Assembly: GCA_016303225.1 (NCBI GenBank)
Contig: JAEDMC010000002.1
Span: 1-39,173, forward strand
Source of the DNA: Kiritimatiellia bacterium
GTDB lineage: Bacteria > Verrucomicrobiota > Kiritimatiellia > RFP12 > UBA1067
Length of the DNA: 39,173 nucleotides
Direction: 5' to 3'
Shown here: positions 1-39,173 of the stretch, one piece after another
Position numbering within the stretch: the first letter of the stretch is position 1
How the letters are laid out: each line of letters begins with the position of its first letter
Program-made: the position numbers and the translations under genes
Notes under the pieces: generated by a model
Database searches by the model: none
The model's input: only the letters and a program-made list of their open reading frames with translations
Told to the model about the DNA's origin: nothing

Positions 1-3000
1 TCGTGATGACGAGCGCCCACTCGGTGTCGCTCACGCGATCGATCGACTTGAACGCAATCGGATCCGGCTGATTGGTGACGACCGTCCATTGCGGCGTCTC
101 CGGCGGCGGAGGCGGCGGCTCAGCACCTTCCAGCTCGCCATAGACGTTGCCCTCCTTGTCCTCATAATAGCGGTTCCCCGCTTCGTCTGTCGAGAGAGCC
201 GTGGTCCACACGAGCAGGGTCTCGTCGGCATTGGTGACGATGCAGCCTGTTACCGACGAATCGACATCGCGGAAGAAGCGTGCGGCGCTCGGAACCAATT
301 CCAACGCCGGACGATCGGACTGAACCCGCCCGAAGACGTTGGTGTCAGCGTTAACGCCCTCGGAATGCCCGATTGCCCCGGTGAACTCGTTCGTGAGGAT
401 CAAATAGGAGAGGTCGGAAACATAGACATTGCACTCCCCTCCTCCTTCAGTGACATTGTCCACAACCAACCCGTCGCCCGAAACGATGAACAACGACTTG
501 TTGTCGATCTGCACGCCTGCGCCCGTCGTCGCATAGCAGTTGGAGATCACGCCGCCCTCGAAACGGAAAACCGAATTCGTACCAGCGACGATCACACCGC
601 CACCCGCGCCCAGATTGGAGTAGTTCTTGCAGTCATAAATTTCGGCGCCCGGACGCATGACAAGGTCGGCATTCCAAATTGACACGCCAGACACGTTACG
701 CGTGAGGTCGTCGGAACCTGACACGTTCCGAATCACCGTACCGGCCTCAAGCGTCAGCCGTCCGCGGTTCTCCGCGCGGAAGAGCGAGCATTTACCTCCC
801 TGCGCGTTATCCAGCCGCGAGCCGGTCACGGTCACGTTCGTCAGCGTCAACGCATTCCCCTGGCCGGTAATCAGGAAGCGGTTGTCGTTATCGCGGCCGA
901 TGCGATGCCCTTGTCCGTCAACAGTCACCTCTCCGTTCACGGACACCTTGTCGTCGTCTGTCGAATCAAGCATCACGTCCGCCAGAAGCGTCACGCGCGC
1001 AACACCGCCCGTCAGTCCCGCAAGCGCCGCCGGCAACTCCGTAAAATAGAGAATCTTGCCCGCGCGGTCGACCTTGATCTTACCCTCCGCCTCCGACACT
1101 TCGCCCGGCTCAAGTTTGGCGTCACCCCAAACGAGGCTCGTGCCGAAAGAAGACACATACGCCGCCGATCCGTCAACGTGGCAATCCGGAATCGTGTCAT
1201 TGACGAAAGCGAGCGCGGCGGATTCCTTATCGACATCGGCAAGGCCGTCTGCGAACACGGCCAACTCCCCGCCCTTCGCGTTACGCACCTTCGCAGAAGA
1301 GGAATACTGCACGCCGATCTTTCCGCCCACGAGACCGTCAGCGACCGTCAGCGGGCAAGCGGACGGATTGCCGGCAAAATAGGAATTACCCAGCTTGACG
1401 GAGCCGTCCGCACCTTGTGTGTTGCCGAAAACGACCGCCGCGCCCGACACCGCCATCTGCGCTCCACTGGTGACATAGATACCGCCGCCCGACGTCTTGG
1501 CTGTACATCCACTGATTGAGCCACCGTCAATTGTCGCCTTGGCCTTAGATGTCAGATAGACGCCGCCGCCGTTCTTTTCAGACGAGCACCCTTTGATGAA
1601 GGAGCCGTCCTCCATTGCAAAACTGCCTGCGACCTTCACCGCACCGTAGGTGCCGTAGGAATTCCGGATGTTGCTGAGGCCGGCGCCGTCCTGCATCCGC
1701 AGCTCACCTTCCTCGGCGACGCTGACAAAGACGTTGCCAGACCTCCCCGCCTCGCCGAACTGCGAAAAGCCGCTGAAGACGACGTTCGACAGCACGAGCG
1801 TCGAACCGCGCTGCACAGTGATCGCCGCAATGACATCGCTTGAGCTGCCGTCCTCACGCTCGGGCGTGATCGTCGCCCCGTTCTCGGAACGGATCGTCAC
1901 GTTCTTTGTCACATCCAGAGAGCATCCCAGCTGGCAATCGCGAAGCACGACGAGCTCCGCATCGTTGGTGACGAAGCCGATTGCCTGGGCGAGCGTGCGG
2001 AAGTTGACCGTCGTGTCGTCCTGCACGAGCTTGACGTCCGCCGCCGCATCCGGCACGTCACCGAACCCCCACTTGAGGTCGCCCGTGCCGTCATCGACGA
2101 CGCCCAGCAGAATGTCATTCCCCGCATTGACGAACAGATTGGCCCAGGCCTTCGCCGTCGTGATGTCGACGGACGCCGTGCCGAACGTCGTCCCCAGCGC
2201 CGACCCCGCGTGCGAAACCTTGTAAGCATAGGCACTGTCCAGCGGACCCGCGATCTCCAGCGATCCGCCGGCGACCAAGTCGACCTTGTCCAGACGCACC
2301 TTGCCCGCGAGCGCCGCCGTACCGCCCGCCTTCACCTGCAACGCCGTCTCGCTCGTCGCAAAGACAACATTTGTGAAGAGCACGCGGGTATCAGGAGCGA
2401 CAACGAGCTTCGCGCCCGATCCGCAGCTGATCGCCATCGTTTCCGGATCGGCCGCGGACGAGAAGATGCGGCAGTTGTAGTTGATCTCCCAGGCATCCGT
2501 CAGGGCGACCGGACCCAGGATCTCGATGTCGATCGTCTCACCCGCAGGCAACGTCTCCGAAAGATCGCCGGCGAACATCAGCGCACGAATGATCGACATG
2601 CAGGGGATGTCGTCGCCCCGCGAAGTCTTAACCCGCACGACCGGCTCGCCCAGCTTCATGTCGTTGCCCCAGGAGTTGCCGACTTGCGTCGCCTCGATGC
2701 CTTCATACGAACGGACGACCATGTCGTGAATTCCGTCATCCAGGATCAGCCCGTTGATCGTCGTCTTGTGCGTCGTCGTCCGGACCGCATGCACGTTCGA
2801 CATTGATGCGATCGCTTTGTCCTTGCTCGCATCGATGTCATAGTAGCCGACCGGAACCACCGCGCCGTAGACGCCGGTTGCGGACGACACGACGCTCGTC
2901 ACGCACATGCCCGTGCCGGCTTCAAACAGCCTGACCGTCGCCCCTTCCACCGGATTGCCGTCCTGATCCACCAACCGGCCGGAGACAATCGCCGACTCCG

Positions 3001-4267
3001 CGTCGCCCTGGGGGAAGATGTTGAACACAACCTCGTCGACAACGACAAATCCCGCCGTCTCCATGTCTGGCAGGTTGTACCACATGTCATACGAACCCGA
3101 CCAGCCCATATTCAGGTGGACAAACGGCAACGTCACCCACTTCTGCTGCGCGTTCTGAACAGTCGCATAGCCATAGCCGTCGCCCACGATGGCATGTCCG
3201 CCGACGCCTCTGACGCCCAGCAACACTGGATAGCCGGCATCAAAGTTCGCGAAGAGCGCGTTCTCCAGCACACCCTTGACGGCGGTAATCTCGGTCGCCG
3301 AGAATATGGCGGCGTTCCCGTAGCGGAAAACGTCCGTAAACGCCGCAACCGTATTGAACATGAACGCGCCGCTCTCCACGTTATAGCCCATATAGACCGA
3401 AATGCCCGCATCCGACGTCAGTCGACCGATGGCCGCACGCTGGGTGGCGTTCAGACTCACTTCTGCCGGGCGAAGCGGCATCTGATCCCACAAAAAGGTC
3501 TCGCCACTTGTCGTCAAGTTGGTCTCTCCGACGAACTCTGCAATGAAGGTCTCCGGATTTACCTCGTACCGCGGCTCAACGAAGCACGCGCGCGTCACGA
3601 TCTTGGCCGGCTGAGTCGGATACTGGTGATAGCGCATCAGCTGCGACATCGCCGTCGCCACGCACCCGCAAACAGCACGCTTGCCATTCCGCAGCTCGGG
3701 CGTGTAGTAGTTGTAGCAGTCACTCCCGCCGCAGGTGGACTGCGACCACTGCGACTTGACGAGCGCGTCCACACGCAGGTCGCCGTTGAAGGGGAACGGA
3801 TTAAGCGGATCAATTTCCGTCAGCGGCTTTTCAATATCTCCGCTCCCGGCCTGCGCAAGCCGCGTCCACGCGGACGCCGCCTTTGCCGGCTGTGCGTTCG
3901 GCGCAAGCCGCGCCGCCTTACGGGCCGAAACGTCGGCATTAAGGAGCGCCCAAAGCGGACTCTTCCGGTCAATCTCCGAAAAGTCATGGCTGTCGGACGT
4001 AAAGGCGATGATCGGATCCTGCTCCGTGTCGCCGGACAGAAAGACCGTGCCGCCTTCCTTCATCTTGACGGCGTAGAACAACGCCCCGTTTGTCGTGCTG
4101 TGCGCAGCGACTTTCTCGACACTCGTGCCGAGCTGAGCCTTGAACGCCTTCGCGCCAAGAGCTAACGCACGGGCAGCCGAAGCCGCCTGATTTTGCGATA
4201 CCGGCACTGCCTCGACGCCGCTAAACGCAAGCGCGAGCAACGCCATCAAAATGGCTTTACTTCTCAT
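1..4267 (-). CDS. Peptidase C10 (streptopain-family) cysteine protease with propeptide, fused to a CarboxypepD_reg-like domain and a long right-handed beta-helix region. The 3' end runs off the window (at least 1,422 codons). Absent from the supplied ORF track.
   Basis: I checked the minus-strand frame (codon low positions = 2 mod 3) triplet by triplet; it has no TTA/CTA/TCA from 4282 down to position 2. ATG at 4267 (alternative 4282) gives the signal peptide MRSKAILMALLALAFSGVEA. The C10 propeptide pattern is FYAVKMKEGGTVFLSGDTEQDPIIAFTSD. The catalytic Cys motif is QWSQSTCGGSDCYNYYTP...VCGCVATAMSQLMRYHQYP (compare SpeB GCVATATAQIMKYHNYP). The catalytic His is in GGHAIVGDGYGY, followed by HLNMGWSGSYDMWYNL. 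Next comes SGRLVDQDGNPVEGATVRLFEAGTG, then many G-rich helix turns (GGGVYLTS, GGGIYVTS, AGGGVIVAG), then a poly-Pro linker EPPPPPPE at about 98-121. The plus-strand ORFs at 89, 905, 2210 and 3116 share this codon register, as expected for antisense shadows. Confidence 0.85.
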   Translation of the reverse strand, partial: MRSKAILMALLALAFSGVEAVPVSQNQAASAARALALGAKAFKAQLGTSVEKVAAHSTTNGALFYAVKMKEGGTVFLSGDTEQDPIIAFTSDSHDFSEIDRKSPLWALLNADVSARKAARLAPNAQPAKAASAWTRLAQAGSGDIEKPLTEIDPLNPFPFNGDLRVDALVKSQWSQSTCGGSDCYNYYTPELRNGKRAVCGCVATAMSQLMRYHQYPTQPAKIVTRACFVEPRYEVNPETFIAEFVGETNLTTSGETFLWDQMPLRPAEVSLNATQRAAIGRLTSDAGISVYMGYNVESGAFMFNTVAAFTDVFRYGNAAIFSATEITAVKGVLENALFANFDAGYPVLLGVRGVGGHAIVGDGYGYATVQNAQQKWVTLPFVHLNMGWSGSYDMWYNLPDMETAGFVVVDEVVFNIFPQGDAESAIVSGRLVDQDGNPVEGATVRLFEAGTGMCVTSVVSSATGVYGAVVPVGYYDIDASKDKAIASMSNVHAVRTTTHKTTINGLILDDGIHDMVVRSYEGIEATQVGNSWGNDMKLGEPVVRVKTSRGDDIPCMSIIRALMFAGDLSETLPAGETIDIEILGPVALTDAWEINYNCRIFSSAADPETMAISCGSGAKLVVAPDTRVLFTNVVFATSETALQVKAGGTAALAGKVRLDKVDLVAGGSLEIAGPLDSAYAYKVSHAGSALGTTFGTASVDITTAKAWANLFVNAGNDILLGVVDDGTGDLKWGFGDVPDAAADVKLVQDDTTVNFRTLAQAIGFVTNDAELVVLRDCQLGCSLDVTKNVTIRSENGATITPEREDGSSSDVIAAITVQRGSTLVLSNVVFSGFSQFGEAGRSGNVFVSVAEEGELRMQDGAGLSNIRNSYGTYGAVKVAGSFAMEDGSFIKGCSSEKNGGGVYLTSKAKATIDGGSISGCTAKTSGGGIYVTSGAQMAVSGAAVVFGNTQGADGSVKLGNSYFAGNPSACPLTVADGLVGGKIGVQYSSSAKVRNAKGGELAVFADGLADVDKESAALAFVNDTIPDCHVDGSAAYVSSFGTSLVWGDAKLEPGEVSEAEGKIKVDRAGKILYFTELPAALAGLTGGVARVTLLADVMLDSTDDDKVSVNGEVTVDGQGHRIGRDNDNRFLITGQGNALTLTNVTVTGSRLDNAQGGKCSLFRAENRGRLTLEAGTVIRNVSGSDDLTRNVSGVSIWNADLVMRPGAEIYDCKNYSNLGAGGGVIVAGTNSVFRFEGGVISNCYATTGAGVQIDNKSLFIVSGDGLVVDNVTEGGGECNVYVSDLSYLILTNEFTGAIGHSEGVNADTNVFGRVQSDRPALELVPSAARFFRDVDSSVTGCIVTNADETLLVWTTALSTDEAGNRYYEDKEGNVYGELEGAEPPPPPPETPQWTVVTNQPDPIAFKSIDRVSDTEWALVIT

Positions 4268-4297
4268 GGTACTATTCCCCATTCAAACTGTCATGAA

Positions 4298-4306
4298 TTA
4301 TATCAA
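4298..4306 (-). promoter_or_regulatory. Possible extended -10 promoter element (TGaTATAAT) for the C10 protease gene
   Basis: The minus strand reads tttTGATATAATtcatgacagtttgaatGGGGAatagtaccATG. TATAAT lies at 4303-4298 with TG one base upstream, and a GGGGA Shine-Dalgarno-like box lies about 10 nt before ATG 4267. There is no good -35; that position falls in the uvrA stop region. Confidence 0.3.
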
Positions 4307-4316
4307 AAATGCGGGA

Positions 4317-7295
4317 TTAAAGAAACCTGCCGGTGACAGAATCTTTGCAGGCCCGGATTTTCGGCACCGGACCCTCGCAAACGAGATTTCCGCCCTTGTC
4401 ACCGCCACCGGGGCCAAGGTCGATGATCCAGTCCGCCGAGCGGATGACGTCGAGGTTGTGCTCGATGACGACAATGGTATTGCCCTGGTCACGCAGCTGC
4501 AAAAGGATCTTCATGAGCTTTGCGACGTCATCAAAGTGCAAGCCCGTCGTGGGTTCGTCGAGCAGATAGAGGGTCTTTCCCGTCGAACGCTTGGAGAGCT
4601 CCGTCGCCAGCTTGATGCGCTGCGCCTCGCCGCCCGACAAGGTCGTCGCCGACTGCCCGAGCGCAATGTACCCGAGCCCGACGTCGACGAGCGTCTTCAG
4701 CTTCCGCGCCAAGGACGGCACCTTCGCGAAGAACTCGTAGGCCTCGGCAACCGTCATCGCAAGGACGTCGGAGATGTTCTTGCCGCCGTAGGTGACCTCG
4801 AGCGTCTCCGCATTGAACCGCTTGCCGCCGCACTGCTCGCAGGTGACGTAGACGTCGGGCAGAAAGCTCATCTCCAGCTTCTGCACGCCGTCGCCCCCGC
4901 ACACCTCGCAACGTCCGCCCTTCACGTTGAACGAAAAGCGTCCGGCCGTATAACCCCGCGCCTTCGCCGCCTCGGTCAGCGCGAAAAGTTCGCGGATCTC
5001 GGAGAAAAAGCCGACATAGGTCGCCGGATTCGACCGCGGAGTCCGTCCGATCGGCGACTGGTCGATCTCGATCACCTTGTCGAAATGCTCCATGCCGGTC
5101 AGCTTCTTGAACTTGCCCGGCTTCTCCTTCGATCCGTAGAAGCGGTTCATCAGCGCGGGCTTGAGCGTCTCGTCGATCAAAGTCGACTTGCCGCTTCCGC
5201 TGACCCCCGTCACGACCGTGAACGATCCGACGGGAATGTGCGCCGTCACGTTCTTGAGATTGTGCTCGGAAGCGCCGGAGAGGGTGAGACAAGGGAAGGA
5301 CTTGAGACTTGAGACTTGAGACCCGAGACCTTGTCTTCCGTCTAAAGTCTCACATCCTCTCCCCCTAACGTCTTCCGTCTTGCGTCTAAAGTCCTCCCCG
5401 ACCCGCTTCCGCCCCGTCAGATAATCTGCCGTCAGCGACTTCGCCTTCAAAAGCCCCTTGAAGTCGCCCTGATACATGAGCTGCCCGCCTTCGCGTCCGG
5501 CCCCGGGACCGAGGTCGACGATCCAGTCCGCCGCGCGCATCATCTCCTCGTCGTGCTCGACGATGACAACCGTGTTGCCGCGGTCGCGAAGCTCCTTCAA
5601 CGTCGCAATGAGCCGCTCGTTGTCCCGCGGATGCAGTCCGATCGTCGGCTCGTCGAGAACGTAGAGGACGCCCGTGAGGCCCGACCCGATCTGCGTCGCG
5701 AGGCGGATGCGCTGCATCTCGCCGCCCGACAGGGTCGCCGCCGCCCGGTCCAAGGTCAGGTAATCAAGCCCCACGTCGATGAGGAACTGAAGCCGCTTCG
5801 TAATCTCAGTCAATATGTCGCGAAGAGCCGAGAGACGATTTGAAGGACTTGAGACTTGAGACTTAAGGCCCTGTCTTCCGTCTAAAGTCTCATGTCCTTC
5901 ACCCTTAATGTCTTCCGTCTTCCGTCTAAAGTCCTTTCCTCCCCCGAGTTCCCTAAAGAACTCCAGCGCCTCGCCGACCGGCATCGCCATCACTTCACAA
6001 ATCGTCTTGCCGGCGACCGTGGCCGCGCGGGAAAACTCGTTCAGGCGCGCGCCCTTGCAGGCGGGACAGACCCGGTAGCTCTGATACGCCTCGTACTTGG
6101 CCCTCGTCTCCTCGTCTTCCGCCTCCTCGAGCCGCTTCTGCAGAACCGCGAGGACGCCCTCGAACGGCTTGTCGACCGAACGCCACGGCAGCACGAGGTC
6201 GTCCTTGAACCCGTGCATCAGGTCGTGGCGGAATTTCGCCGGCAGCTTCTCGTAGGGCGTCGACAGCTTCACCCTGTACTGCTTCGCAATCTGCTCCAAG
6301 AGCGCGTTGTAGTACATGATCGCGTTATGTCCCGCCCTTCTCCACGGATGAATGCATTCGCGAAGCGGAAGCGACTTGTCCGGCACCACCAGGTCCTCGT
6401 CGAAATAGTAGAGCTGTCCCAAACCCCCGCACGTCGGACACGCCCCGAACGGCGAGTTGAAGGAAAACGACCGCGGCTTCAGCTCGTCGAAGCTGATGCC
6501 GCAGTGCGGACAGGCATTAAGCTCGGAGAAGGTTTGGGAAGTTTGGGAAGTTTGGGTGGTTTGGGAAGTTTGGGTGGTTTGGGTGGTTTCGAGCGTTTCG
6601 ACGTTAAGGACGCCATTGCCGACCTTGAGGGCAAGCTCCACCGAATCGGTGAGGCGCGTACGGTCACAGGGAAGGACCAGCCGGTCGACGACGACGTCGA
6701 TCGTGTGCGCCTTCTTCTTGTCCAGCTCCGGAACTTCTTCGAGGAGATACGTCTCGCCGTCGACCCGCACGCGCACGAAACCATCGCGCCTTAGCTTGGC
6801 GAAGACCTCCTCGTGCCGGCCCTTCTTGCCCTTCACGACCGGAGCCAAGATCAAGATCTTCAAACCTCCCAAACGTTCTATCGCCTCCACGATCTGCTCC
6901 GCGCTCTGCCGCGTCACCTCGCGGCCGCACCTCGGACAGTGCGGCGTTGCAATCGAACCGTAGAGGATGCGCAGGTAGTCGTGGATCTCAGTTACGGTCG
7001 CCACGATCGAGCGCGGGTTCCCGCTCGTCGTATGCTGCTCGATGGAGATTGCCGGCGAGAGCCCCTCGATCTTCTCGACGTCTGGTTTCGCGAGCCGGTC
7101 AAGGAACTGCCGCGCGTAGGCGCTTAAGGACTCGACATACCGCCGCTGTCCTTCGGCATAGAGCGTGTCGAACGCGAGCGTCGACTTGCCGCTCCCCGAA
7201 AGCCCTGTCACGACCGTCAACGAGTTGCGAGGAATCGTGACATCGATCCCCCGCAGGTTGTGCATCTTCGCACCCGTTATAACGATATCGGACAT
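4317..7295 (-). CDS. uvrA: Excinuclease ABC subunit A (UvrA), 992 aa, carrying three in-frame repeat-derived insertions
   Basis: ATG at 7295. GLSGSGKSTLAFDTLYAEGQRRYVESLSAYARQFL is nearly identical to E. coli UvrA as I recall it. Two Walker A motifs (GLSGSGKST, GVSGSGKST) and two LSGGE signatures are present. Zn modules are CPHCG..CPTCGG and CEVCGGDG..CEQCGG. Confidence 0.97.
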   Translation of the reverse strand: MSDIVITGAKMHNLRGIDVTIPRNSLTVVTGLSGSGKSTLAFDTLYAEGQRRYVESLSAYARQFLDRLAKPDVEKIEGLSPAISIEQHTTSGNPRSIVATVTEIHDYLRILYGSIATPHCPRCGREVTRQSAEQIVEAIERLGGLKILILAPVVKGKKGRHEEVFAKLRRDGFVRVRVDGETYLLEEVPELDKKKAHTIDVVVDRLVLPCDRTRLTDSVELALKVGNGVLNVETLETTQTTQTSQTTQTSQTSQTFSELNACPHCGISFDELKPRSFSFNSPFGACPTCGGLGQLYYFDEDLVVPDKSLPLRECIHPWRRAGHNAIMYYNALLEQIAKQYRVKLSTPYEKLPAKFRHDLMHGFKDDLVLPWRSVDKPFEGVLAVLQKRLEEAEDEETRAKYEAYQSYRVCPACKGARLNEFSRAATVAGKTICEVMAMPVGEALEFFRELGGGKDFRRKTEDIKGEGHETLDGRQGLKSQVSSPSNRLSALRDILTEITKRLQFLIDVGLDYLTLDRAAATLSGGEMQRIRLATQIGSGLTGVLYVLDEPTIGLHPRDNERLIATLKELRDRGNTVVIVEHDEEMMRAADWIVDLGPGAGREGGQLMYQGDFKGLLKAKSLTADYLTGRKRVGEDFRRKTEDVRGRGCETLDGRQGLGSQVSSLKSFPCLTLSGASEHNLKNVTAHIPVGSFTVVTGVSGSGKSTLIDETLKPALMNRFYGSKEKPGKFKKLTGMEHFDKVIEIDQSPIGRTPRSNPATYVGFFSEIRELFALTEAAKARGYTAGRFSFNVKGGRCEVCGGDGVQKLEMSFLPDVYVTCEQCGGKRFNAETLEVTYGGKNISDVLAMTVAEAYEFFAKVPSLARKLKTLVDVGLGYIALGQSATTLSGGEAQRIKLATELSKRSTGKTLYLLDEPTTGLHFDDVAKLMKILLQLRDQGNTIVVIEHNLDVIRSADWIIDLGPGGGDKGGNLVCEGPVPKIRACKDSVTGRFL
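5295..5395. repeat. Family-1 heptad-structured palindromic element, copy a, in frame inside uvrA (encodes EDFRRKTEDVRGRGCETLDGRQGLGSQVSSLKS)
   Basis: Sequence: gaaggacttgagacttgagacttgagacccgagaccttgtcttccgtctaaagtctcacatcctctccccctaacgtcttccgtcttgcgtctaaagtcct. The termini aaggacttgagacttgagac and gtcttgcgtctaaagtcctc form an imperfect inverted repeat. Internal 7-bp periodicity is visible (gacttga x3; cgtcttc/cgtcttg/cgtctaa). It is about 85 percent identical to copy b. Edges are approximate. Confidence 0.8.
5842..5935. repeat. Family-1 palindromic element, copy b, in frame inside uvrA (encodes KDFRRKTEDIKGEGHETLDGRQGLKSQVSSPS)
   Basis: Sequence: gaaggacttgagacttgagacttaaggccctgtcttccgtctaaagtctcatgtccttcacccttaatgtcttccgtcttccgtctaaagtcct. 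Pairing of the 20-nt ends gives 16/20 Watson-Crick pairs. The UvrA segment between EFF and RLQFL is 31 aa longer than in E. coli UvrA as recalled, which matches a 93-nt insertion. Confidence 0.8.
6532..6603. repeat. In-frame 9-bp tandem repeat (about 8 units) inside uvrA, encoding VETLETTQTTQTSQTTQTSQTSQT
   Basis: Units are gtttgggaa, gtttgggaa, gtttgggtg, gtttgggaa, gtttgggtg, gtttgggtg, gtttcgagc, gtttcgacg. The tract lies directly upstream of the CPHCG Zn module, in a loop that is about 12 aa shorter in E. coli UvrA as recalled. Confidence 0.9.
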
Positions 7296-7351
7296 TCCAA
7301 CCTAAGTTCGGCAGTTCAACTCGCACATAATCGTGAAACCACAGAGAAGAC

Positions 7352-8890
7352 TTATCCAATCTTGTTGAGATCTAAGGCTAAGAGGAACTCGGGGTTCGAC
7401 TGCGTCTTCTTGAGCGAATTGAGAACCGACTTCATCGCGCTCTCGGGACCGGCCGCCGCGAGAATGCGCCGGAGCCCCCACGTCTTCTCGAGTTCCACCG
7501 GATCGAGGAGGAGGTCTTCCTTGCGCGTTCCCGACTTCTCGATGTCGATCGCCGGATAGATGCGCTTGTCGGCAAGACCGCGGTCGAGCATGATCTCCAT
7601 GTTGCCCGTGCCCTTGAACTCCTCGAAAATGACCTCGTCCATGCGCGAGCCCGTGTCGATGAGGCCCGTCGCGACAATCGTGAGCGATCCGCCGCCCTCG
7701 ATGTTGCGCGCCGCGCCGAAGAAGCGCTTCGGGCGGTGCATCGCCATCGCGTCCACGCCGCCGGTGAGGATCTTGCCCGAATGCGGCTGCACCGTGTTGT
7801 ACGCGCGCGCCATGCGCGTCAGCGAGTCCATCAGGATGATGACGTCGCGCCCGTTCTCGACCTGGCGCTTCGACATCTCGAGCACCATCTCCGTCACGTT
7901 CACGTGATGCTGCGGCTCCTCGTCGAAGGTCGACGAAAGCACCATCGCCTTCGTGTTCCGCTGCATGTCCGTCACTTCCTCCGGACGCTCGTCGATCAGC
8001 AGGATGATGAGCATCGCATCCGGATGGTTCTTCGAGATGGCGTTCGCCATCTTCTGAAGGAGCACCGTCTTGCCGACGCGCGGCGGCGCGATGATCATGC
8101 CGCGCTGGCCGAACCCGATCGGCGTGAAGAGGTCGATGACGCGCGTCGAGAACTCCTTCGCGTCCGTCTCCAGGATGATGCGCCGCGTCGGAAAGGTCGC
8201 GGTCAGGTTCTCGAAGTGGACGACGCGCGCGGCGACGGACGGCTCCTTGCCGTTCACCTTGACGACGTTCCCCAGGCAGAAGAAGCGGTCGCGGTCGCGC
8301 GGATCGCGAATCGGCCCCTCGATGATGTCGCCCGTGCGGAGCGCGTGACGGCGGATCTGCTGCTGCGTCACGAACACGTCCTCCGGACACGCCAAAAAGT
8401 TGTTCTTCGCCGAACGGAGAAAGCCGTGCCCCTCGCGGACGATTTCCAGGCACCCCGACGCGATGACCGCGCCGCCGGCCGCCAGATACTTGCGGATCGC
8501 CGCGAAGATGAGTTCGTGCTTGCGGTACGTGCCGAGCTCCTCCGGATCGGCCCCAGGCATCATTCGCTCGACGATGAGCGGCGCGGGCCACGTCTGGATG
8601 TCCTTCAGCTGAAATTCGGGCAGGTCGGGATTGCGGTTCGGGTTCGCCGGCGCCTCCGGCTCGACGGCCTTCGGCTCCGTCGGCAACGGCGCATTCAAGA
8701 GCGGGTTCACCGACTCCTCGCCATTCGCTCCGCGCAAGGGCGAGTTGTTCTTGTTCTGCCCGCCGCCACGGTTGAATTTCTTGTGAAACGGCTTCTTGCC
8801 GCGATGCTGCGGCTGGGGCGCCCCCGAACCGCCATTGCCGTTCTGCTGATGCTTCATCGCCCCGGCGAATACGTCGAATTCTTCTGCCAT
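7352..8890 (-). CDS. rho: Transcription termination factor Rho (512 aa from ATG 8890) with a low-complexity N-terminal extension of about 95 aa
   Basis: Motifs: [15 protein letters not shown] (RNA-binding domain), Walker [38 protein letters not shown]. The ORF stays open up to 9130, but that part overlaps coaE and is R/G-rich junk. The ATG at 8890 (MAEEFDVF) lies 29 nt below the coaE stop. Confidence 0.95.
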
Positions 8891-8919
8891 AGTTTTTAGG
8901 TGCACCTTCTTTCTACACC

Positions 8920-9477
8920 TTACTTTTCTTTTAACCAATTTACAAACTCTGCGACCTTGAACTTCAGTTCTTCGGCAGTTCCGTCGTTCTCGATCACGTA
9001 GTGGGATTTTGCGGCCTTCTCCTCGACCGGCATCTGCGCCTTCAGTCGGGCCTCGGCCTCCTCGCGCGTGTAGCCGCGCGTTTCCATCATGCGCGCAACT
9101 TGCGTCTCCCGCGCAGAACGGACGCAACATATTATATCATAATCTGCGTCCCAGCGGGTCTCGAAGAGGAGCGGGATGATGGCTACACGAAGGACCTTAG
9201 ACTCTAGACGTGAGACTAGCCCGCCTTCCGTCTCTCGTCTAAAGTCCTGAAACGCCTGAATCTTCCTCTTCACTCGCGGGTGGATACGCGCCTCGAGAGC
9301 CTTGCGCTTCGCCTCGTCGGCGAAAACCTCCGCGGCAATGCGCTTGCGCTCGGCCGGATCGGGAATGAGTTCATGCACGACGTCGTCAGCGTCGATCGTC
9401 TCGATGCCGAAGTCGTTGAGGAACTTCGCGACCATCGACTTCCCGCACGCGATTCCGCCTGTCAGCGCGATTCTCAT
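8920..9477 (-). CDS. coaE: Dephospho-CoA kinase (185 aa) with an in-frame family-1 repeat insertion
   Basis: N-terminal P-loop MRIALTGGIACGKS, DADDVVHEL, IHPRV, IIPLLFE. ATG 9477-9475 overlaps the TGA (9479-9477) of the upstream gene, read as TGATG. Confidence 0.9.
   Translation of the reverse strand: MRIALTGGIACGKSMVAKFLNDFGIETIDADDVVHELIPDPAERKRIAAEVFADEAKRKALEARIHPRVKRKIQAFQDFRRETEGGLVSRLESKVLRVAIIPLLFETRWDADYDIICCVRSARETQVARMMETRGYTREEAEARLKAQMPVEEKAAKSHYVIENDGTAEELKFKVAEFVNWLKEK
9189..9248. repeat. Family-1 palindromic element, short copy c, in frame inside coaE (encodes DFRRETEGGLVSRLESKVL)
   Basis: Sequence: gaaggaccttagactctagacgtgagactagcccgccttccgtctctcgtctaaagtcct. It has the same end words, orientation and reading frame (DFRR-K/E-TE) as the uvrA copies. 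It sits between IHPRVKRKIQAFQ and IIPLLFE, where E. coli CoaE as recalled is about 15 aa shorter. Confidence 0.75.
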
Positions 9478-12233
9478 CAGTCTTGCTTCTGAATTGTCTC
9501 GACCTTGTAGAAGAGCTGCGGCATCCCGTCGATGACCGGAGGGTCAACGACAACGATTTCGCCCGTGCCCTTCTCCGTCGCCATCACGCCCCAGCTGTCG
9601 ATCAGAAGATTCGCATTCGTGAGAAGGTTGTAATCAAACTTCGCATCCGACTTGAACGACAGCGAGAACTTGCCGTCTGCAACTGCCGCGGACGAGATCG
9701 TCACCGCATCCGTCGCCTCGGGCACGGGATGCTCAGAGCTGTCCGGTTCCCAAGAAACCGAATCCAGCCACACCTGATCGCCGTTTGACACGTGTGAAAA
9801 CACAATTTTCTGTCCCTCAGCCTTCGGGATGTACACACTCGCAGATTGCCATTCCTCATTTGCAATGCAGACGAGATTCGTCCCACCGGTCCCACCCTCG
9901 AATTCCATGACAAGAATTGTCTGCAAGTTCCCAGCCCAGATATCCTCCTCGTACTGGCCTTTCCACCAGAAGGTCAGCGTTCCCGAGGTTGAGACATCCG
10001 CCGCAATCTGCGCCGCCGTCTTGCCCTGAGACGCGGGATGCGTCACGCAAGCGCCGCGGTCAGCATCGTCCGTCACCTCCCATCTTTCCGCCGTAACGTC
10101 CTCAAAGTACAGGTTGTTGCAGTCCAGCGCCACGGAGATCGGGGACGGGATGAATCTCCAGATTGCATAAAGCGTCACTTCGCCGTCGGCCGCCGCTGTG
10201 AGGTTCGAGACCGACTCGTTGGGCTGGTAGGTTCCGGTCTCCTGCTTTGGATCCATCCCCCAGCCGGTGAACTCATGATGCAGGGGCGCGTCTGGCACGG
10301 GCGTCAACGGCAGTTTCTTTACCTCGTCGTAAGCAAACTCCATGTTCTCCGGCACGGAACCCGTTCCGCCATTCGCGTCGAAGGTGACCGTGTACTGATG
10401 CGCGTTCCAGAGCGCATGGAGCGTACAGGACTCGCCTGCCGCGACAAGATTGGTGACGGCCGCGCCGTTGACGAGGAGGGACTTCTCGTTCGGCGGCAGG
10501 TTCGTCGTCCACATCGTGAAATCGTAGCCGATCCGCGTGAACACATTCGACGGCAGCTGGAAACCGACGTCGCGCTCGACATTCGTCGCCGCCATCTCGC
10601 CCTCGCCGCCATTCGCATCAAAGGCAATGGTATACCGTCCAAGCCAGTCCGCCTTGAAGGTCACGACCCCCTCAGCCTCCGAAGTCAGATTTGACACCGT
10701 CGCCCCGGCCAGGAAGTTCGTCACAACCTTGCCACTGACCAACACCTGCCAGGACCGGAACTCGCAGCCCGTCTTCGTAAACGCGCTCTCGGGAACGACG
10801 TATGCCTCGCCGTATTCGAGCGAAACGGAGTCCATCGCCCCCTTTCCCCCGTTGCCATTAAAGACGACCTCGTACGAAATCGGCGTCCAGATAGCGTAAA
10901 GATGAACTGAGCCTTCCGTCGCCAGGTTGGCGACGGACTCGCCCGGCTGGTACCGAACTTCGGTTGAATCTTCGCTCTCCGCCCAGCCCTTCAGCACGTA
11001 TCCCGTGCGCGAAAGCGGCAGCAGGGCATTCGCCTCGCCATAGAAAAATTTTTGCTCACTCATCGCGCCAGACCCGTCGTTGGCATGCATAATTACACGA
11101 TACGAATTGGCCTGATAGCTCGCATAGACCTTTTCGTCCTTCGCAACCGCCGTGTAGTTACCGGACCATCCCGTAAAGCGATAGCCATCATGCGAAGGAT
11201 TCTCAGGCGGGGTCGCAGATTCACCCTTCAGCACATACTCCACCTTGAGAATGCCGTCCTTGTTTGGCGTCGTTCCGTTGAACATCTCTTCCTCTTTGAA
11301 CGTCACCATGAACTTCTGCGTCCAGCGAGCGTAGAGGTTCACGACTTCATTGTGAACCGCCGTCAAATTCTTGACCGTCTGCTTGTCCGCATAGACAACA
11401 GCCCCTTCCGTCGGGCTCGTCGCCCAGCCGGCGAAGGCATAGCCGTCCTTCGTGTAGGCATTGGCCGTGAGCGCCTTCGCGGAATCATAGGTGAAGGCCT
11501 CGTCCGACATCGACCCGCCCGTCGCACCGTTGCCGTTGAACTTCACGGTATAGGCATTCGCCGCCCACACGGCTGAGAGCTCGGAGTGGAACTTCCATGT
11601 ATTCGAATCCCAGAAACTAGTGCCTGTGACCAAGGCTTTGTCATTGAACGTCGCGCCAAGGTCGTTTGTCCAAATGCTAAACGTATAGCCCGTCTTCACG
11701 AATCCGTTCGCCGTCAGGTTGAACGACGAGTCGATGTTCTTGTCCTCGATCGACGCCGTCGAGCCCGATGCCGACCCGTTCCCCTTGAACGTCACCGTGA
11801 ACGGCAGATAATCGAAATATGCGCCTAACGCACGCCTGACAGTGTTGGGAACAGCCGAAACCTTCAGCGTCGCCTTGCAGGACAGACGATCGCTCGCCAC
11901 AGTCAAAGTCAGATTTGGATCACTGTTTTGCGTCAGCTCAGACATACCGTTACGGACCACGTAGTCCATGCTTTCGTTCCAATACCATCCCATAACCACA
12001 TGACCGGCAGGCGGATGCGCGACGAAATTCGCCTCCTGAACACCATTGCCGCGCGTGACTGCGAACGTTGCCGAAGCGGGGTCGATTTCGCCCTTGGTCA
12101 CCAGTTTCCAGTCGCTGCCAGTCGATACGGTTCCGCGCGTGTTGTAATAACAATACACGGTATCTGTATTTTCCGCCACCAGGATTCCTGCGAAAAAGCC
12201 GCAACAGGCTAAAGTCAGAATGAATTTTCTCAT
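9477..12233 (-). CDS. Secreted surface protein (918 aa): signal peptide, seven Listeria-Bacteroides (InlB B-repeat/Flg_new-type) repeats, a jelly-roll-like domain, and a C-terminal tail ending FYKVETIQKQD
   Basis: ATG 12233 is preceded by GAGGAGG. The signal peptide is MRKFILTLACCGFFAGILVAEN. Repeats are of the type YTVKFNGNGATGGSMSDEAFTYDSAKALTANAYTKDGYAFAGWATSP...LYARW; I counted seven such units, each ending in W or Y. Confidence 0.85.
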   Translation of the reverse strand: MRKFILTLACCGFFAGILVAENTDTVYCYYNTRGTVSTGSDWKLVTKGEIDPASATFAVTRGNGVQEANFVAHPPAGHVVMGWYWNESMDYVVRNGMSELTQNSDPNLTLTVASDRLSCKATLKVSAVPNTVRRALGAYFDYLPFTVTFKGNGSASGSTASIEDKNIDSSFNLTANGFVKTGYTFSIWTNDLGATFNDKALVTGTSFWDSNTWKFHSELSAVWAANAYTVKFNGNGATGGSMSDEAFTYDSAKALTANAYTKDGYAFAGWATSPTEGAVVYADKQTVKNLTAVHNEVVNLYARWTQKFMVTFKEEEMFNGTTPNKDGILKVEYVLKGESATPPENPSHDGYRFTGWSGNYTAVAKDEKVYASYQANSYRVIMHANDGSGAMSEQKFFYGEANALLPLSRTGYVLKGWAESEDSTEVRYQPGESVANLATEGSVHLYAIWTPISYEVVFNGNGGKGAMDSVSLEYGEAYVVPESAFTKTGCEFRSWQVLVSGKVVTNFLAGATVSNLTSEAEGVVTFKADWLGRYTIAFDANGGEGEMAATNVERDVGFQLPSNVFTRIGYDFTMWTTNLPPNEKSLLVNGAAVTNLVAAGESCTLHALWNAHQYTVTFDANGGTGSVPENMEFAYDEVKKLPLTPVPDAPLHHEFTGWGMDPKQETGTYQPNESVSNLTAAADGEVTLYAIWRFIPSPISVALDCNNLYFEDVTAERWEVTDDADRGACVTHPASQGKTAAQIAADVSTSGTLTFWWKGQYEEDIWAGNLQTILVMEFEGGTGGTNLVCIANEEWQSASVYIPKAEGQKIVFSHVSNGDQVWLDSVSWEPDSSEHPVPEATDAVTISSAAVADGKFSLSFKSDAKFDYNLLTNANLLIDSWGVMATEKGTGEIVVVDPPVIDGMPQLFYKVETIQKQD

Positions 12234-12313
12234 TGGAACAATTCCTCCTCAATGACTCATCTACCCTAACAGACTTCGCGCAAAACGATTGCGCCAGAAT
12301 CTCATCTGACCCT

Positions 12314-12393
12314 TTAGCGATTAGCATTTAGCGGTTAGTTATTAGCTTTTCACGCTAACCGCTAACCGCTAAGAGCTAATAGCCAAGAGCTAA
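12314..12393. repeat. Family-3 heptad palindrome: five TTAGCnn heptads, a short centre, then six nnGCTAA heptads in inverted orientation, directly 3' of the secretin stop
   Basis: TTAGC/TTAGT words start at 12314, 12321, 12328, 12335 and 12342. GCTAA/GCCAA words start at 12354, 12361, 12368, 12375, 12382 and 12389, an exact 7-bp period. ttagcggttag (12328-12338) pairs with ctaaccgctaa (12355-12365). Confidence 0.85.
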
Positions 12394-12395
12394 TC

Positions 12396-15300
12396 TCAGT
12401 CGGCCGTCGGTGCAGCCTTGACTTCAGCCGCTGCATCCGTTTCCTCGGCATTGACCGTGAGTTCGCGACCGGACGGCGTGATGAGGCGGCCCGTCACGAA
12501 GATAAGGAGGTTCTTCTTGATCGTCTGCTCCGCATGACTGCGGAAGAGGCGACCGATGAACGGCAGGTCGCCGAGGAACGGCACCTTGTCATCCATCGCC
12601 TTGCGCTGTTCGGTGATGAGACCGCCCATGACGACCGTCGAGCCAGGCGTGATCGAGACCTTCGAGTCGATCGAACGGACCGGGAAGAACGGCTGTTCCA
12701 TCGGCGCGTCATACCAAGTCATGTTCTGCGAGCCAGCCGTGGAGAGGTTGTTGATCGCGGCCATGGAGGTGTCGACGACACGCCCGCCAATCTGCGTGCG
12801 GTCATCATCCGTCAGCGGCACGGCGAGAGCCTGGAGGGAGGCCGTCATCGCCGAGATGATCCCTGCAAAGTCCGGCACAGCCGATGCGCTGCCCGTGTTG
12901 CCCGTGAACGGGATCTTCATGCCGTAGTTGTGCCAGATCGGCTCGTCAACGACCTGCGGCTTGAGTTCAAGGTCGATCGTACCGCCGTTCGCCTCAGAAT
13001 AGGTCGGCGTGACGTCGAGGATGACGCCGACTTCGCGCATCGTGAAGTTCTGCGGCTCGACGACGGCGAGAATCGCGGACTGCGAGCTGCCCGAGTTGCT
13101 GCCGCCAGAAGACGAGCCGGACGACTGGAGCTGCACGTCGTAGTCCTGCGGGTAGATGTACTCGACGACGACCTTGATGACAGCGTTCTCGCCCGACTTC
13201 GTCACGACCTTCGGGGCCGAGAGGAGGTCCGTGTCGCTGCGCTGCGAAAGCATGTGCAGGATCAACGAGAGGTCCGCCTGACCGAGAAACGCGTTCACAC
13301 GCATAAACTGGTCGTTGTTTGAGAGACCCGAACCGGAGACATGGTTGCCGACGTCAGAGAGATAGCGGTTGCCGCGGTTGTATTCAGAATCGGTGCCGCC
13401 GAAGGCATTGATGCCAAGATTGCGGTTGCCGCCCACATCGCGGATCAGACGGCCGTTTCTGGAGCTGTACGGCACATTGCGGGAATACGAATCCGTGAAG
13501 TTTCCACCACTCGTCCAGTTCTTGGTCGACATCGTGTCGGTAATGGAACTCGTGCTCGTGATGTTAGGCAACGGCTTACCGTTGCTCGTAGCCAAGTCCG
13601 TATGCGTCTTATCCGTCACCGTTCCAGAATCGTCAAATCCATTGCCAGAGTTTCTCGTCCAGCTCCTGCCACCGCTCTCCGTGCCCCAGGTCGAGCCCTT
13701 GAGGCCAAGCGCCTTCTTGAGCTTGCCGCCGACATTCAGCGAATAGTCGCTGTTCAGGATCCACTCAAAGCCAAGGGAGTTGAGGTCTTCCTGCATCACT
13801 TCGACGAAACGCGTCTCAATCTCGATGAGCTGCGGCTGACCGCCGAGCTCGTCCAGCACTTTCTCGAACTCAGCGAGGTTCTCGCGCGTGTTGCGGACGT
13901 AGAGCTTGCCGAGCGACTTGATGTGCTTGATCGAGGAACCCTCGGGCCACTTGACGCCCATCTGCTCGAAGAAGACCTTCCAGTCGCGTTCCTGATTTTC
14001 CTCACCGCTGTCGTCAGAGGCCCTCTTCGAGCTGTCGACGAAGCCGCCCATCGTCTTGATTTCCTCGGACGCGGAGGAGACGCGCTCGATGAACGCCTCG
14101 GGGACGTTGTACTTGCGCGCCAGGATTTCGGCGGTGGACATGTCCTTCTGCATGACCATGACGACGGAATCGCGGATGACGAACTTGTAGTCGACCGAAT
14201 CGCAGACGAGCTTCAACGCCTCGTAGATCGTGAGGTCGCTCGCGGAAATCGTCGGAATCGGCGCCAGCCCGTTGCCGGACTCGGTGGCGTCAACCACATC
14301 GTTGCTGGAGAAGTCGTCCGCCTCCTCCGTGGCCGCGGCCTGCGACTTGATGGCGCCCTGCGGCGTCTTGAGGTAGAAGTTGAAGCCGCGCTTCTCAACC
14401 GGAATCTTCGGGTCGTCGTAGTCCTTCGACGCGGTGCGGAAGAAGTCCACCGCCTCGATGATCGTCGCCGGCGGCTTGAACGAGATGGTCGGCAGGCGAA
14501 TCGTCTTCATGCGGCGCTCGATCTCCTGCTCGACCGTGCGCTCGGGATCGTCACCCGTCGACGCCTTGACCGTTTCGGAAGACGAGTCCTTCAGCTGCGC
14601 GGCATTGGGCGCGTAGACCGGACGCCACCGCTCGTCGACGTCGGCGATCATGCCGTCGCGCGCCGCGATGCGCTCGCTCTGGAGAATGACCTTGCGCTTG
14701 CGCTGAATCTGCTCGCGCAGACGAATCGCCTCGCGGTTGTACTTGTCTTTCTTGAGGACGATCTCGCACTCCTCCGCAGCCTTGTTCAGGTCCTTCACCG
14801 CCAGATACTGGCTGCTGCGCCGCAGGTGCCGGCGAATCTGCTCGCGCTCCTTCTTGTATTCCGTATCATTCCGGCGGTGGAGGTTCTCCGCCACATCCGT
14901 CTCCTGCTCGGCGCCGGCAGCTTCCGCATTCCAAAGCTCCAACACGCGACGGGCCTTCGGATGACGCATGTCAATCGCCTGCTGAATGCGCTTGTAGGCC
15001 AGCGCGCGACGACCGAGGTCATACTCCTGCAACGCCGCACGATAGAGACCCTCGGCAATTCCCAGATCGCACTCCTTGCGGAAAGCCTTCGAGGACTGAC
15101 GGTCGTTCAGGAGCTTGAGCGCAAGACCGTAATGACGGACGGCCTCATCATACTCCTCGCCCGCCATGTTCTTGCGCGCCAGATCGATTTCACGCTTGGC
15201 CTGAACATCCAATGCCTTGCGGCGGACCAGCTCCGTGTTGCGGATGTTCTCGATGAGTTCGGCATCGCTCGGCGGAACGGACGGGGCCACGTTGGCCTTC

Positions 15301-15599
15301 TCCTCGACCTTCTCTTCGACCTTGGCCTCGGCAACCGGCTCCTCGACCTTGGCCTCGGCCACGGCTTCAGCAACAGGTTCCTCGGCCTTCGTCTCGGCCT
15401 TCGCCTCAGTCGCCTCTTCGGCCTCGGGAATGCTCTCGGCCTTCTCCTCGGCTTTCGCTGGCGTTGCAGCCTTTTCACCGGACTCGGTCTCGAGATCCTT
15501 CAAAAGACTGTCGAGATCATCCTGCGCGACAGCAGAGATGGAAACAACGGCGAATGCCATCGCGACGCACCAGGCGACTACGTTCCTCTTATTAGTCAT
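12396..15599 (-). CDS. Secretin (type IV pilus/type II secretion family, PilQ/GspD-like), about 1,067 aa, with an acidic repeat region, a TPR-like N-terminal region, and a large S/G/N-rich insertion
   Basis: C-terminal secretin hallmark: VVMGGLITEQRKAMDDKVPFLGDLPFIGRLFRSHAEQTIKKNLLIFVTGRLI. An N0-like segment reads IRLPTISFKPPATIIEAVDFF. The secretin domain begins at PQLIEIETRFVEVMQEDLNSLGFEW. The start is uncertain: the ORF is open to a TTG at 15659, with ATGs at 15632 and 15599. The last gives a canonical signal peptide MTNKRNVVAWCVAMAFAVVSISAVAQ and has AAGGAG upstream. Confidence 0.9.
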   Translation of the reverse strand: MTNKRNVVAWCVAMAFAVVSISAVAQDDLDSLLKDLETESGEKAATPAKAEEKAESIPEAEEATEAKAETKAEEPVAEAVAEAKVEEPVAEAKVEEKVEEKANVAPSVPPSDAELIENIRNTELVRRKALDVQAKREIDLARKNMAGEEYDEAVRHYGLALKLLNDRQSSKAFRKECDLGIAEGLYRAALQEYDLGRRALAYKRIQQAIDMRHPKARRVLELWNAEAAGAEQETDVAENLHRRNDTEYKKEREQIRRHLRRSSQYLAVKDLNKAAEECEIVLKKDKYNREAIRLREQIQRKRKVILQSERIAARDGMIADVDERWRPVYAPNAAQLKDSSSETVKASTGDDPERTVEQEIERRMKTIRLPTISFKPPATIIEAVDFFRTASKDYDDPKIPVEKRGFNFYLKTPQGAIKSQAAATEEADDFSSNDVVDATESGNGLAPIPTISASDLTIYEALKLVCDSVDYKFVIRDSVVMVMQKDMSTAEILARKYNVPEAFIERVSSASEEIKTMGGFVDSSKRASDDSGEENQERDWKVFFEQMGVKWPEGSSIKHIKSLGKLYVRNTRENLAEFEKVLDELGGQPQLIEIETRFVEVMQEDLNSLGFEWILNSDYSLNVGGKLKKALGLKGSTWGTESGGRSWTRNSGNGFDDSGTVTDKTHTDLATSNGKPLPNITSTSSITDTMSTKNWTSGGNFTDSYSRNVPYSSRNGRLIRDVGGNRNLGINAFGGTDSEYNRGNRYLSDVGNHVSGSGLSNNDQFMRVNAFLGQADLSLILHMLSQRSDTDLLSAPKVVTKSGENAVIKVVVEYIYPQDYDVQLQSSGSSSGGSNSGSSQSAILAVVEPQNFTMREVGVILDVTPTYSEANGGTIDLELKPQVVDEPIWHNYGMKIPFTGNTGSASAVPDFAGIISAMTASLQALAVPLTDDDRTQIGGRVVDTSMAAINNLSTAGSQNMTWYDAPMEQPFFPVRSIDSKVSITPGSTVVMGGLITEQRKAMDDKVPFLGDLPFIGRLFRSHAEQTIKKNLLIFVTGRLITPSGRELTVNAEETDAAAEVKAAPTAD
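15303..15370. repeat. 27-bp in-frame tandem repeat in the acidic N-terminal region of the secretin (EEPVAEAKV units)
   Basis: cgaccttggcctcggcaaccggctcct (15317-15343) is followed by cgaccttggcctcggccacggcttcag (15344-15370), with a partial unit upstream. Confidence 0.8.
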
Positions 15600-15655
15600 A
15601 TCGACCACCTTCTCCTTCGATTTGCCAACCATTATACTATATCCTGCTTCAAGGT

Positions 15656-16771
15656 TCAAGGGCTGACCAGCTTGCGCTTCTTCCCAGTCAAACCGTTTTC
15701 GACTGTGATTTCCGCACCATCCCCAACCGTTTTGATTTCAGAAATCGTGTATTTCGCCCCGCTGAGCGTGATCTCCGAGCCCGCGACGACGTCGAAATTC
15801 TTAACCGCGCCACGCCGCGAATAAGTGAGTTTCGCCTGCACGTCGACGGACATCGGCTTCTCCTTCCGGCTTTCCGCGACCGTCAGCGTCAGCTGCTTGC
15901 CATCACGCTTGCGCTCGATCACGACTTCGGAGACGTCGACATCCCGCTTGTTGACGCTGCCCTTGATCGCGCGCTTCTCGGACTTCTTCTCGTAGCTCTT
16001 CAGGACGAAACCGCTGTCGCCGATGTTCTCGCCGATGAGCACGGACGTCGACACGCCCTTGCGACCGTAGCTGTCCTTGCGCGACGCATCGAAGAACTCG
16101 CAACGCCAGCTCTTGGGGACCGGTGTCGCCGACAGGAAGATGAACGGCAAATAGGTCTTCTTGAGCGGCAGCTCGATCGCCAGCGAATCAAGATAGTCGG
16201 GATGATCCTTGGCGTCTGTGGGATCGGTCTTCGCGAGATACTCCTCGAGGTTCGAGAAGTCGTCGCCGTCCGCATCGGCCGCAGCATCGGCGGCATCCGC
16301 GGGATTTAAGCCGTACTTCTTCTCCCAAGCGTCCGGAAGTCCGTCCTCGTCGGCGTCCAGGGGCTTCGCCACCTGCGCGACCTTCTGCGTCACACCGCAG
16401 AAGACGCAGACGAGGTTCTTCTCCTCATCGTACTTCTCCGGCATCGCGCGGCCGCAAGCCTCGCTGATGCAGAAGACGCGCTTCTCGCTGGCGAACGAAC
16501 CGAGGAAGCGGTCCTCGATCCGACGCGCAAGCTCGACCGTCTTGGACACGTTCGTCGACCGGCAGCAACCGGTCAGATCGGCGTCCGCCACGGCTGCGCG
16601 TTCCTTGCCGCGGCCGGAGATCGAAACCGTCGCCGCCTCGATGTCCGCCTCGGCGTCGCCGCCGAGAAAGCAGAACGCACCTGCGCCGACCAGGGCCAGA
16701 ATGCCGACCCCGGCCGCCAGCCACTCGTAGTGCGCTGCGAAGAAATTGCCCTTGCCCGAACGCGAAATCAT
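15656..16771 (-). CDS. Membrane-anchored pilus-cluster protein (371 aa): N-terminal TM helix, CxxxxC...CxxC Zn-ribbon-like motif, and TSP3-like Ca-binding motifs. It occupies the position of Amuc_1099.
   Basis: ATG 16771 overlaps the upstream TGA (ATGA). The TM segment is WLAAGVGILALVGAGAFCFLGG. The Zn-ribbon-like motif is FCISEACGRAMPEKYDEEKNLVCVFCG. The TSP3-like stretch is DADEDGLPDAWEKKYGLNPADAADAAADADGDDFSNLEEYLAKTDPTDAKD. Confidence 0.7.
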   Translation of the reverse strand: MISRSGKGNFFAAHYEWLAAGVGILALVGAGAFCFLGGDAEADIEAATVSISGRGKERAAVADADLTGCCRSTNVSKTVELARRIEDRFLGSFASEKRVFCISEACGRAMPEKYDEEKNLVCVFCGVTQKVAQVAKPLDADEDGLPDAWEKKYGLNPADAADAAADADGDDFSNLEEYLAKTDPTDAKDHPDYLDSLAIELPLKKTYLPFIFLSATPVPKSWRCEFFDASRKDSYGRKGVSTSVLIGENIGDSGFVLKSYEKKSEKRAIKGSVNKRDVDVSEVVIERKRDGKQLTLTVAESRKEKPMSVDVQAKLTYSRRGAVKNFDVVAGSEITLSGAKYTISEIKTVGDGAEITVENGLTGKKRKLVSP

Positions 16772-17775
16772 TTCGAAGCTCCTTTCTCGTCCCCCTCCAG
16801 CGTACGGAAGTCATAGACGGACACCGTCAGCGCGACGTTCAGCGTCGAATCGGTTTCCGGATCGAAGACCACGCCGCCAAGCGACGCGTTTGACTTCTTC
16901 TCCGCAGTCTTCACCGCCTCGGCCACGACGCCGCGACGGCGACGGCCCTGTCTGCCGGCGGACGCGGCGGCGATCTCTTTCTTCTCGCCAACGCCAAACG
17001 CCTCGGCGATCGCATCACGCTCCCGCGAGAAACCGAAGCTCTCGACAACCGTGAAGCGCTTCTGAAAGCTCAGCGTGCGGATCACGCCGACCAATGCCGC
17101 CGGCTTGGCCTGGAAGGTCAGCCGATACGTCTCGACCGAAGGTTCGGTCTCCTCGGCCTCCACCTTCGCCTTCGATTTGGCCTTCGACTTCGTCTTCGAC
17201 TCGGCCTCCGCCGCCGGCGCCTTGACCTCGACGACCTGGAGGTCCGTGAGCCGGATGACGCCGTTGGTGGCCAGCAGCTCGATGAGGGAGGTGATGTCAT
17301 ACCACTGGCGCTGCAGCCGGGCAAGACCGTCCCGCGCCGGCATCTTGTCCGCCAGATACTCCTTGAACGGACCGAAGGTGAAGTCCGGCGCGACGATGGC
17401 CGCGGGGTTCTTCTTCGCCGGATTGGACAGCGCCTTCGCGTCCCGGCCGATCAGCTCCTTGAACTGGGCGGGCGAGCAGTCGCCGTCCGCCAGCCAGTCA
17501 CCCGCCGCAGCGACGCTGCGCACGCCCTGATACCAGTCTTCGAACGTCTGGCAGTTGGCCTGAAGCTTCTTCTCGTTCGCCTTGTCAGGATAGGGCTTCT
17601 TGTTCATGAGCGACGCCACCTGACCGACGACGGTCACAAGGCCATCGCTTTCTTCGTTGCCCTCGAACGCCGCCGTCTTCTTCGAAAACGCGCTCCAGAG
17701 GAAATAGGCAGCCACGAGCACGCCGACGGCAATCACGCCGCCGGTTGACGCCAATATGATTCTCGTCTTATTCAT
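16768..17775 (-). CDS. Amuc_1100-like pilus-associated protein (335 aa from ATG 17775), with an N-terminal TM anchor; possibly PilO-like in role
   Basis: ATG 17775 overlaps the TGA of the PilM-PilN gene (ATGA); the ORF-track start at 17781 is a GTG. The TM segment is RIILASTGGVIAVGVLVAAYFLW. Blocks resemble the Akkermansia Amuc_1100 sequence as I recall it: SPAQFKELI..KKN..GPFKEY..ITSLIELLATNGV, then YRLTFQAKPAALVGVIRTL..RFTVVESFGFSRER, then LNVALTVSVYDF. Confidence 0.7.
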   Translation of the reverse strand: MNKTRIILASTGGVIAVGVLVAAYFLWSAFSKKTAAFEGNEESDGLVTVVGQVASLMNKKPYPDKANEKKLQANCQTFEDWYQGVRSVAAAGDWLADGDCSPAQFKELIGRDAKALSNPAKKNPAAIVAPDFTFGPFKEYLADKMPARDGLARLQRQWYDITSLIELLATNGVIRLTDLQVVEVKAPAAEAESKTKSKAKSKAKVEAEETEPSVETYRLTFQAKPAALVGVIRTLSFQKRFTVVESFGFSRERDAIAEAFGVGEKKEIAAASAGRQGRRRRGVVAEAVKTAEKKSNASLGGVVFDPETDSTLNVALTVSVYDFRTLEGDEKGASK

Positions 17776-19382
17776 TTGCACTTAAACTCCACGGTGAACT
17801 GCTTGACCTGGGCGCCCTTGCCAAGTTCCGACATGGACGTGATCTTCACGCTTGCGCGGTCGATGACGTTCGTGTCATTGCTGCCGATTGCACCGGCGAT
17901 CGACTCGGCCGTCGTCTTGCCGCCCTGCTCGCGCGCCTTGTCCTTCCACTGCCGAACCGTCACGCCGGACGCGTCCCAGCGGTCGATCCAGGCGCCCGGC
18001 CGGCCCTCGAGGGCCTTGCACACCGCGCCCAACCGCCGAAGCGCGGCCGTGCGCTTCTCGAACAGGCTTCCGAGCGCCGCCGCCTTCTGCTCCTGAACCG
18101 TCAGGGCCTTTTGCGCGGCGGTGATCCGCTTGTCTTCGCCCCTCAGCCGGTTGAGGTCGTTCTGAACGGCGTCCCGCTTCTCCTCGACCATCGCCGCCTG
18201 GCGGTTGACCGAAACCGCAGTCAGCGCCAGGGCCGCGACAAGCGCGACTCCGCCGACGACCACAAAGGGAATCTTCGCCTTCTCCGCGCGCGCCTCCACG
18301 AGCGACGGCGGCAGGAGGTTGATCGCGAAACGGCTGAGCCCCGCCAGGTGCAGCGCAAGACCCGCCGTCGACGACACCAGCGCGCCGTCCGACTCAAGCG
18401 CCTCGGCGTTGACTTTCGAACCGATCGCAATTGTCTCGAACGGATTGAAGAACTCGGTCGGAATGCCGAGCGAAGCCGAGAAGAACTGGTCGATCTGCGG
18501 CAAAAGCGCCGTGCCGCCCGTCAGGTACAGCTTCACCGGCGTGCCACCGCCCTGCTGCGAACGGTAGAAGTTGATCGAGCGCGTCAGCTCCGCGTTGAGA
18601 CGCGTCAGCACCGCGCGACAGACCTTCGAAACGCGGTCCGCGACCTCGTCCTCGTCTTCCGTCACGCCGCCCGTCGAGACATAGCCCTTCTCAAGCTTGA
18701 CCTGCTCGGCTTCGTCCGGCGTGCAGCCGAGCGAAGAGACGATCTCCTTGTTGATCGCATTGCCCGCAACCGGAATCGACCGAGTGTAGATGCGGTCGCC
18801 CTCGGCGATCGCCAGCGACGTCGTCTTCGCGCCGATGTCCAGGACGACGATGCACCCCTCGTCCGGCCGCGCATGATACAGCGCGTTCACGATCGCCAGC
18901 GGCGCGATGTCAACGAGTTCCGGCGTGAAGCCGACGGACGCGACGGCGGACGTAATCGCCTCGACCTGGTCGATCTTCGCAGCGACGATCAGCACCGACT
19001 TGTCGCCGTTCTCCGTGTCGCCCAGCACCTGGCGGTCGCAGACCATCTCGTCGATCGGGAACGGAATGTTCTGCTCGACCTCGTAGCGGACCATCTGCTC
19101 GAACTTCTCGTCGCCGCCCGCCGCGGGAATCGCCGCGAGCCGCGGGAACGCAAGCTGTCCCGAGATCGACACCGCCACAGGGCCGGGGCGAATCCCGCTC
19201 GCCTGCATGATTTCCTGCAGGGCGGACGAGAGAATCGTCTCGACGTCACCGCCGTCCAGCGAAGCCGCCAGGCGCGCCGTGCCGTAATTGAGGAGCGTCA
19301 GCGCGCCCTTCGCGCTCGTCTCGTACTCCGCGAGCTCAACGTTCGCCGCGCCGATGTTCAGTGTTAGGTGCTTCTTTGCCAT
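17772..19382 (-). CDS. pilM: PilM-PilN fusion (536 aa): actin-like type IV pilus assembly ATPase-fold domain, then a PilN-like TM and coiled-coil region
   Basis: ATG 19382 has GAAGGA upstream. PilM-type blocks are LTLNIGAANVELAEYE, VLDIGAKTTSLAIAEGD, KLYLTGGTALLPQIDQFF. The PilN signature INLLPPSL follows, then the TM helix IPFVVVGGVALVAALALTAVSV and a coiled coil. Confidence 0.85.
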   Translation of the reverse strand: MAKKHLTLNIGAANVELAEYETSAKGALTLLNYGTARLAASLDGGDVETILSSALQEIMQASGIRPGPVAVSISGQLAFPRLAAIPAAGGDEKFEQMVRYEVEQNIPFPIDEMVCDRQVLGDTENGDKSVLIVAAKIDQVEAITSAVASVGFTPELVDIAPLAIVNALYHARPDEGCIVVLDIGAKTTSLAIAEGDRIYTRSIPVAGNAINKEIVSSLGCTPDEAEQVKLEKGYVSTGGVTEDEDEVADRVSKVCRAVLTRLNAELTRSINFYRSQQGGGTPVKLYLTGGTALLPQIDQFFSASLGIPTEFFNPFETIAIGSKVNAEALESDGALVSSTAGLALHLAGLSRFAINLLPPSLVEARAEKAKIPFVVVGGVALVAALALTAVSVNRQAAMVEEKRDAVQNDLNRLRGEDKRITAAQKALTVQEQKAAALGSLFEKRTAALRRLGAVCKALEGRPGAWIDRWDASGVTVRQWKDKAREQGGKTTAESIAGAIGSNDTNVIDRASVKITSMSELGKGAQVKQFTVEFKCK

Positions 19383-19391
19383 AATCTTCCT

Positions 19392-20072
19392 TCACTGCAT
19401 CGTCGCCTCGTAGTCGTTCGGATTCACCAGCGCCCAGATCGTCTTCGACCGGTCGACGAGACCCTGTCGGCGCTCGATCATCGGCTTGCCGCCCGACTGC
19501 GCGTTCATAATGTCCTGGTTCTCCCAGAACTTCGTGTCGTTCTTGATGCCCTTCACCTCGCTCACGGTGCCGCCGCCGAGGATGTCGCCGTTCGCATTCG
19601 AGATCGTGAAGCCGATCGCCTTCGGCTCGCCGTAAAGCTCGAGATACGAGGGCGGCAGGCAGACGCACGCCGCATGCGAACCCTGCGGGATGTTGAAGTA
19701 GGTCGTCGTCGTGTTGAAGTAGCTGTACGGCGCCAGCCCCAGCTTGTTGCCCTTGTTCTCCTTTGCGCTCTTCGTCTCAAGGAGGACGTGCCAGTTGAAG
19801 GTGAGCTGGTCGAGGAACTTCGCAAACGTCGTGTACTTCGTCTCCAGGACGATCCAGCGACGCGGCTTCTGATAGCAGACGCCGATGAGGGTCGCACCCT
19901 GAATGCCCGGCGCCGGCAGACAGCTCTGCTGGCCCGTCTTCGGCATCTGGTCGACGAGGATCTTCATGTCGCGGGCGTCGGAACCGTCTTCGCCGCCGGC
20001 CTGAGCCCTCTTGGGCGCCGCGACCACCGTCGCCGCCGCCATCACCACCATCGCCATCATCAGCTTCTTCAT
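19392..20072 (-). CDS. Secreted hypothetical protein (226 aa), first gene of the pilus-like cluster, in the position of Amuc_1102
   Basis: ATG 20072 is preceded by AAGGAG at 7-nt spacing. The signal peptide is MKKLMMAMVVMAAATVVAAPKRAQA. I recognise no motif in the mature part. Confidence 0.7.
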   Translation of the reverse strand: MKKLMMAMVVMAAATVVAAPKRAQAGGEDGSDARDMKILVDQMPKTGQQSCLPAPGIQGATLIGVCYQKPRRWIVLETKYTTFAKFLDQLTFNWHVLLETKSAKENKGNKLGLAPYSYFNTTTTYFNIPQGSHAACVCLPPSYLELYGEPKAIGFTISNANGDILGGGTVSEVKGIKNDTKFWENQDIMNAQSGGKPMIERRQGLVDRSKTIWALVNPNDYEATMQ

Positions 20073-20084
20073 GTCAGTCTCCTT

Positions 20085-20124
20085 TCTAACAGCTAACCGC
20101 TAAAAGCCAAAAGCTAAAAGCTTA
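20085..20124. repeat. Family-3 heptad array (six nnGCTAA-type heptads), single arm, overlapping the pta stop codon
   Basis: tctaa, gctaa, gctaa, gccaa, gctaa and gctta start at 20085, 20092, 20099, 20106, 20113 and 20120, an exact 7-bp period. The words, including the gccaa variant, match the right arm of the 12354-12393 array. Confidence 0.8.
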
Positions 20125-21255
20125 CTTCGTCTGCGCCTGCAGCATCGTCACCGCGACGGTCGCCACGATGTCGTCCGCCGAGCAGCCGCGCGAGAGGTCG
20201 TTCATCGCCTTCGCGAGACCCTGCAGGTTCGGACCGATCGCGTCCGCGCCGCCGATGCGCTGCGCGACCTTGTACGCGATGTTGCCGGCCTGGAGGTCGG
20301 GGAAGATGAAGACGTTCGCGTTGCCCTGGATCTCGCCGTTCGGGTTCTTCTGCTTGCCGACGGACGGCACGATCGCCGCGTCGAACTGCATTTCGCCGTC
20401 CATCTTGATGCCCGCCTCGGCAAACTTCGGACGCGCGAGCTCCACCGCCTTCTGCACCTTCTCGACGAGGTCACCCGCAGCGGATCCCTTCGTGGAGAAC
20501 GAGAGGTACGCGACGCGCGGCTCGTTGCCCGTCAAGTCGCGGTAGCTCTGCGCCGTCGCGAGACCGATGTCCACGAGCTGCTCGGCGGTCGGGTTGGGAA
20601 TGACGCCGCAGTCGCCGAACGCGAGAACGCCGTCGCCCGACTCGGTCGGGGTCTTCAAGTCGATGATGAAGCACGAGCTCGCCGTCTTCACGCCCTTCTG
20701 CGTGCCGAGCGTATGGAACGCCGCGCGGAGCATGTCGCCCGTCGAGGCGATCGAGCCCGCGACGAGGCCCTGAACCATGCCCGTCTTCACCATCATGCCG
20801 CCAAAGTAGATCCGCTTGGTCGCCAGCGTCTTCTTCGCCGCCTCAAAGTCGATCAGCTTCTGCTTCTCGGCCGGCTTCTTGGCTTCCTTGGCGTTCCACG
20901 CCTCATGATAGACCTTCGCCAGGTCGTCAAGCAAGGGAGAAGCGGCGTCCCCGCCGCTTGTGCCAGAAGCGGACATTCCATCTTTCTCAAGCGGCGAGGA
21001 CGCCGCTTCCCCTTTCTGGAGCGTCTCCCCCGTCGTGTAGTCGATCGCCTGGATGCCGAAGTCGGCGAGCTTCTTGCCGGCCTTCGCCTCGGCGTCGGCG
21101 ATTTCCGCCGCGGTGCCGAGCACGATCGGCGTCGCGATCTTGCGCTCCACGAGCGCGCACGCGGCGGTGATGACGCGGGCATCCTGTCCCTCGGGGAGGA
21201 CGACCGTTCCGTTGAGCTTGGAAGCCCGTTCGATGATGTTCTTGATTGCGTTCAT
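20122..21255 (-). CDS. pta: Phosphate acetyltransferase (377 aa) with an in-frame double-hairpin repeat insertion
   Basis: ATG at 21255. Motifs VVLPEGQDARV, SFSTKGSA, DGEMQFDAA, ANVFIFPDLQAGNIAYK and GPNLQGLAKAMNDLSRGCSADDIV align with B. subtilis Pta as recalled. Confidence 0.93.
   Translation of the reverse strand: MNAIKNIIERASKLNGTVVLPEGQDARVITAACALVERKIATPIVLGTAAEIADAEAKAGKKLADFGIQAIDYTTGETLQKGEAASSPLEKDGMSASGTSGGDAASPLLDDLAKVYHEAWNAKEAKKPAEKQKLIDFEAAKKTLATKRIYFGGMMVKTGMVQGLVAGSIASTGDMLRAAFHTLGTQKGVKTASSCFIIDLKTPTESGDGVLAFGDCGVIPNPTAEQLVDIGLATAQSYRDLTGNEPRVAYLSFSTKGSAAGDLVEKVQKAVELARPKFAEAGIKMDGEMQFDAAIVPSVGKQKNPNGEIQGNANVFIFPDLQAGNIAYKVAQRIGGADAIGPNLQGLAKAMNDLSRGCSADDIVATVAVTMLQAQTK
20931..21020. 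repeat. Family-2 double-hairpin element, in frame inside pta (encodes about GEAASSPLEKDGMSASGTSGGDAASPLL)
   Basis: Hairpins are aagcggcg-tccc-cgccgctt (20940-20959) and aagcggcg-agga-cgccgctt (20989-21008). The flank ctcaagcggcgaggacgccgcttcccctttctgg closely matches ctaaagcggcgagacgccgcttctcctttgtcgg at 39117-39150. B. subtilis Pta as recalled lacks about 30 aa at this point. Confidence 0.75.
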
Positions 21256-21276
21256 GATAAGCTGTCTTTATTTTTT

Positions 21277-21325
21277 CTAGATGCTCTAGTTGTTCTAGAA
21301 CTTCTAGGGCTTCTAGAACAACTAG
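21277..21325. repeat. CTAG nonamer array (six CTAGnnnnn units) containing a perfect 15-bp inverted repeat, between the ackA stop and the pta start
   Basis: CTAG starts at 21277, 21286, 21295, 21304, 21313 and 21322, an exact 9-bp period. ctagttgttctagaa (21286-21300) pairs perfectly with ttctagaacaactag (21311-21325) across a 10-nt loop. Confidence 0.9.
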
Positions 21326-21331
21326 GCCCCT

Positions 21332-22465
21332 TTACCCCAGCACCCTCACCGTGTCCCTGGCGATCATGAGCTCCTCGTTCGTGGGGATCACCACGACCGG
21401 GATCTTCGAGTCCTTCGTCGAGATGACGATCGTCTCGCCGCGCTTCGCGTTCGCCTTCTTGTCAACCTTGATGCCGAGCGCGCCAAGGCGCTTCAGGATG
21501 CGCTCGCGCACCTCGGTCGAGTTCTCGCCGATGCCGCCGGTGAGGACGATCGCGTCCGCCCCGCCGATGACCGTGTTGTAGCCGCCGAGGTAGAGCGCCA
21601 CGCGATACGCGAGCATCTCAAGCGCCAGTTCCGCATGCCGGTCGCCCTTCGCGGCCTTCGCGCAGATGTCGCGGCAGTCGCTCGAGCCGGTGAGCGCGAG
21701 GAGGCCCGACTTCTTGTTGAGGAGCGTGTCCGCCTCGTGCGGCGTCAGGTGCTCGGCCTCCATGATCGAGAGAACGGCCGCCGGGTCGATGTTGCCGCAG
21801 CGCGTGCCCATCACGAGCCCGGCGAGCGGCGTCAGGCCCATGGTCGTGTCGATGACCTTTCCGCCCTTGATCGCCGCGAGCGAGCTGCCGTTGCCGAGGT
21901 GGCACGTGACGAGGTTCACCTTCGAAAGCGGCTTCTTGAGGAACTTCGCCGCCGCCTGGGTGATGAACTTGTGGGAGGTTCCGTGGAAGCCGTACTTGCG
22001 GATGCCGTACTTCTTGTAGAACTTCGGGTCGATCGCATACATGCCCGCACAGTCCGGCATCGTCGCGATGTGGAAGGCGGTGTCGAAGACGCCGACGTTC
22101 GGGACGCCCTTGAAGATCTTCTCGCACGCCTCGATGCCGCCGAGGTTCGCCGGCATGTGCAGGGGCCCGAACTTGACGAGCTTCTTGGCCTTGGCCATGT
22201 TCGCCTTGTTCATGAGCGCCGAGTCGGTGAATACCTCGCCGCCGTGCAGCACGCGGTGGCCGATCGCGTCAATGCCCTTCGCCGCGTCGCCGAGCTGGGC
22301 GACGACGTTCTTAAGCGCCTCCGCGTGGTCCTTCGGACCGCCGCAGCCGATGCGCTCCACCAGGCCCTTTGCGAGCCGCGTTTCGCTCTTCATGTCGAAG
22401 AGCTGATACTTCAGCGAGGAGCTCCCCGAATTGACCACCAGTACTTTTCTGATCTCTTTCTTCAT
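21332..22465 (-). CDS. ackA: Acetate kinase (377 aa from ATG 22465; the ORF-track start at 22480 is a TTG)
   Basis: Motifs: VLVVNSGSSSLKYQLFDM, HRVLHGG, FDTAFH, YGFHGTSH, HLGNGSSL, TMGLTPLAGLVMGTRCGNIDP, GGIGENS. Confidence 0.95.
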   Translation of the reverse strand: MKKEIRKVLVVNSGSSSLKYQLFDMKSETRLAKGLVERIGCGGPKDHAEALKNVVAQLGDAAKGIDAIGHRVLHGGEVFTDSALMNKANMAKAKKLVKFGPLHMPANLGGIEACEKIFKGVPNVGVFDTAFHIATMPDCAGMYAIDPKFYKKYGIRKYGFHGTSHKFITQAAAKFLKKPLSKVNLVTCHLGNGSSLAAIKGGKVIDTTMGLTPLAGLVMGTRCGNIDPAAVLSIMEAEHLTPHEADTLLNKKSGLLALTGSSDCRDICAKAAKGDRHAELALEMLAYRVALYLGGYNTVIGGADAIVLTGGIGENSTEVRERILKRLGALGIKVDKKANAKRGETIVISTKDSKIPVVVIPTNEELMIARDTVRVLG

Positions 22466-22471
22466 TTCATT

Positions 22472-22520
22472 ATCTTTCAAAATCTTTCAAACCTCAAACG
22501 TCAAACCTCAATTCAAGCCT
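22472..22520. repeat. Short direct-repeat tract (10-bp and 7-bp words) in the 58-bp gap between the giant gene stop and the ackA start
   Basis: atctttcaaa occurs twice (22472-22491), followed by the heptads cctcaaa, cgtcaaa, cctcaat, tcaagcc. Confidence 0.6.
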
Positions 22521-22523
22521 TCT

Positions 22524-25500
22524 TTACTGTACAATCTCCACCTTGTAGAAACCGCTGTTGAAGTCGACGCCGGCCAGCGGCACCTCGATCCGCTCGGTCA
22601 TCGTCGAGCCGTCAATCGTCACGGTCTCGGTCTTGACCGGATCACCCCAGTTCGCGGTGGCTAGGTTCTCCTTGCGGTAGACCTTGATCTCCACTGTCGT
22701 CGAGGTCGGAAGCTCGTAGATCGGCGAGAACAGGTAGCCCGCGATCGAATCGGTCGCCTTCGCGCCGATGGTCAGGATGACCTTGCCGTTCGTGCCGTTG
22801 CCCGCATCGACCACAAGCGAGGTGATCTTGACTGAGTTCGGCTCGATGTTCTTCTCGACCGCGCGGCGGATCGCGTCTATCGTCGACGTGTCGGTATCGC
22901 CGCCGATACCGAGCAACAGCCCCGCCGCCTCGAAGTTCTCGAACAACGTCAGCGTGGCGCCGGAGAGGAAGCGGGAGATGCCGGCCTTACCTTCAAGGAT
23001 GCCGTCATAAACGGTCTTCTTGAGGATAATCCGTCCCTCTGGATCGACCGAGGCGTCAGAGCGTCCGATCTCGTACTTGTCCGGATACTGGTACTCGTAT
23101 GCATCAGGCACCCAGTCACTGTCGGTGTCGGCATCCTCGATGTAAAGGCCGACGATCGGCGCAAGCTGGTTCAGCTTGACGGTGACCGGTTCTTTCACGT
23201 CTCCCCACGACTCCCACGGATCCTTCTTGAAGTTTCCGTTCGAGTCGATGTAAGCGCGGATGTAGTAGGTGCCGCTCTTGAGCCCGATCAGGCGTCCGTT
23301 CGCCCGGATGTCGGTGGCGTCCGTCAGCGCAAGCTTGTTCGTGACGAAGCCCTGCGCCGCAGGATCGCCGCTGAAATCGGGGCTCGTGAACGCCTGAAGG
23401 CGAACCTTGCCCTTGATCTCCGCAAGATTCTCGCACTGGCCGAGCACCGCCTCGGGCCCCGTGTACTTGACGGCCACGTCGATCGAGGAGTAGCCGTTGT
23501 CGCCGGTCTCCTGCTGCGTATCGACGGACGTGGAGAACGAACTGGGATCAGACCACACGTCGCCCGTAATCTTGGCGTTCGGCTTGAACTTAGCGTTGTA
23601 CATCGCCACGCGCCACTGGTAGTTGCCGGCCTTGGCGAAGACCTGGCCAAGCGACGTCTGGTCGCCGGCATAGATCGGCGCGGTCCAGACGAAGTTGCCG
23701 CTCCTGTCCTGCGCCGGCGCACGCATGACGTCAGATGTCCAGACAAGCTTGTTCAAGCTCGTATTGACCACCTGGATCCGGAACGCCGTATAGGACGAAC
23801 CGAAGCGCTTCGCATACGCTTCCTCGTCCGGCATCGACCAGACAAAGGTCGGACGCGATCCGTGGAGGACGGCTCCTTCGCGAAGTCCGATGGCCTTCGG
23901 CTTGGACCAGTTGCGCTCGAAGCGACGGGTGACGAGCAGCGGCTTGGCCGCATCGGAATCGTCGGACGCGCCGGAGGAAGAGCCCGACGACTCGCCCTCG
24001 GAGGCCAGCAGCGCCGTCACTCGATCGGAAGCGTTCGTCTGGTTCTTGCGCGTGAAGCCGACAGGTCCGTCGCCGAGCACGACGAGGTAGGACATGTTGG
24101 TGACCTCGTAGTGGTAGCCGGCGAGCGGCGAGGCGACCTCGCTCTTTAGGTACTGCCAGTCGATGTCGAACTCGTCGCTCGAAAGGAAGTCGGCTTCGCT
24201 GAAGCTGTCGTCGACGCCCCTCGTGAAGTCGCGGTCAAGCACGACGCGATTGGTCACGCCGCAGCTGTAGGTGAAGAACCCGTCCACCGCATAGCGGACG
24301 ACTCGGACGCGCACGGATTCCTTCTCCGGCAGCGTCAGCTCGAGGTTGAGCCCGCTGAACGTGCTCGAATCGGACGCCAGATTGCGGCTGTCATATTCGC
24401 CATACGTCTCTTTGTCAAAGTTGCTGGCCCGGTCGCTGATGCCGGTCCAGATGTCGACACGCGGCGTGATGGCGCTCATCGTCGTGAGGTCGATCCTGAG
24501 CTTCGCGCCATCCCAGCCGACGTCCACGTCGCGCGCGACACCGAACGGCTCGCCGGGCGTATACTCGCCGTTGCCATCGGAGTCGACGAACGCCACGAAG
24601 GTGTTGAGACCCTCGCGGACGTACCCGCCGCTGAGGCTCGACACGCTGCTGCCCGCATCGGAGAGGTAAAGCGTCTGGTTGAACGAGCCGAGCGTCGTGC
24701 AGGAGCTCCAGGTCACAATCACATAGCTCTGCTCAAGATTGAGGAGATCGTAGGTCGAATCGTCCTTCTCCTCCTGCTTCGCCTCGCCACCCTCGCCTTC
24801 GGCCACCGACTCGGTGTCGCCGAGCATCATGCCGTTCATGCGCTCCGCGTCGAAGTTGACCGTGACCTTTCCGGTCTTGTAGTCGACGGTGCCCACGGCC
24901 TGCTCGCCGGCGATGACGCCGCCGATCGTGTAGAGCACGCCCTCGCGGTCCTGCGCCTTGTAGTACCACTTCGCGTAATCGGGATCGCCGATCGACAGGT
25001 TCTCGATCTCGCCGTACTGGTCGAGCTTGGCGACGCAGTAGCTGAGGTCCTTGAAGGCAATCCGCACCGAACCGTGCTGGATCGCGCCCGGCCCGAGGTT
25101 GAACGTCCGCATGCCGTTCGGCTTGAGACCGACGTACTTCTGCGACGTATTCACTCCGACGGACGCCTGTTCTTCGGAGTTCCCGAGGTGCCAAACCGCA
25201 TCGGCCTTACCGGTCATGTTCGGATCGATCTTCTGGCTCCACGCCTTGATGACAACCGGTGCCGCGGCATCAGCCACGCCGGAACAGGTCAGGAAGGTCT
25301 CGATGCACGGCTCCGGATAGGCCGCGAGCACGTAACCGTCGATGCCGACGTCGGCCTCCGTCTCGGGATCCGTCCCCGCTTTAGCCTCTGCCCAGTTGGA
25401 CCAGCCGTCGCCGTCGTCATCGCGCGACGGATCGTAGGCGTAGCGATTGGCGGAGCCCGGATACGCGCTCTCCCAGATGTCGTTCACCTGGTCGTGGTCG

Positions 25501-28500
25501 GTGAAGATCTCGCCGACGTAGAGGTCGCCCATCTTGCGGAAGTAGTCGATGCAGTACCCATCCGTCTTCGGGTTCCTGGGATCGAGCTTCGCGTATCCGA
25601 ACACTTCGCTGATCAGGTACTCCGCGTAATTCGAGAGACCATCGCCGTCGGCGTCCTTGCCCGCGTCATCGCCCTTGAGGCAATACTGGTAGGCGTAGTA
25701 GTCAATGACGCCGTCGTTGTCGGTGTCGAGATTCCACGGATCGGTCGGCAGGTGTCCGCCGTCGTACTCGTCGAGCAGCGTGAGGCCGTCACCGTCCGGC
25801 GAAGCGAGGCGCGCGTCGTTGAAGTTCCACGGGCTGATCTTCGCCTCGGCGAGCGCGCAGCTGCCGACACCGTTGGGGCCGAACATCACGTAGAGCTCCC
25901 AGCCGTCGGCGATGCCGTCCTTGTCGTTGTCGGGATCGAGCGGCTTGAGGGTCAGGTCCTTCCACTGCTGGCCCGGCGTCAGATTGAGGTTCATCGTCTC
26001 CTCGCTCGCGAGGCCGGCCGCCTCGAGGTAGCGCACGAGCAGGTACTTGTCGAGCGCCGTGAACGCCTTCGAGTGCTCGCCCGCACCGGTCGCAACGTCC
26101 GGCTCGAAGCCGAACGCGTCGTAGACCTGGCCGTGCACCAAGACGACCGTGCCCTCGCCGACCTGCGCGACGCGGTAGAGCTTGCCCGCTTCCGCCACGA
26201 GCGTGACGTTCGTGCCGAGGCCGACGCGGGCCTGCAGCTCACCGCCGACGCTGACCTCGTAGGTGTAGGTCTCGAAGAGCGGCAGACCGACCGCCGTGTC
26301 GCCGCGGACCGGCTTCTTCGCCACGTCCTCGCCGAGCACATAGACCGTGACGTCCGCCGGATCGTCCGTGTTCTGCACGGTGACGAGCGTCGCCTCGACC
26401 TCCGCATAGGCCATCCAGTCGCCGTCCGTGACCTCGTCGGCATCATAGAAGCGCGGATCCAGCCCCGCAAACTCCATCTCCCAGCCGTCGGGCATGCCGT
26501 CGCCGTCGGTGTCCCACAGCGTCGAATCGGTGCCGAAGCCGTTCTCCTCGTCGTCGGTGAGGCCGTCCTTGTCGCCGTCCAGCGCGCCGGAGCTGTCGCC
26601 GCCGCCGGTGAACTTCTCGGACTCGAGACAGTCGGGGATCTCGTTGCCGTTCAGGTCGCAGTCCTCGATGTAGATCGTGCAGGTCGGCACCTGGACGAGC
26701 GAGTCGACAATCCCGACGCCGACTGGGTTGTAGATCGCCGCCACGCTCTTGCCGACCGAATTGACATAGCCCCAGCTCTCCCAGTTGTCGCGCTTGCCGT
26801 TGTTGTTCTGGTCGATGTACGCACGGAGGTACACCGTGCCCGGCTCAATGCCCTTGAGGAACGCGTTCGTCGTCGTGATGTCGGTGATGGAGTCAATCGC
26901 CGCGACGTCCGCGATGCGCGTACGCGCCACCGGCTCGCCCGTGAAGTCGGCGTTCTCGAACGCCTCCACGACGATCATGCCCGCGAGGACGTTCGTCGGC
27001 CCGTAGTAGCGGACCGCCGCCGCCACGCTGCCGTAGCCCGTCGCGAACTGCGCGTAGCGGTTCTTGTTGCCGACGTCCATCTGGAACTTGCCGAACTCGC
27101 TCCAGCACGCCGGGTCGGACGTGTCGTTGAACTTCGCGTTCATCAGCGCCACGCGCCAGACGTAGTTCGAGCCGTCGTGGAAGACCGTCGAACCGTTCGT
27201 CGTCACCGCGCAGTCGGCGTAGAGGGCCGGCGTCACCGTGTAGGCGTACTCCCCGACGCCAAGGCCCTGGCGCGCCGGCAGAATCCGCACGCCCGAGTCC
27301 CAGACCTTGTCGACGCCGTTCGCCGCGAAGACCTGGATCTCATAGGCCGTCATCGTGTCGTCCGAGCTCGAGAACGCAAAGGTCGGACGCGCCGCGTAGA
27401 CCGGCTTGTCCTGCGCCGGCGCCTTCACGACCGGCTTCGAGCGCTGCGTATTGAACTGCCGCGAGAAGCAGCCGACGACGCTGTTCGAGGTGCTGCCGTC
27501 GGCACCCTTCGTCACGCGCTCGACCGTATAGCCGACGGTGCGGATGTCCTTGAGCTCAAGACCGAGTTTCTCCGTCGCGTCCGTGACCAGCCACTTCCAG
27601 TCGAGGTCGCAGACGTTGCCGCTCAGAATGTCCGCCTCGGTGAGATACGCGCGATCGTCCAGCACCACCGTGCGCGTCGCGAGCTGCCGCTGCGGCACCG
27701 TGACGTCGTTGATTTCGGACTCGCCGTTGATCGTCACGCGGCGGATCACGAACTGTGCCTCGCCGCTGCCGCCGCCAAGCGACTGGCGCGTCAGCGCGAC
27801 GCCCTCGTCCTTCAGCTCGATCGCCAGCTCCGGCACCTTATGCCAGCCGATCTCCACGTTCTTGAGGACGCCGTAGGGCTCGCCGTCGCTCCACTGTCCG
27901 TTGCCGTCGAGGTCGAAGAACGCCTCGACCGTGTTGAGGCCTTCCTTCACGCGGCCCTTGCCGACCACCTGACCCTGGCCGAATTCCTGCGTGTCGGAAA
28001 GCCAGACGGCCTGCGGCCAGTTCTCGCCGATGTGCGAAGCGTAGGTGACGCGCAGGATGCTGCTCCCGAGCTTGTCGCCATCTTCGTCGCTGACCGCGAG
28101 CTTGCCCGTGTCAAGGTCCCACTCGCCGGTCCTGAGGTCAATCGTGCCGATCTCCGTCGCCGTCGCGCTGTGGATGATCTTCGCCGTCGTGCCCGCCGCG
28201 TCGCTCACAGAAGTCGCGAACGCCGTCCACTCGAGCTCGCCGCCCGTGAGCTCGATGTGCGGATACCGGAGGAGATACCACTTGTACTCCTCGAACGTGC
28301 CGCTGGAGGCGACACCCTGCGGGACCTCCTCGTACCACTCCCAGCTCCAGGTGTAGGTGCGGTCGCTGGAGGTGAGCGCCTTCTCAAAGACGACGGAGCT
28401 CGGCTGCACCGAACCGGGGCTCATGAAACCGCGCATGACGGTCTCCTCGCGGAAGCCGCCGACGAACTTCGTCGCGCCACCGGCCTCGTGCGAAACGATG

Positions 28501-31500
28501 AACGTCGCATCGACGCGCGGCGAGATGCCCGTCCAGGTGCGGACGACGAGCGGAACGCCCTTGACGTCCTGCGCACCGTAGTAGTAGGGCCGGATGCCGA
28601 TCGCCGGCTCCGGATAGCTGACGCCATGCATGTCGTTGTCCATGTAACGGTCGATGAAGTCGGCGACGTAGTTGCCGCCCCAGAGCGCCGCGCGGCACTC
28701 CGCGAAGTTCGACCAGCCGTCCTCGTCCGCGTCAAGCTGCGGATCGTAGACGCCGGTGTTGACGAACGTGTTCTTGTACTGCTTCTCCCACCAGTTTTCC
28801 ATGAAGTCGTGGTCGGTCGCGATCTCGCCGAGGTACTCGTGCGAGTTGAAGTGGCGATGGATCTTGCCCTTCGCGTCGACCGTCACGTTGCCCGGTATCG
28901 CGTCCGCCTCCGCCGGACCCGGCAAGAAGTAGTCGACCACCAGCTGGTCCTTGCCCGAACGCGCCTGCGTCGGGTTGAGGAGCGGGAAGCCGTTGTCGAT
29001 GCCGTACGGGGCCGAACCGAACGAAAGCAGGTATTCGGCGTAGTTGGAGAGGCCGTCGTTGTCGGAATCGTCCTCGGCGCCATACTGCGCGACGCCCCAG
29101 AGGTTCTCCCACCAGTCGGGGATGTTGTCGCCGTCGACGTCAGCGGTCGAGGCGTAGGCCGAATCGAGCGTGCCGTCAGGCTGCAGGCCGCGGGCGAGGT
29201 CGATGAGGTAGGCCTGGTAGGCCGCCATCTCGACGCCGAGGTAGTTGATCGCCGTATCCCAGTTCAGCGGAATCTCGGGATCGAGGTCCGGGCAGTAGTT
29301 CTCGCGGGCATACTCCTCCCACCAGTCGGGAAGTCCGTTGCCGGCCGCGTCGACCTGCGTCTGCTCCCAGGCGTCGGCCGGCGAGCCGTCGTCCCACATC
29401 TGCGGACAGGTCTTCGCGTACGCGCCGCCGAGCGGCAACAGGTCGGTCGTGCCGATGAAGCGGCTGCGGATGTCGTAGCGGTACATGTTGAGGATCGGCT
29501 CGTAGGTGTCGCCGCCCAGGTTGAAGAGCCGGTTCAGGGTGAAGAGCTTGACGTAGCGGTCAACCCAGTAGTTGGAGCACGGATACGGCATCGCATCGTT
29601 CGGGAACACGAACTTGTTGACGCCGTTCGTCATCGCCGGGGTGTAGTACCCGCCGAGCTGTTCGGAGAAGAAGAAGTCGTCAATGCAGCTGCCGTCCATC
29701 ACCGGCAGGTGCGAGACCGTGTTCTCGATCCACGGCACGACGCGCGCGTCGCTGTAGACCGTGCTCCTCAGGCCGCAGCTCTCCCACCAGCCGACGCCGA
29801 TGCCGCCCTTGAACTTGTAGGAGCCGGCCTGGCCGTCCTTGAGACCGCGCGGATCGGTGAGGCCGTGCGTGTTCATGTCGGGGTTGCGCGACGAGAGGTA
29901 GTCGTTCTCGGCCTGCTGCGCGACCGCCTTATCGAAACCGCCCGGCAGCTTCGCGACGTCGGCCGCGTTCACCGCGCCCGGCATCGTCACGAAGTTGTAG
30001 TGGTGCAGGAGCTCGGCCGGCAGCATCGCCTGGCCCGAGGCGTCGTTGCGCGTCGCACCCTGCAGCCAGGACTGGTAGACCGTCGTGCGGTTCGCCTCGA
30101 CGTCCGCAAAACTCATGCGCGAGCGGTAGTTCGACAGAATCTCCGAACCGGAGCGCGCGCCGTCCCAGATGCGCACTTCGTCGACATAGCCGTTGAAGTA
30201 CTCGCCCATGTTGGCGAACGACTCGACGTGCTCGCCGTTGCGGACGAAGTACGGATAGAGCGGCACCATGCGGTCCACGGTGTTCTTCGTGTGCTTCGGA
30301 CGCGCGCCGACGTAAAGCGCCACCGCCCGACCGCCGTACTGGTATGCCGGGAAGCGCGAGGGATCCGTCGGATCCTGTCTGATCTGCGTGACGCCATTCG
30401 CCGGAATGAGAGAGGTCGGCTCCTGCTTGCAGAGATCGCCGTTCACGTAGAGCTTCAGCGCCTTGCCGTCGTAGGTGAGGGCGACGTGCGACCACTTGGC
30501 GAGCGGCAGCACGAGACCGTCGACGCGCATGCAGCTCAACGGCTGGTTGAGACCCGACTGGATCGAGTCGTTGTTGTCGAACATGCCGTAGACGCGGCCG
30601 TCCGCCGCGAGGCCGATGCGGAAGTTCGCGCGAATGGCGCCGCCCGCCTTCGTGATCGCATCGCCACCGTAGTAGGAGGAGCGCTCGATGATCGTCTGGT
30701 CGGCACCCGTCTTCTCCGGCCTGACCCACGCCTCGACCGTGAACTGCTTCAGCAGGTCGAGGGCGTCGACGCCGCGGTACTGCAGGTCACGCGACATCAC
30801 ATACGCGTCCTTGCCCGGGAAATACATCGCCTGACGGCGGTCCGGATCGCTGAAGTTCAGCGGCGAGGACATGGTCTTCACCGTCTTGACGATCTCGCGG
30901 CCGTCGGGCTGCCAGTCGTTGTCGGTATCGTAGCCTTCATTCTCCTCGAAGGAGAAGAGGTAGGCGGAATTCGCCTTCTCCATGGCGACGAGGTAGTAGT
31001 TCTCGCCCGCGATGCCGACCGCGTTCGGGTTCAGCCAGAACGGCAAGACGGCGACCGTCGAATCGACAGCATAGTACTGCGACACGTAGCTGTTCGCCTT
31101 CGACGTGTCAGTCATCCACAGCGGCGTCGGGTCGGTGTGGCTCGCCTGCGGACTCGCCTGATTCGCGACAATGCGCTCGTCGTCATTGCGGAGGCCGTCG
31201 CCGTCGGGATCGGCCGCCCAGCAGCCGATCGCCCACGGATAGAGCACCGGGTCGTATGCCATCGGCGCGGTGATCGGCATCTTGCGGTTGCTGGTCGGGA
31301 TCTGGGCGTGGAACGCAAGATAACGGTTGTAGTCCGGATGAGTCCACTCGTTCCAGTAGGCGTTGTAGAAGACCGGCATACCATAGGCCTTTGCAATCAC
31401 GTCCTTGCTGCCGGCCGCTTCGGGATCGGCGCCCAGGAGCGGGTTGAGCCCGTGGAAGAGTTCGTAGAAGTCGTCCATGCCGTCGCCGTCGGAGTCGGCC

Positions 31501-34500
31501 TTTTGCGGCGACGTCGAGACATACTTGCCGTACACCGCCGGACGCATGTAAGTCTTCCAGTCGATATACATCGCGTTGTAGTGGCAGACGATGCGGTCGA
31601 AGCCGTAGGTCACCGGCGCCATGTAGCCGAGCGCCTCCCAGCCCTCGTCCGTCCACGGATGGCTGTACCGGAAGTTGATCGCCTCGCCCGGATGCGCGGC
31701 GAGCCACTCGGCGTCGTTCATGTGCTTCAGGACGAAGTCGGCCTCCGACCCGAGCAGGAGGTTCGTCGTCACCGTCACCGTGAAGTTCGTGGAGATGACA
31801 TGCGTGTACGGGTTCTCCGTCACCACCATCGCGTTCGTCTTCGTGTGGATGCTGAGGACGTCCGTGTCATACCACGTGGTCGCCGCCTTGAGGCAGAATT
31901 CGTGCGCGCTCTGCATCATCGGCGTGAAGTCGAGGAAGTTCTGCTGATGGTACGGCCCCTCCTCGAGGACACGGCCCATGAGCGGGGTCGAGATGTCGTC
32001 GTAGCGGAAGTGGCGGACGGCCTGGACGAGGTATTCCTGCCAGTTCTGGAGTCCGTCATGGTCCCAGTCGACGTCGCGGTTCGTGCCGGTGAGCGGGTCG
32101 TAGGAATGGCTCAACCTGGCCGGCATGTCCAGCGGATCGGTGTAGGCGTCGCCGCCCCACGTCGCGTCCATGCCGTCGATGATGATGACGCCCGTAAGCG
32201 ACTTGCCGAGGATGCCCGCGGCGAGACGGCGCGCGTCGAAGAACGTCGGGTCTTCGCGGACGCTCGCCCACATTCCGGCGCCGACGCCCGGCGGCATCTC
32301 GTCCGGCTTCACGTAGTTGTTCGCCGCCATGTCGTACGGCAGGCCCGCGAACTGCATTTCCCACGCGTCGGGCAGGCCGTCGAGGTCGGTGTCGGCCGTG
32401 AGCGGGTTCATGCCGCCGCCGCGGATGCAGGTCGAGTTGTCGTCGGTCGGCTGGCCGTAGATGAAGCTCAGGCCCTCGAGAGCCTCGCTGCCCTCGTCGT
32501 CCGCATAGCCGATGACGACCCAGCTGCTGCCTTCCTGTCCGTCATAGACGCCGTCGGCGTCGGTGTCGCCGTTGTCCGGATCGGTCGGGAAGAACTTGTT
32601 GTACCAGCCCTTCGCCTTGCCCGGATGGTTCTTGTAGATCGACTCGCAGCTCTTGTAGGCGTTGCACGAGTCGGTGCCCGCGAACTCCGCCGCATAGGTG
32701 AGGACATCGTCGTCAATGTCGGTCGGCAACATGAGCCTGGACGGTCCCTCGGAGATCGGATCTTCCTCTTGGCCGAAAGCCGTGCACGGGTTGCGGTAGG
32801 TGTAGAGCTCCCAGCCGTCCGGCACGCCGTCGCCGTCCGTGTCGGCGCCGTGCACCTGGATGACGCCCTTGTCCGGCTTGCCGGCTTCCTTGAAGGCCTG
32901 CGCGATCAGCTCGGCGAGCTTGCTGTTCGCCGACTCGACGTCGTTCGTGCCGGCCGTCCCGACGTCGTTCGTGCCCGACGCCTCCGCGTACACCGACGGC
33001 ACCGTGGTCTTCGAGGCGATGTAGCCCCAGGTGTCGCCGGACTCCTTGATCTGCTCGCCCGGATAGACGATGCTGAAGAGCGAGCGGTAGCGGCCGAGCA
33101 GGTACTCGTCATACGCCGCGTACGGGATCGTGTTGATCGACTTGCCCGTCGCGCCCTCGCCCTCCTCCCAGCGCGAGCCGACGAAGCGATTCTGGTTCCT
33201 GAACCAGCCCGTGCGCGGATCGAACCCGAAGATCGAACGGACCTGGTCGTGGAGCATGATAAACGGAATGGGATAATCGCCCTTCATCGGACCGCTCTGG
33301 TAGATCTTCTCGCCCGCCTTGAAGGTGCGGGTCACCCACCAGGTCTCCAGCGACCACTTCGGGTTCTGCGTGAAATTGTAGTACCAGATCACCGGATTCT
33401 TGACCGGATCCTGCGGCATGTCTTCCTCGCGACCATAGGCCGTCATCGCGCCGTCCTGCCAGAACGGTCGCACCACGAGCGCGCGAATCGTCTTGGTCTG
33501 CGTCATCACGTAGACACCCGGTTCGCCAGGGGCCGGACGGAAGTCCCAGTCCTCAATGAGCTGCCCGCTGACGTCGAAGTACCAGTTGGTCTGGATCTCG
33601 AAGACGCCCCTCTCGATCTCGACCTCCTCGCCAATGGCTTCAGTGCCGAAAAGGCCCAGCGTCGTGAACGCCGCCATGAAGTCGCCGTCGGCGTTCGCCG
33701 CCTTGTCGCTCGTGCTCTGCGGGTCGAGGCCCATCATGACCTCCCACGCGTCGCACATGTGGTCGCCATCCGTGTCCCAATGGCAGGGATTCGTGCCGAT
33801 CAGGTATTCCTCGTAGTCGGAAAGACCGTCGTTGTCAAAGTCGCCCGGCGCCTTCTCGCCGCGCGGCTCGCACGGATTGAAGTGAGCCTCGACCTCGGTG
33901 TTGGTGATGGCCGTGCCGAAGATGAAGCTCTTCGCGTTAAAGCGCTCGAAGACATAGGACTGGCCGTTGACGGGCTTGGCCGTACCCGCCGGCACGGTCA
34001 CGTGGGCGAGGTACCAGAAGTAGTATTCCCAGCCGTCGGAGAAGTGGTCGCCGTCGGTATCGTCCGTCGTCGGATCCATCCGGACGCTCTCGCCGGTCGG
34101 TTCCGGGCTCCAGCGCGACAGGTCAGGCGTCCAGAACGGATCGTCGTCCGCCGGCGGATTCGCCGGATCATAGTTCGCGTCGTTCGCGATCAGCCACGCC
34201 TTCCACGCGGCGAGCTCGTCCTTGCTGAAGTCGGCGTCGGACTTGAGGTCGTCCTTCGCGTTGAGGCCCGGCTCGAAGCCGCGCAGCTCGCGGACCGTCG
34301 TGAACGCATGGCCGATCGGCGCATAGCTCTTCTGAGACGCCTGGACGAGCGCCATCTCGCCCTCGACCCTCCAGACGCCCGGCAGGTAGTCCTCGTCGGG
34401 GTTGGTCTTGGCGAGGTCCTTGAGGTCCGCCACGTTGCCGACGGCATCACCGTAGATGAGCTCCAGGAGGTTCACGCCCGCGCCCCTCCAGACCTTCATC

Positions 34501-37500
34501 ATGTAGATGTCGGGGATGCCGTCCCAGTTCATGTCGCCGCCGTTGTCGGCCGGGTACTTCTCCTTCGAGAAGAGCACCCCGACCTCTGTCGCCTTGTAGC
34601 TCGACTTGTTGCCGCCCTCGTTGTCCAGGTCGAAGAACTGGTCCGCCAGCGCGGACGGCGACTTCTTCGGATCCGGCGCGCCGACCGTCCCCTGATGCGT
34701 CTCGGGATCGACCGTGACCCAGGCGTAGAAGTAGTTGTCGTTCTCGCCCGAGTAGTCGTAAAACTCCGTCGCGCCCACCGCCGCAACGTTGCCGTCGGGA
34801 TCGAGCGGCACGCCGGAGATGCCCGTGATGAGCTTGCCGTCGTCATACGCCGGCGACTCCGCGGCCGGATAGCCCGCCGCGTAGACGTGCGCCTGCTGCG
34901 CGCCTTCGTTGTAGTACCAGGTCTGCTGGAACTGGAGCGACAGGTACTTGCCCGTGCCGTCGGTCGCGTAGACGTGGCCGCGGCCGAGGCCGTCCTGCGT
35001 CAGGTACCGCGTCACCTTCAGCTTCTCGGCAGGACCGGTCGGCGTGAGGATGACCTTCTTCGTCGGCACGACCCTGATCCAGAACGTGTACGGAACCGCC
35101 GAACCGCCTTCGCCGTCGTCCGCCGTGACCGTCACCTCGGTGAGCGCTGCGTCGGGAACCACGAACGTGAAGGTGCCCTTCGCCGTCGAATTCGCCGTGC
35201 TGCCGACGATCGGCCAGCCGTTGGTCAGCGTCATCTGCGTCTGGCCGCCCTCGTCGAAGATGCCCGTCCAGCCGACCGTGAAGTTGCCGTTCGTGAGGTC
35301 GTTGGCGATGTCCTTCACCGTCCACTGCAGCGTCACGCTCTCGCCCGCCGTCCACGTGTTCGTCACGCCGAAGCTGATGCCCGCCTTCGCCGACGAGAGC
35401 TTCAGGTCGTACGGGGCGATGTTCTGCACCGCAAACAGCACCGTCTCGCTCGGCGAGTACCAGTCGCTCCACGCGATGTCGTAGGAGTTGTGCTTGTCGT
35501 TCGTCGTCACGCGCGCCGTCGCCTCGAAGTACGACGGATTGTCCATGCCGCCGTTGATGTTGCTCATGTCGAAGCGGACGATCTTGCCGGCCTTCGCCTC
35601 GGCCTTGGACTTGAAGAGGATGTTCGTCGACGTGCTGAGGTCAAGCGCGAGGCGGCCCGCGTCGCCCGCAGTCTTCTTGAGCGTCACCTTCACCGCAAGC
35701 GGATTCGCGCCTGAAATCGCCTTCTCGCCGGCCGCATGGTCGTTCGGCGCCGGGAAGTCCGTCAGCTTCACCGTGAAGTAGGCGCCCTGCTGGCCCTCGT
35801 TCTCGTTGAAGACCCCGTCCGGATGCTCCGGCGCATACTCGATCACCACCGCCGGAGCCTCCTGCACCGTCACCGTGAACGAGCCGAGGAGATGCTTCGA
35901 CGCGTCGATCTCCTCGCCGACCGCCTGCTGGTCGCGGTCAATCGCGTAGATCCGCACCGTCTCCGTGCCCGCCGCGCCGAAGTAGACGTCGAACGTGCAG
36001 ACGCCGTTCGTCGCCACGACCTGCGTCTGTTCGTATGGCGCGTTCTTGCCCTCGACGTAGTTGCCGCCCGCATCCAGCATCACCTTCGTCGTCGCGTTCG
36101 TCGCGTCAATGAGACCGAGGTCCTTGATCTTGACCGTGAACGTCACCGGATAGTCAACCGCCACCTGGCCGTCGTAATGGCCCGTCGTCTGGCCGTCCTC
36201 GATGATGCGGTCGAGGTCCTCCCAGCTGCCGCGGCGGACGCCCGCGAGCTGCGGCGCCGCGTTCGTCACCGTCAGCGTCTCGGCGTACGCGAGCGGCTGG
36301 TAGTTCAGCGTCGAGACCGGTGCGCCGGACTCCGTCGTGAGCCGGACGCCGAACTCGATCTCCGTCGAGCCCTTCTCGTTGCCGTCCAGGAGCTTCACCG
36401 GCAGGTTCGCCGACATTTCCGCGTCCTTCTGGATCTTCACCGGCTCGGTGTACGCCGCGGCGTCGATCAGGTTCGAGCTCACCGAGCCCTTGCCCGTCGT
36501 CAGCGGCACCAGGTACGCGAGCATCGTCTCGCCCGCCTTGACCGGCTTGCCGTCCTGCTCGAGGACGAAGCGCACGTTCAGCTCGTCGCCTTCGCAGAAG
36601 CGGCTGCGCAGGTCGCGCTCCGCGCCCGTCTCGTTCGTCTTGAAGAGGGCCGGCTTCACCGTCGGGATGGCCGGACGCTTCTGCACCTCGAGCGGCACCA
36701 CGAGCGTCGAGGCGTTGCCGACCGGGTCCTTCACCGTCAGCGTCGGCTTGTAGCTCTCGTCCTTCGTCAGGTTCGTCGGCAGCTTCAGCGTGAACGTCAC
36801 CGTCTCGCCGTCGACGAACACGACGTTGTTCGACGTCTCCATGAAGCCGCCCGAGACGCTGACCGTGTAGCCCTTCTCCTTCGCGAAGTTGAGGTCACGC
36901 CAGTTGTCCTGCACCATCACGTCGAACGTCACCGTCTCGCCCTCCATGCCGGTGAGCGGCAGCGACGTCGGCACCGTCACGGCCGGGGCCTGCTTGTCGG
37001 TCACCTTCACGGTCGAGGTCTTGTGCGTGCCTTCGGAGAAGAACGTCTCGGCCCCCGCCGGCGACACCACCTTCGGCGTCATCTCGATCTGCGGCGCCTT
37101 CAGGTCCGCACTCGGCAACACGCCGAGACCGCACACGTAGAAGATCACCTCGGTCTCGCCCTTCGGCACCACGACCGAGCTGACGCCCGCGCCCGTGTCG
37201 CCCACGTCGTCGCGCGAACGGAAGATGCGGATGACGTTCGTCGCCAGCGGATCGATGGCCGCAAAGTCCTTCACCGTCGGCTGGAGCGCCACCTCGACGT
37301 CGGCGTCCTTGTACGGCGAGGAGAAGCGCACCTTCATCTCGGTCACGTTCCACCAGTTCGTCGTCGCCGAAACCGCAATCGAGTTGTTCGGGTTGCCGAC
37401 CGAGTCGGTGACCGACATGTACGGCTTCGGCGCCTTGATGACGCGCACCGTGCGCGTCACCGTCGAGTCCTCCAGGAAGTCGCCGACCTGGTTGTAGCTG

Positions 37501-38549
37501 CCGCACGGCTGCGAGCTCATGTAGATGGTCGCCGTCGAGTTCTCCGCCGCGCTCCCGCCCTTCAGCTTGAACGTCGCGCGCGTCTCGCCCGGACCGATCG
37601 CCACCTTCAGGCAGTTCGTGCCGTTCACGACCTCGATGTCCGCCGGATTGTCGCTCGCGACGTCGAATACCGTCGCGTCGCCGGACCACACCCAGACCGT
37701 CGCGCCCTCCTTGCCGCCCGCGCCCTCGATCGCCGGCGCCGTCGTGACGAAGTCGGTGATGTCGGGATAGACGTCGCGCCACACCGTCGGATCGGTCGGC
37801 GACGTGCCCGCGTCAAAGTCGATCGCCTGCACCTTCAGGTTCGCCTTCGAGAGCGAATAGTCGACGAACGGACCGCCCGCGTTCGGCGCCTGCGGCACGT
37901 TGTCGGGATGGTTGTCCTGGTCGATGAAGTGGCAGCTCGCGAGATCGCCGTCGTCATTCCGGAGGTCCCACAGGTAGTCGGCGGAAAGGACCTTCGTGTT
38001 CACGTTCGGGAAGAGGTAGTCGGAGTTCTTCACGCCGCCCTGGTCGGGAACCTCGCCCTGGTAGTTGAGAAGCTTGATCGGGAGCCCCAGGTCGCCCGGC
38101 TTCACCGTGTAGCAGAAATAGAGGTCGGTGTAGTAGGGGTACGTCGGGTTCTGGCCGCTGATCTGACCCGCCACCGGGCCGACCTCGACATACTCCGCCG
38201 CATCGATGCGGCCACCCACCGAGATGCCGATCTTCGGCGGCTGATACACGAGCTGCAGCTTCTCCAGCGCCTCCGGAGACGTGTCGTGCAAACGGAACTT
38301 CCAGGTCTTCGCCGGATACGTCACGGGATCGCCCGAAGTCTGCAGCCAGCCCTTGTCGACCAAACGCACAAGGAAGTAGGCCTTCTCGCCCACGCCCAGG
38401 TTGCGCGTGTAGTCGACGCCAGCATACTTCACCGGCTCAATCGAGCTGATGTCGCCGTTCGCGTCACGCCCCGCAAAAAGGGCAAACGGCATCGCCAACG
38501 CGGCAACCGCAATCGTCGTGATCTTGACCATGGATTCCTTGATCTTCAT
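22524..38549 (-). CDS. Giant secreted multidomain protein (5,341 aa from ATG 38549; ORF open to 38603): beta-rich N-terminal third, a core rich in TSP3-like Ca-binding motifs, a LamG/ConA-like domain, a duplicated module of about 700-780 aa, and a C-terminal tail ending FYKVEIVQ
   Basis: This is a single uninterrupted frame of 5,359 codons. ATG 38549 has GAGGAG 7 nt upstream and gives the signal peptide MKIKESMVKITTIAVAALAMPFALFA. Many DxDxDG motifs are present, for example DTDGDHFSDGWEYYFW, DFDNDGLSDYEEYLIGTNPCHWDTDGDHMCDAWE, DTDGDGVPDGWELYTYRNP, DTDLDGLPDAWEMQFAGLP, DSDGDGMDDFYELFHGLNP, DTDGDGMPDGWEMEFAGLDP and DADGDGLSNYAEYLISE. Codon usage is uniformly GC3-rich throughout. Confidence 0.9.
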   Translation of the reverse strand: MKIKESMVKITTIAVAALAMPFALFAGRDANGDISSIEPVKYAGVDYTRNLGVGEKAYFLVRLVDKGWLQTSGDPVTYPAKTWKFRLHDTSPEALEKLQLVYQPPKIGISVGGRIDAAEYVEVGPVAGQISGQNPTYPYYTDLYFCYTVKPGDLGLPIKLLNYQGEVPDQGGVKNSDYLFPNVNTKVLSADYLWDLRNDDGDLASCHFIDQDNHPDNVPQAPNAGGPFVDYSLSKANLKVQAIDFDAGTSPTDPTVWRDVYPDITDFVTTAPAIEGAGGKEGATVWVWSGDATVFDVASDNPADIEVVNGTNCLKVAIGPGETRATFKLKGGSAAENSTATIYMSSQPCGSYNQVGDFLEDSTVTRTVRVIKAPKPYMSVTDSVGNPNNSIAVSATTNWWNVTEMKVRFSSPYKDADVEVALQPTVKDFAAIDPLATNVIRIFRSRDDVGDTGAGVSSVVVPKGETEVIFYVCGLGVLPSADLKAPQIEMTPKVVSPAGAETFFSEGTHKTSTVKVTDKQAPAVTVPTSLPLTGMEGETVTFDVMVQDNWRDLNFAKEKGYTVSVSGGFMETSNNVVFVDGETVTFTLKLPTNLTKDESYKPTLTVKDPVGNASTLVVPLEVQKRPAIPTVKPALFKTNETGAERDLRSRFCEGDELNVRFVLEQDGKPVKAGETMLAYLVPLTTGKGSVSSNLIDAAAYTEPVKIQKDAEMSANLPVKLLDGNEKGSTEIEFGVRLTTESGAPVSTLNYQPLAYAETLTVTNAAPQLAGVRRGSWEDLDRIIEDGQTTGHYDGQVAVDYPVTFTVKIKDLGLIDATNATTKVMLDAGGNYVEGKNAPYEQTQVVATNGVCTFDVYFGAAGTETVRIYAIDRDQQAVGEEIDASKHLLGSFTVTVQEAPAVVIEYAPEHPDGVFNENEGQQGAYFTVKLTDFPAPNDHAAGEKAISGANPLAVKVTLKKTAGDAGRLALDLSTSTNILFKSKAEAKAGKIVRFDMSNINGGMDNPSYFEATARVTTNDKHNSYDIAWSDWYSPSETVLFAVQNIAPYDLKLSSAKAGISFGVTNTWTAGESVTLQWTVKDIANDLTNGNFTVGWTGIFDEGGQTQMTLTNGWPIVGSTANSTAKGTFTFVVPDAALTEVTVTADDGEGGSAVPYTFWIRVVPTKKVILTPTGPAEKLKVTRYLTQDGLGRGHVYATDGTGKYLSLQFQQTWYYNEGAQQAHVYAAGYPAAESPAYDDGKLITGISGVPLDPDGNVAAVGATEFYDYSGENDNYFYAWVTVDPETHQGTVGAPDPKKSPSALADQFFDLDNEGGNKSSYKATEVGVLFSKEKYPADNGGDMNWDGIPDIYMMKVWRGAGVNLLELIYGDAVGNVADLKDLAKTNPDEDYLPGVWRVEGEMALVQASQKSYAPIGHAFTTVRELRGFEPGLNAKDDLKSDADFSKDELAAWKAWLIANDANYDPANPPADDDPFWTPDLSRWSPEPTGESVRMDPTTDDTDGDHFSDGWEYYFWYLAHVTVPAGTAKPVNGQSYVFERFNAKSFIFGTAITNTEVEAHFNPCEPRGEKAPGDFDNDGLSDYEEYLIGTNPCHWDTDGDHMCDAWEVMMGLDPQSTSDKAANADGDFMAAFTTLGLFGTEAIGEEVEIERGVFEIQTNWYFDVSGQLIEDWDFRPAPGEPGVYVMTQTKTIRALVVRPFWQDGAMTAYGREEDMPQDPVKNPVIWYYNFTQNPKWSLETWWVTRTFKAGEKIYQSGPMKGDYPIPFIMLHDQVRSIFGFDPRTGWFRNQNRFVGSRWEEGEGATGKSINTIPYAAYDEYLLGRYRSLFSIVYPGEQIKESGDTWGYIASKTTVPSVYAEASGTNDVGTAGTNDVESANSKLAELIAQAFKEAGKPDKGVIQVHGADTDGDGVPDGWELYTYRNPCTAFGQEEDPISEGPSRLMLPTDIDDDVLTYAAEFAGTDSCNAYKSCESIYKNHPGKAKGWYNKFFPTDPDNGDTDADGVYDGQEGSSWVVIGYADDEGSEALEGLSFIYGQPTDDNSTCIRGGGMNPLTADTDLDGLPDAWEMQFAGLPYDMAANNYVKPDEMPPGVGAGMWASVREDPTFFDARRLAAGILGKSLTGVIIIDGMDATWGGDAYTDPLDMPARLSHSYDPLTGTNRDVDWDHDGLQNWQEYLVQAVRHFRYDDISTPLMGRVLEEGPYHQQNFLDFTPMMQSAHEFCLKAATTWYDTDVLSIHTKTNAMVVTENPYTHVISTNFTVTVTTNLLLGSEADFVLKHMNDAEWLAAHPGEAINFRYSHPWTDEGWEALGYMAPVTYGFDRIVCHYNAMYIDWKTYMRPAVYGKYVSTSPQKADSDGDGMDDFYELFHGLNPLLGADPEAAGSKDVIAKAYGMPVFYNAYWNEWTHPDYNRYLAFHAQIPTSNRKMPITAPMAYDPVLYPWAIGCWAADPDGDGLRNDDERIVANQASPQASHTDPTPLWMTDTSKANSYVSQYYAVDSTVAVLPFWLNPNAVGIAGENYYLVAMEKANSAYLFSFEENEGYDTDNDWQPDGREIVKTVKTMSSPLNFSDPDRRQAMYFPGKDAYVMSRDLQYRGVDALDLLKQFTVEAWVRPEKTGADQTIIERSSYYGGDAITKAGGAIRANFRIGLAADGRVYGMFDNNDSIQSGLNQPLSCMRVDGLVLPLAKWSHVALTYDGKALKLYVNGDLCKQEPTSLIPANGVTQIRQDPTDPSRFPAYQYGGRAVALYVGARPKHTKNTVDRMVPLYPYFVRNGEHVESFANMGEYFNGYVDEVRIWDGARSGSEILSNYRSRMSFADVEANRTTVYQSWLQGATRNDASGQAMLPAELLHHYNFVTMPGAVNAADVAKLPGGFDKAVAQQAENDYLSSRNPDMNTHGLTDPRGLKDGQAGSYKFKGGIGVGWWESCGLRSTVYSDARVVPWIENTVSHLPVMDGSCIDDFFFSEQLGGYYTPAMTNGVNKFVFPNDAMPYPCSNYWVDRYVKLFTLNRLFNLGGDTYEPILNMYRYDIRSRFIGTTDLLPLGGAYAKTCPQMWDDGSPADAWEQTQVDAAGNGLPDWWEEYARENYCPDLDPEIPLNWDTAINYLGVEMAAYQAYLIDLARGLQPDGTLDSAYASTADVDGDNIPDWWENLWGVAQYGAEDDSDNDGLSNYAEYLLSFGSAPYGIDNGFPLLNPTQARSGKDQLVVDYFLPGPAEADAIPGNVTVDAKGKIHRHFNSHEYLGEIATDHDFMENWWEKQYKNTFVNTGVYDPQLDADEDGWSNFAECRAALWGGNYVADFIDRYMDNDMHGVSYPEPAIGIRPYYYGAQDVKGVPLVVRTWTGISPRVDATFIVSHEAGGATKFVGGFREETVMRGFMSPGSVQPSSVVFEKALTSSDRTYTWSWEWYEEVPQGVASSGTFEEYKWYLLRYPHIELTGGELEWTAFATSVSDAAGTTAKIIHSATATEIGTIDLRTGEWDLDTGKLAVSDEDGDKLGSSILRVTYASHIGENWPQAVWLSDTQEFGQGQVVGKGRVKEGLNTVEAFFDLDGNGQWSDGEPYGVLKNVEIGWHKVPELAIELKDEGVALTRQSLGGGSGEAQFVIRRVTINGESEINDVTVPQRQLATRTVVLDDRAYLTEADILSGNVCDLDWKWLVTDATEKLGLELKDIRTVGYTVERVTKGADGSTSNSVVGCFSRQFNTQRSKPVVKAPAQDKPVYAARPTFAFSSSDDTMTAYEIQVFAANGVDKVWDSGVRILPARQGLGVGEYAYTVTPALYADCAVTTNGSTVFHDGSNYVWRVALMNAKFNDTSDPACWSEFGKFQMDVGNKNRYAQFATGYGSVAAAVRYYGPTNVLAGMIVVEAFENADFTGEPVARTRIADVAAIDSITDITTTNAFLKGIEPGTVYLRAYIDQNNNGKRDNWESWGYVNSVGKSVAAIYNPVGVGIVDSLVQVPTCTIYIEDCDLNGNEIPDCLESEKFTGGGDSSGALDGDKDGLTDDEENGFGTDSTLWDTDGDGMPDGWEMEFAGLDPRFYDADEVTDGDWMAYAEVEATLVTVQNTDDPADVTVYVLGEDVAKKPVRGDTAVGLPLFETYTYEVSVGGELQARVGLGTNVTLVAEAGKLYRVAQVGEGTVVLVHGQVYDAFGFEPDVATGAGEHSKAFTALDKYLLVRYLEAAGLASEETMNLNLTPGQQWKDLTLKPLDPDNDKDGIADGWELYVMFGPNGVGSCALAEAKISPWNFNDARLASPDGDGLTLLDEYDGGHLPTDPWNLDTDNDGVIDYYAYQYCLKGDDAGKDADGDGLSNYAEYLISEVFGYAKLDPRNPKTDGYCIDYFRKMGDLYVGEIFTDHDQVNDIWESAYPGSANRYAYDPSRDDDGDGWSNWAEAKAGTDPETEADVGIDGYVLAAYPEPCIETFLTCSGVADAAAPVVIKAWSQKIDPNMTGKADAVWHLGNSEEQASVGVNTSQKYVGLKPNGMRTFNLGPGAIQHGSVRIAFKDLSYCVAKLDQYGEIENLSIGDPDYAKWYYKAQDREGVLYTIGGVIAGEQAVGTVDYKTGKVTVNFDAERMNGMMLGDTESVAEGEGGEAKQEEKDDSTYDLLNLEQSYVIVTWSSCTTLGSFNQTLYLSDAGSSVSSLSGGYVREGLNTFVAFVDSDGNGEYTPGEPFGVARDVDVGWDGAKLRIDLTTMSAITPRVDIWTGISDRASNFDKETYGEYDSRNLASDSSTFSGLNLELTLPEKESVRVRVVRYAVDGFFTYSCGVTNRVVLDRDFTRGVDDSFSEADFLSSDEFDIDWQYLKSEVASPLAGYHYEVTNMSYLVVLGDGPVGFTRKNQTNASDRVTALLASEGESSGSSSGASDDSDAAKPLLVTRRFERNWSKPKAIGLREGAVLHGSRPTFVWSMPDEEAYAKRFGSSYTAFRIQVVNTSLNKLVWTSDVMRAPAQDRSGNFVWTAPIYAGDQTSLGQVFAKAGNYQWRVAMYNAKFKPNAKITGDVWSDPSSFSTSVDTQQETGDNGYSSIDVAVKYTGPEAVLGQCENLAEIKGKVRLQAFTSPDFSGDPAAQGFVTNKLALTDATDIRANGRLIGLKSGTYYIRAYIDSNGNFKKDPWESWGDVKEPVTVKLNQLAPIVGLYIEDADTDSDWVPDAYEYQYPDKYEIGRSDASVDPEGRIILKKTVYDGILEGKAGISRFLSGATLTLFENFEAAGLLLGIGGDTDTSTIDAIRRAVEKNIEPNSVKITSLVVDAGNGTNGKVILTIGAKATDSIAGYLFSPIYELPTSTTVEIKVYRKENLATANWGDPVKTETVTIDGSTMTERIEVPLAGVDFNSGFYKVEIVQ
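23088..25421 (-). repeat. Giant-gene internal module, copy B (DDDGDGWSNWAE ... IEDADTDSDWVPDAYEYQ)
   Basis: Shows the same ordered blocks as copy A, for example FVAFVDSDGNGEYTPGEPFGVARDVDVGW, SRPTFVWSMPD, NYQWRVAMYNAKFK, YYIRAYIDSNGNFKKDPWESWGDV. The copies are divergent at the protein level, and I saw no obvious DNA-level identity. Confidence 0.75.
26622..28733 (-). repeat. Giant-gene internal module, copy A (DADEDGWSNFAE ... IEDCDLNGNEIPDCLE)
   Basis: Shares ordered blocks with copy B: D-x-DGWSN-x-AE; YPEP; REGLNT/KEGLNT V-x-AF-x-D-x-DGNG-x-(5)-GEP-x-GV; RPTF-x-(W/F)S; Y-x-WRVA-x-(M)-NAKF; AV-x-Y-x-GP; F-x-(2)-DF-(T/S)-G-(E/D)-P; Y-(L/I)-RAYID-x-N-x-N-x-K-x-D-x-WESWG; IED-x-D. Confidence 0.75.
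30100..30760 (-). other. LamG/Concanavalin-A-like (Laminin_G_3-type) domain within the giant protein
   Basis: FTVEAWVRPEKTGADQTIIERS ... KWSHVALTYDGKALKLYVNGDL ... GYVDEVRIWDGARSGSEILSNYR is the classic Laminin_G_3 pattern. Coordinates come from locating the reverse complement of these peptides. Confidence 0.7.
32937..32975. repeat. 24-bp-period in-frame direct repeat in the giant gene (GTNDVGTA GTNDVESA)
   Basis: gacgtcgttcgtgcc occurs at 32937-32951 and again at 32961-32975. Confidence 0.8.
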
Positions 38550-38560
38550 ATCTCTACTCC

Positions 38561-38938
38561 TCATTTCGAAATCTTTCCTTGAACCTGACCGGCTTCTCCG
38601 CATTGGTTCTTGCGGAGCTTGTCGATCGTCTTCGACATTTCGTCAAACTCTTTCTTGAGACGCACCCACTCGGCATCCTTCTCAAGCTCGGCCTTCAGGG
38701 TCGCCTCGTCCGCGCCCGGCAACCGGTCCTGCGCCTTCTCAAGAATCGCATGCAGCCGCTCGGCAAGCCCGTCGCGCGTGACCAGCGTCGCCGTCAGCGG
38801 ATCGGATGGCGCGGGCGCGACGGAAACAGCGCTCTCGTCCTTCCGACAACCCGGAAGGAACGCCGCCGCAAGCCCCGTCATGCACAGCATGAAAGGCACG
38901 TATAAGCCGATTCTACAGACTAATTTTTGCAATCTCAT
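38561..38938 (-). CDS. Small putative lipoprotein or secreted coiled-coil protein (125 aa from ATG 38938; the ORF-track start at 38947 is a TTG), translationally linked to the giant gene
   Basis: The N-terminus is MRLQKLVCRIGLYVPFMLCMTGLAAAFLPGC, a hydrophobic signal with an LPGC lipobox-like site that is atypical in having P at -2. The remainder is charged and helical (EATLKAELEKDAEWVRLKKEFDEMSKTIDKLRK). Its TGA (38563-38561) overlaps the GAGGAG Shine-Dalgarno box of the giant gene. Confidence 0.6.
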   Translation of the reverse strand: MRLQKLVCRIGLYVPFMLCMTGLAAAFLPGCRKDESAVSVAPAPSDPLTATLVTRDGLAERLHAILEKAQDRLPGADEATLKAELEKDAEWVRLKKEFDEMSKTIDKLRKNQCGEAGQVQGKISK

Positions 38939-38987
38939 AGAGACCAAGAGACACTACTCCCAGTCAATCATGCGATATGATATCAAA

Positions 38988-39016
38988 ATTATGTTGATAA
39001 AATCAAGTGTTGTCAA
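38988..39016 (-). promoter_or_regulatory. Sigma70-type promoter: TTGACA, 17-nt spacer, CATAAT, upstream of the lipoprotein and giant genes
   Basis: The minus strand reads cttgTTGACAacacttgattttatcaaCATAATtttgatatc. The -35 box is at 39016-39011, the -10 box at 38993-38988, and the spacer is exactly 17 nt. The first ATG of the lipoprotein gene lies about 45 nt downstream. Confidence 0.5.
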
Positions 39017-39119
39017 CAAGTTGTCATGGCGTTTTTAGAGGGGTGGTAAAGAGGGTGTCAACACGAGTGAACAGTTTTTCGACACTCCTCTTCAGCCTAT
39101 TCACAGACTTGTCAACCTA

Positions 39120-39173
39120 AAGCGGCGAGACGCCGCTTCTCCTTTGTCGGTCCCAGCGCAAAGCGGCGAGACG
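39120..39173. repeat. Family-2 hairpin element, intergenic copy, cut by the window edge
   Basis: aagcggcg-aga-cgccgctt lies at 39120-39138. A second aagcggcgagacg begins at 39161 and is truncated at 39173. It matches the element inside pta. Confidence 0.7.

Follow-up and report, generated by a model that had tools for sequence, protein, structure and literature searches.

A candidate family of RPE-like palindromic repeats lying in frame in uvrA and coaE of an uncultured gut bacterium

The uvrA gene of an uncultured gut Kiritimatiellota-like bacterium carries two in-frame copies of a short palindromic repeat, a third copy lies in frame in coaE, and further copies are found in genes and spacers of a sister genome. 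In our view these repeats form a lineage-specific family of small elements which are non-coding, fold into hairpins, have spread to new sites and are tolerated in genes, a reading to which we assign a probability of roughly 0.8. This host provides a clear case outside Rickettsia of repeats inside protein-coding genes, and the sequence comparisons support a putative new family, akin to the Rickettsia palindromic elements (RPEs) and to MITE and REP elements, in a gut bacterium of the PVC group.

Palindromic repeats in frame in housekeeping genes are generally treated as something peculiar to Rickettsia. A 2024 review regards the same process outside Rickettsia as only "conceivable" (PMC10969869). 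A second in-frame palindromic-repeat system, in another phylum and under another lifestyle, is therefore of interest, and its existence is well supported. With its naturally occurring filled and empty sites, its graded decay (full element, hairpin, then one arm) and the many relatives represented in public metagenomes, the system makes movement, tolerance, new protein loops and selection at the DNA or RNA level testable. Such inserts also lengthen "core" marker proteins in MAGs and make them more diverse, and they can disrupt assembly.

Anatomy of the element and its copies in the window

The basic unit is a ~27-nt arm, (GTCTNNN)x3 then GTCCT, which is found singly, in inverted pairs of either order (left-right or right-left), or as left arm, right arm, spacer and second right arm (86-100 nt). 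In the longest arrangement the left arm pairs with right arm 1 in a ~57-nt hairpin, which the second right arm follows. The window, i.e., the whole 39,173-nt stretch of DNA that was analysed, holds three copies (Table 1). A sequence-only reading had already placed the two uvrA copies, correctly and in frame; it had noted the element in uvrA only, and the third, 58-nt copy in frame in coaE had been missed.

Table 1. Coordinates of the host genes, element copies and associated features in the window.
Feature	Position	Strand	Description or basis
uvrA, 992 aa	4317..7295	minus	intact; two element copies and one VNTR; ORF and translation
Copy A, 100 nt	5296..5395	minus	in linker, ATPase half I to Walker A of half II
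Copy A arms	left arm 5297-5324; right arm 1 5332-5358; spacer; right arm 2 5368-5395	minus	
Copy B, 93 nt	5843..5935	minus	between EFF helix and helix preceding first LSGGE
Copy B arms	left arm 5844-5871; right arm 1 5872-5898; spacer; right arm 2 5908-5935	minus	
9-nt tandem repeat, (T/S)QT units	6530..6593	minus	in frame in uvrA, unrelated to element; Tandem Repeats Finder
Empty site, Gly143-Gly144 codons of uvrA (site C)	6864..6869	minus	protein and DNA alignment with RUG13365
coaE (dephospho-CoA kinase), 185 aa	8920..9477	minus	hosts third copy; PF01121 on identical gene in contig L001
Copy C (coaE), 58 nt	9191..9248	minus	hairpin only; left arm 9191-9217, right arm 9223-9248

Copies A and B are 83% identical over 99 ungapped nt (5306-5404 vs 5846-5944) and 84% identical in the MAFFT alignment, the left arm of copy A being one heptad longer than that of copy B. 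The 7-bp internal periodicity proposed earlier was recovered by Tandem Repeats Finder as period-7 arrays in both copies (5299-5322 and 5369-5387; 5846-5864 and 5910-5927). Stop placement in all three frames by such arrays was considered and dropped as a general rule; one spacer array has a period of 9. The proposed terminal inverted repeats stood as far as their pairing is concerned, AAGGACTTGAGACTTGAGAC and the reverse complement of GTCTTCCGTCTAAAGTCCTT agreeing in 16/20 pairs when the sequence is read directly, but the element is not a simple terminal-inverted-repeat element and has the modular order given above.

With up to three mismatches, AAGGACTTGAGACTTGAGAC has four matches in the window against 0.00 expected, and with up to two mismatches CGTCTAAAGTCCT has eight against 0.44 expected; neither count was reached in 100 shuffles. 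An HMM of the arm matches both ends of every full copy. Four full copies have a common non-repeat spacer and an identical arm order, which indicates that they are not independent products of slippage. Folded as DNA, copies A and B reach -17 to -18.8 kcal/mol (z = -3.2 to -6.5), and across nine copies 81% of hairpin cells are paired, compared with 23-44% when the partner is slid. Compensatory changes in the hairpin were not above shuffle controls, 79 of 500 shuffles reaching the covariation score of these nine copies, and so we make no claim of a selected hairpin structure. No gathering-level Rfam match was found in the window, and the only likenesses, to animal miRNA hairpins, scored 24 bits against thresholds of 77-90.

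Reading frame, host proteins and the fate of the insert peptide

The 992-aa uvrA product matches solved UvrA structures at E = 0 in the PDB comparison, and the coaE product matches dephospho-CoA kinases of the PDB, with E-values as low as 1.7e-19; every member listed for the CoaE cluster has a length of 185 aa. Copies A and B are read in one common frame, giving DFRRKTEDVRGRGCETLDGRQGLGSQVSS and DFRRKTEDIKGEGHETLDGRQGLKSQVSS, or (G)EDFRRKTEDVRGRGCETLDGRQGLGSQVSSLKS at aa ~634-667 of UvrA for copy A and (K)DFRRKTEDIKGEGHETLDGRQGLKSQVSSP at aa ~454-484 for copy B. The peptide motif first described for them keeps its shared frame, with its spacing corrected from x(3) to x(4). The coaE copy has the same orientation and frame and encodes QDFRRETEGGLVSRLESKVL. 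Only one of the six frames is open in copies A and B, and one more is open in the coaE and rsmE copies and in a third uvrA copy (site C) of the sister MAG RUG13365. The shared DFRR frame is used by 5/5 full in-frame copies, and the ORFs of all hosts, i.e., uvrA (two copies, three in RUG13365), coaE, rsmE and birA, remain open. Since a period of 7 equals 2x3+1, successive heptads are read in different frames and the peptide looks non-repetitive.

The inserts coincide with alignment gaps against PDB UvrA and PDB CoaE. Compared with PDB chain 9gxk, UvrA is longer by 31 residues at the EFF..LSGGE site and by about 22 in the linker joining the ATPase halves before the second Walker A, in line with the linker positions suggested previously, and CoaE has an 11-residue gap relative to 1uf9 at FQDFRRETEGG. 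In the AlphaFold model of UvrA (mean pLDDT 80, pTM 0.70), pLDDT is below 50 at aa 637-665 (copy A), 454-486 (copy B) and 238-250 (the 9-nt repeat), plus one 5-residue stretch, so that the two inserts and the 9-nt repeat are the only long stretches of this kind. The inserts appear there as coil flanked by confidently modelled elements. The expectation that the insertion points would be loops agrees with this; as modelled, they are loops or linkers which fit the fold.

A full-length UvrA search of a 5.8-billion-protein collection listed 120 matches, all of them 99-100% identical, and these were therefore uninformative on insert-free relatives and were used for polymorphism instead. Among these variants the copy number of the 9-nt repeat differs, identifying it as a VNTR, and 10/66 residues are polymorphic within species in the inserts, compared with 67/~900 elsewhere. 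In orthologous RsmE copies the three codon positions carry substitutions about equally often (7/28, 6/29 and 8/29). The raised polymorphism and the even codon-position spread point to a relaxed insert peptide.

The data establish the dispersal of the element, its filled and empty sites, its frame use and its location in loops; we infer that the inserts are translated and that selection acts as a survival filter. Copies would reach new sites through either MITE-like transposition or REP-like mobilisation, and the survivors in essential genes would be those in the single stop-free frame and orientation, with a whole codon number, in a surface loop or inter-domain linker. The element would be transcribed and then translated into a hydrophilic loop 20-35 aa long and probably disordered (DFRRxTED...ETLDGR...LKSxVSS), and UvrA and CoaE would stay functional despite it. 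Insertion of copies A and B into uvrA probably took place in an ancestor shared by the window species and RUG13365, and the site C copy would be specific to RUG13365.

Copies in related genomes and the competing explanations

A 21-base motif from right arm 2 matched one of 185,579 species genomes, RUG13365, at six places on five contigs, and fuzzy and HMM searches gave six further sites in this MAG near the strict-motif matches. The intragenic contexts are uvrA (three copies), rsmE, birA, the C-terminal tail of a methyltransferase and one further ORF; the remaining contexts are the spacers of rnfA-rnfB and macA-macB, and sites immediately behind a stop codon. Together with the coaE copy, these sites mean that the element is not confined to uvrA, as the RPE-like interpretation of the sequence-only reading required. 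Left-right dimers are found in coaE and uvrA, and a right-left dimer in the rnfA-rnfB spacer (L008 4554-4613). The gene for an SNF2 helicase has a 15-aa half-element in contig L012 and none in L001. Motif scans of JGI metagenome contigs and IMG/VR, and BLASTN of the element against plasmid and phage collections, gave no matches, a protein search with two consensus peptides joined end to end yielded one candidate but no match, and no transposase, RAYT or parent IS was identified in the ~150 kb of relevant genomes covered.

RUG13365 and window UvrA are 92% identical in protein and 88% in DNA. At site C the RUG13365 gene carries a 96-nt copy (32 codons), GEDFRRKAEDLKGEGRETLDERPGLRSNVSSP, and the window site is intact and empty. 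The junctions read GGGGG-element-GGCGG when filled versus GGGAGG when empty, with room for a 4-bp duplication, and with such a duplication added, the copies of 92, 86, 99 and 58 nt come to whole codons in 2/4 cases only. Targeting to G-runs was also considered and rejected: GGGG stands directly 5' of AGGAC in most intragenic and 0 intergenic copies, which is more likely to reflect survival in Gly-rich loops.

The peptide is absent at sites A and B in about 30 same-clade UvrA orthologues (60-79% identity), from UvrA representatives at 50-55% identity and from PDB UvrAs, consistent with the earlier view that it is not native to UvrA. The search of representatives listed mostly duplicated or fused UvrAs, with a best identity of ~55%, and serves as a distant outgroup only. 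Both insertion sites are naturally variable linkers across the clade, and in related species the same loops of UvrA and RsmE hold other short-period repeats that are specific to their lineages. Where related species have the element at one orthologous position of the RsmE loop, its form ranges from full through hairpin-only to arm-only, which we read as a decay series.

Comparison of the window with RUG13365 gives 99% identity for copies A and B, whereas flanking uvrA is 85% identical (15% different) and its third codon positions 67-69% (31-33% different), and the longest identical runs in uvrA coincide with the elements. Orthologous RsmE copies are 84-93% identical compared with 60-79% at flanking third positions, and are the more conserved in 10/10 species pairs; in these copies the 4-nt cores vary at 8/48 positions and the rest at 13/38. 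Element copies are thus conserved between species beyond what neutral junk should show, and this counts against the tolerated-repeat reading. Furthermore, it gives some room to the idea, which we nevertheless hold to be unlikely, that the elements are more than tolerated junk: throughout a clade of gut Kiritimatiellota, lineage-specific palindromic families with periods of 6-9 nt would recur at the same loops or domain linkers in essential proteins (e.g., UvrA, RsmE and an SNF2 helicase) under nucleotide-level constraint, reflecting active, possibly targeted insertion or a cis-acting role. Such a role might be that of a protein-binding array, or of an mRNA structure pacing translation at domain boundaries.

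The specific form of this, in which the copies are functional cis-elements under nucleotide selection (protein-bound heptad arrays, or mRNA hairpins modulating translation or decay at domain boundaries) and their mobile origin is secondary, seems to us improbable. The between-species identities, the missing codon-position bias and the less variable cores speak for it, as does the persistence of A-specific and B-specific differences in both species, a pattern not expected had gene conversion homogenised the copies. Against it stand the covariation result and the amino-acid polymorphism of the inserts, which is raised and not lowered, as well as the unrelated repeat families in the same loops of sister lineages and the coexistence of full, half and arm-only forms at one site. 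A recent recombination tract at ~5250-5940 could also give the uvrA pattern, the segment between copies A and B being 93% identical between the window and RUG13365.

That the inserts are instead native, lineage-specific low-complexity UvrA linkers, arising by intragenic duplication and replication slippage with no dispersed element, is very improbable. Slippage does occur here, since heptad number differs between copies A and B and the 9-nt VNTR is nearby, and the sites are variable in the clade. However, the composite sequence including its non-repeat spacer recurs in coaE, rsmE, other genes and intergenic DNA, site C provides a clean filled versus empty site, and the G+C of the element (0.46-0.55) is below that of the window (~0.62). 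Removal of the inserts before the mature protein, as intron-like RNA, by translational bypass or as an intein-like peptide, has only the strong hairpin within the coding sequence as a pointer; the used frame is stop-free in every full copy with the other five closed in copies A and B, the insertion at site C measures exactly 96 nt, an insert that is removed would have no need to keep the frame, and the inserts have neither intein or intron motifs nor an Rfam family match, which leaves it a very slight prospect. Misassembly can arise from repeats, but an assembly or chimera artefact of the metagenomic contig is hardly credible: the identical UvrA protein is indexed in 28 assembly-collection blocks (23 contigs carrying uvrA were read), both inserts are kept in 120/120 of the near-identical variants listed, and RUG13365, with orthologous copies, is an independently assembled rumen MAG.

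Comparison with known repeat systems

The tolerated-repeat reading has precedents in RPEs and other intragenic MITEs (PMC10969869, PMC3184786). RPEs (Ogata et al. 2000) are small palindromic repeats of several families, found between genes and in frame within unrelated housekeeping genes, where the inserted peptide fits the fold, and they are read as selfish DNA which the host tolerates (PMC10969869, PMC3184786). The present elements are likewise dispersed, intragenic and intergenic, palindromic, and in frame in unrelated genes at fold-compatible loops. The host differs, being an uncultured G+C-rich PVC-group gut bacterium and not an obligate intracellular alphaproteobacterium; the copies are 58-100 nt compared with about 100-150 nt for RPEs; and they consist of iterated 7-nt units in modular arms, with the same loops struck by different families in sister species. 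Given the different phylum and base composition, sequence homology to RPEs is not expected, and we claim a likeness of functional class only, not membership of the RPE-1 to RPE-10 sequence families.

REP, BIME and REPIN sequences, associated with RAYT transposases, are based on a REP unit which is a G+C-rich stem-loop of 20-40 nt with a GTAG or CGTC tag (PMC3733652, PMC2817692, PMC3116915). As in REPs, one short unit serves both alone and in inverted dimers of either order, the dimers form hairpins, and copies are plentiful in operon spacers and occasional within genes. The unit here differs in being a non-palindromic heptad array, the (GTCTNNN)3-GTCCT arm, which has no stem of 8-13 bp, loop of 2-20 nt or GTAG/CGTC tag. 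Bacterial MITEs with in-frame intragenic copies include Correia/NEMIS, ERIC, BOX, Coxiella QMITE1 and Anabaena MITEs (PMC10969869, PMC5896051), and the present family resembles these in its small size and potential for long hairpins, in its imperfect terminal inverted repeats, in having both filled and empty sites among relatives, and in its ORF fusions with host genes; the arms here are internally periodic, no target-site duplication was established, and no parent IS was identified in the sequence covered. Geobacter metallireducens has elements of four tandem heptanucleotides (GGACCGG) in 49 copies within and between genes (PMC2700814). Those differ in unit sequence and are described as tandem arrays and putative regulatory sites, not inverted-arm palindromes, in a paper that does not deal with their in-frame effects on peptides (PMC2700814).

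As for the host itself, the PVC-type bacterium assumed in the sequence-only reading fits the naming of an RsmE orthologue at 73% identity, Candidatus Colisoma equi of the phylum Kiritimatiellota. The phylum assignment draws on this one named orthologue and on a neighbour with an Amuc_1100 Pfam match.

Element copies in the window

The window has a G+C content of ~62% and carries every large gene on the minus strand. The two related heptad-built copies described in frame in uvrA by the sequence-only reading were recovered: copies A and B both contain period-7 arrays, are 83-84% identical in nucleotide alignment, and have core motifs enriched over shuffled sequence (8 matches versus 0.44 expected, and 4 versus 0.00). 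That tally had, however, overlooked a third copy, in coaE. The uvrA inserts are real; a UvrA protein identical to that of the window is indexed in 28 assembly-collection blocks, where 23 of the contigs bearing it were read. The listed places are ENA metagenome assemblies, two labelled pig gut, and both inserts are kept in 120 of 120 near-identical UvrA variants among the matches listed.

On the plus strand, the left arm of copies A and B has AAGGAC ahead of TTGAGAC heptads. Right arm 1 is made of GTCTNNN heptads with a terminal GTCC, and right arm 2, separated from it by a short non-repeat spacer, terminates in CGTCTAAAGTCCT. Left arm and right arm 1 together form a hairpin of ~57 nt, with an alternative pairing of right arm 2 with the left arm; folds are at -17 to -18.8 kcal/mol (z = -3.2 to -6.5).

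Stops occur in five of the six frames of these canonical copies, and the open one, the DFRR frame, is that used by all five full in-frame copies examined (uvrA A and B, coaE, and uvrA C and rsmE of the sister rumen MAG RUG13365). As 7 = 2 x 3 + 1, one and the same heptad falls into each of the three frames in turn, so the peptide (DFRRKTED / ETLDGRQ / LKSQVSS) looks non-repetitive. Arm-only copies can also be read in a different frame or from the reverse orientation, e.g., RTLDGRRKT in a RUG13365 methyltransferase tail.

Table. Coordinates of repeats and host genes in the window, in RUG13365 and in relatives (L-numbers are contigs or loci outside the window)
Feature	Coordinates	Strand	Remarks
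uvrA	4317..7295	minus	992 aa; solved UvrA structures matched at E = 0
Copy A	5296-5395	minus (in uvrA)	full copy
Copy B	5843-5935	minus (in uvrA)	full copy
9-nt tandem repeat	6530-6593		uvrA aa ~236-256
coaE	8920..9477	minus	host gene of third copy
Third copy	9191-9248		58 nt, hairpin-only; orientation and frame as A and B; peptide QDFRRETEGGLVSRLESKVL
Arrays in four spacers	12313-12405, 20086-20122, 21269-21324, 22487-22511		short-period, other families
pta	20122..21255	minus	
Double hairpin in pta	20933-21015		in-frame G+C-rich palindrome; peptide ...GEAASSPLEKDGMSASGTSGGDAASP...
Its two small hairpins	20940-20959, 20989-21008		AAGCGGCG-N4-CGCCGCTT
Giant ORF	22524-38603	minus	5,359 aa
Hairpin similar to that of pta	~38604-38660		upstream of giant gene
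RUG13365 uvrA	L010 4221-4320, 4768-4860		copies A and B; also third site
RUG13365 rsmE	L011 1953-2048		full copy, in frame
RUG13365 birA			arm only, in frame
RUG13365 SAM-dependent methyltransferase			C-terminal tail
RUG13365 ORF without identity			one copy context
RUG13365 rnfA-rnfB spacer			arms in right-left order
RUG13365 macA-macB spacer			intergenic copy
RUG13365, two positions			directly after stop codons
RUG13365 GTTTGAG arrays	L008 857-960; L009 near 6735-6770		related to spacer arrays
RUG13365 RsmE loop 1	L011 1555-1590		in-frame 8-nt tandem array (CATCGGAG)x4; peptide SSEHRSIGASEQ
RsmE loop 1, other species	L094 496-522; L095 273-299; L097 1668-1695		DFRR-family arm, opposite orientation; peptide RLPSSVSSP
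uvrA sites C and B, relative L014	5436-5475, 6399-6438		40-nt repeat, 85% identical
AATCGNN heptad family in uvrA, relatives L022, L026	L022 799-854, 1819-1874, 2324-2379		peptide IDESTNRR; three to five sites
uvrA sites B and A, relative L040	6459-6553, 6995-7126		CTCCAAC-based family, inverted arms
SNF2 helicase loop, L012	~5230-5330		just after GKT motif

Insertion sites in UvrA

The uvrA genes of RUG13365 and the window share 88% identity as DNA and 92% as protein. Between Gly143 and Gly144 (site C) the RUG13365 gene has an extra 96 nt, i.e., 32 codons (GEDFRRKAEDLKGEGRETLDERPGLRSNVSSP), whereas the window gene is uninterrupted there in both DNA and protein alignments. A second metagenome scan yielded ~30 UvrA genes of the same clade (60-79% identity). 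Sharing of the peptide by distant UvrA orthologues would, according to the sequence-only reading, have marked it as native sequence; the DFRR element is absent at sites A, B and C from all of these clade genes, as well as from the more distant representative UvrAs and PDB UvrAs compared. Compared with PDB UvrAs, the window protein is longer by 31 residues at site B and by ~22 at site A, and its site B stretch spans 61 residues versus 26 in the shortest clade versions compared. These alignments indicate that the uvrA inserts are insertions and not native sequence.

In an AlphaFold2 model of UvrA (13-row alignment; mean pLDDT 80, pTM 0.70), pLDDT below 50 was confined to aa 238-250 (the 9-nt repeat), 454-486 (insert B), 637-665 (insert A) and one 5-residue stretch, each bordered by confidently modelled helices or strands. 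Alignment to PDB structures positions site B after the EFF helix and before the helix that leads to the first LSGGE, site A in the linker ahead of the second Walker A, and site C in the loop opening the UvrB-binding domain, with domains named as for the 2R6F structure. The alignment gaps and the predicted low-confidence coils agree with the earlier proposal that the inserts lie in linkers or loops. An unrelated ~35-aa insertion in the site B loop (window aa ~450-490) of a distant UvrA at 52% identity (P0241) suggests that this loop tolerates insertions generally. The 9-nt repeat encodes (T/S)QT units, and changes in unit number give lengths of 983, 986, 989 and 992 aa among the 120 listed near-identical variants; it is thus an in-frame VNTR.

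Dispersal and nature of the element

In a scan covering 185,579 species, each represented by one genome, a 21-base motif from right arm 2 matched RUG13365 only, at 6 places on 5 contigs; further copies close to these matches were recovered by fuzzy and HMM searches. The element is therefore not confined to uvrA, the outcome that would have spoken against a selfish repeat in the sequence-only reading, but occurs also in coaE, rsmE, birA, a methyltransferase tail and spacers. Spacer and arm order are common to the full copies, which are therefore copies of one composite unit rather than independent microsatellites. An arm HMM gave only two weak matches in 764 kb of related loci (the 60-79% UvrA clade), so the family is narrow in distribution, notwithstanding its presence in RsmE orthologues of 70-83% identity from other ENA samples.

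Functionally, the element matches RPEs and intragenic MITEs (PMC3184786, PMC10969869), and its arms are used modularly, as in REP/BIME/REPIN systems. The defining unit of REPs is, however, a tagged stem-loop (PMC3733652), which the unit of the DFRR element is not. Heptanucleotide-built elements within and between genes have been described in Geobacter (PMC2700814). There was no match to an Rfam family, and no literature description of such elements in Kiritimatiellota was found; the DFRR element is a new family of an already known kind. Its dispersed copies, the filled and empty site and the loop location lend support to the initial interpretation of selfish, RPE-like repeats inside uvrA.

We give a probability of about 0.8 to a non-autonomous, MITE-like or REP-like repeat whose insertions are filtered by selection, such that an insertion would survive only where it brings in no stop, preserves the codons and falls in a permissive loop, and the survivors would be translated as disordered loops. 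A 4-bp target duplication is compatible with only two of four copy lengths. A G-run lies directly 5' of most intragenic copies and is missing from intergenic ones, so that Gly-rich loops are a more probable cause of it than targeting.

The evidence is mixed on whether such repeats are neutral passengers or have a function. Three observations speak for a relaxed peptide constraint: within the species, amino-acid polymorphism is about twice as high in the inserts (10/66 residues) as in the rest of UvrA (67/~900), variable columns are evenly spread over codon positions in five orthologous RsmE copies (7/28, 6/29, 8/29), and no compensatory hairpin changes were found above shuffle controls. Other observations speak for conservation of the nucleotide sequence. 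Window and RUG13365 share 99% identity over copies A and B, against 84-85% for flanking uvrA and 67-69% for third positions, and the longest identical runs of the two genes coincide with the elements; in 10 of 10 species pairs, identity is higher in the RsmE copy (84-93%) than at third positions in its flanks (60-79%). Simple gene-conversion homogenisation does not explain this conservation, because each of copies A and B keeps its own distinguishing differences in both species. With 93% identity in the uvrA segment that separates the copies, uvrA may have undergone recombination, and the 99% identity may reflect either nucleotide-level constraint or a recent repeat-bounded recombination tract. 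The unexplained nucleotide conservation is the basis of a less probable reading, in which the elements would be more than passengers.

Recurrent inserts in the clade and other repeats

The recurrence of inserts in the same loops across the clade is striking. UvrA loops after aa 142, 208, 239, 450, 632 and 730 carry differing lineage-specific inserts in other clade members, several of which are dispersed short-period DNA repeats. In the RsmE loop lying between VAHPYG and LLAIGPEGG, the DFRR family occurs in at least 41 of 120 orthologues (P0286-P0405), in full (~36 aa), hairpin-only (~26 aa) and arm-only (~16 aa) forms; the rest have at least five other insert types, e.g., GADSTRIFANVANARESFAEIRSIREDS (33 aa), GAQSMAIDSNRQQSL, DGVRTIEQSNNPNNRTI and TSQTSQTSRTSRTSL, giving at least six unrelated types in total. 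In RsmE loop 1, the 8-nt array of RUG13365 occupies the loop that in other species holds the opposite-orientation arm. A half-element in an SNF2 helicase is present in L012 and not in L001, the contig carrying the window-identical coaE, and the helicase loop holds unrelated ~30-aa segments in the two (LKSCNVEGLKSSQAPSTSNLQPSTFNLQPLT versus VSRAEAQSRRAGTCGQGNSLCIYTSVGKI); it is another hypervariable, repeat-like insert site.

An RsmE orthologue at 73% identity carries the name Candidatus Colisoma equi, a member of the phylum Kiritimatiellota in the PVC group, and an Amuc_1100-type pilus gene adjoins; we infer the phylum of the window from these two.

The double hairpin in pta is unrelated to the DFRR element and looks like a second, REP-like in-frame family; pta has ~42 extra residues at this site compared with PDB Pta. 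The arrays filling the four spacers comprise a TTAGCNN/GCTAANN palindrome, a GCTAANN half, TTCTAGANN 9-mers in palindrome and TCAAACC heptads, and non-overlapping spacers are few in the minus-strand array. The 5,359-aa ORF is rich in diverged internal repeats and probably encodes a giant repeat-rich surface protein; its at least six direct-repeat families have in common a GCCGTCGCCGTCGG-type core, which on the coding strand corresponds to Asp/Gly-rich motifs.

Follow-up and report, generated by a model that had tools for sequence, protein, structure and literature searches.

A probable REP doublet carried in frame by the phosphate acetyltransferase gene of a gut Kiritimatiellae lineage

The pta locus and its in-frame insert

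The stretch of DNA analysed here (the window, 39,173 nucleotides from a Kiritimatiellia genome assembly) carries a phosphate acetyltransferase gene, pta, downstream of ackA (21332-22480). Acetate kinase adjoins pta also in a related locus, L001. We identified pta by the Pfam family PF01515, found on all homologues, and by matches to Pta proteins in the PDB (to E = 4e-67). The homologues with names are Kiritimatiellae MAG proteins, and the sequencing runs carrying the sequence are mostly pig-gut metagenomes.

20122..21255, minus strand: pta, phosphate acetyltransferase, open reading frame of 377 aa
20929..21027 (approximate), minus strand: in-frame insert, codons E77-L109, net +96 nt and about +32 aa relative to 345-aa orthologues; predicted peptides GEAASSPLEK and DGMSASGTSGGDAASPLLDDLAK

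Orthologues at 72-86% identity are 345 aa long and have no insert, and the same short form was found in all of about 80 related Kiritimatiellae pta loci from JGI metagenomes. In the alignment, the window Pta reads DYTTG-ETLQKGEAASSPLEKDGMSASGTSGGDAASPLL-DDLAKVYHEAW, and the 345-aa homologues at 79-86% identity read DYTxGDA-ELExAYLEAW. A related strain's contig (run X9) has 21 nt in place of 20912-21028, and the solved Pta structures, including B. subtilis 1TD9/1XCO, have a linker of ~20 residues vs. 62 residues in the window Pta. The insert is therefore real, lineage-specific, in frame, and of net 96 nt, its bounds being set by protein alignment plus comparison of orthologue DNA. The original prediction, that a hairpin-bearing segment at 20931-21020 is missing from other Pta proteins, was right about the absence and the location, but the net insert is larger than that range. 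An assembly artefact was rejected, as the same Pta was present on ~100 or more contigs from 20 or more runs, plus RNA libraries. In ~1 Mb of sequence flanking the insert-free pta relatives, we found no AAGCGG..CCGCTT hairpins.

Hairpins in the window

The insert contains two hairpins, translated as ...GETLQKGEAASSPLEKDGMSASGTSGGDAASPLLDD..., and further copies lie at the window edge.

20933..20967, plus strand: putative REP unit 1, head GGAG (20936-20939) and hairpin 20940-20959; its exact sequence is a low-copy variant
20968..20980, no strand: spacer between the arms; half-site GAAGCGGAC (20967-20975) overlaps its start by one base
20981..21016, minus strand: putative REP unit 2, head-first on the minus strand, hairpin 20989-21008 and degenerate head CCCC (21009-21012)
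20988-21015: core of unit 2, 28 nt, the high-copy family sequence
39120..39142, minus strand: intergenic putative REP unit, hairpin 39120-39138 and head CTCC (39139-42; GGAG on the minus strand)
39161..39173, minus strand: start of a further unit, a direct repeat of the 39120 unit with a 41-nt period

The pta hairpins, AAGCGGCG-TCCC-CGCCGCTT and AAGCGGCG-AGGA-CGCCGCTT, both have a perfect 8-bp stem and a 4-nt loop and lie 49 nt apart, start to start, exactly as originally predicted. A third hairpin with the exact stem, AAGCGGCG-AGA-CGCCGCTT, lies outside pta (39120-39138), and a fourth, AAGCGGCGAGACG, begins at 39161 and is interrupted by the window end. The element occupies two loci within 39 kb. 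The sister copy that had been proposed for the window edge is thus an intergenic hairpin of the same stem, but its loop has 3 nt, and the two edge copies are apparently direct repeats sharing the AGA loop, whereas the pta pair is inverted.

The pattern AAGCGGCG-N3/4-CGCCGCTT occurs three times in the real window and had no match in any of 100 dinucleotide-preserving shuffles. Perfect 8-bp hairpins of any stem numbered 8 against 6.9 expected. Thus, the signal is one stem common to three hairpins and not the frequency of hairpins. In pta, the two units form inverted arms of 35 nt (20933-20967 and 20981-21015) with 83% complementarity, and the doublet as a whole is an 83-nt near-palindrome. Read head-first, each unit in the window is G-G-A/G-G followed by AAGCGGCG-loop-CGCCGCTT, with GGAG on unit 1 and on the intergenic unit and GGGG on unit 2; the canonical head is GTAG. 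The half-site GAAGCGGAC is the third half-site of the pta element and also flanks a transposase (RayT) gene in another genome, L074.

The intergenic unit lies ~100 nt upstream of a promoter-like site (39016-38988, minus strand) of a giant minus-strand gene. Its hairpin resembles a weak terminator (tail CTCCTTTGTC) on the plus strand only, in a loose scan, and no plus-strand gene precedes it; the pta hairpins were not flagged in the intrinsic-terminator scan. A CRISPR array at the window edge was considered and rejected: the repeat has 19 nt and a 41-nt period, and cas genes are absent. At 21016, the outer edge of unit 2, contigs from four metatranscriptomes carry a C>T variant.

The window also holds a palindromic repeat of another family (family 1, GGACTTTAGAC...GTCTCAAGTCC), with two in-frame copies within a uvrA-like gene (5306-5404 and 5846-5944, minus strand) and one in coaE (8923-9543, minus strand) at about 9190-9250.

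Copy number and in-frame copies in other genes

In three pig-gut metagenomes, the core of unit 2 reached summed depths of 1262, 522, and 229 vs. 8.25, 9.82, and 5.59 for its flanks, which is about 40-150x single-copy depth and, coming from metagenomes and not from a closed genome, may pool copies from several related organisms. This core is found on many 31-32-nt high-depth Logan contigs, and also on contigs with other flanks. The depth of unit 1 was not raised in metagenome contigs, so the exact doublet of the window is not a high-copy sequence. The view that a dispersed repeat has landed in frame in pta is borne out by these data: the copies go well beyond chance, and the segment was found in no unrelated lineage.

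In-frame copies are not limited to pta. At the ends of metagenome contigs, translated by hand, a single unit in the same frame interrupts another gene (...KNVIGFGTIA-KGEAASSPLEKE-NEINPQDVR), at a depth similar to that of the organism. The sister lineage L001 has in its pta a homologous doublet whose stem differs (GAAGCGGAAA..TTTCCGCTTC), and the adjacent kpsF-like gene carries a near-identical copy of this doublet (~90 nt) in frame. The corresponding peptide, SGEAESFPLQNK...SGKDSASPL, occurs in CoaE, FolP/DHPS, UDG-like, glycosyltransferase, and DsbD-like proteins and in several unknown proteins, as well as in spurious ORFs over intergenic arrays; the search used a concatenated-frame query that missed known carriers, and its counts are lower bounds. 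One of the matched proteins (P0136) carries the window-type peptide KGEAASSPLVMDNPSLFRSGEDAASPLL.

The doublet is symmetric, and the peptide is encoded in one frame from either orientation. Elements of the L001 type are stop-free in only that frame. Since their other frames contain stops, the frame bias points to selection against truncation.

One protein of 173 aa (P0121, on a 1333-nt ENA contig) has a Pta N-terminus fused to a KpsF C-terminus exactly at the shared doublet. This chimera reflects either a deletion by recombination between the copies in the two neighbouring genes or a collapse of the assembly at the repeat.

A hairpin family linked to RayT genes

REP-class elements are non-autonomous and are spread by a single-copy RayT/RAYT tyrosine (HUH, Y1) transposase, which recognises the hairpin together with its head on single-stranded DNA. 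We asked for the same stem in other bacteria by a pattern scan of species-representative genomes. The matches listed are mostly single hits in unrelated genomes and the genome of the window is not among them, so the scan informs the family picture and not the copy number.

Among the matches listed, the stem occurs with GTAG, GTGG, or GGAG heads and as inverted doublets on many contigs of Verrucomicrobia, Planctomycetes, Kiritimatiellae, and Lentisphaerae, and the family form is G[T/G]AG plus an AAGCGG-stem hairpin. On these PVC contigs, the stem is flanked by GTAG...CTAC, by GTGG, or by ACTGGGGG; an example of a doublet, in L110, is aaaGTAG-AAGCGGCGTCCTCGCCGCTT-12 nt-AAGCGGCGGGGACGCCGCTT-CTACttt. 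Judged by sequence, GTAG...CTAC flanks together with inverted doublets are characteristic of GTAG-type REPs and REP dimers.

We aligned 16 units, most of which had been selected as hairpins in the first place: the outer five pairs are invariant, 99.2% of the stem cells pair, and the three inner pairs vary only by two-sided changes (13 cells), which 0 of 500 shuffles reached.

The same units lie beside RayT genes. In L074, an ORF with a Y1_Tnp domain (PF01797, 34.5 bits) has 5137 homologues, for many of which the source gives the name RayT or REP-associated tyrosine transposase; GGGAG-AAGCGGCGTCTCGCCGCTT-CCC lies 28 nt upstream, and inverted AAGCGG units lie at either side. In L206/L207, a RayT homologue with 51% identity lies between dimers of the form TGGAG-AAGCGACT..AGTCGCTT-TA-AAGCGGCA..TGCCGCTT-CTCCA. 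Within the 39-kb window we found no RayT gene, and the linkage is seen in these other genomes only.

The L074 unit (4898-6799 of contig CAZPYE010000043.1) is a complete REP-RayT-REP arrangement within pdxA. The PdxA N-part, REPs, RayT, REP, and PdxA C-part form a single stop-free frame of at least 634 codons, and Pfam shows PdxA split in two by Y1_Tnp. It is either a tolerated fusion or a pseudogene, and a RayT gene may itself reside in frame inside a gene. The Enterobacteriaceae label of this MAG is doubtful.

Direct tandem arrays of the same hairpin were seen in two Verrucomicrobia UBA1731 contigs (L091 and L085) and in a Treponema MAG (L019). The L091 array has a 41-nt period and the tail CTCCTGA, resembling the window edge; L085 has the same unit with longer spacing, and L019 has a 67-nt period with AT-rich spacers.

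Origin of the pta insert

We consider that the double hairpin in pta is probably a REP doublet (REPIN-like) made of two inverted palindromic units of ~35 nt, spread by a RayT and persisting near-neutrally. A copy would have inserted in the pta of an ancestor of a small Kiritimatiellae sub-clade, in the linker after the DYTTG strand, where the landing frame would give a small, polar, and stop-free peptide (GEAxSxPL...SGxDxASPL). Selection would have tolerated it as a neutral or nearly neutral passenger, transcribed with pta and, presumably, translated. We infer that a RayT also mobilised the element in this genome. Against a REP assignment, the head is not GTAG (GGAG/GGGG), no RayT was found in the window, and only unit 2 is high-copy in its exact form.

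The 83-nt near-palindrome is also of the size of a MITE or an RPE, its outer ends are inverted repeats, and whole doublets recur in the L001 lineage. The element could accordingly be a MITE, the deletion derivative of a DDE-type IS moved by cut-and-paste via terminal inverted repeats, and it shares with the in-frame bacterial MITEs (Correia, Nezha, and Chunjie; reviewed in PMC10969869) the small, non-autonomous palindrome that is readable through ORFs. However, MITEs have their own terminal inverted repeats matching a DDE-type IS, and target-site duplications, neither of which was seen here; at the pta junctions, the comparison of filled and empty sites gave no direct duplication. Besides, single and direct tandem units exist (39120/39161 in the window, L201, L085, and L091), which is REP-like and not MITE-like, and the transposase genes flanked by the same units are of the Y1 (RayT) type. 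We regard a MITE as quite unlikely.

Turnover at the pta site

The Pta proteins bearing an insert form one clade, nested among insert-free forms, and the site differs between the lineages of this clade. The window lineage has the doublet. The L001 lineage has its doublet plus 0, 1, or 2 further copies of unit 2 in tandem (51 nt each), giving Pta proteins of 382, 399, and 416 aa. L201 has a single unit with yet another stem (AAGCGGTC..GACCGCTT), L204 a decayed unit and a new hairpin, L202 an unrelated long palindrome, and L203 an AT-rich tandem repeat (AATAATCGAAT). The L001 series (L001:10280-10381; P0053, P0059, and P0054), with 1, 2, and 3 copies of SSSSRSGKDSASPLVGA, is a case of copy-number variation within a loop of the enzyme.

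On the simplest reading, the element inserted once, in an ancestor, and has since turned over in place. The resident copy would have been remodelled in each lineage: cut to one unit, lengthened by tandem duplications of 51 nt, made uniform with the REP variant of its genome, decayed, or replaced. The copies of each genome resemble its own family variant, and in L001 the copy in pta is nearly identical to that in kpsF. This turnover could be driven by gene conversion between copies, by re-insertion at the resident REP, or by templated repair of the palindrome.

Such an unstable site might suggest that the palindrome arose on the spot, by slippage during replication or by a template switch within a hypervariable Pta linker, and that the resemblance to other loci is convergent. 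The 51-nt tandem duplications, the AT-rich microsatellite-like insert of L203, and the unrelated palindromes of L202 and L204 would fit this origin. It leaves unexplained the exact 28-36-nt identity with many other loci, the near-identical 90-nt copies across different genes of L001 and in other proteins, and the same head-plus-stem unit beside RayT genes. For these reasons, we hold a purely local origin to be very improbable.

A parallel exists in coaE: the CoaE of a relative (P0124) has a REP doublet exactly at the site where the window CoaE carries the family-1 element. The two families had been described as independent, which stands at the sequence level, but both can share the coaE site across lineages. 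Tentatively, and with more doubt than confidence, we suggest that resident in-frame REPs are landing pads at which the RayT system or gene conversion repeatedly rewrites the same codons (pta, coaE). If so, sister lineages should differ in repeat family, copy number, and stem variant at each such site, and REP populations would be a steady source of loop hypervariability in essential enzymes.

Expression and structure of the insert

In four pig-gut metatranscriptomes, contigs span the element with no joint, among them one of 492 nt (20743-21234) and one of 251 nt (20813-21063). The transcript therefore retains the element, although metatranscriptome libraries can contain DNA. The insert is probably translated, given the intact frame in more than 50 near-identical Pta variants.

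At the protein level, an AlphaFold2 model built on a shallow alignment was poor (mean pLDDT 48) and gave residues 81-106, at pLDDT below 50, as a coil that joins a strand to a helix. This coil prediction and the alignment gaps against the variable linker of PDB Pta proteins hint weakly at a surface loop.

The hairpins could instead have been selected as a cis-regulatory structure in the pta mRNA (a ribosome-pausing site, an RNase III/E site, or a stabiliser) that tunes ackA-pta, with the dispersed copies as similar regulators elsewhere. The folding is indeed very stable: as RNA, the doublet forms a single long stem (-71.8 kcal/mol, z = -7.2), and as DNA it has z = -5.9. Stem complementarity is preserved through two-arm changes between lineages, the element is present in RNA-derived contigs, and action of REPs at the RNA level is known in some settings (PMC3733652). 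However, the element is absent from most orthologues, sister lineages have one, two, three, or four units or unrelated sequence at the site, and the unit is found across many unrelated genes as well as in non-coding DNA. Rfam gave no match in the window, and recognition of the DNA hairpin by a transposase explains the palindromy equally well. A regulatory RNA is thus an unlikely explanation of the pta insert.

Comparison with known repeat systems

GTAG-type REPs and their RAYT transposases were reportedly treated in Nunvar 2010. Our elements resemble GTAG REPs and REPINs in having a palindrome of 20-40 nt with a head-like tetranucleotide, inverted doublets that fold to a long hairpin, high copy number, an occurrence as singletons, dimers, and arrays, and Y1 transposase genes flanked by units. 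They differ in the GGAG/GGGG head and in that the RayT linkage here comes from other genomes.

The biology of REPINs and RAYTs has been described (Bertels & Rainey 2011, PMC3116915), and GTAG- and CGTC-tagged REPs, including REPs and dimers that lie in frame within genes and encode 20-30 aa, have been catalogued (Di Nocera 2013, PMC3733652). That catalogue accepts the head variants GYAG/GTRG/GTGG, and GGAG is not listed in it. For REPs, a stem of 6-9 bp in a unit of 20-40 nt is required, and the units here have perfect 8-bp stems, 3-4-nt loops, and 35 nt. REPs are also expected to be extragenic: the 39120 copy is intergenic and the pta copy is intragenic and in frame, which does not exclude it from the REPs because intragenic exceptions are documented (PMC3733652). 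As for REPINs, the inverted doublet with its long hairpin is present and recurs whole in L001; in the window lineage, only unit 2 is high-copy.

The closest precedent is Opitutus terrae, another member of the PVC group, where about 70 ORFs contain in-frame GTAG REPs or dimers, including both uvrA genes and DHPS (PMC3733652). Here too, the host belongs to the PVC group and in-frame segments of ~20-30 aa lie in housekeeping and repair genes, with uvrA and DHPS in both. Unlike in O. terrae, the host is a Kiritimatiellae bacterium of the pig gut, the gene is pta, and turnover at an orthologous site is documented. We did not find pta or coaE (dephospho-CoA kinase) as host genes in the supplementary files of PMC3733652. 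Rickettsia conorii is also rich in intragenic REPs, and its RPE-4 and RPE-6 are CGTC REPs (PMC3733652).

The elements here and the Rickettsia palindromic elements (RPEs) are both dispersed palindromic repeats of ~100 nt, in frame in many unrelated and often essential genes, with a single tolerated reading frame for hydrophilic loop peptides, which for the elements here are predicted ones. There is no sequence relationship between them; the host here is free-living in the gut and that of RPEs is an obligate intracellular bacterium, and the unit here is a probable REP doublet whose head is of RayT type, while no transposase is known for RPE-1. RPEs, with a different phylum and consensus, would be a functional analogue only. 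RPE-1 to RPE-8 were reportedly described in Ogata et al. 2000.

In-frame REPs are thus already described in related bacteria and in Rickettsia, and the less ordinary part of our results is the turnover at one site. If the pta insert is a REP doublet, the in-frame 'decoration' of essential genes by REPs extends to Kiritimatiellae, an uncultured gut lineage. A PVC-wide hairpin family (G[T/G]AG plus AAGCGG stem) is tied to RayT genes. The series at the orthologous site (no insert, one unit, doublet, 51-nt expansions, and other repeats) is a natural experiment on REP turnover and informs how much insertion a central metabolic enzyme tolerates. For annotation, such repeats add length to proteins, give rise to spurious ORFs where they form intergenic arrays, and can cause assemblies to collapse, of which the Pta::KpsF chimera may be an example.

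Other repeats in the window

The AT-rich spacers at 6531-6593, 12313-12405, 20086-20122, and 21269-21324 are full of short tandem and palindromic oligomers, among them GGTTTGGGA (~7 times), runs similar to CTAACCGCTAA, and, in the spacer from ackA to pta, palindromes of TTCTAGAAC. The filler at the L203 pta site resembles these spacer repeats.

Finally, the giant gene next to the intergenic unit (22524-38603, minus strand) is an ORF of 5359 aa with dozens of diverged motif repeats of the D-x-D-x-DG type (TSP3-like, calcium-binding), and its L001 orthologue has faint TSP3_bac and Laminin_G_3 matches.

Follow-up and report, generated by a model that had tools for sequence, protein, structure and literature searches.

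This locus raises the question of what a single exported protein of 5,341 aa does for the bacterium that makes it. Kiritimatiellae, although uncultured, are common in the gut communities of humans, pigs and ruminants; a neighbouring Amuc_1102-like protein was by itself found with identical sequence in 1,181 data blocks. The giant proteins to which this one belongs are the largest gene product of these bacteria, without functional annotation. We examined a window of 39,173 nt, that is, the whole stretch of DNA analysed (Table 1). Our preferred answer, held with moderate confidence, is that the giant protein is a calcium-stiffened surface adhesin or fibre.

The giant gene is real. A single open frame without internal stop occupies 22524..38603 of the minus strand, and the start is likely the ATG that lies 7 nt downstream of a GAGGAG ribosome-binding site. 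The encoded N-terminus, MKIKESMVKITTIAVAALAMPFALFA followed by GRDANGD, is of the Sec signal peptide type. The mature protein is acidic (~582 kDa, pI 4.45) and has no transmembrane-like segment besides the signal peptide. An uninterrupted frame with ribosome-binding site and signal peptide, a small lipoprotein gene directly upstream, a promoter ahead of that gene and a secretin cluster downstream of the giant gene had been described in a sequence-only reading of this DNA, and all of them were recovered here, the promoter as a promoter-like sequence.

Table 1. Features of the giant gene, its product and its surroundings (positions in the window; residue ranges refer to the giant protein).
Feature	Position	Strand	Basis or remark
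918-aa Flg_new-repeat exported protein	9477..12233	(-)	Same C-terminal domain type; ends LFYKVETIQKQD
Whole Amuc_1098-1102-like context	12396..20072	(-)	
Secretin	12396..15659	(-)	Downstream of giant gene
371-aa Zn-ribbon/TSP3 protein	15656..16771	(-)	TSP3_bac sub-threshold, E 0.0021
Amuc_1100-like	16768..17781	(-)	Giant-gene context
PilM/PilN-like fusion	17772..19382	(-)	Giant-gene context
Amuc_1102-like	19392..20072	(-)	Giant-gene context
Giant gene	22524..38549	(-)	5,341 codons + stop; GAGGAG ribosome-binding site
C-terminal beta-sandwich, aa ~5240-5341	22527..22832	(-)	Ends GFYKVEIVQ
Allelic hypervariable cassette, aa ~4357-5341	22527..25480	(-)	Strain comparison
Module copy 2, aa 4275-5154	23088..25727	(-)	TSP3 loops, then about five beta-sandwich domains
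Inter-module stretch, aa 3979-4274	25728..26615	(-)	TSP3 loops repeating part of core
Module copy 1, aa 3137-3978	26616..29141	(-)	Self-comparison; single-module relatives align here
Conserved family core, aa ~1350-3136	29142..34499	(-)	TSP3-type loops, W/Y/F-rich conserved segments between, LamG
LamG/pentraxin-like jelly roll, aa ~2573-2851	29997..30833	(-)	Pfam, AlphaFold, Foldseek
Variable N-terminal region, aa ~38-1350	34500..38438	(-)	Low-identity alignment to relatives
GDISSI motif of mature protein (family G-[DN]-[IVL]-x-x-[IVLF])	38439..38456	(-)	Motif count in relatives
Sec-type signal peptide, aa 1-26	38472..38549	(-)	Read from sequence; predicted cleavage after ALFA
Small partner gene, up to 128 aa	38561..38947	(-)	LPGC lipobox; profile matches in related loci
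Sigma-70-like promoter match TTGACA-17-CATAAT	38988..39016	(-)	11/12; consensus match only; 5' of lipoprotein gene

By homology, the giant protein is one member of a large, lineage-specific family of uncultured gut and rumen Kiritimatiellae. Searches were run with three sub-regions of the protein as queries. With HMMER, the C-terminal 1,067 aa retrieved at least 653 cluster representatives at 50% identity (E<=1e-3), 309 of them at E<=1e-30, and a word-index search gave 206 matches, those of the core at E = 0 and 30-44% identity. A genome scan added 220 relatives confirmed by tblastn; the best 80 of these 220 loci were mostly in metagenome-assembled genomes labelled Kiritimatiellae, or carrying the older labels Verrucomicrobia and Lentisphaeraceae. 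BLAST maps show the homologues to be colinear with the giant protein across core, module and C-terminus. Family lengths extend from 2,500 to 7,774 aa, and many members are larger than the 5,341-aa protein. Giant proteins of this kind had been presumed rare and mostly uncharacterised. Rare they are not, given the number of clusters; uncharacterised they are, as members are annotated only as hypothetical, LamG domain-containing or PKD domain-containing proteins. No informative name was found among the cluster members of ten relatives, and a literature search for a giant LamG/TSP3 family of Kiritimatiellae returned nothing.

The family layout starts with the Sec signal peptide, a GDIxxI motif, a variable Ig/PKD-like region and a TSP3 core with the LamG/pentraxin-like jelly roll. 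These are followed by one to several ~850-aa beta-sandwich modules (two here) and a ~100-aa domain ending in GF[FY][KR]V. Some relatives add PKD and VWA domains. The GDIxxI-type motif, placed just past the signal peptide, occurs in 95 of 173 full-length relatives, compared with 3% of random 70-aa windows. Judging from remote similarity, the N-terminal region (aa ~38-1350) probably consists of Ig/PKD-like beta-sandwiches in a row. Its alignments with the N-termini of relatives, some of which contain PKD domains, are at 22-34% identity, and only one close homologue (43% identity) was found. In a Pfam scan at weak thresholds, the N-terminal 1,560 aa gave just sub-threshold Ig-like matches (Big_3_3, DUF11 and Big_13) and noise, and the N-terminal 450 aa had no Pfam match. 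The earlier reading could name no motif in residues ~30-1350; this region does have relatives, namely the PKD-containing N-termini to which it aligns at low identity.

Calcium-type loops mark the next part of the protein. The strict DxDxDG..D..E motif was matched 17 times in the giant protein, against 0.035 in shuffles, and a looser calcium-loop pattern 22 times, against 0.6. Pfam recognises these loops as the bacterial variant only (TSP3_bac, PF18884, E 5.8e-11). More than 15 such motifs had been assigned to the core; this is true of the whole protein but slightly too high for the core, because only 13 of the 22 loose motifs fall within aa 1350-3285. Among the invariant core columns, D, N, G, P and W predominate. 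The single LamG jelly roll proposed within it is well founded, with a Laminin_G_3 match (E 3.6e-20) and a confident AlphaFold model. Foldseek aligned this model with the LamG-like domain of PAPP-A (E 3e-11), pentraxins, CBM40 and the BoNT Hc jelly roll. Compared with PDB, the family profile matched in the LamG part only, the best match being the S-layer-domain protein 4qvs, and phmmer searches with three overlapping thirds of the giant protein found no match among PDB sequences.

Self-comparison by BLAST with chunked masking (an unmasked run gave the trivial self-match alone) identified two module copies with 25-35% identity to each other. Two divergent modules had been predicted at 700-780 aa; they are present, but longer (Table 1). 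Two beta-sandwiches of the second copy carry DUF2141-like D.[DN]GNG...[DE][PS][FW]G loops. The model of this copy has a mean pLDDT of 67.6, and its Foldseek matches are MG, FN3 and Ig arrays (complement C5, CD109, alpha-2-macroglobulin, the pilus adhesin PitA and fibronectin) at TM-scores of 0.06-0.11. At such low scores, the matches would indicate a string of beta-sandwiches only. With beta-sandwich, TSP3 and LamG parts, types typical of surface fibres and adhesins, the giant protein is supported as non-enzymatic-looking.

The FYKVE tail noted earlier is indeed present at the C-terminus. Nearly all complete relatives share the motif G-F-[FY]-[KR]-[VI] there. New in this analysis is that, on profile comparison, this ~100-aa C-terminal domain is common to the giant protein and unrelated exported proteins of the lineage, among them the Flg_new-repeat protein. 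An hhalign comparison of the family C-terminal profile with the C-termini of such proteins gave a probability of 92.7% (E 4e-7). Kinship with the Flg_new C-terminus is visible by profile-profile comparison only, the BLASTP comparison of the two being non-significant. The C-terminal 122 aa had no Pfam or NCBIfam match even at E<=10, and no T9SS CTD model matched them.

Also new are alleles of only ~40% identity within one species. Strains L002 and L006 carry a version of the last ~985 aa that is just ~40% identical to that of the giant protein here, although the flanking DNA is 97-99% identical and the Amuc_1102-like protein 100% identical. The two cassette alleles are as distant from each other as from the copies of other species. 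Instead of selection on an exposed tip, recombination with other species could account for this divergence.

The small gene upstream constitutes the third new point. It encodes a protein with a hydrophobic N-terminal segment, an LPGC lipobox and a helical part of the pattern LP.AD..LKA.L.KD.EW..L, and 11 nt separate its stop codon from the ATG of the giant gene. No Pfam match was obtained. An HMM built from four copies of this partner retrieved a homologue immediately ahead of the giant gene at 34 related loci, most with a lipobox. The lipoprotein-giant pair is kept family-wide, even among distant relatives with otherwise different gene neighbours. Promoter-like sites numbered three, compared with 0.3 expected in shuffles, and include the one ahead of the lipoprotein gene.

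A cell-surface fibre, adhesin or matrix protein had been suggested previously. Export, binding and structural domain types and the conserved lipoprotein pair all agree with this, and the location itself we infer. In the adhesin reading that we prefer, the lipoprotein gene would be co-transcribed and probably translationally coupled with the giant gene, given the 11-nt gap. After Sec export, the lipoprotein may hold or guide the giant protein at the envelope, as adjacency of the genes suggests. By analogy with known TSP3 repeats, the ~22 loops would bind calcium and thereby turn the chain into a stiff, extended stalk. Ligand binding would fall to surfaces of the LamG/pentraxin-like jelly roll and of the beta-sandwich modules, as their fold classes suggest, with glycans, host material or particles as the probable ligands. 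The distal C-terminal module would be the most exposed part. Its maintenance as deeply divergent alleles would fit a surface tip under diversifying selection by phage, immunity or ligand choice. The C-terminal beta-sandwich ending in GF[FY][KR]V may serve outer-membrane passage or anchoring. If the giant protein serves as the main surface adhesin, the attachment targets of these bacteria (such as mucus, plant particles or other cells) would be set by its LamG and beta-sandwich modules, and the cassette, with its strain-level alleles, would be useful for tracing selection by phage or host. The lipoprotein partner and the shared C-terminal domain provide testable handles on how PVC bacteria export half-megadalton proteins to the surface. 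Both could also help to show what the Amuc_1098-1102 cluster, of applied interest in Akkermansia, really does.

Several known systems resemble parts of the giant protein. As outlined in Kvansakul et al. (2004), the thrombospondin signature domain joins a type 3 calcium 'wire' to a C-terminal lectin-like beta-sandwich. Likewise, runs of DxDxDG..D..E loops adjoin a concanavalin/LamG-type jelly roll in the giant protein, which would share with thrombospondins an extracellular, non-enzymatic character suited to adhesion or matrix roles. Unlike them, it is bacterial and about five times larger, and has long aromatic-rich conserved segments between the loops. It gave no Pfam match to TSP_C, EGF repeats or coiled coil (its jelly roll is Laminin_G_3), and adds beta-sandwich modules and its own C-terminal domain. 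In Myxococcus, the gliding adhesin lipoprotein CglD and the cell-cell cohesion protein MtsD are TSP3_bac envelope proteins acting in adhesion, and CglD has VWA domains, as do some relatives of the giant protein. However, the giant protein scores 17-28 bits with the NCBIfam models of CglD and MtsD, through TSP3 loops only, against cut-offs of 400-800. Nor is it a lipoprotein like CglD; the lipobox is on the separate upstream gene.

The T9SS adhesins SprB and RemA of Bacteroidota are alike in giant size, N-terminal Sec signal peptide and a beta-sandwich-rich repetitive body. They too have a conserved ~100-aa C-terminal beta-sandwich common to other cargo of the same organism, and a small dedicated neighbour gene (sprF there, the lipoprotein gene here). 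However, the C-terminus of the giant protein has no match to TIGR04183, TIGR04131 or Por_Secre_tail, the host belongs to PVC and not FCB, no T9SS gene is present in the window or the partial loci, and the partner is a helical lipoprotein instead of a PorP/SprF barrel. RTX adhesins of type 1 secretion systems (LapA, SiiE and MpIBP) have similar size, a calcium-stiffened beta-sandwich stalk, a distal ligand-binding region and a role in adhesion, but they have no Sec signal peptide, and their C-termini consist of RTX nonapeptides and a T1SS signal. PilY1 pilus tip adhesins are Sec-exported, have calcium-binding loops and, in some cases, VWA domains, as in some relatives here, and are often encoded near type IV pilus genes. 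In contrast to PilY1/PilC, the giant protein lacks the PF05567 beta-propeller, is four to five times larger and has no adjacent minor pilin genes, its neighbours being ackA, pta and PilM/secretin-type genes only.

Other identities were rejected. An RTX/T1SS adhesin does not fit the Sec signal peptide, the zero GGxGxD motifs and the lack of a HemolysinCabind match. A TPS exoprotein (TpsA) was set aside on finding no Haemagg_act or other Pfam match in the N-terminal 450 aa and no TpsB or Omp85-type gene in the window, where T9SS and T1SS components were not visible either. The giant protein is no zinc metalloprotease (no HExxH) and no thioester A2M-like protein (no CxEQ), the similarity to the latter consisting of MG-like beta-sandwiches alone (TM 0.08-0.1).

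The surroundings of the giant gene suggest another role. The protein could belong to the Amuc_1098-1102-like PilM/secretin machine, as its cargo or as a tip or accessory adhesin, crossing the outer membrane via the secretin after Sec export, with the C-terminal domain or the TSP3 loops as recognition element, like a type II substrate or a PilY1-like adhesin. From the lipoprotein gene to the secretin gene, all genes run in one direction and lie close together, and their strand has no terminator-like site in the stretch from the giant gene to Amuc_1102. At ~55 of 79 genome loci the genes follow one another as giant, ackA, pta, Amuc_1102, PilM, Amuc_1100, 371-aa protein and secretin, even where identity has dropped to 28-33% for the giant C-terminus and to 25-39% for Amuc_1100. 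The cluster is bordered on both sides by proteins with the shared C-terminal domain, and itself encodes a protein with a sub-threshold TSP3_bac match. However, the housekeeping genes ackA and pta separate the giant gene from the cluster. CoaE is also kept in two of the three fuller contexts, as are, in the same two, Rho and UvrA (the latter inferred from Pfam matches), so the synteny is partly, and perhaps largely, simple collinearity of the clade. Since nearby housekeeping genes are conserved as well, the giant-secretin link is unproven. Distant family members keep the lipoprotein partner but not an adjacent secretin cluster. Moreover, the window has no pilin, PilB or PilC gene, and the giant protein no PilY1 beta-propeller domain. 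To our knowledge, a type II substrate of 582 kDa has no precedent. We consider a secretin cargo possible but unlikely.

A secreted matrix or coat protein, as a biofilm scaffold or a loosely attached, S-layer-like, calcium-crosslinked network instead of an adhesin anchored to the cell and specific for a ligand, seems to us rather unlikely. It would suit an acidic, calcium-loop-rich protein with no membrane anchor once the signal peptide is cleaved, and is in line with the cohesive function of MtsD and the S-layer-domain match of the LamG region. Yet a defined attachment site is suggested by the conserved N-terminal motif together with the lipoprotein partner, deep allelic variation confined to one end is more readily reconciled with a polar molecule exposed at its tip than with a lattice, and no SLH or other S-layer anchoring domain was found.

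More doubtful still is a wider proposal on export. The C-terminal beta-sandwich ending in [FY][FY][KR][VIL] would be a sorting domain of an undescribed export or anchoring pathway of Kiritimatiellae, possibly of PVC more widely, with the Amuc_1098-type secretin, together with PilM, Amuc_1100 and Amuc_1102, as its outer-membrane component. The 'pili-like' cluster of Akkermansia would then be a secretion machine for giant adhesins and the lipoprotein a cargo-specific adaptor. This would be a functional parallel to T9SS CTD cargo with SprF-type adaptors.

An adhesin might also hide an activity. Around one third of the protein (TSP3 stretches, core parts and the N-terminal 1,350 aa) has no confident structure, which leaves room for a cryptic enzyme or toxin domain and counts against the adhesin reading. 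Large parts of the core are strongly conserved, yet without any known match, and in some relatives the gene for an M4 peptidase/MAM protein follows the giant gene. For giant proteins elsewhere in PVC, Omnitrophota among them, roles in attack or degradation have been put forward (bioRxiv 10.1101/2023.11.21.568195; PMC12057145). Nevertheless, the giant protein contains no HExxH, thioester (CxEQ) or RTX motif, no catalytic domain in Pfam or NCBIfam and no credible nucleophile elbow, in keeping with the earlier statement that catalytic motifs are missing. Its core invariants are of the calcium-loop and packing type instead of catalytic sets, and transmembrane helices, Rhs domains and toxin domains are all absent. 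An enzymatic or toxic function in the conserved core or N-terminus, such as polysaccharide degradation or contact-dependent attack, is on this evidence highly improbable.

That the giant protein is not one product but an assembly artefact, a fused ORF or a pseudogene is scarcely credible and already largely refuted: the gene has a ~100-nt disruption in assembly L005, where gene callers chose an antisense frame, and is apparently split into four calls in the close relative L008, but it was called at 5,340 or 5,341 aa in three independent metagenome assemblies (ERZ28614145, ERZ13405069 and SRR25936201) and as a 5,197-aa allele in a fourth (SRR17241522), hundreds of colinear relatives are of similar size or larger, and the ribosome-binding site, signal peptide and conserved termini are all present. 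Assembly collapse or chimerism, a concern raised with the sequence-only reading, is unlikely because independent assemblies agree and the giant gene contains no long near-identical DNA repeats. The sole DNA repeats in it are TSP3-coding motifs of 30-60 nt with 60-80% identity.

The 5,341-aa product of the giant gene is best read, by a modest balance of the evidence, as a non-enzymatic surface adhesin or fibre that is exported by Sec and stiffened by calcium. Its N-terminus reads MKIKESMVKITTIAVAALAMPFALFA followed by GRDANGD and is a Sec-type signal peptide, after which no further hydrophobic segment was found. The mature protein is acidic (~582 kDa, pI 4.45). Above-threshold Pfam matches were limited to TSP3_bac and Laminin_G_3, accompanied by a weak DUF2141 match, and NCBIfam returned only the Myxococcus TSP3 proteins MtsD and CglD, far below threshold. 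The strict pattern DxDxDG..D..E matched 17 times, against 0.035 in shuffled sequences, and a looser calcium-loop pattern 22 times (0.6 in shuffles). The sequence-only reading had placed more than 15 such motifs in the core; that number holds for the protein as a whole, but only 13 of the 22 looser matches lie within aa 1350–3285. Likewise, chunked self-comparison recovered the two divergent modules (25–35% identity), but at aa 3137–3978 and 4275–5154 they are somewhat longer than the 700–780 aa proposed. The N-terminal 1,350 aa, described from residue ~30 onwards as devoid of nameable motifs, gave only Ig-like Pfam matches, all sub-threshold; the region does, however, align with relatives carrying PKD domains in their N-termini.

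The single LamG jelly roll that had been recognized is borne out by the Laminin_G_3 match and by structure prediction. A model of aa 2340–3140 (24-sequence alignment, mean pLDDT 60.8) was confident solely over a jelly roll at aa ~2573–2851, leaving the preceding TSP3 stretch unmodelled. Foldseek matched this jelly roll to the PAPP-A LamG-like domain, pentraxins, a Bacteroides carbohydrate-binding protein, CBM40 and the botulinum Hc jelly roll; every one of these folds is ligand-binding. PDB searches with a family profile of aa 1401–3980 gave matches only via LamG. The model of aa 4275–5341 (mean pLDDT 67.6) opens with TSP3 loops, continues with about five beta-sandwich domains and, beyond a helical linker of low confidence, closes with another beta-sandwich. 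It resembles MG/FN3/Ig arrays (complement C5, CD109, alpha-2-macroglobulin, the pilus adhesin PitA and fibronectin) with low TM-scores, as would be expected for beads on a string. In an adhesin, the LamG domain and the beta-sandwich modules would provide binding surfaces.

At the domain level, the closest known arrangement is the thrombospondin signature domain, in which a TSP3 wire adjoins a lectin-like sandwich, as in the giant protein. In logic, the closest systems include SprB-type giant adhesins (Sec signal, C-terminal sorting domain and dedicated neighbour gene) and RTX adhesins (calcium-stiffened stalk and distal binding region). Membership was ruled out for thrombospondins (no TSP_C domain), T9SS/SprB-type cargo (no T9SS CTD), RTX adhesins (no RTX repeats), TPS exoproteins (no TPS domain), PilY1-type adhesins (no PilY1 propeller) and CglD/MtsD (scores far under cut-offs).

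Directly upstream lies a small lipoprotein gene, whose stop codon is 11 nt before the giant ATG and which is preceded by a near-consensus promoter match. With an HMM built from four copies, 34 loci were found to have a homologue immediately 5′ of the giant gene, most of them with a lipobox. The pair, whose synteny the earlier reading had proposed comparing across genomes, is kept even in distant relatives whose other neighbours differ. This conserved partner would anchor or guide the giant protein. At the mature N-terminus, 95 of the 173 full-length relatives have the motif G-D-I-x-x-I, whose background frequency is 3%.

Same-species strains differ in the distal part of the protein. L001, L003 and L004 carry near-identical copies: L001 shows 98.5% protein identity, and the L003 and L004 loci are 98–99% identical in DNA, with C-terminal 900 aa that are 99.6% and 95.4% identical. 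In L002 and L006, flanking DNA is 97–99% identical and the Amuc_1102-like protein 100% identical; the last ~985 aa of the giant protein (from ~aa 4357) are nevertheless only ~40% identical in protein. The two C-terminal alleles lie as far apart as either does from the copies of other species (37–53%). This is the pattern expected of an exposed, selected or recombining tip, and it is the strongest indirect evidence of surface exposure, the distal module being the putative hypervariable part. In the secretin, the N-terminal region is long, repetitive and rich in Ala/Glu/Lys, and there is an insert rich in Ser/Gly/Asn; identity between strains is 90–99%, with a patch in L002 and L006 that cannot be aligned. 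Variation is strong in the Flg_new protein too (84–97% identity, 32% in L006), so several envelope proteins of the locus are strain-variable.

Proteins of this size had been thought rare, which does not hold for this family. The core query (aa 1401–3600) retrieved 206 proteins, typically of 2,500–3,850 aa and, where named, called 'LamG domain-containing' or 'PKD domain-containing', from Kiritimatiellae MAGs. An exhaustive HMMER search with aa 4275–5341 yielded 653 cluster representatives (309 at E<=1e-30), many of 4,000–7,774 aa and matched over as many as ten stretches each. Local BLAST aligns the relatives colinearly with the window protein; each combines a signal peptide with a variable N-terminal region, a core with LamG, at least one module and a C-terminal tail. 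Most of the relatives compared in this way have one module, the window protein two. The window protein is therefore of ordinary size in its family. A genome scan gave 220 tblastn-confirmed relatives, of which the best 80 loci were retained; these are mostly from MAGs labelled Kiritimatiellae, or by older labels Verrucomicrobia or Lentisphaeraceae, and come from the gut or rumen of humans, yaks, goats, sheep, cattle and deer. Proteins that cluster with the neighbouring proteins of the window are named Kiritimatiellae bacterium, and one relative of the secretin Candidatus Colisoma. Giant TSP3-containing proteins have been noted in PVC bacteria (PMC12057145; bioRxiv 10.1101/2023.11.21.568195), and a giant calcium-binding adhesin-like protein is, as a kind, already known; a literature search found no published description of this particular family, nor of its lipoprotein partner, terminal motifs, shared C-terminal domain or allelic cassette.

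Alternatively, the giant protein could be cargo or an accessory of the neighbouring secretin machine, which we consider unlikely. Co-directional genes downstream encode AckA, Pta, an Amuc_1102-like protein, a PilM/PilN-like fusion, an Amuc_1100-like protein, a Zn-ribbon/TSP3 protein, the secretin and a Flg_new protein, and the coding strand has no terminator-like site from the giant gene to Amuc_1102. In Akkermansia, the Amuc_1098-1102 cluster has been tied to pili-like structures (PMC5332112). Of 79 genome loci, about 55 show the giant-to-secretin order, even where identity is low. However, CoaE and Rho (and UvrA by Pfam hits) are kept as well (2/3 fuller contexts), so part of this synteny is clade collinearity, and distant family members lack the adjoining cluster. 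A functional link is possible. The fusion has the same length in every relative checked, and the Zn-ribbon/TSP3 protein keeps its position among relatives; its loop, DADEDGLPDAWE, is of the type found in the giant protein (TSP3_bac match sub-threshold, E 0.0021).

Features of the window and of related loci in other assemblies (L numbers)
Feature	Coordinates	Strand	Description
UvrA	4317-7295	-	Low-complexity insert
Flg_new-repeat protein	9477-12233	-	918 aa; giant-type C-terminal domain; downstream of secretin
Secretin	12396-15659	-	
Zn-ribbon/TSP3 protein	15656-16771	-	371 aa, in PilM-secretin cluster; N-terminal membrane segment, CxxC...CxxC zinc-ribbon-like motif, TSP3-type calcium loop
PilM/PilN-like fusion	17772-19382	-	536 aa; PilM_2 at aa 9-345; C-terminal membrane/coiled-coil part, PilN-looking
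Antisense ORF in giant gene	25074-35714	+	3,546 aa, stop-free
Small partner gene	38561-38947	-	LPGC lipobox; directly upstream of giant gene
Toxin-antitoxin/mobile-type insertions	L090:13733-14343 and 17026-18526; L091:13508-13873; L092:13414-14589		
Flg_new-repeat proteins downstream of secretin	L090:14349-16964; L091:16410-19613; L092:15317-18337		Same-type C-terminal beta-sandwich
1,569-aa protein after giant gene	L079:13033-17743		Same-type C-terminal beta-sandwich
Proteins upstream of giant gene	Starts of L036, L040, L055, L056, L069, L086		Same-type C-terminal beta-sandwich

Several neighbourhood features were observed in passing. In related species, FitA/PIN, HipA, PDDEXK_3 and AAA_14/DUF4143 genes, of toxin-antitoxin or mobile type, are inserted between the secretin and Flg_new/CoaE, a spot that is just a 162-bp gap in the window. 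In L007, L009 and one further contig, all distant members, a sigma-54 activator/FHA pair comes before the giant gene and a MAM/He_PIG protein of ~1,500 aa (in one case with an M4 peptidase domain) after it, a conserved neighbourhood unlike that of the window. UvrA carries the odd low-complexity insert TTQTTQTSQTTQTSQTSQT and, in addition, two copies of a ~30-aa insert, EDFRRKTED..G.G.ETLDGRQGL.SQVSS, that are atypical for UvrA.

Nearly all complete family members have G-F-[FY]-[KR]-[VI] within their last ten residues. In profile–profile comparison, the C-terminal ~100 aa proved to be a domain common to unrelated exported proteins (probability 92.7%, E 4e-7), including the Flg_new-repeat protein, its orthologues from three other species and, at several loci, proteins adjacent to the giant gene; in these proteins the terminal strand of the beta-sandwich reads [FY][FY][KR][VIL]. 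The domain matched no Pfam or NCBIfam model, T9SS CTDs included. Throughout the lineage it may function in sorting or anchoring, and sorting may be its role in a surface adhesin. That it tags cargo of an undescribed export pathway through the Amuc_1098-type secretin cluster is doubtful.

A matrix or coat protein is a somewhat less probable alternative than secretin cargo. We give little credence to a hidden enzyme or toxin: the absence of a catalytic motif was upheld, HExxH and CxEQ being missing, and nothing catalytic was seen with Pfam, NCBIfam or the models, although roughly a third of the chain has no structural assignment. RTX motifs are missing as well.

That the gene is an artefact is the most improbable reading. 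The uninterrupted frame, ribosome-binding site and signal peptide first described were confirmed: a single open frame runs from 38603 to 22524 on the minus strand with no internal stops, and GAGGAG lies 7 nt 5′ of the probable start, an ATG at 38549. Locus copies were located in public assemblies by look-up with a neighbouring protein, and many assemblies carry the same locus. The product is 5,340 or 5,341 aa in three independent assemblies, and a fourth has a 5,197-aa allele. There are no long DNA repeats inside the gene, the sole repeats being 30–60-nt TSP3-coding motifs (60–80% identity). Collapse or chimerism, for which a contiguity check had been suggested, is therefore unlikely. In the assembly L005 (ERZ28613632) alone, a ~100-nt duplication or insertion at ~6151–6252 (window ~23770–23820) breaks the frame; the allele could be a real pseudogene, or the break an error of assembly. 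The antisense ORF within the giant gene is almost certainly a side effect of codon usage that is rich in GC and in Asp/Gly; with the sense frame interrupted, as in L005, this antisense frame is what the gene caller annotated.
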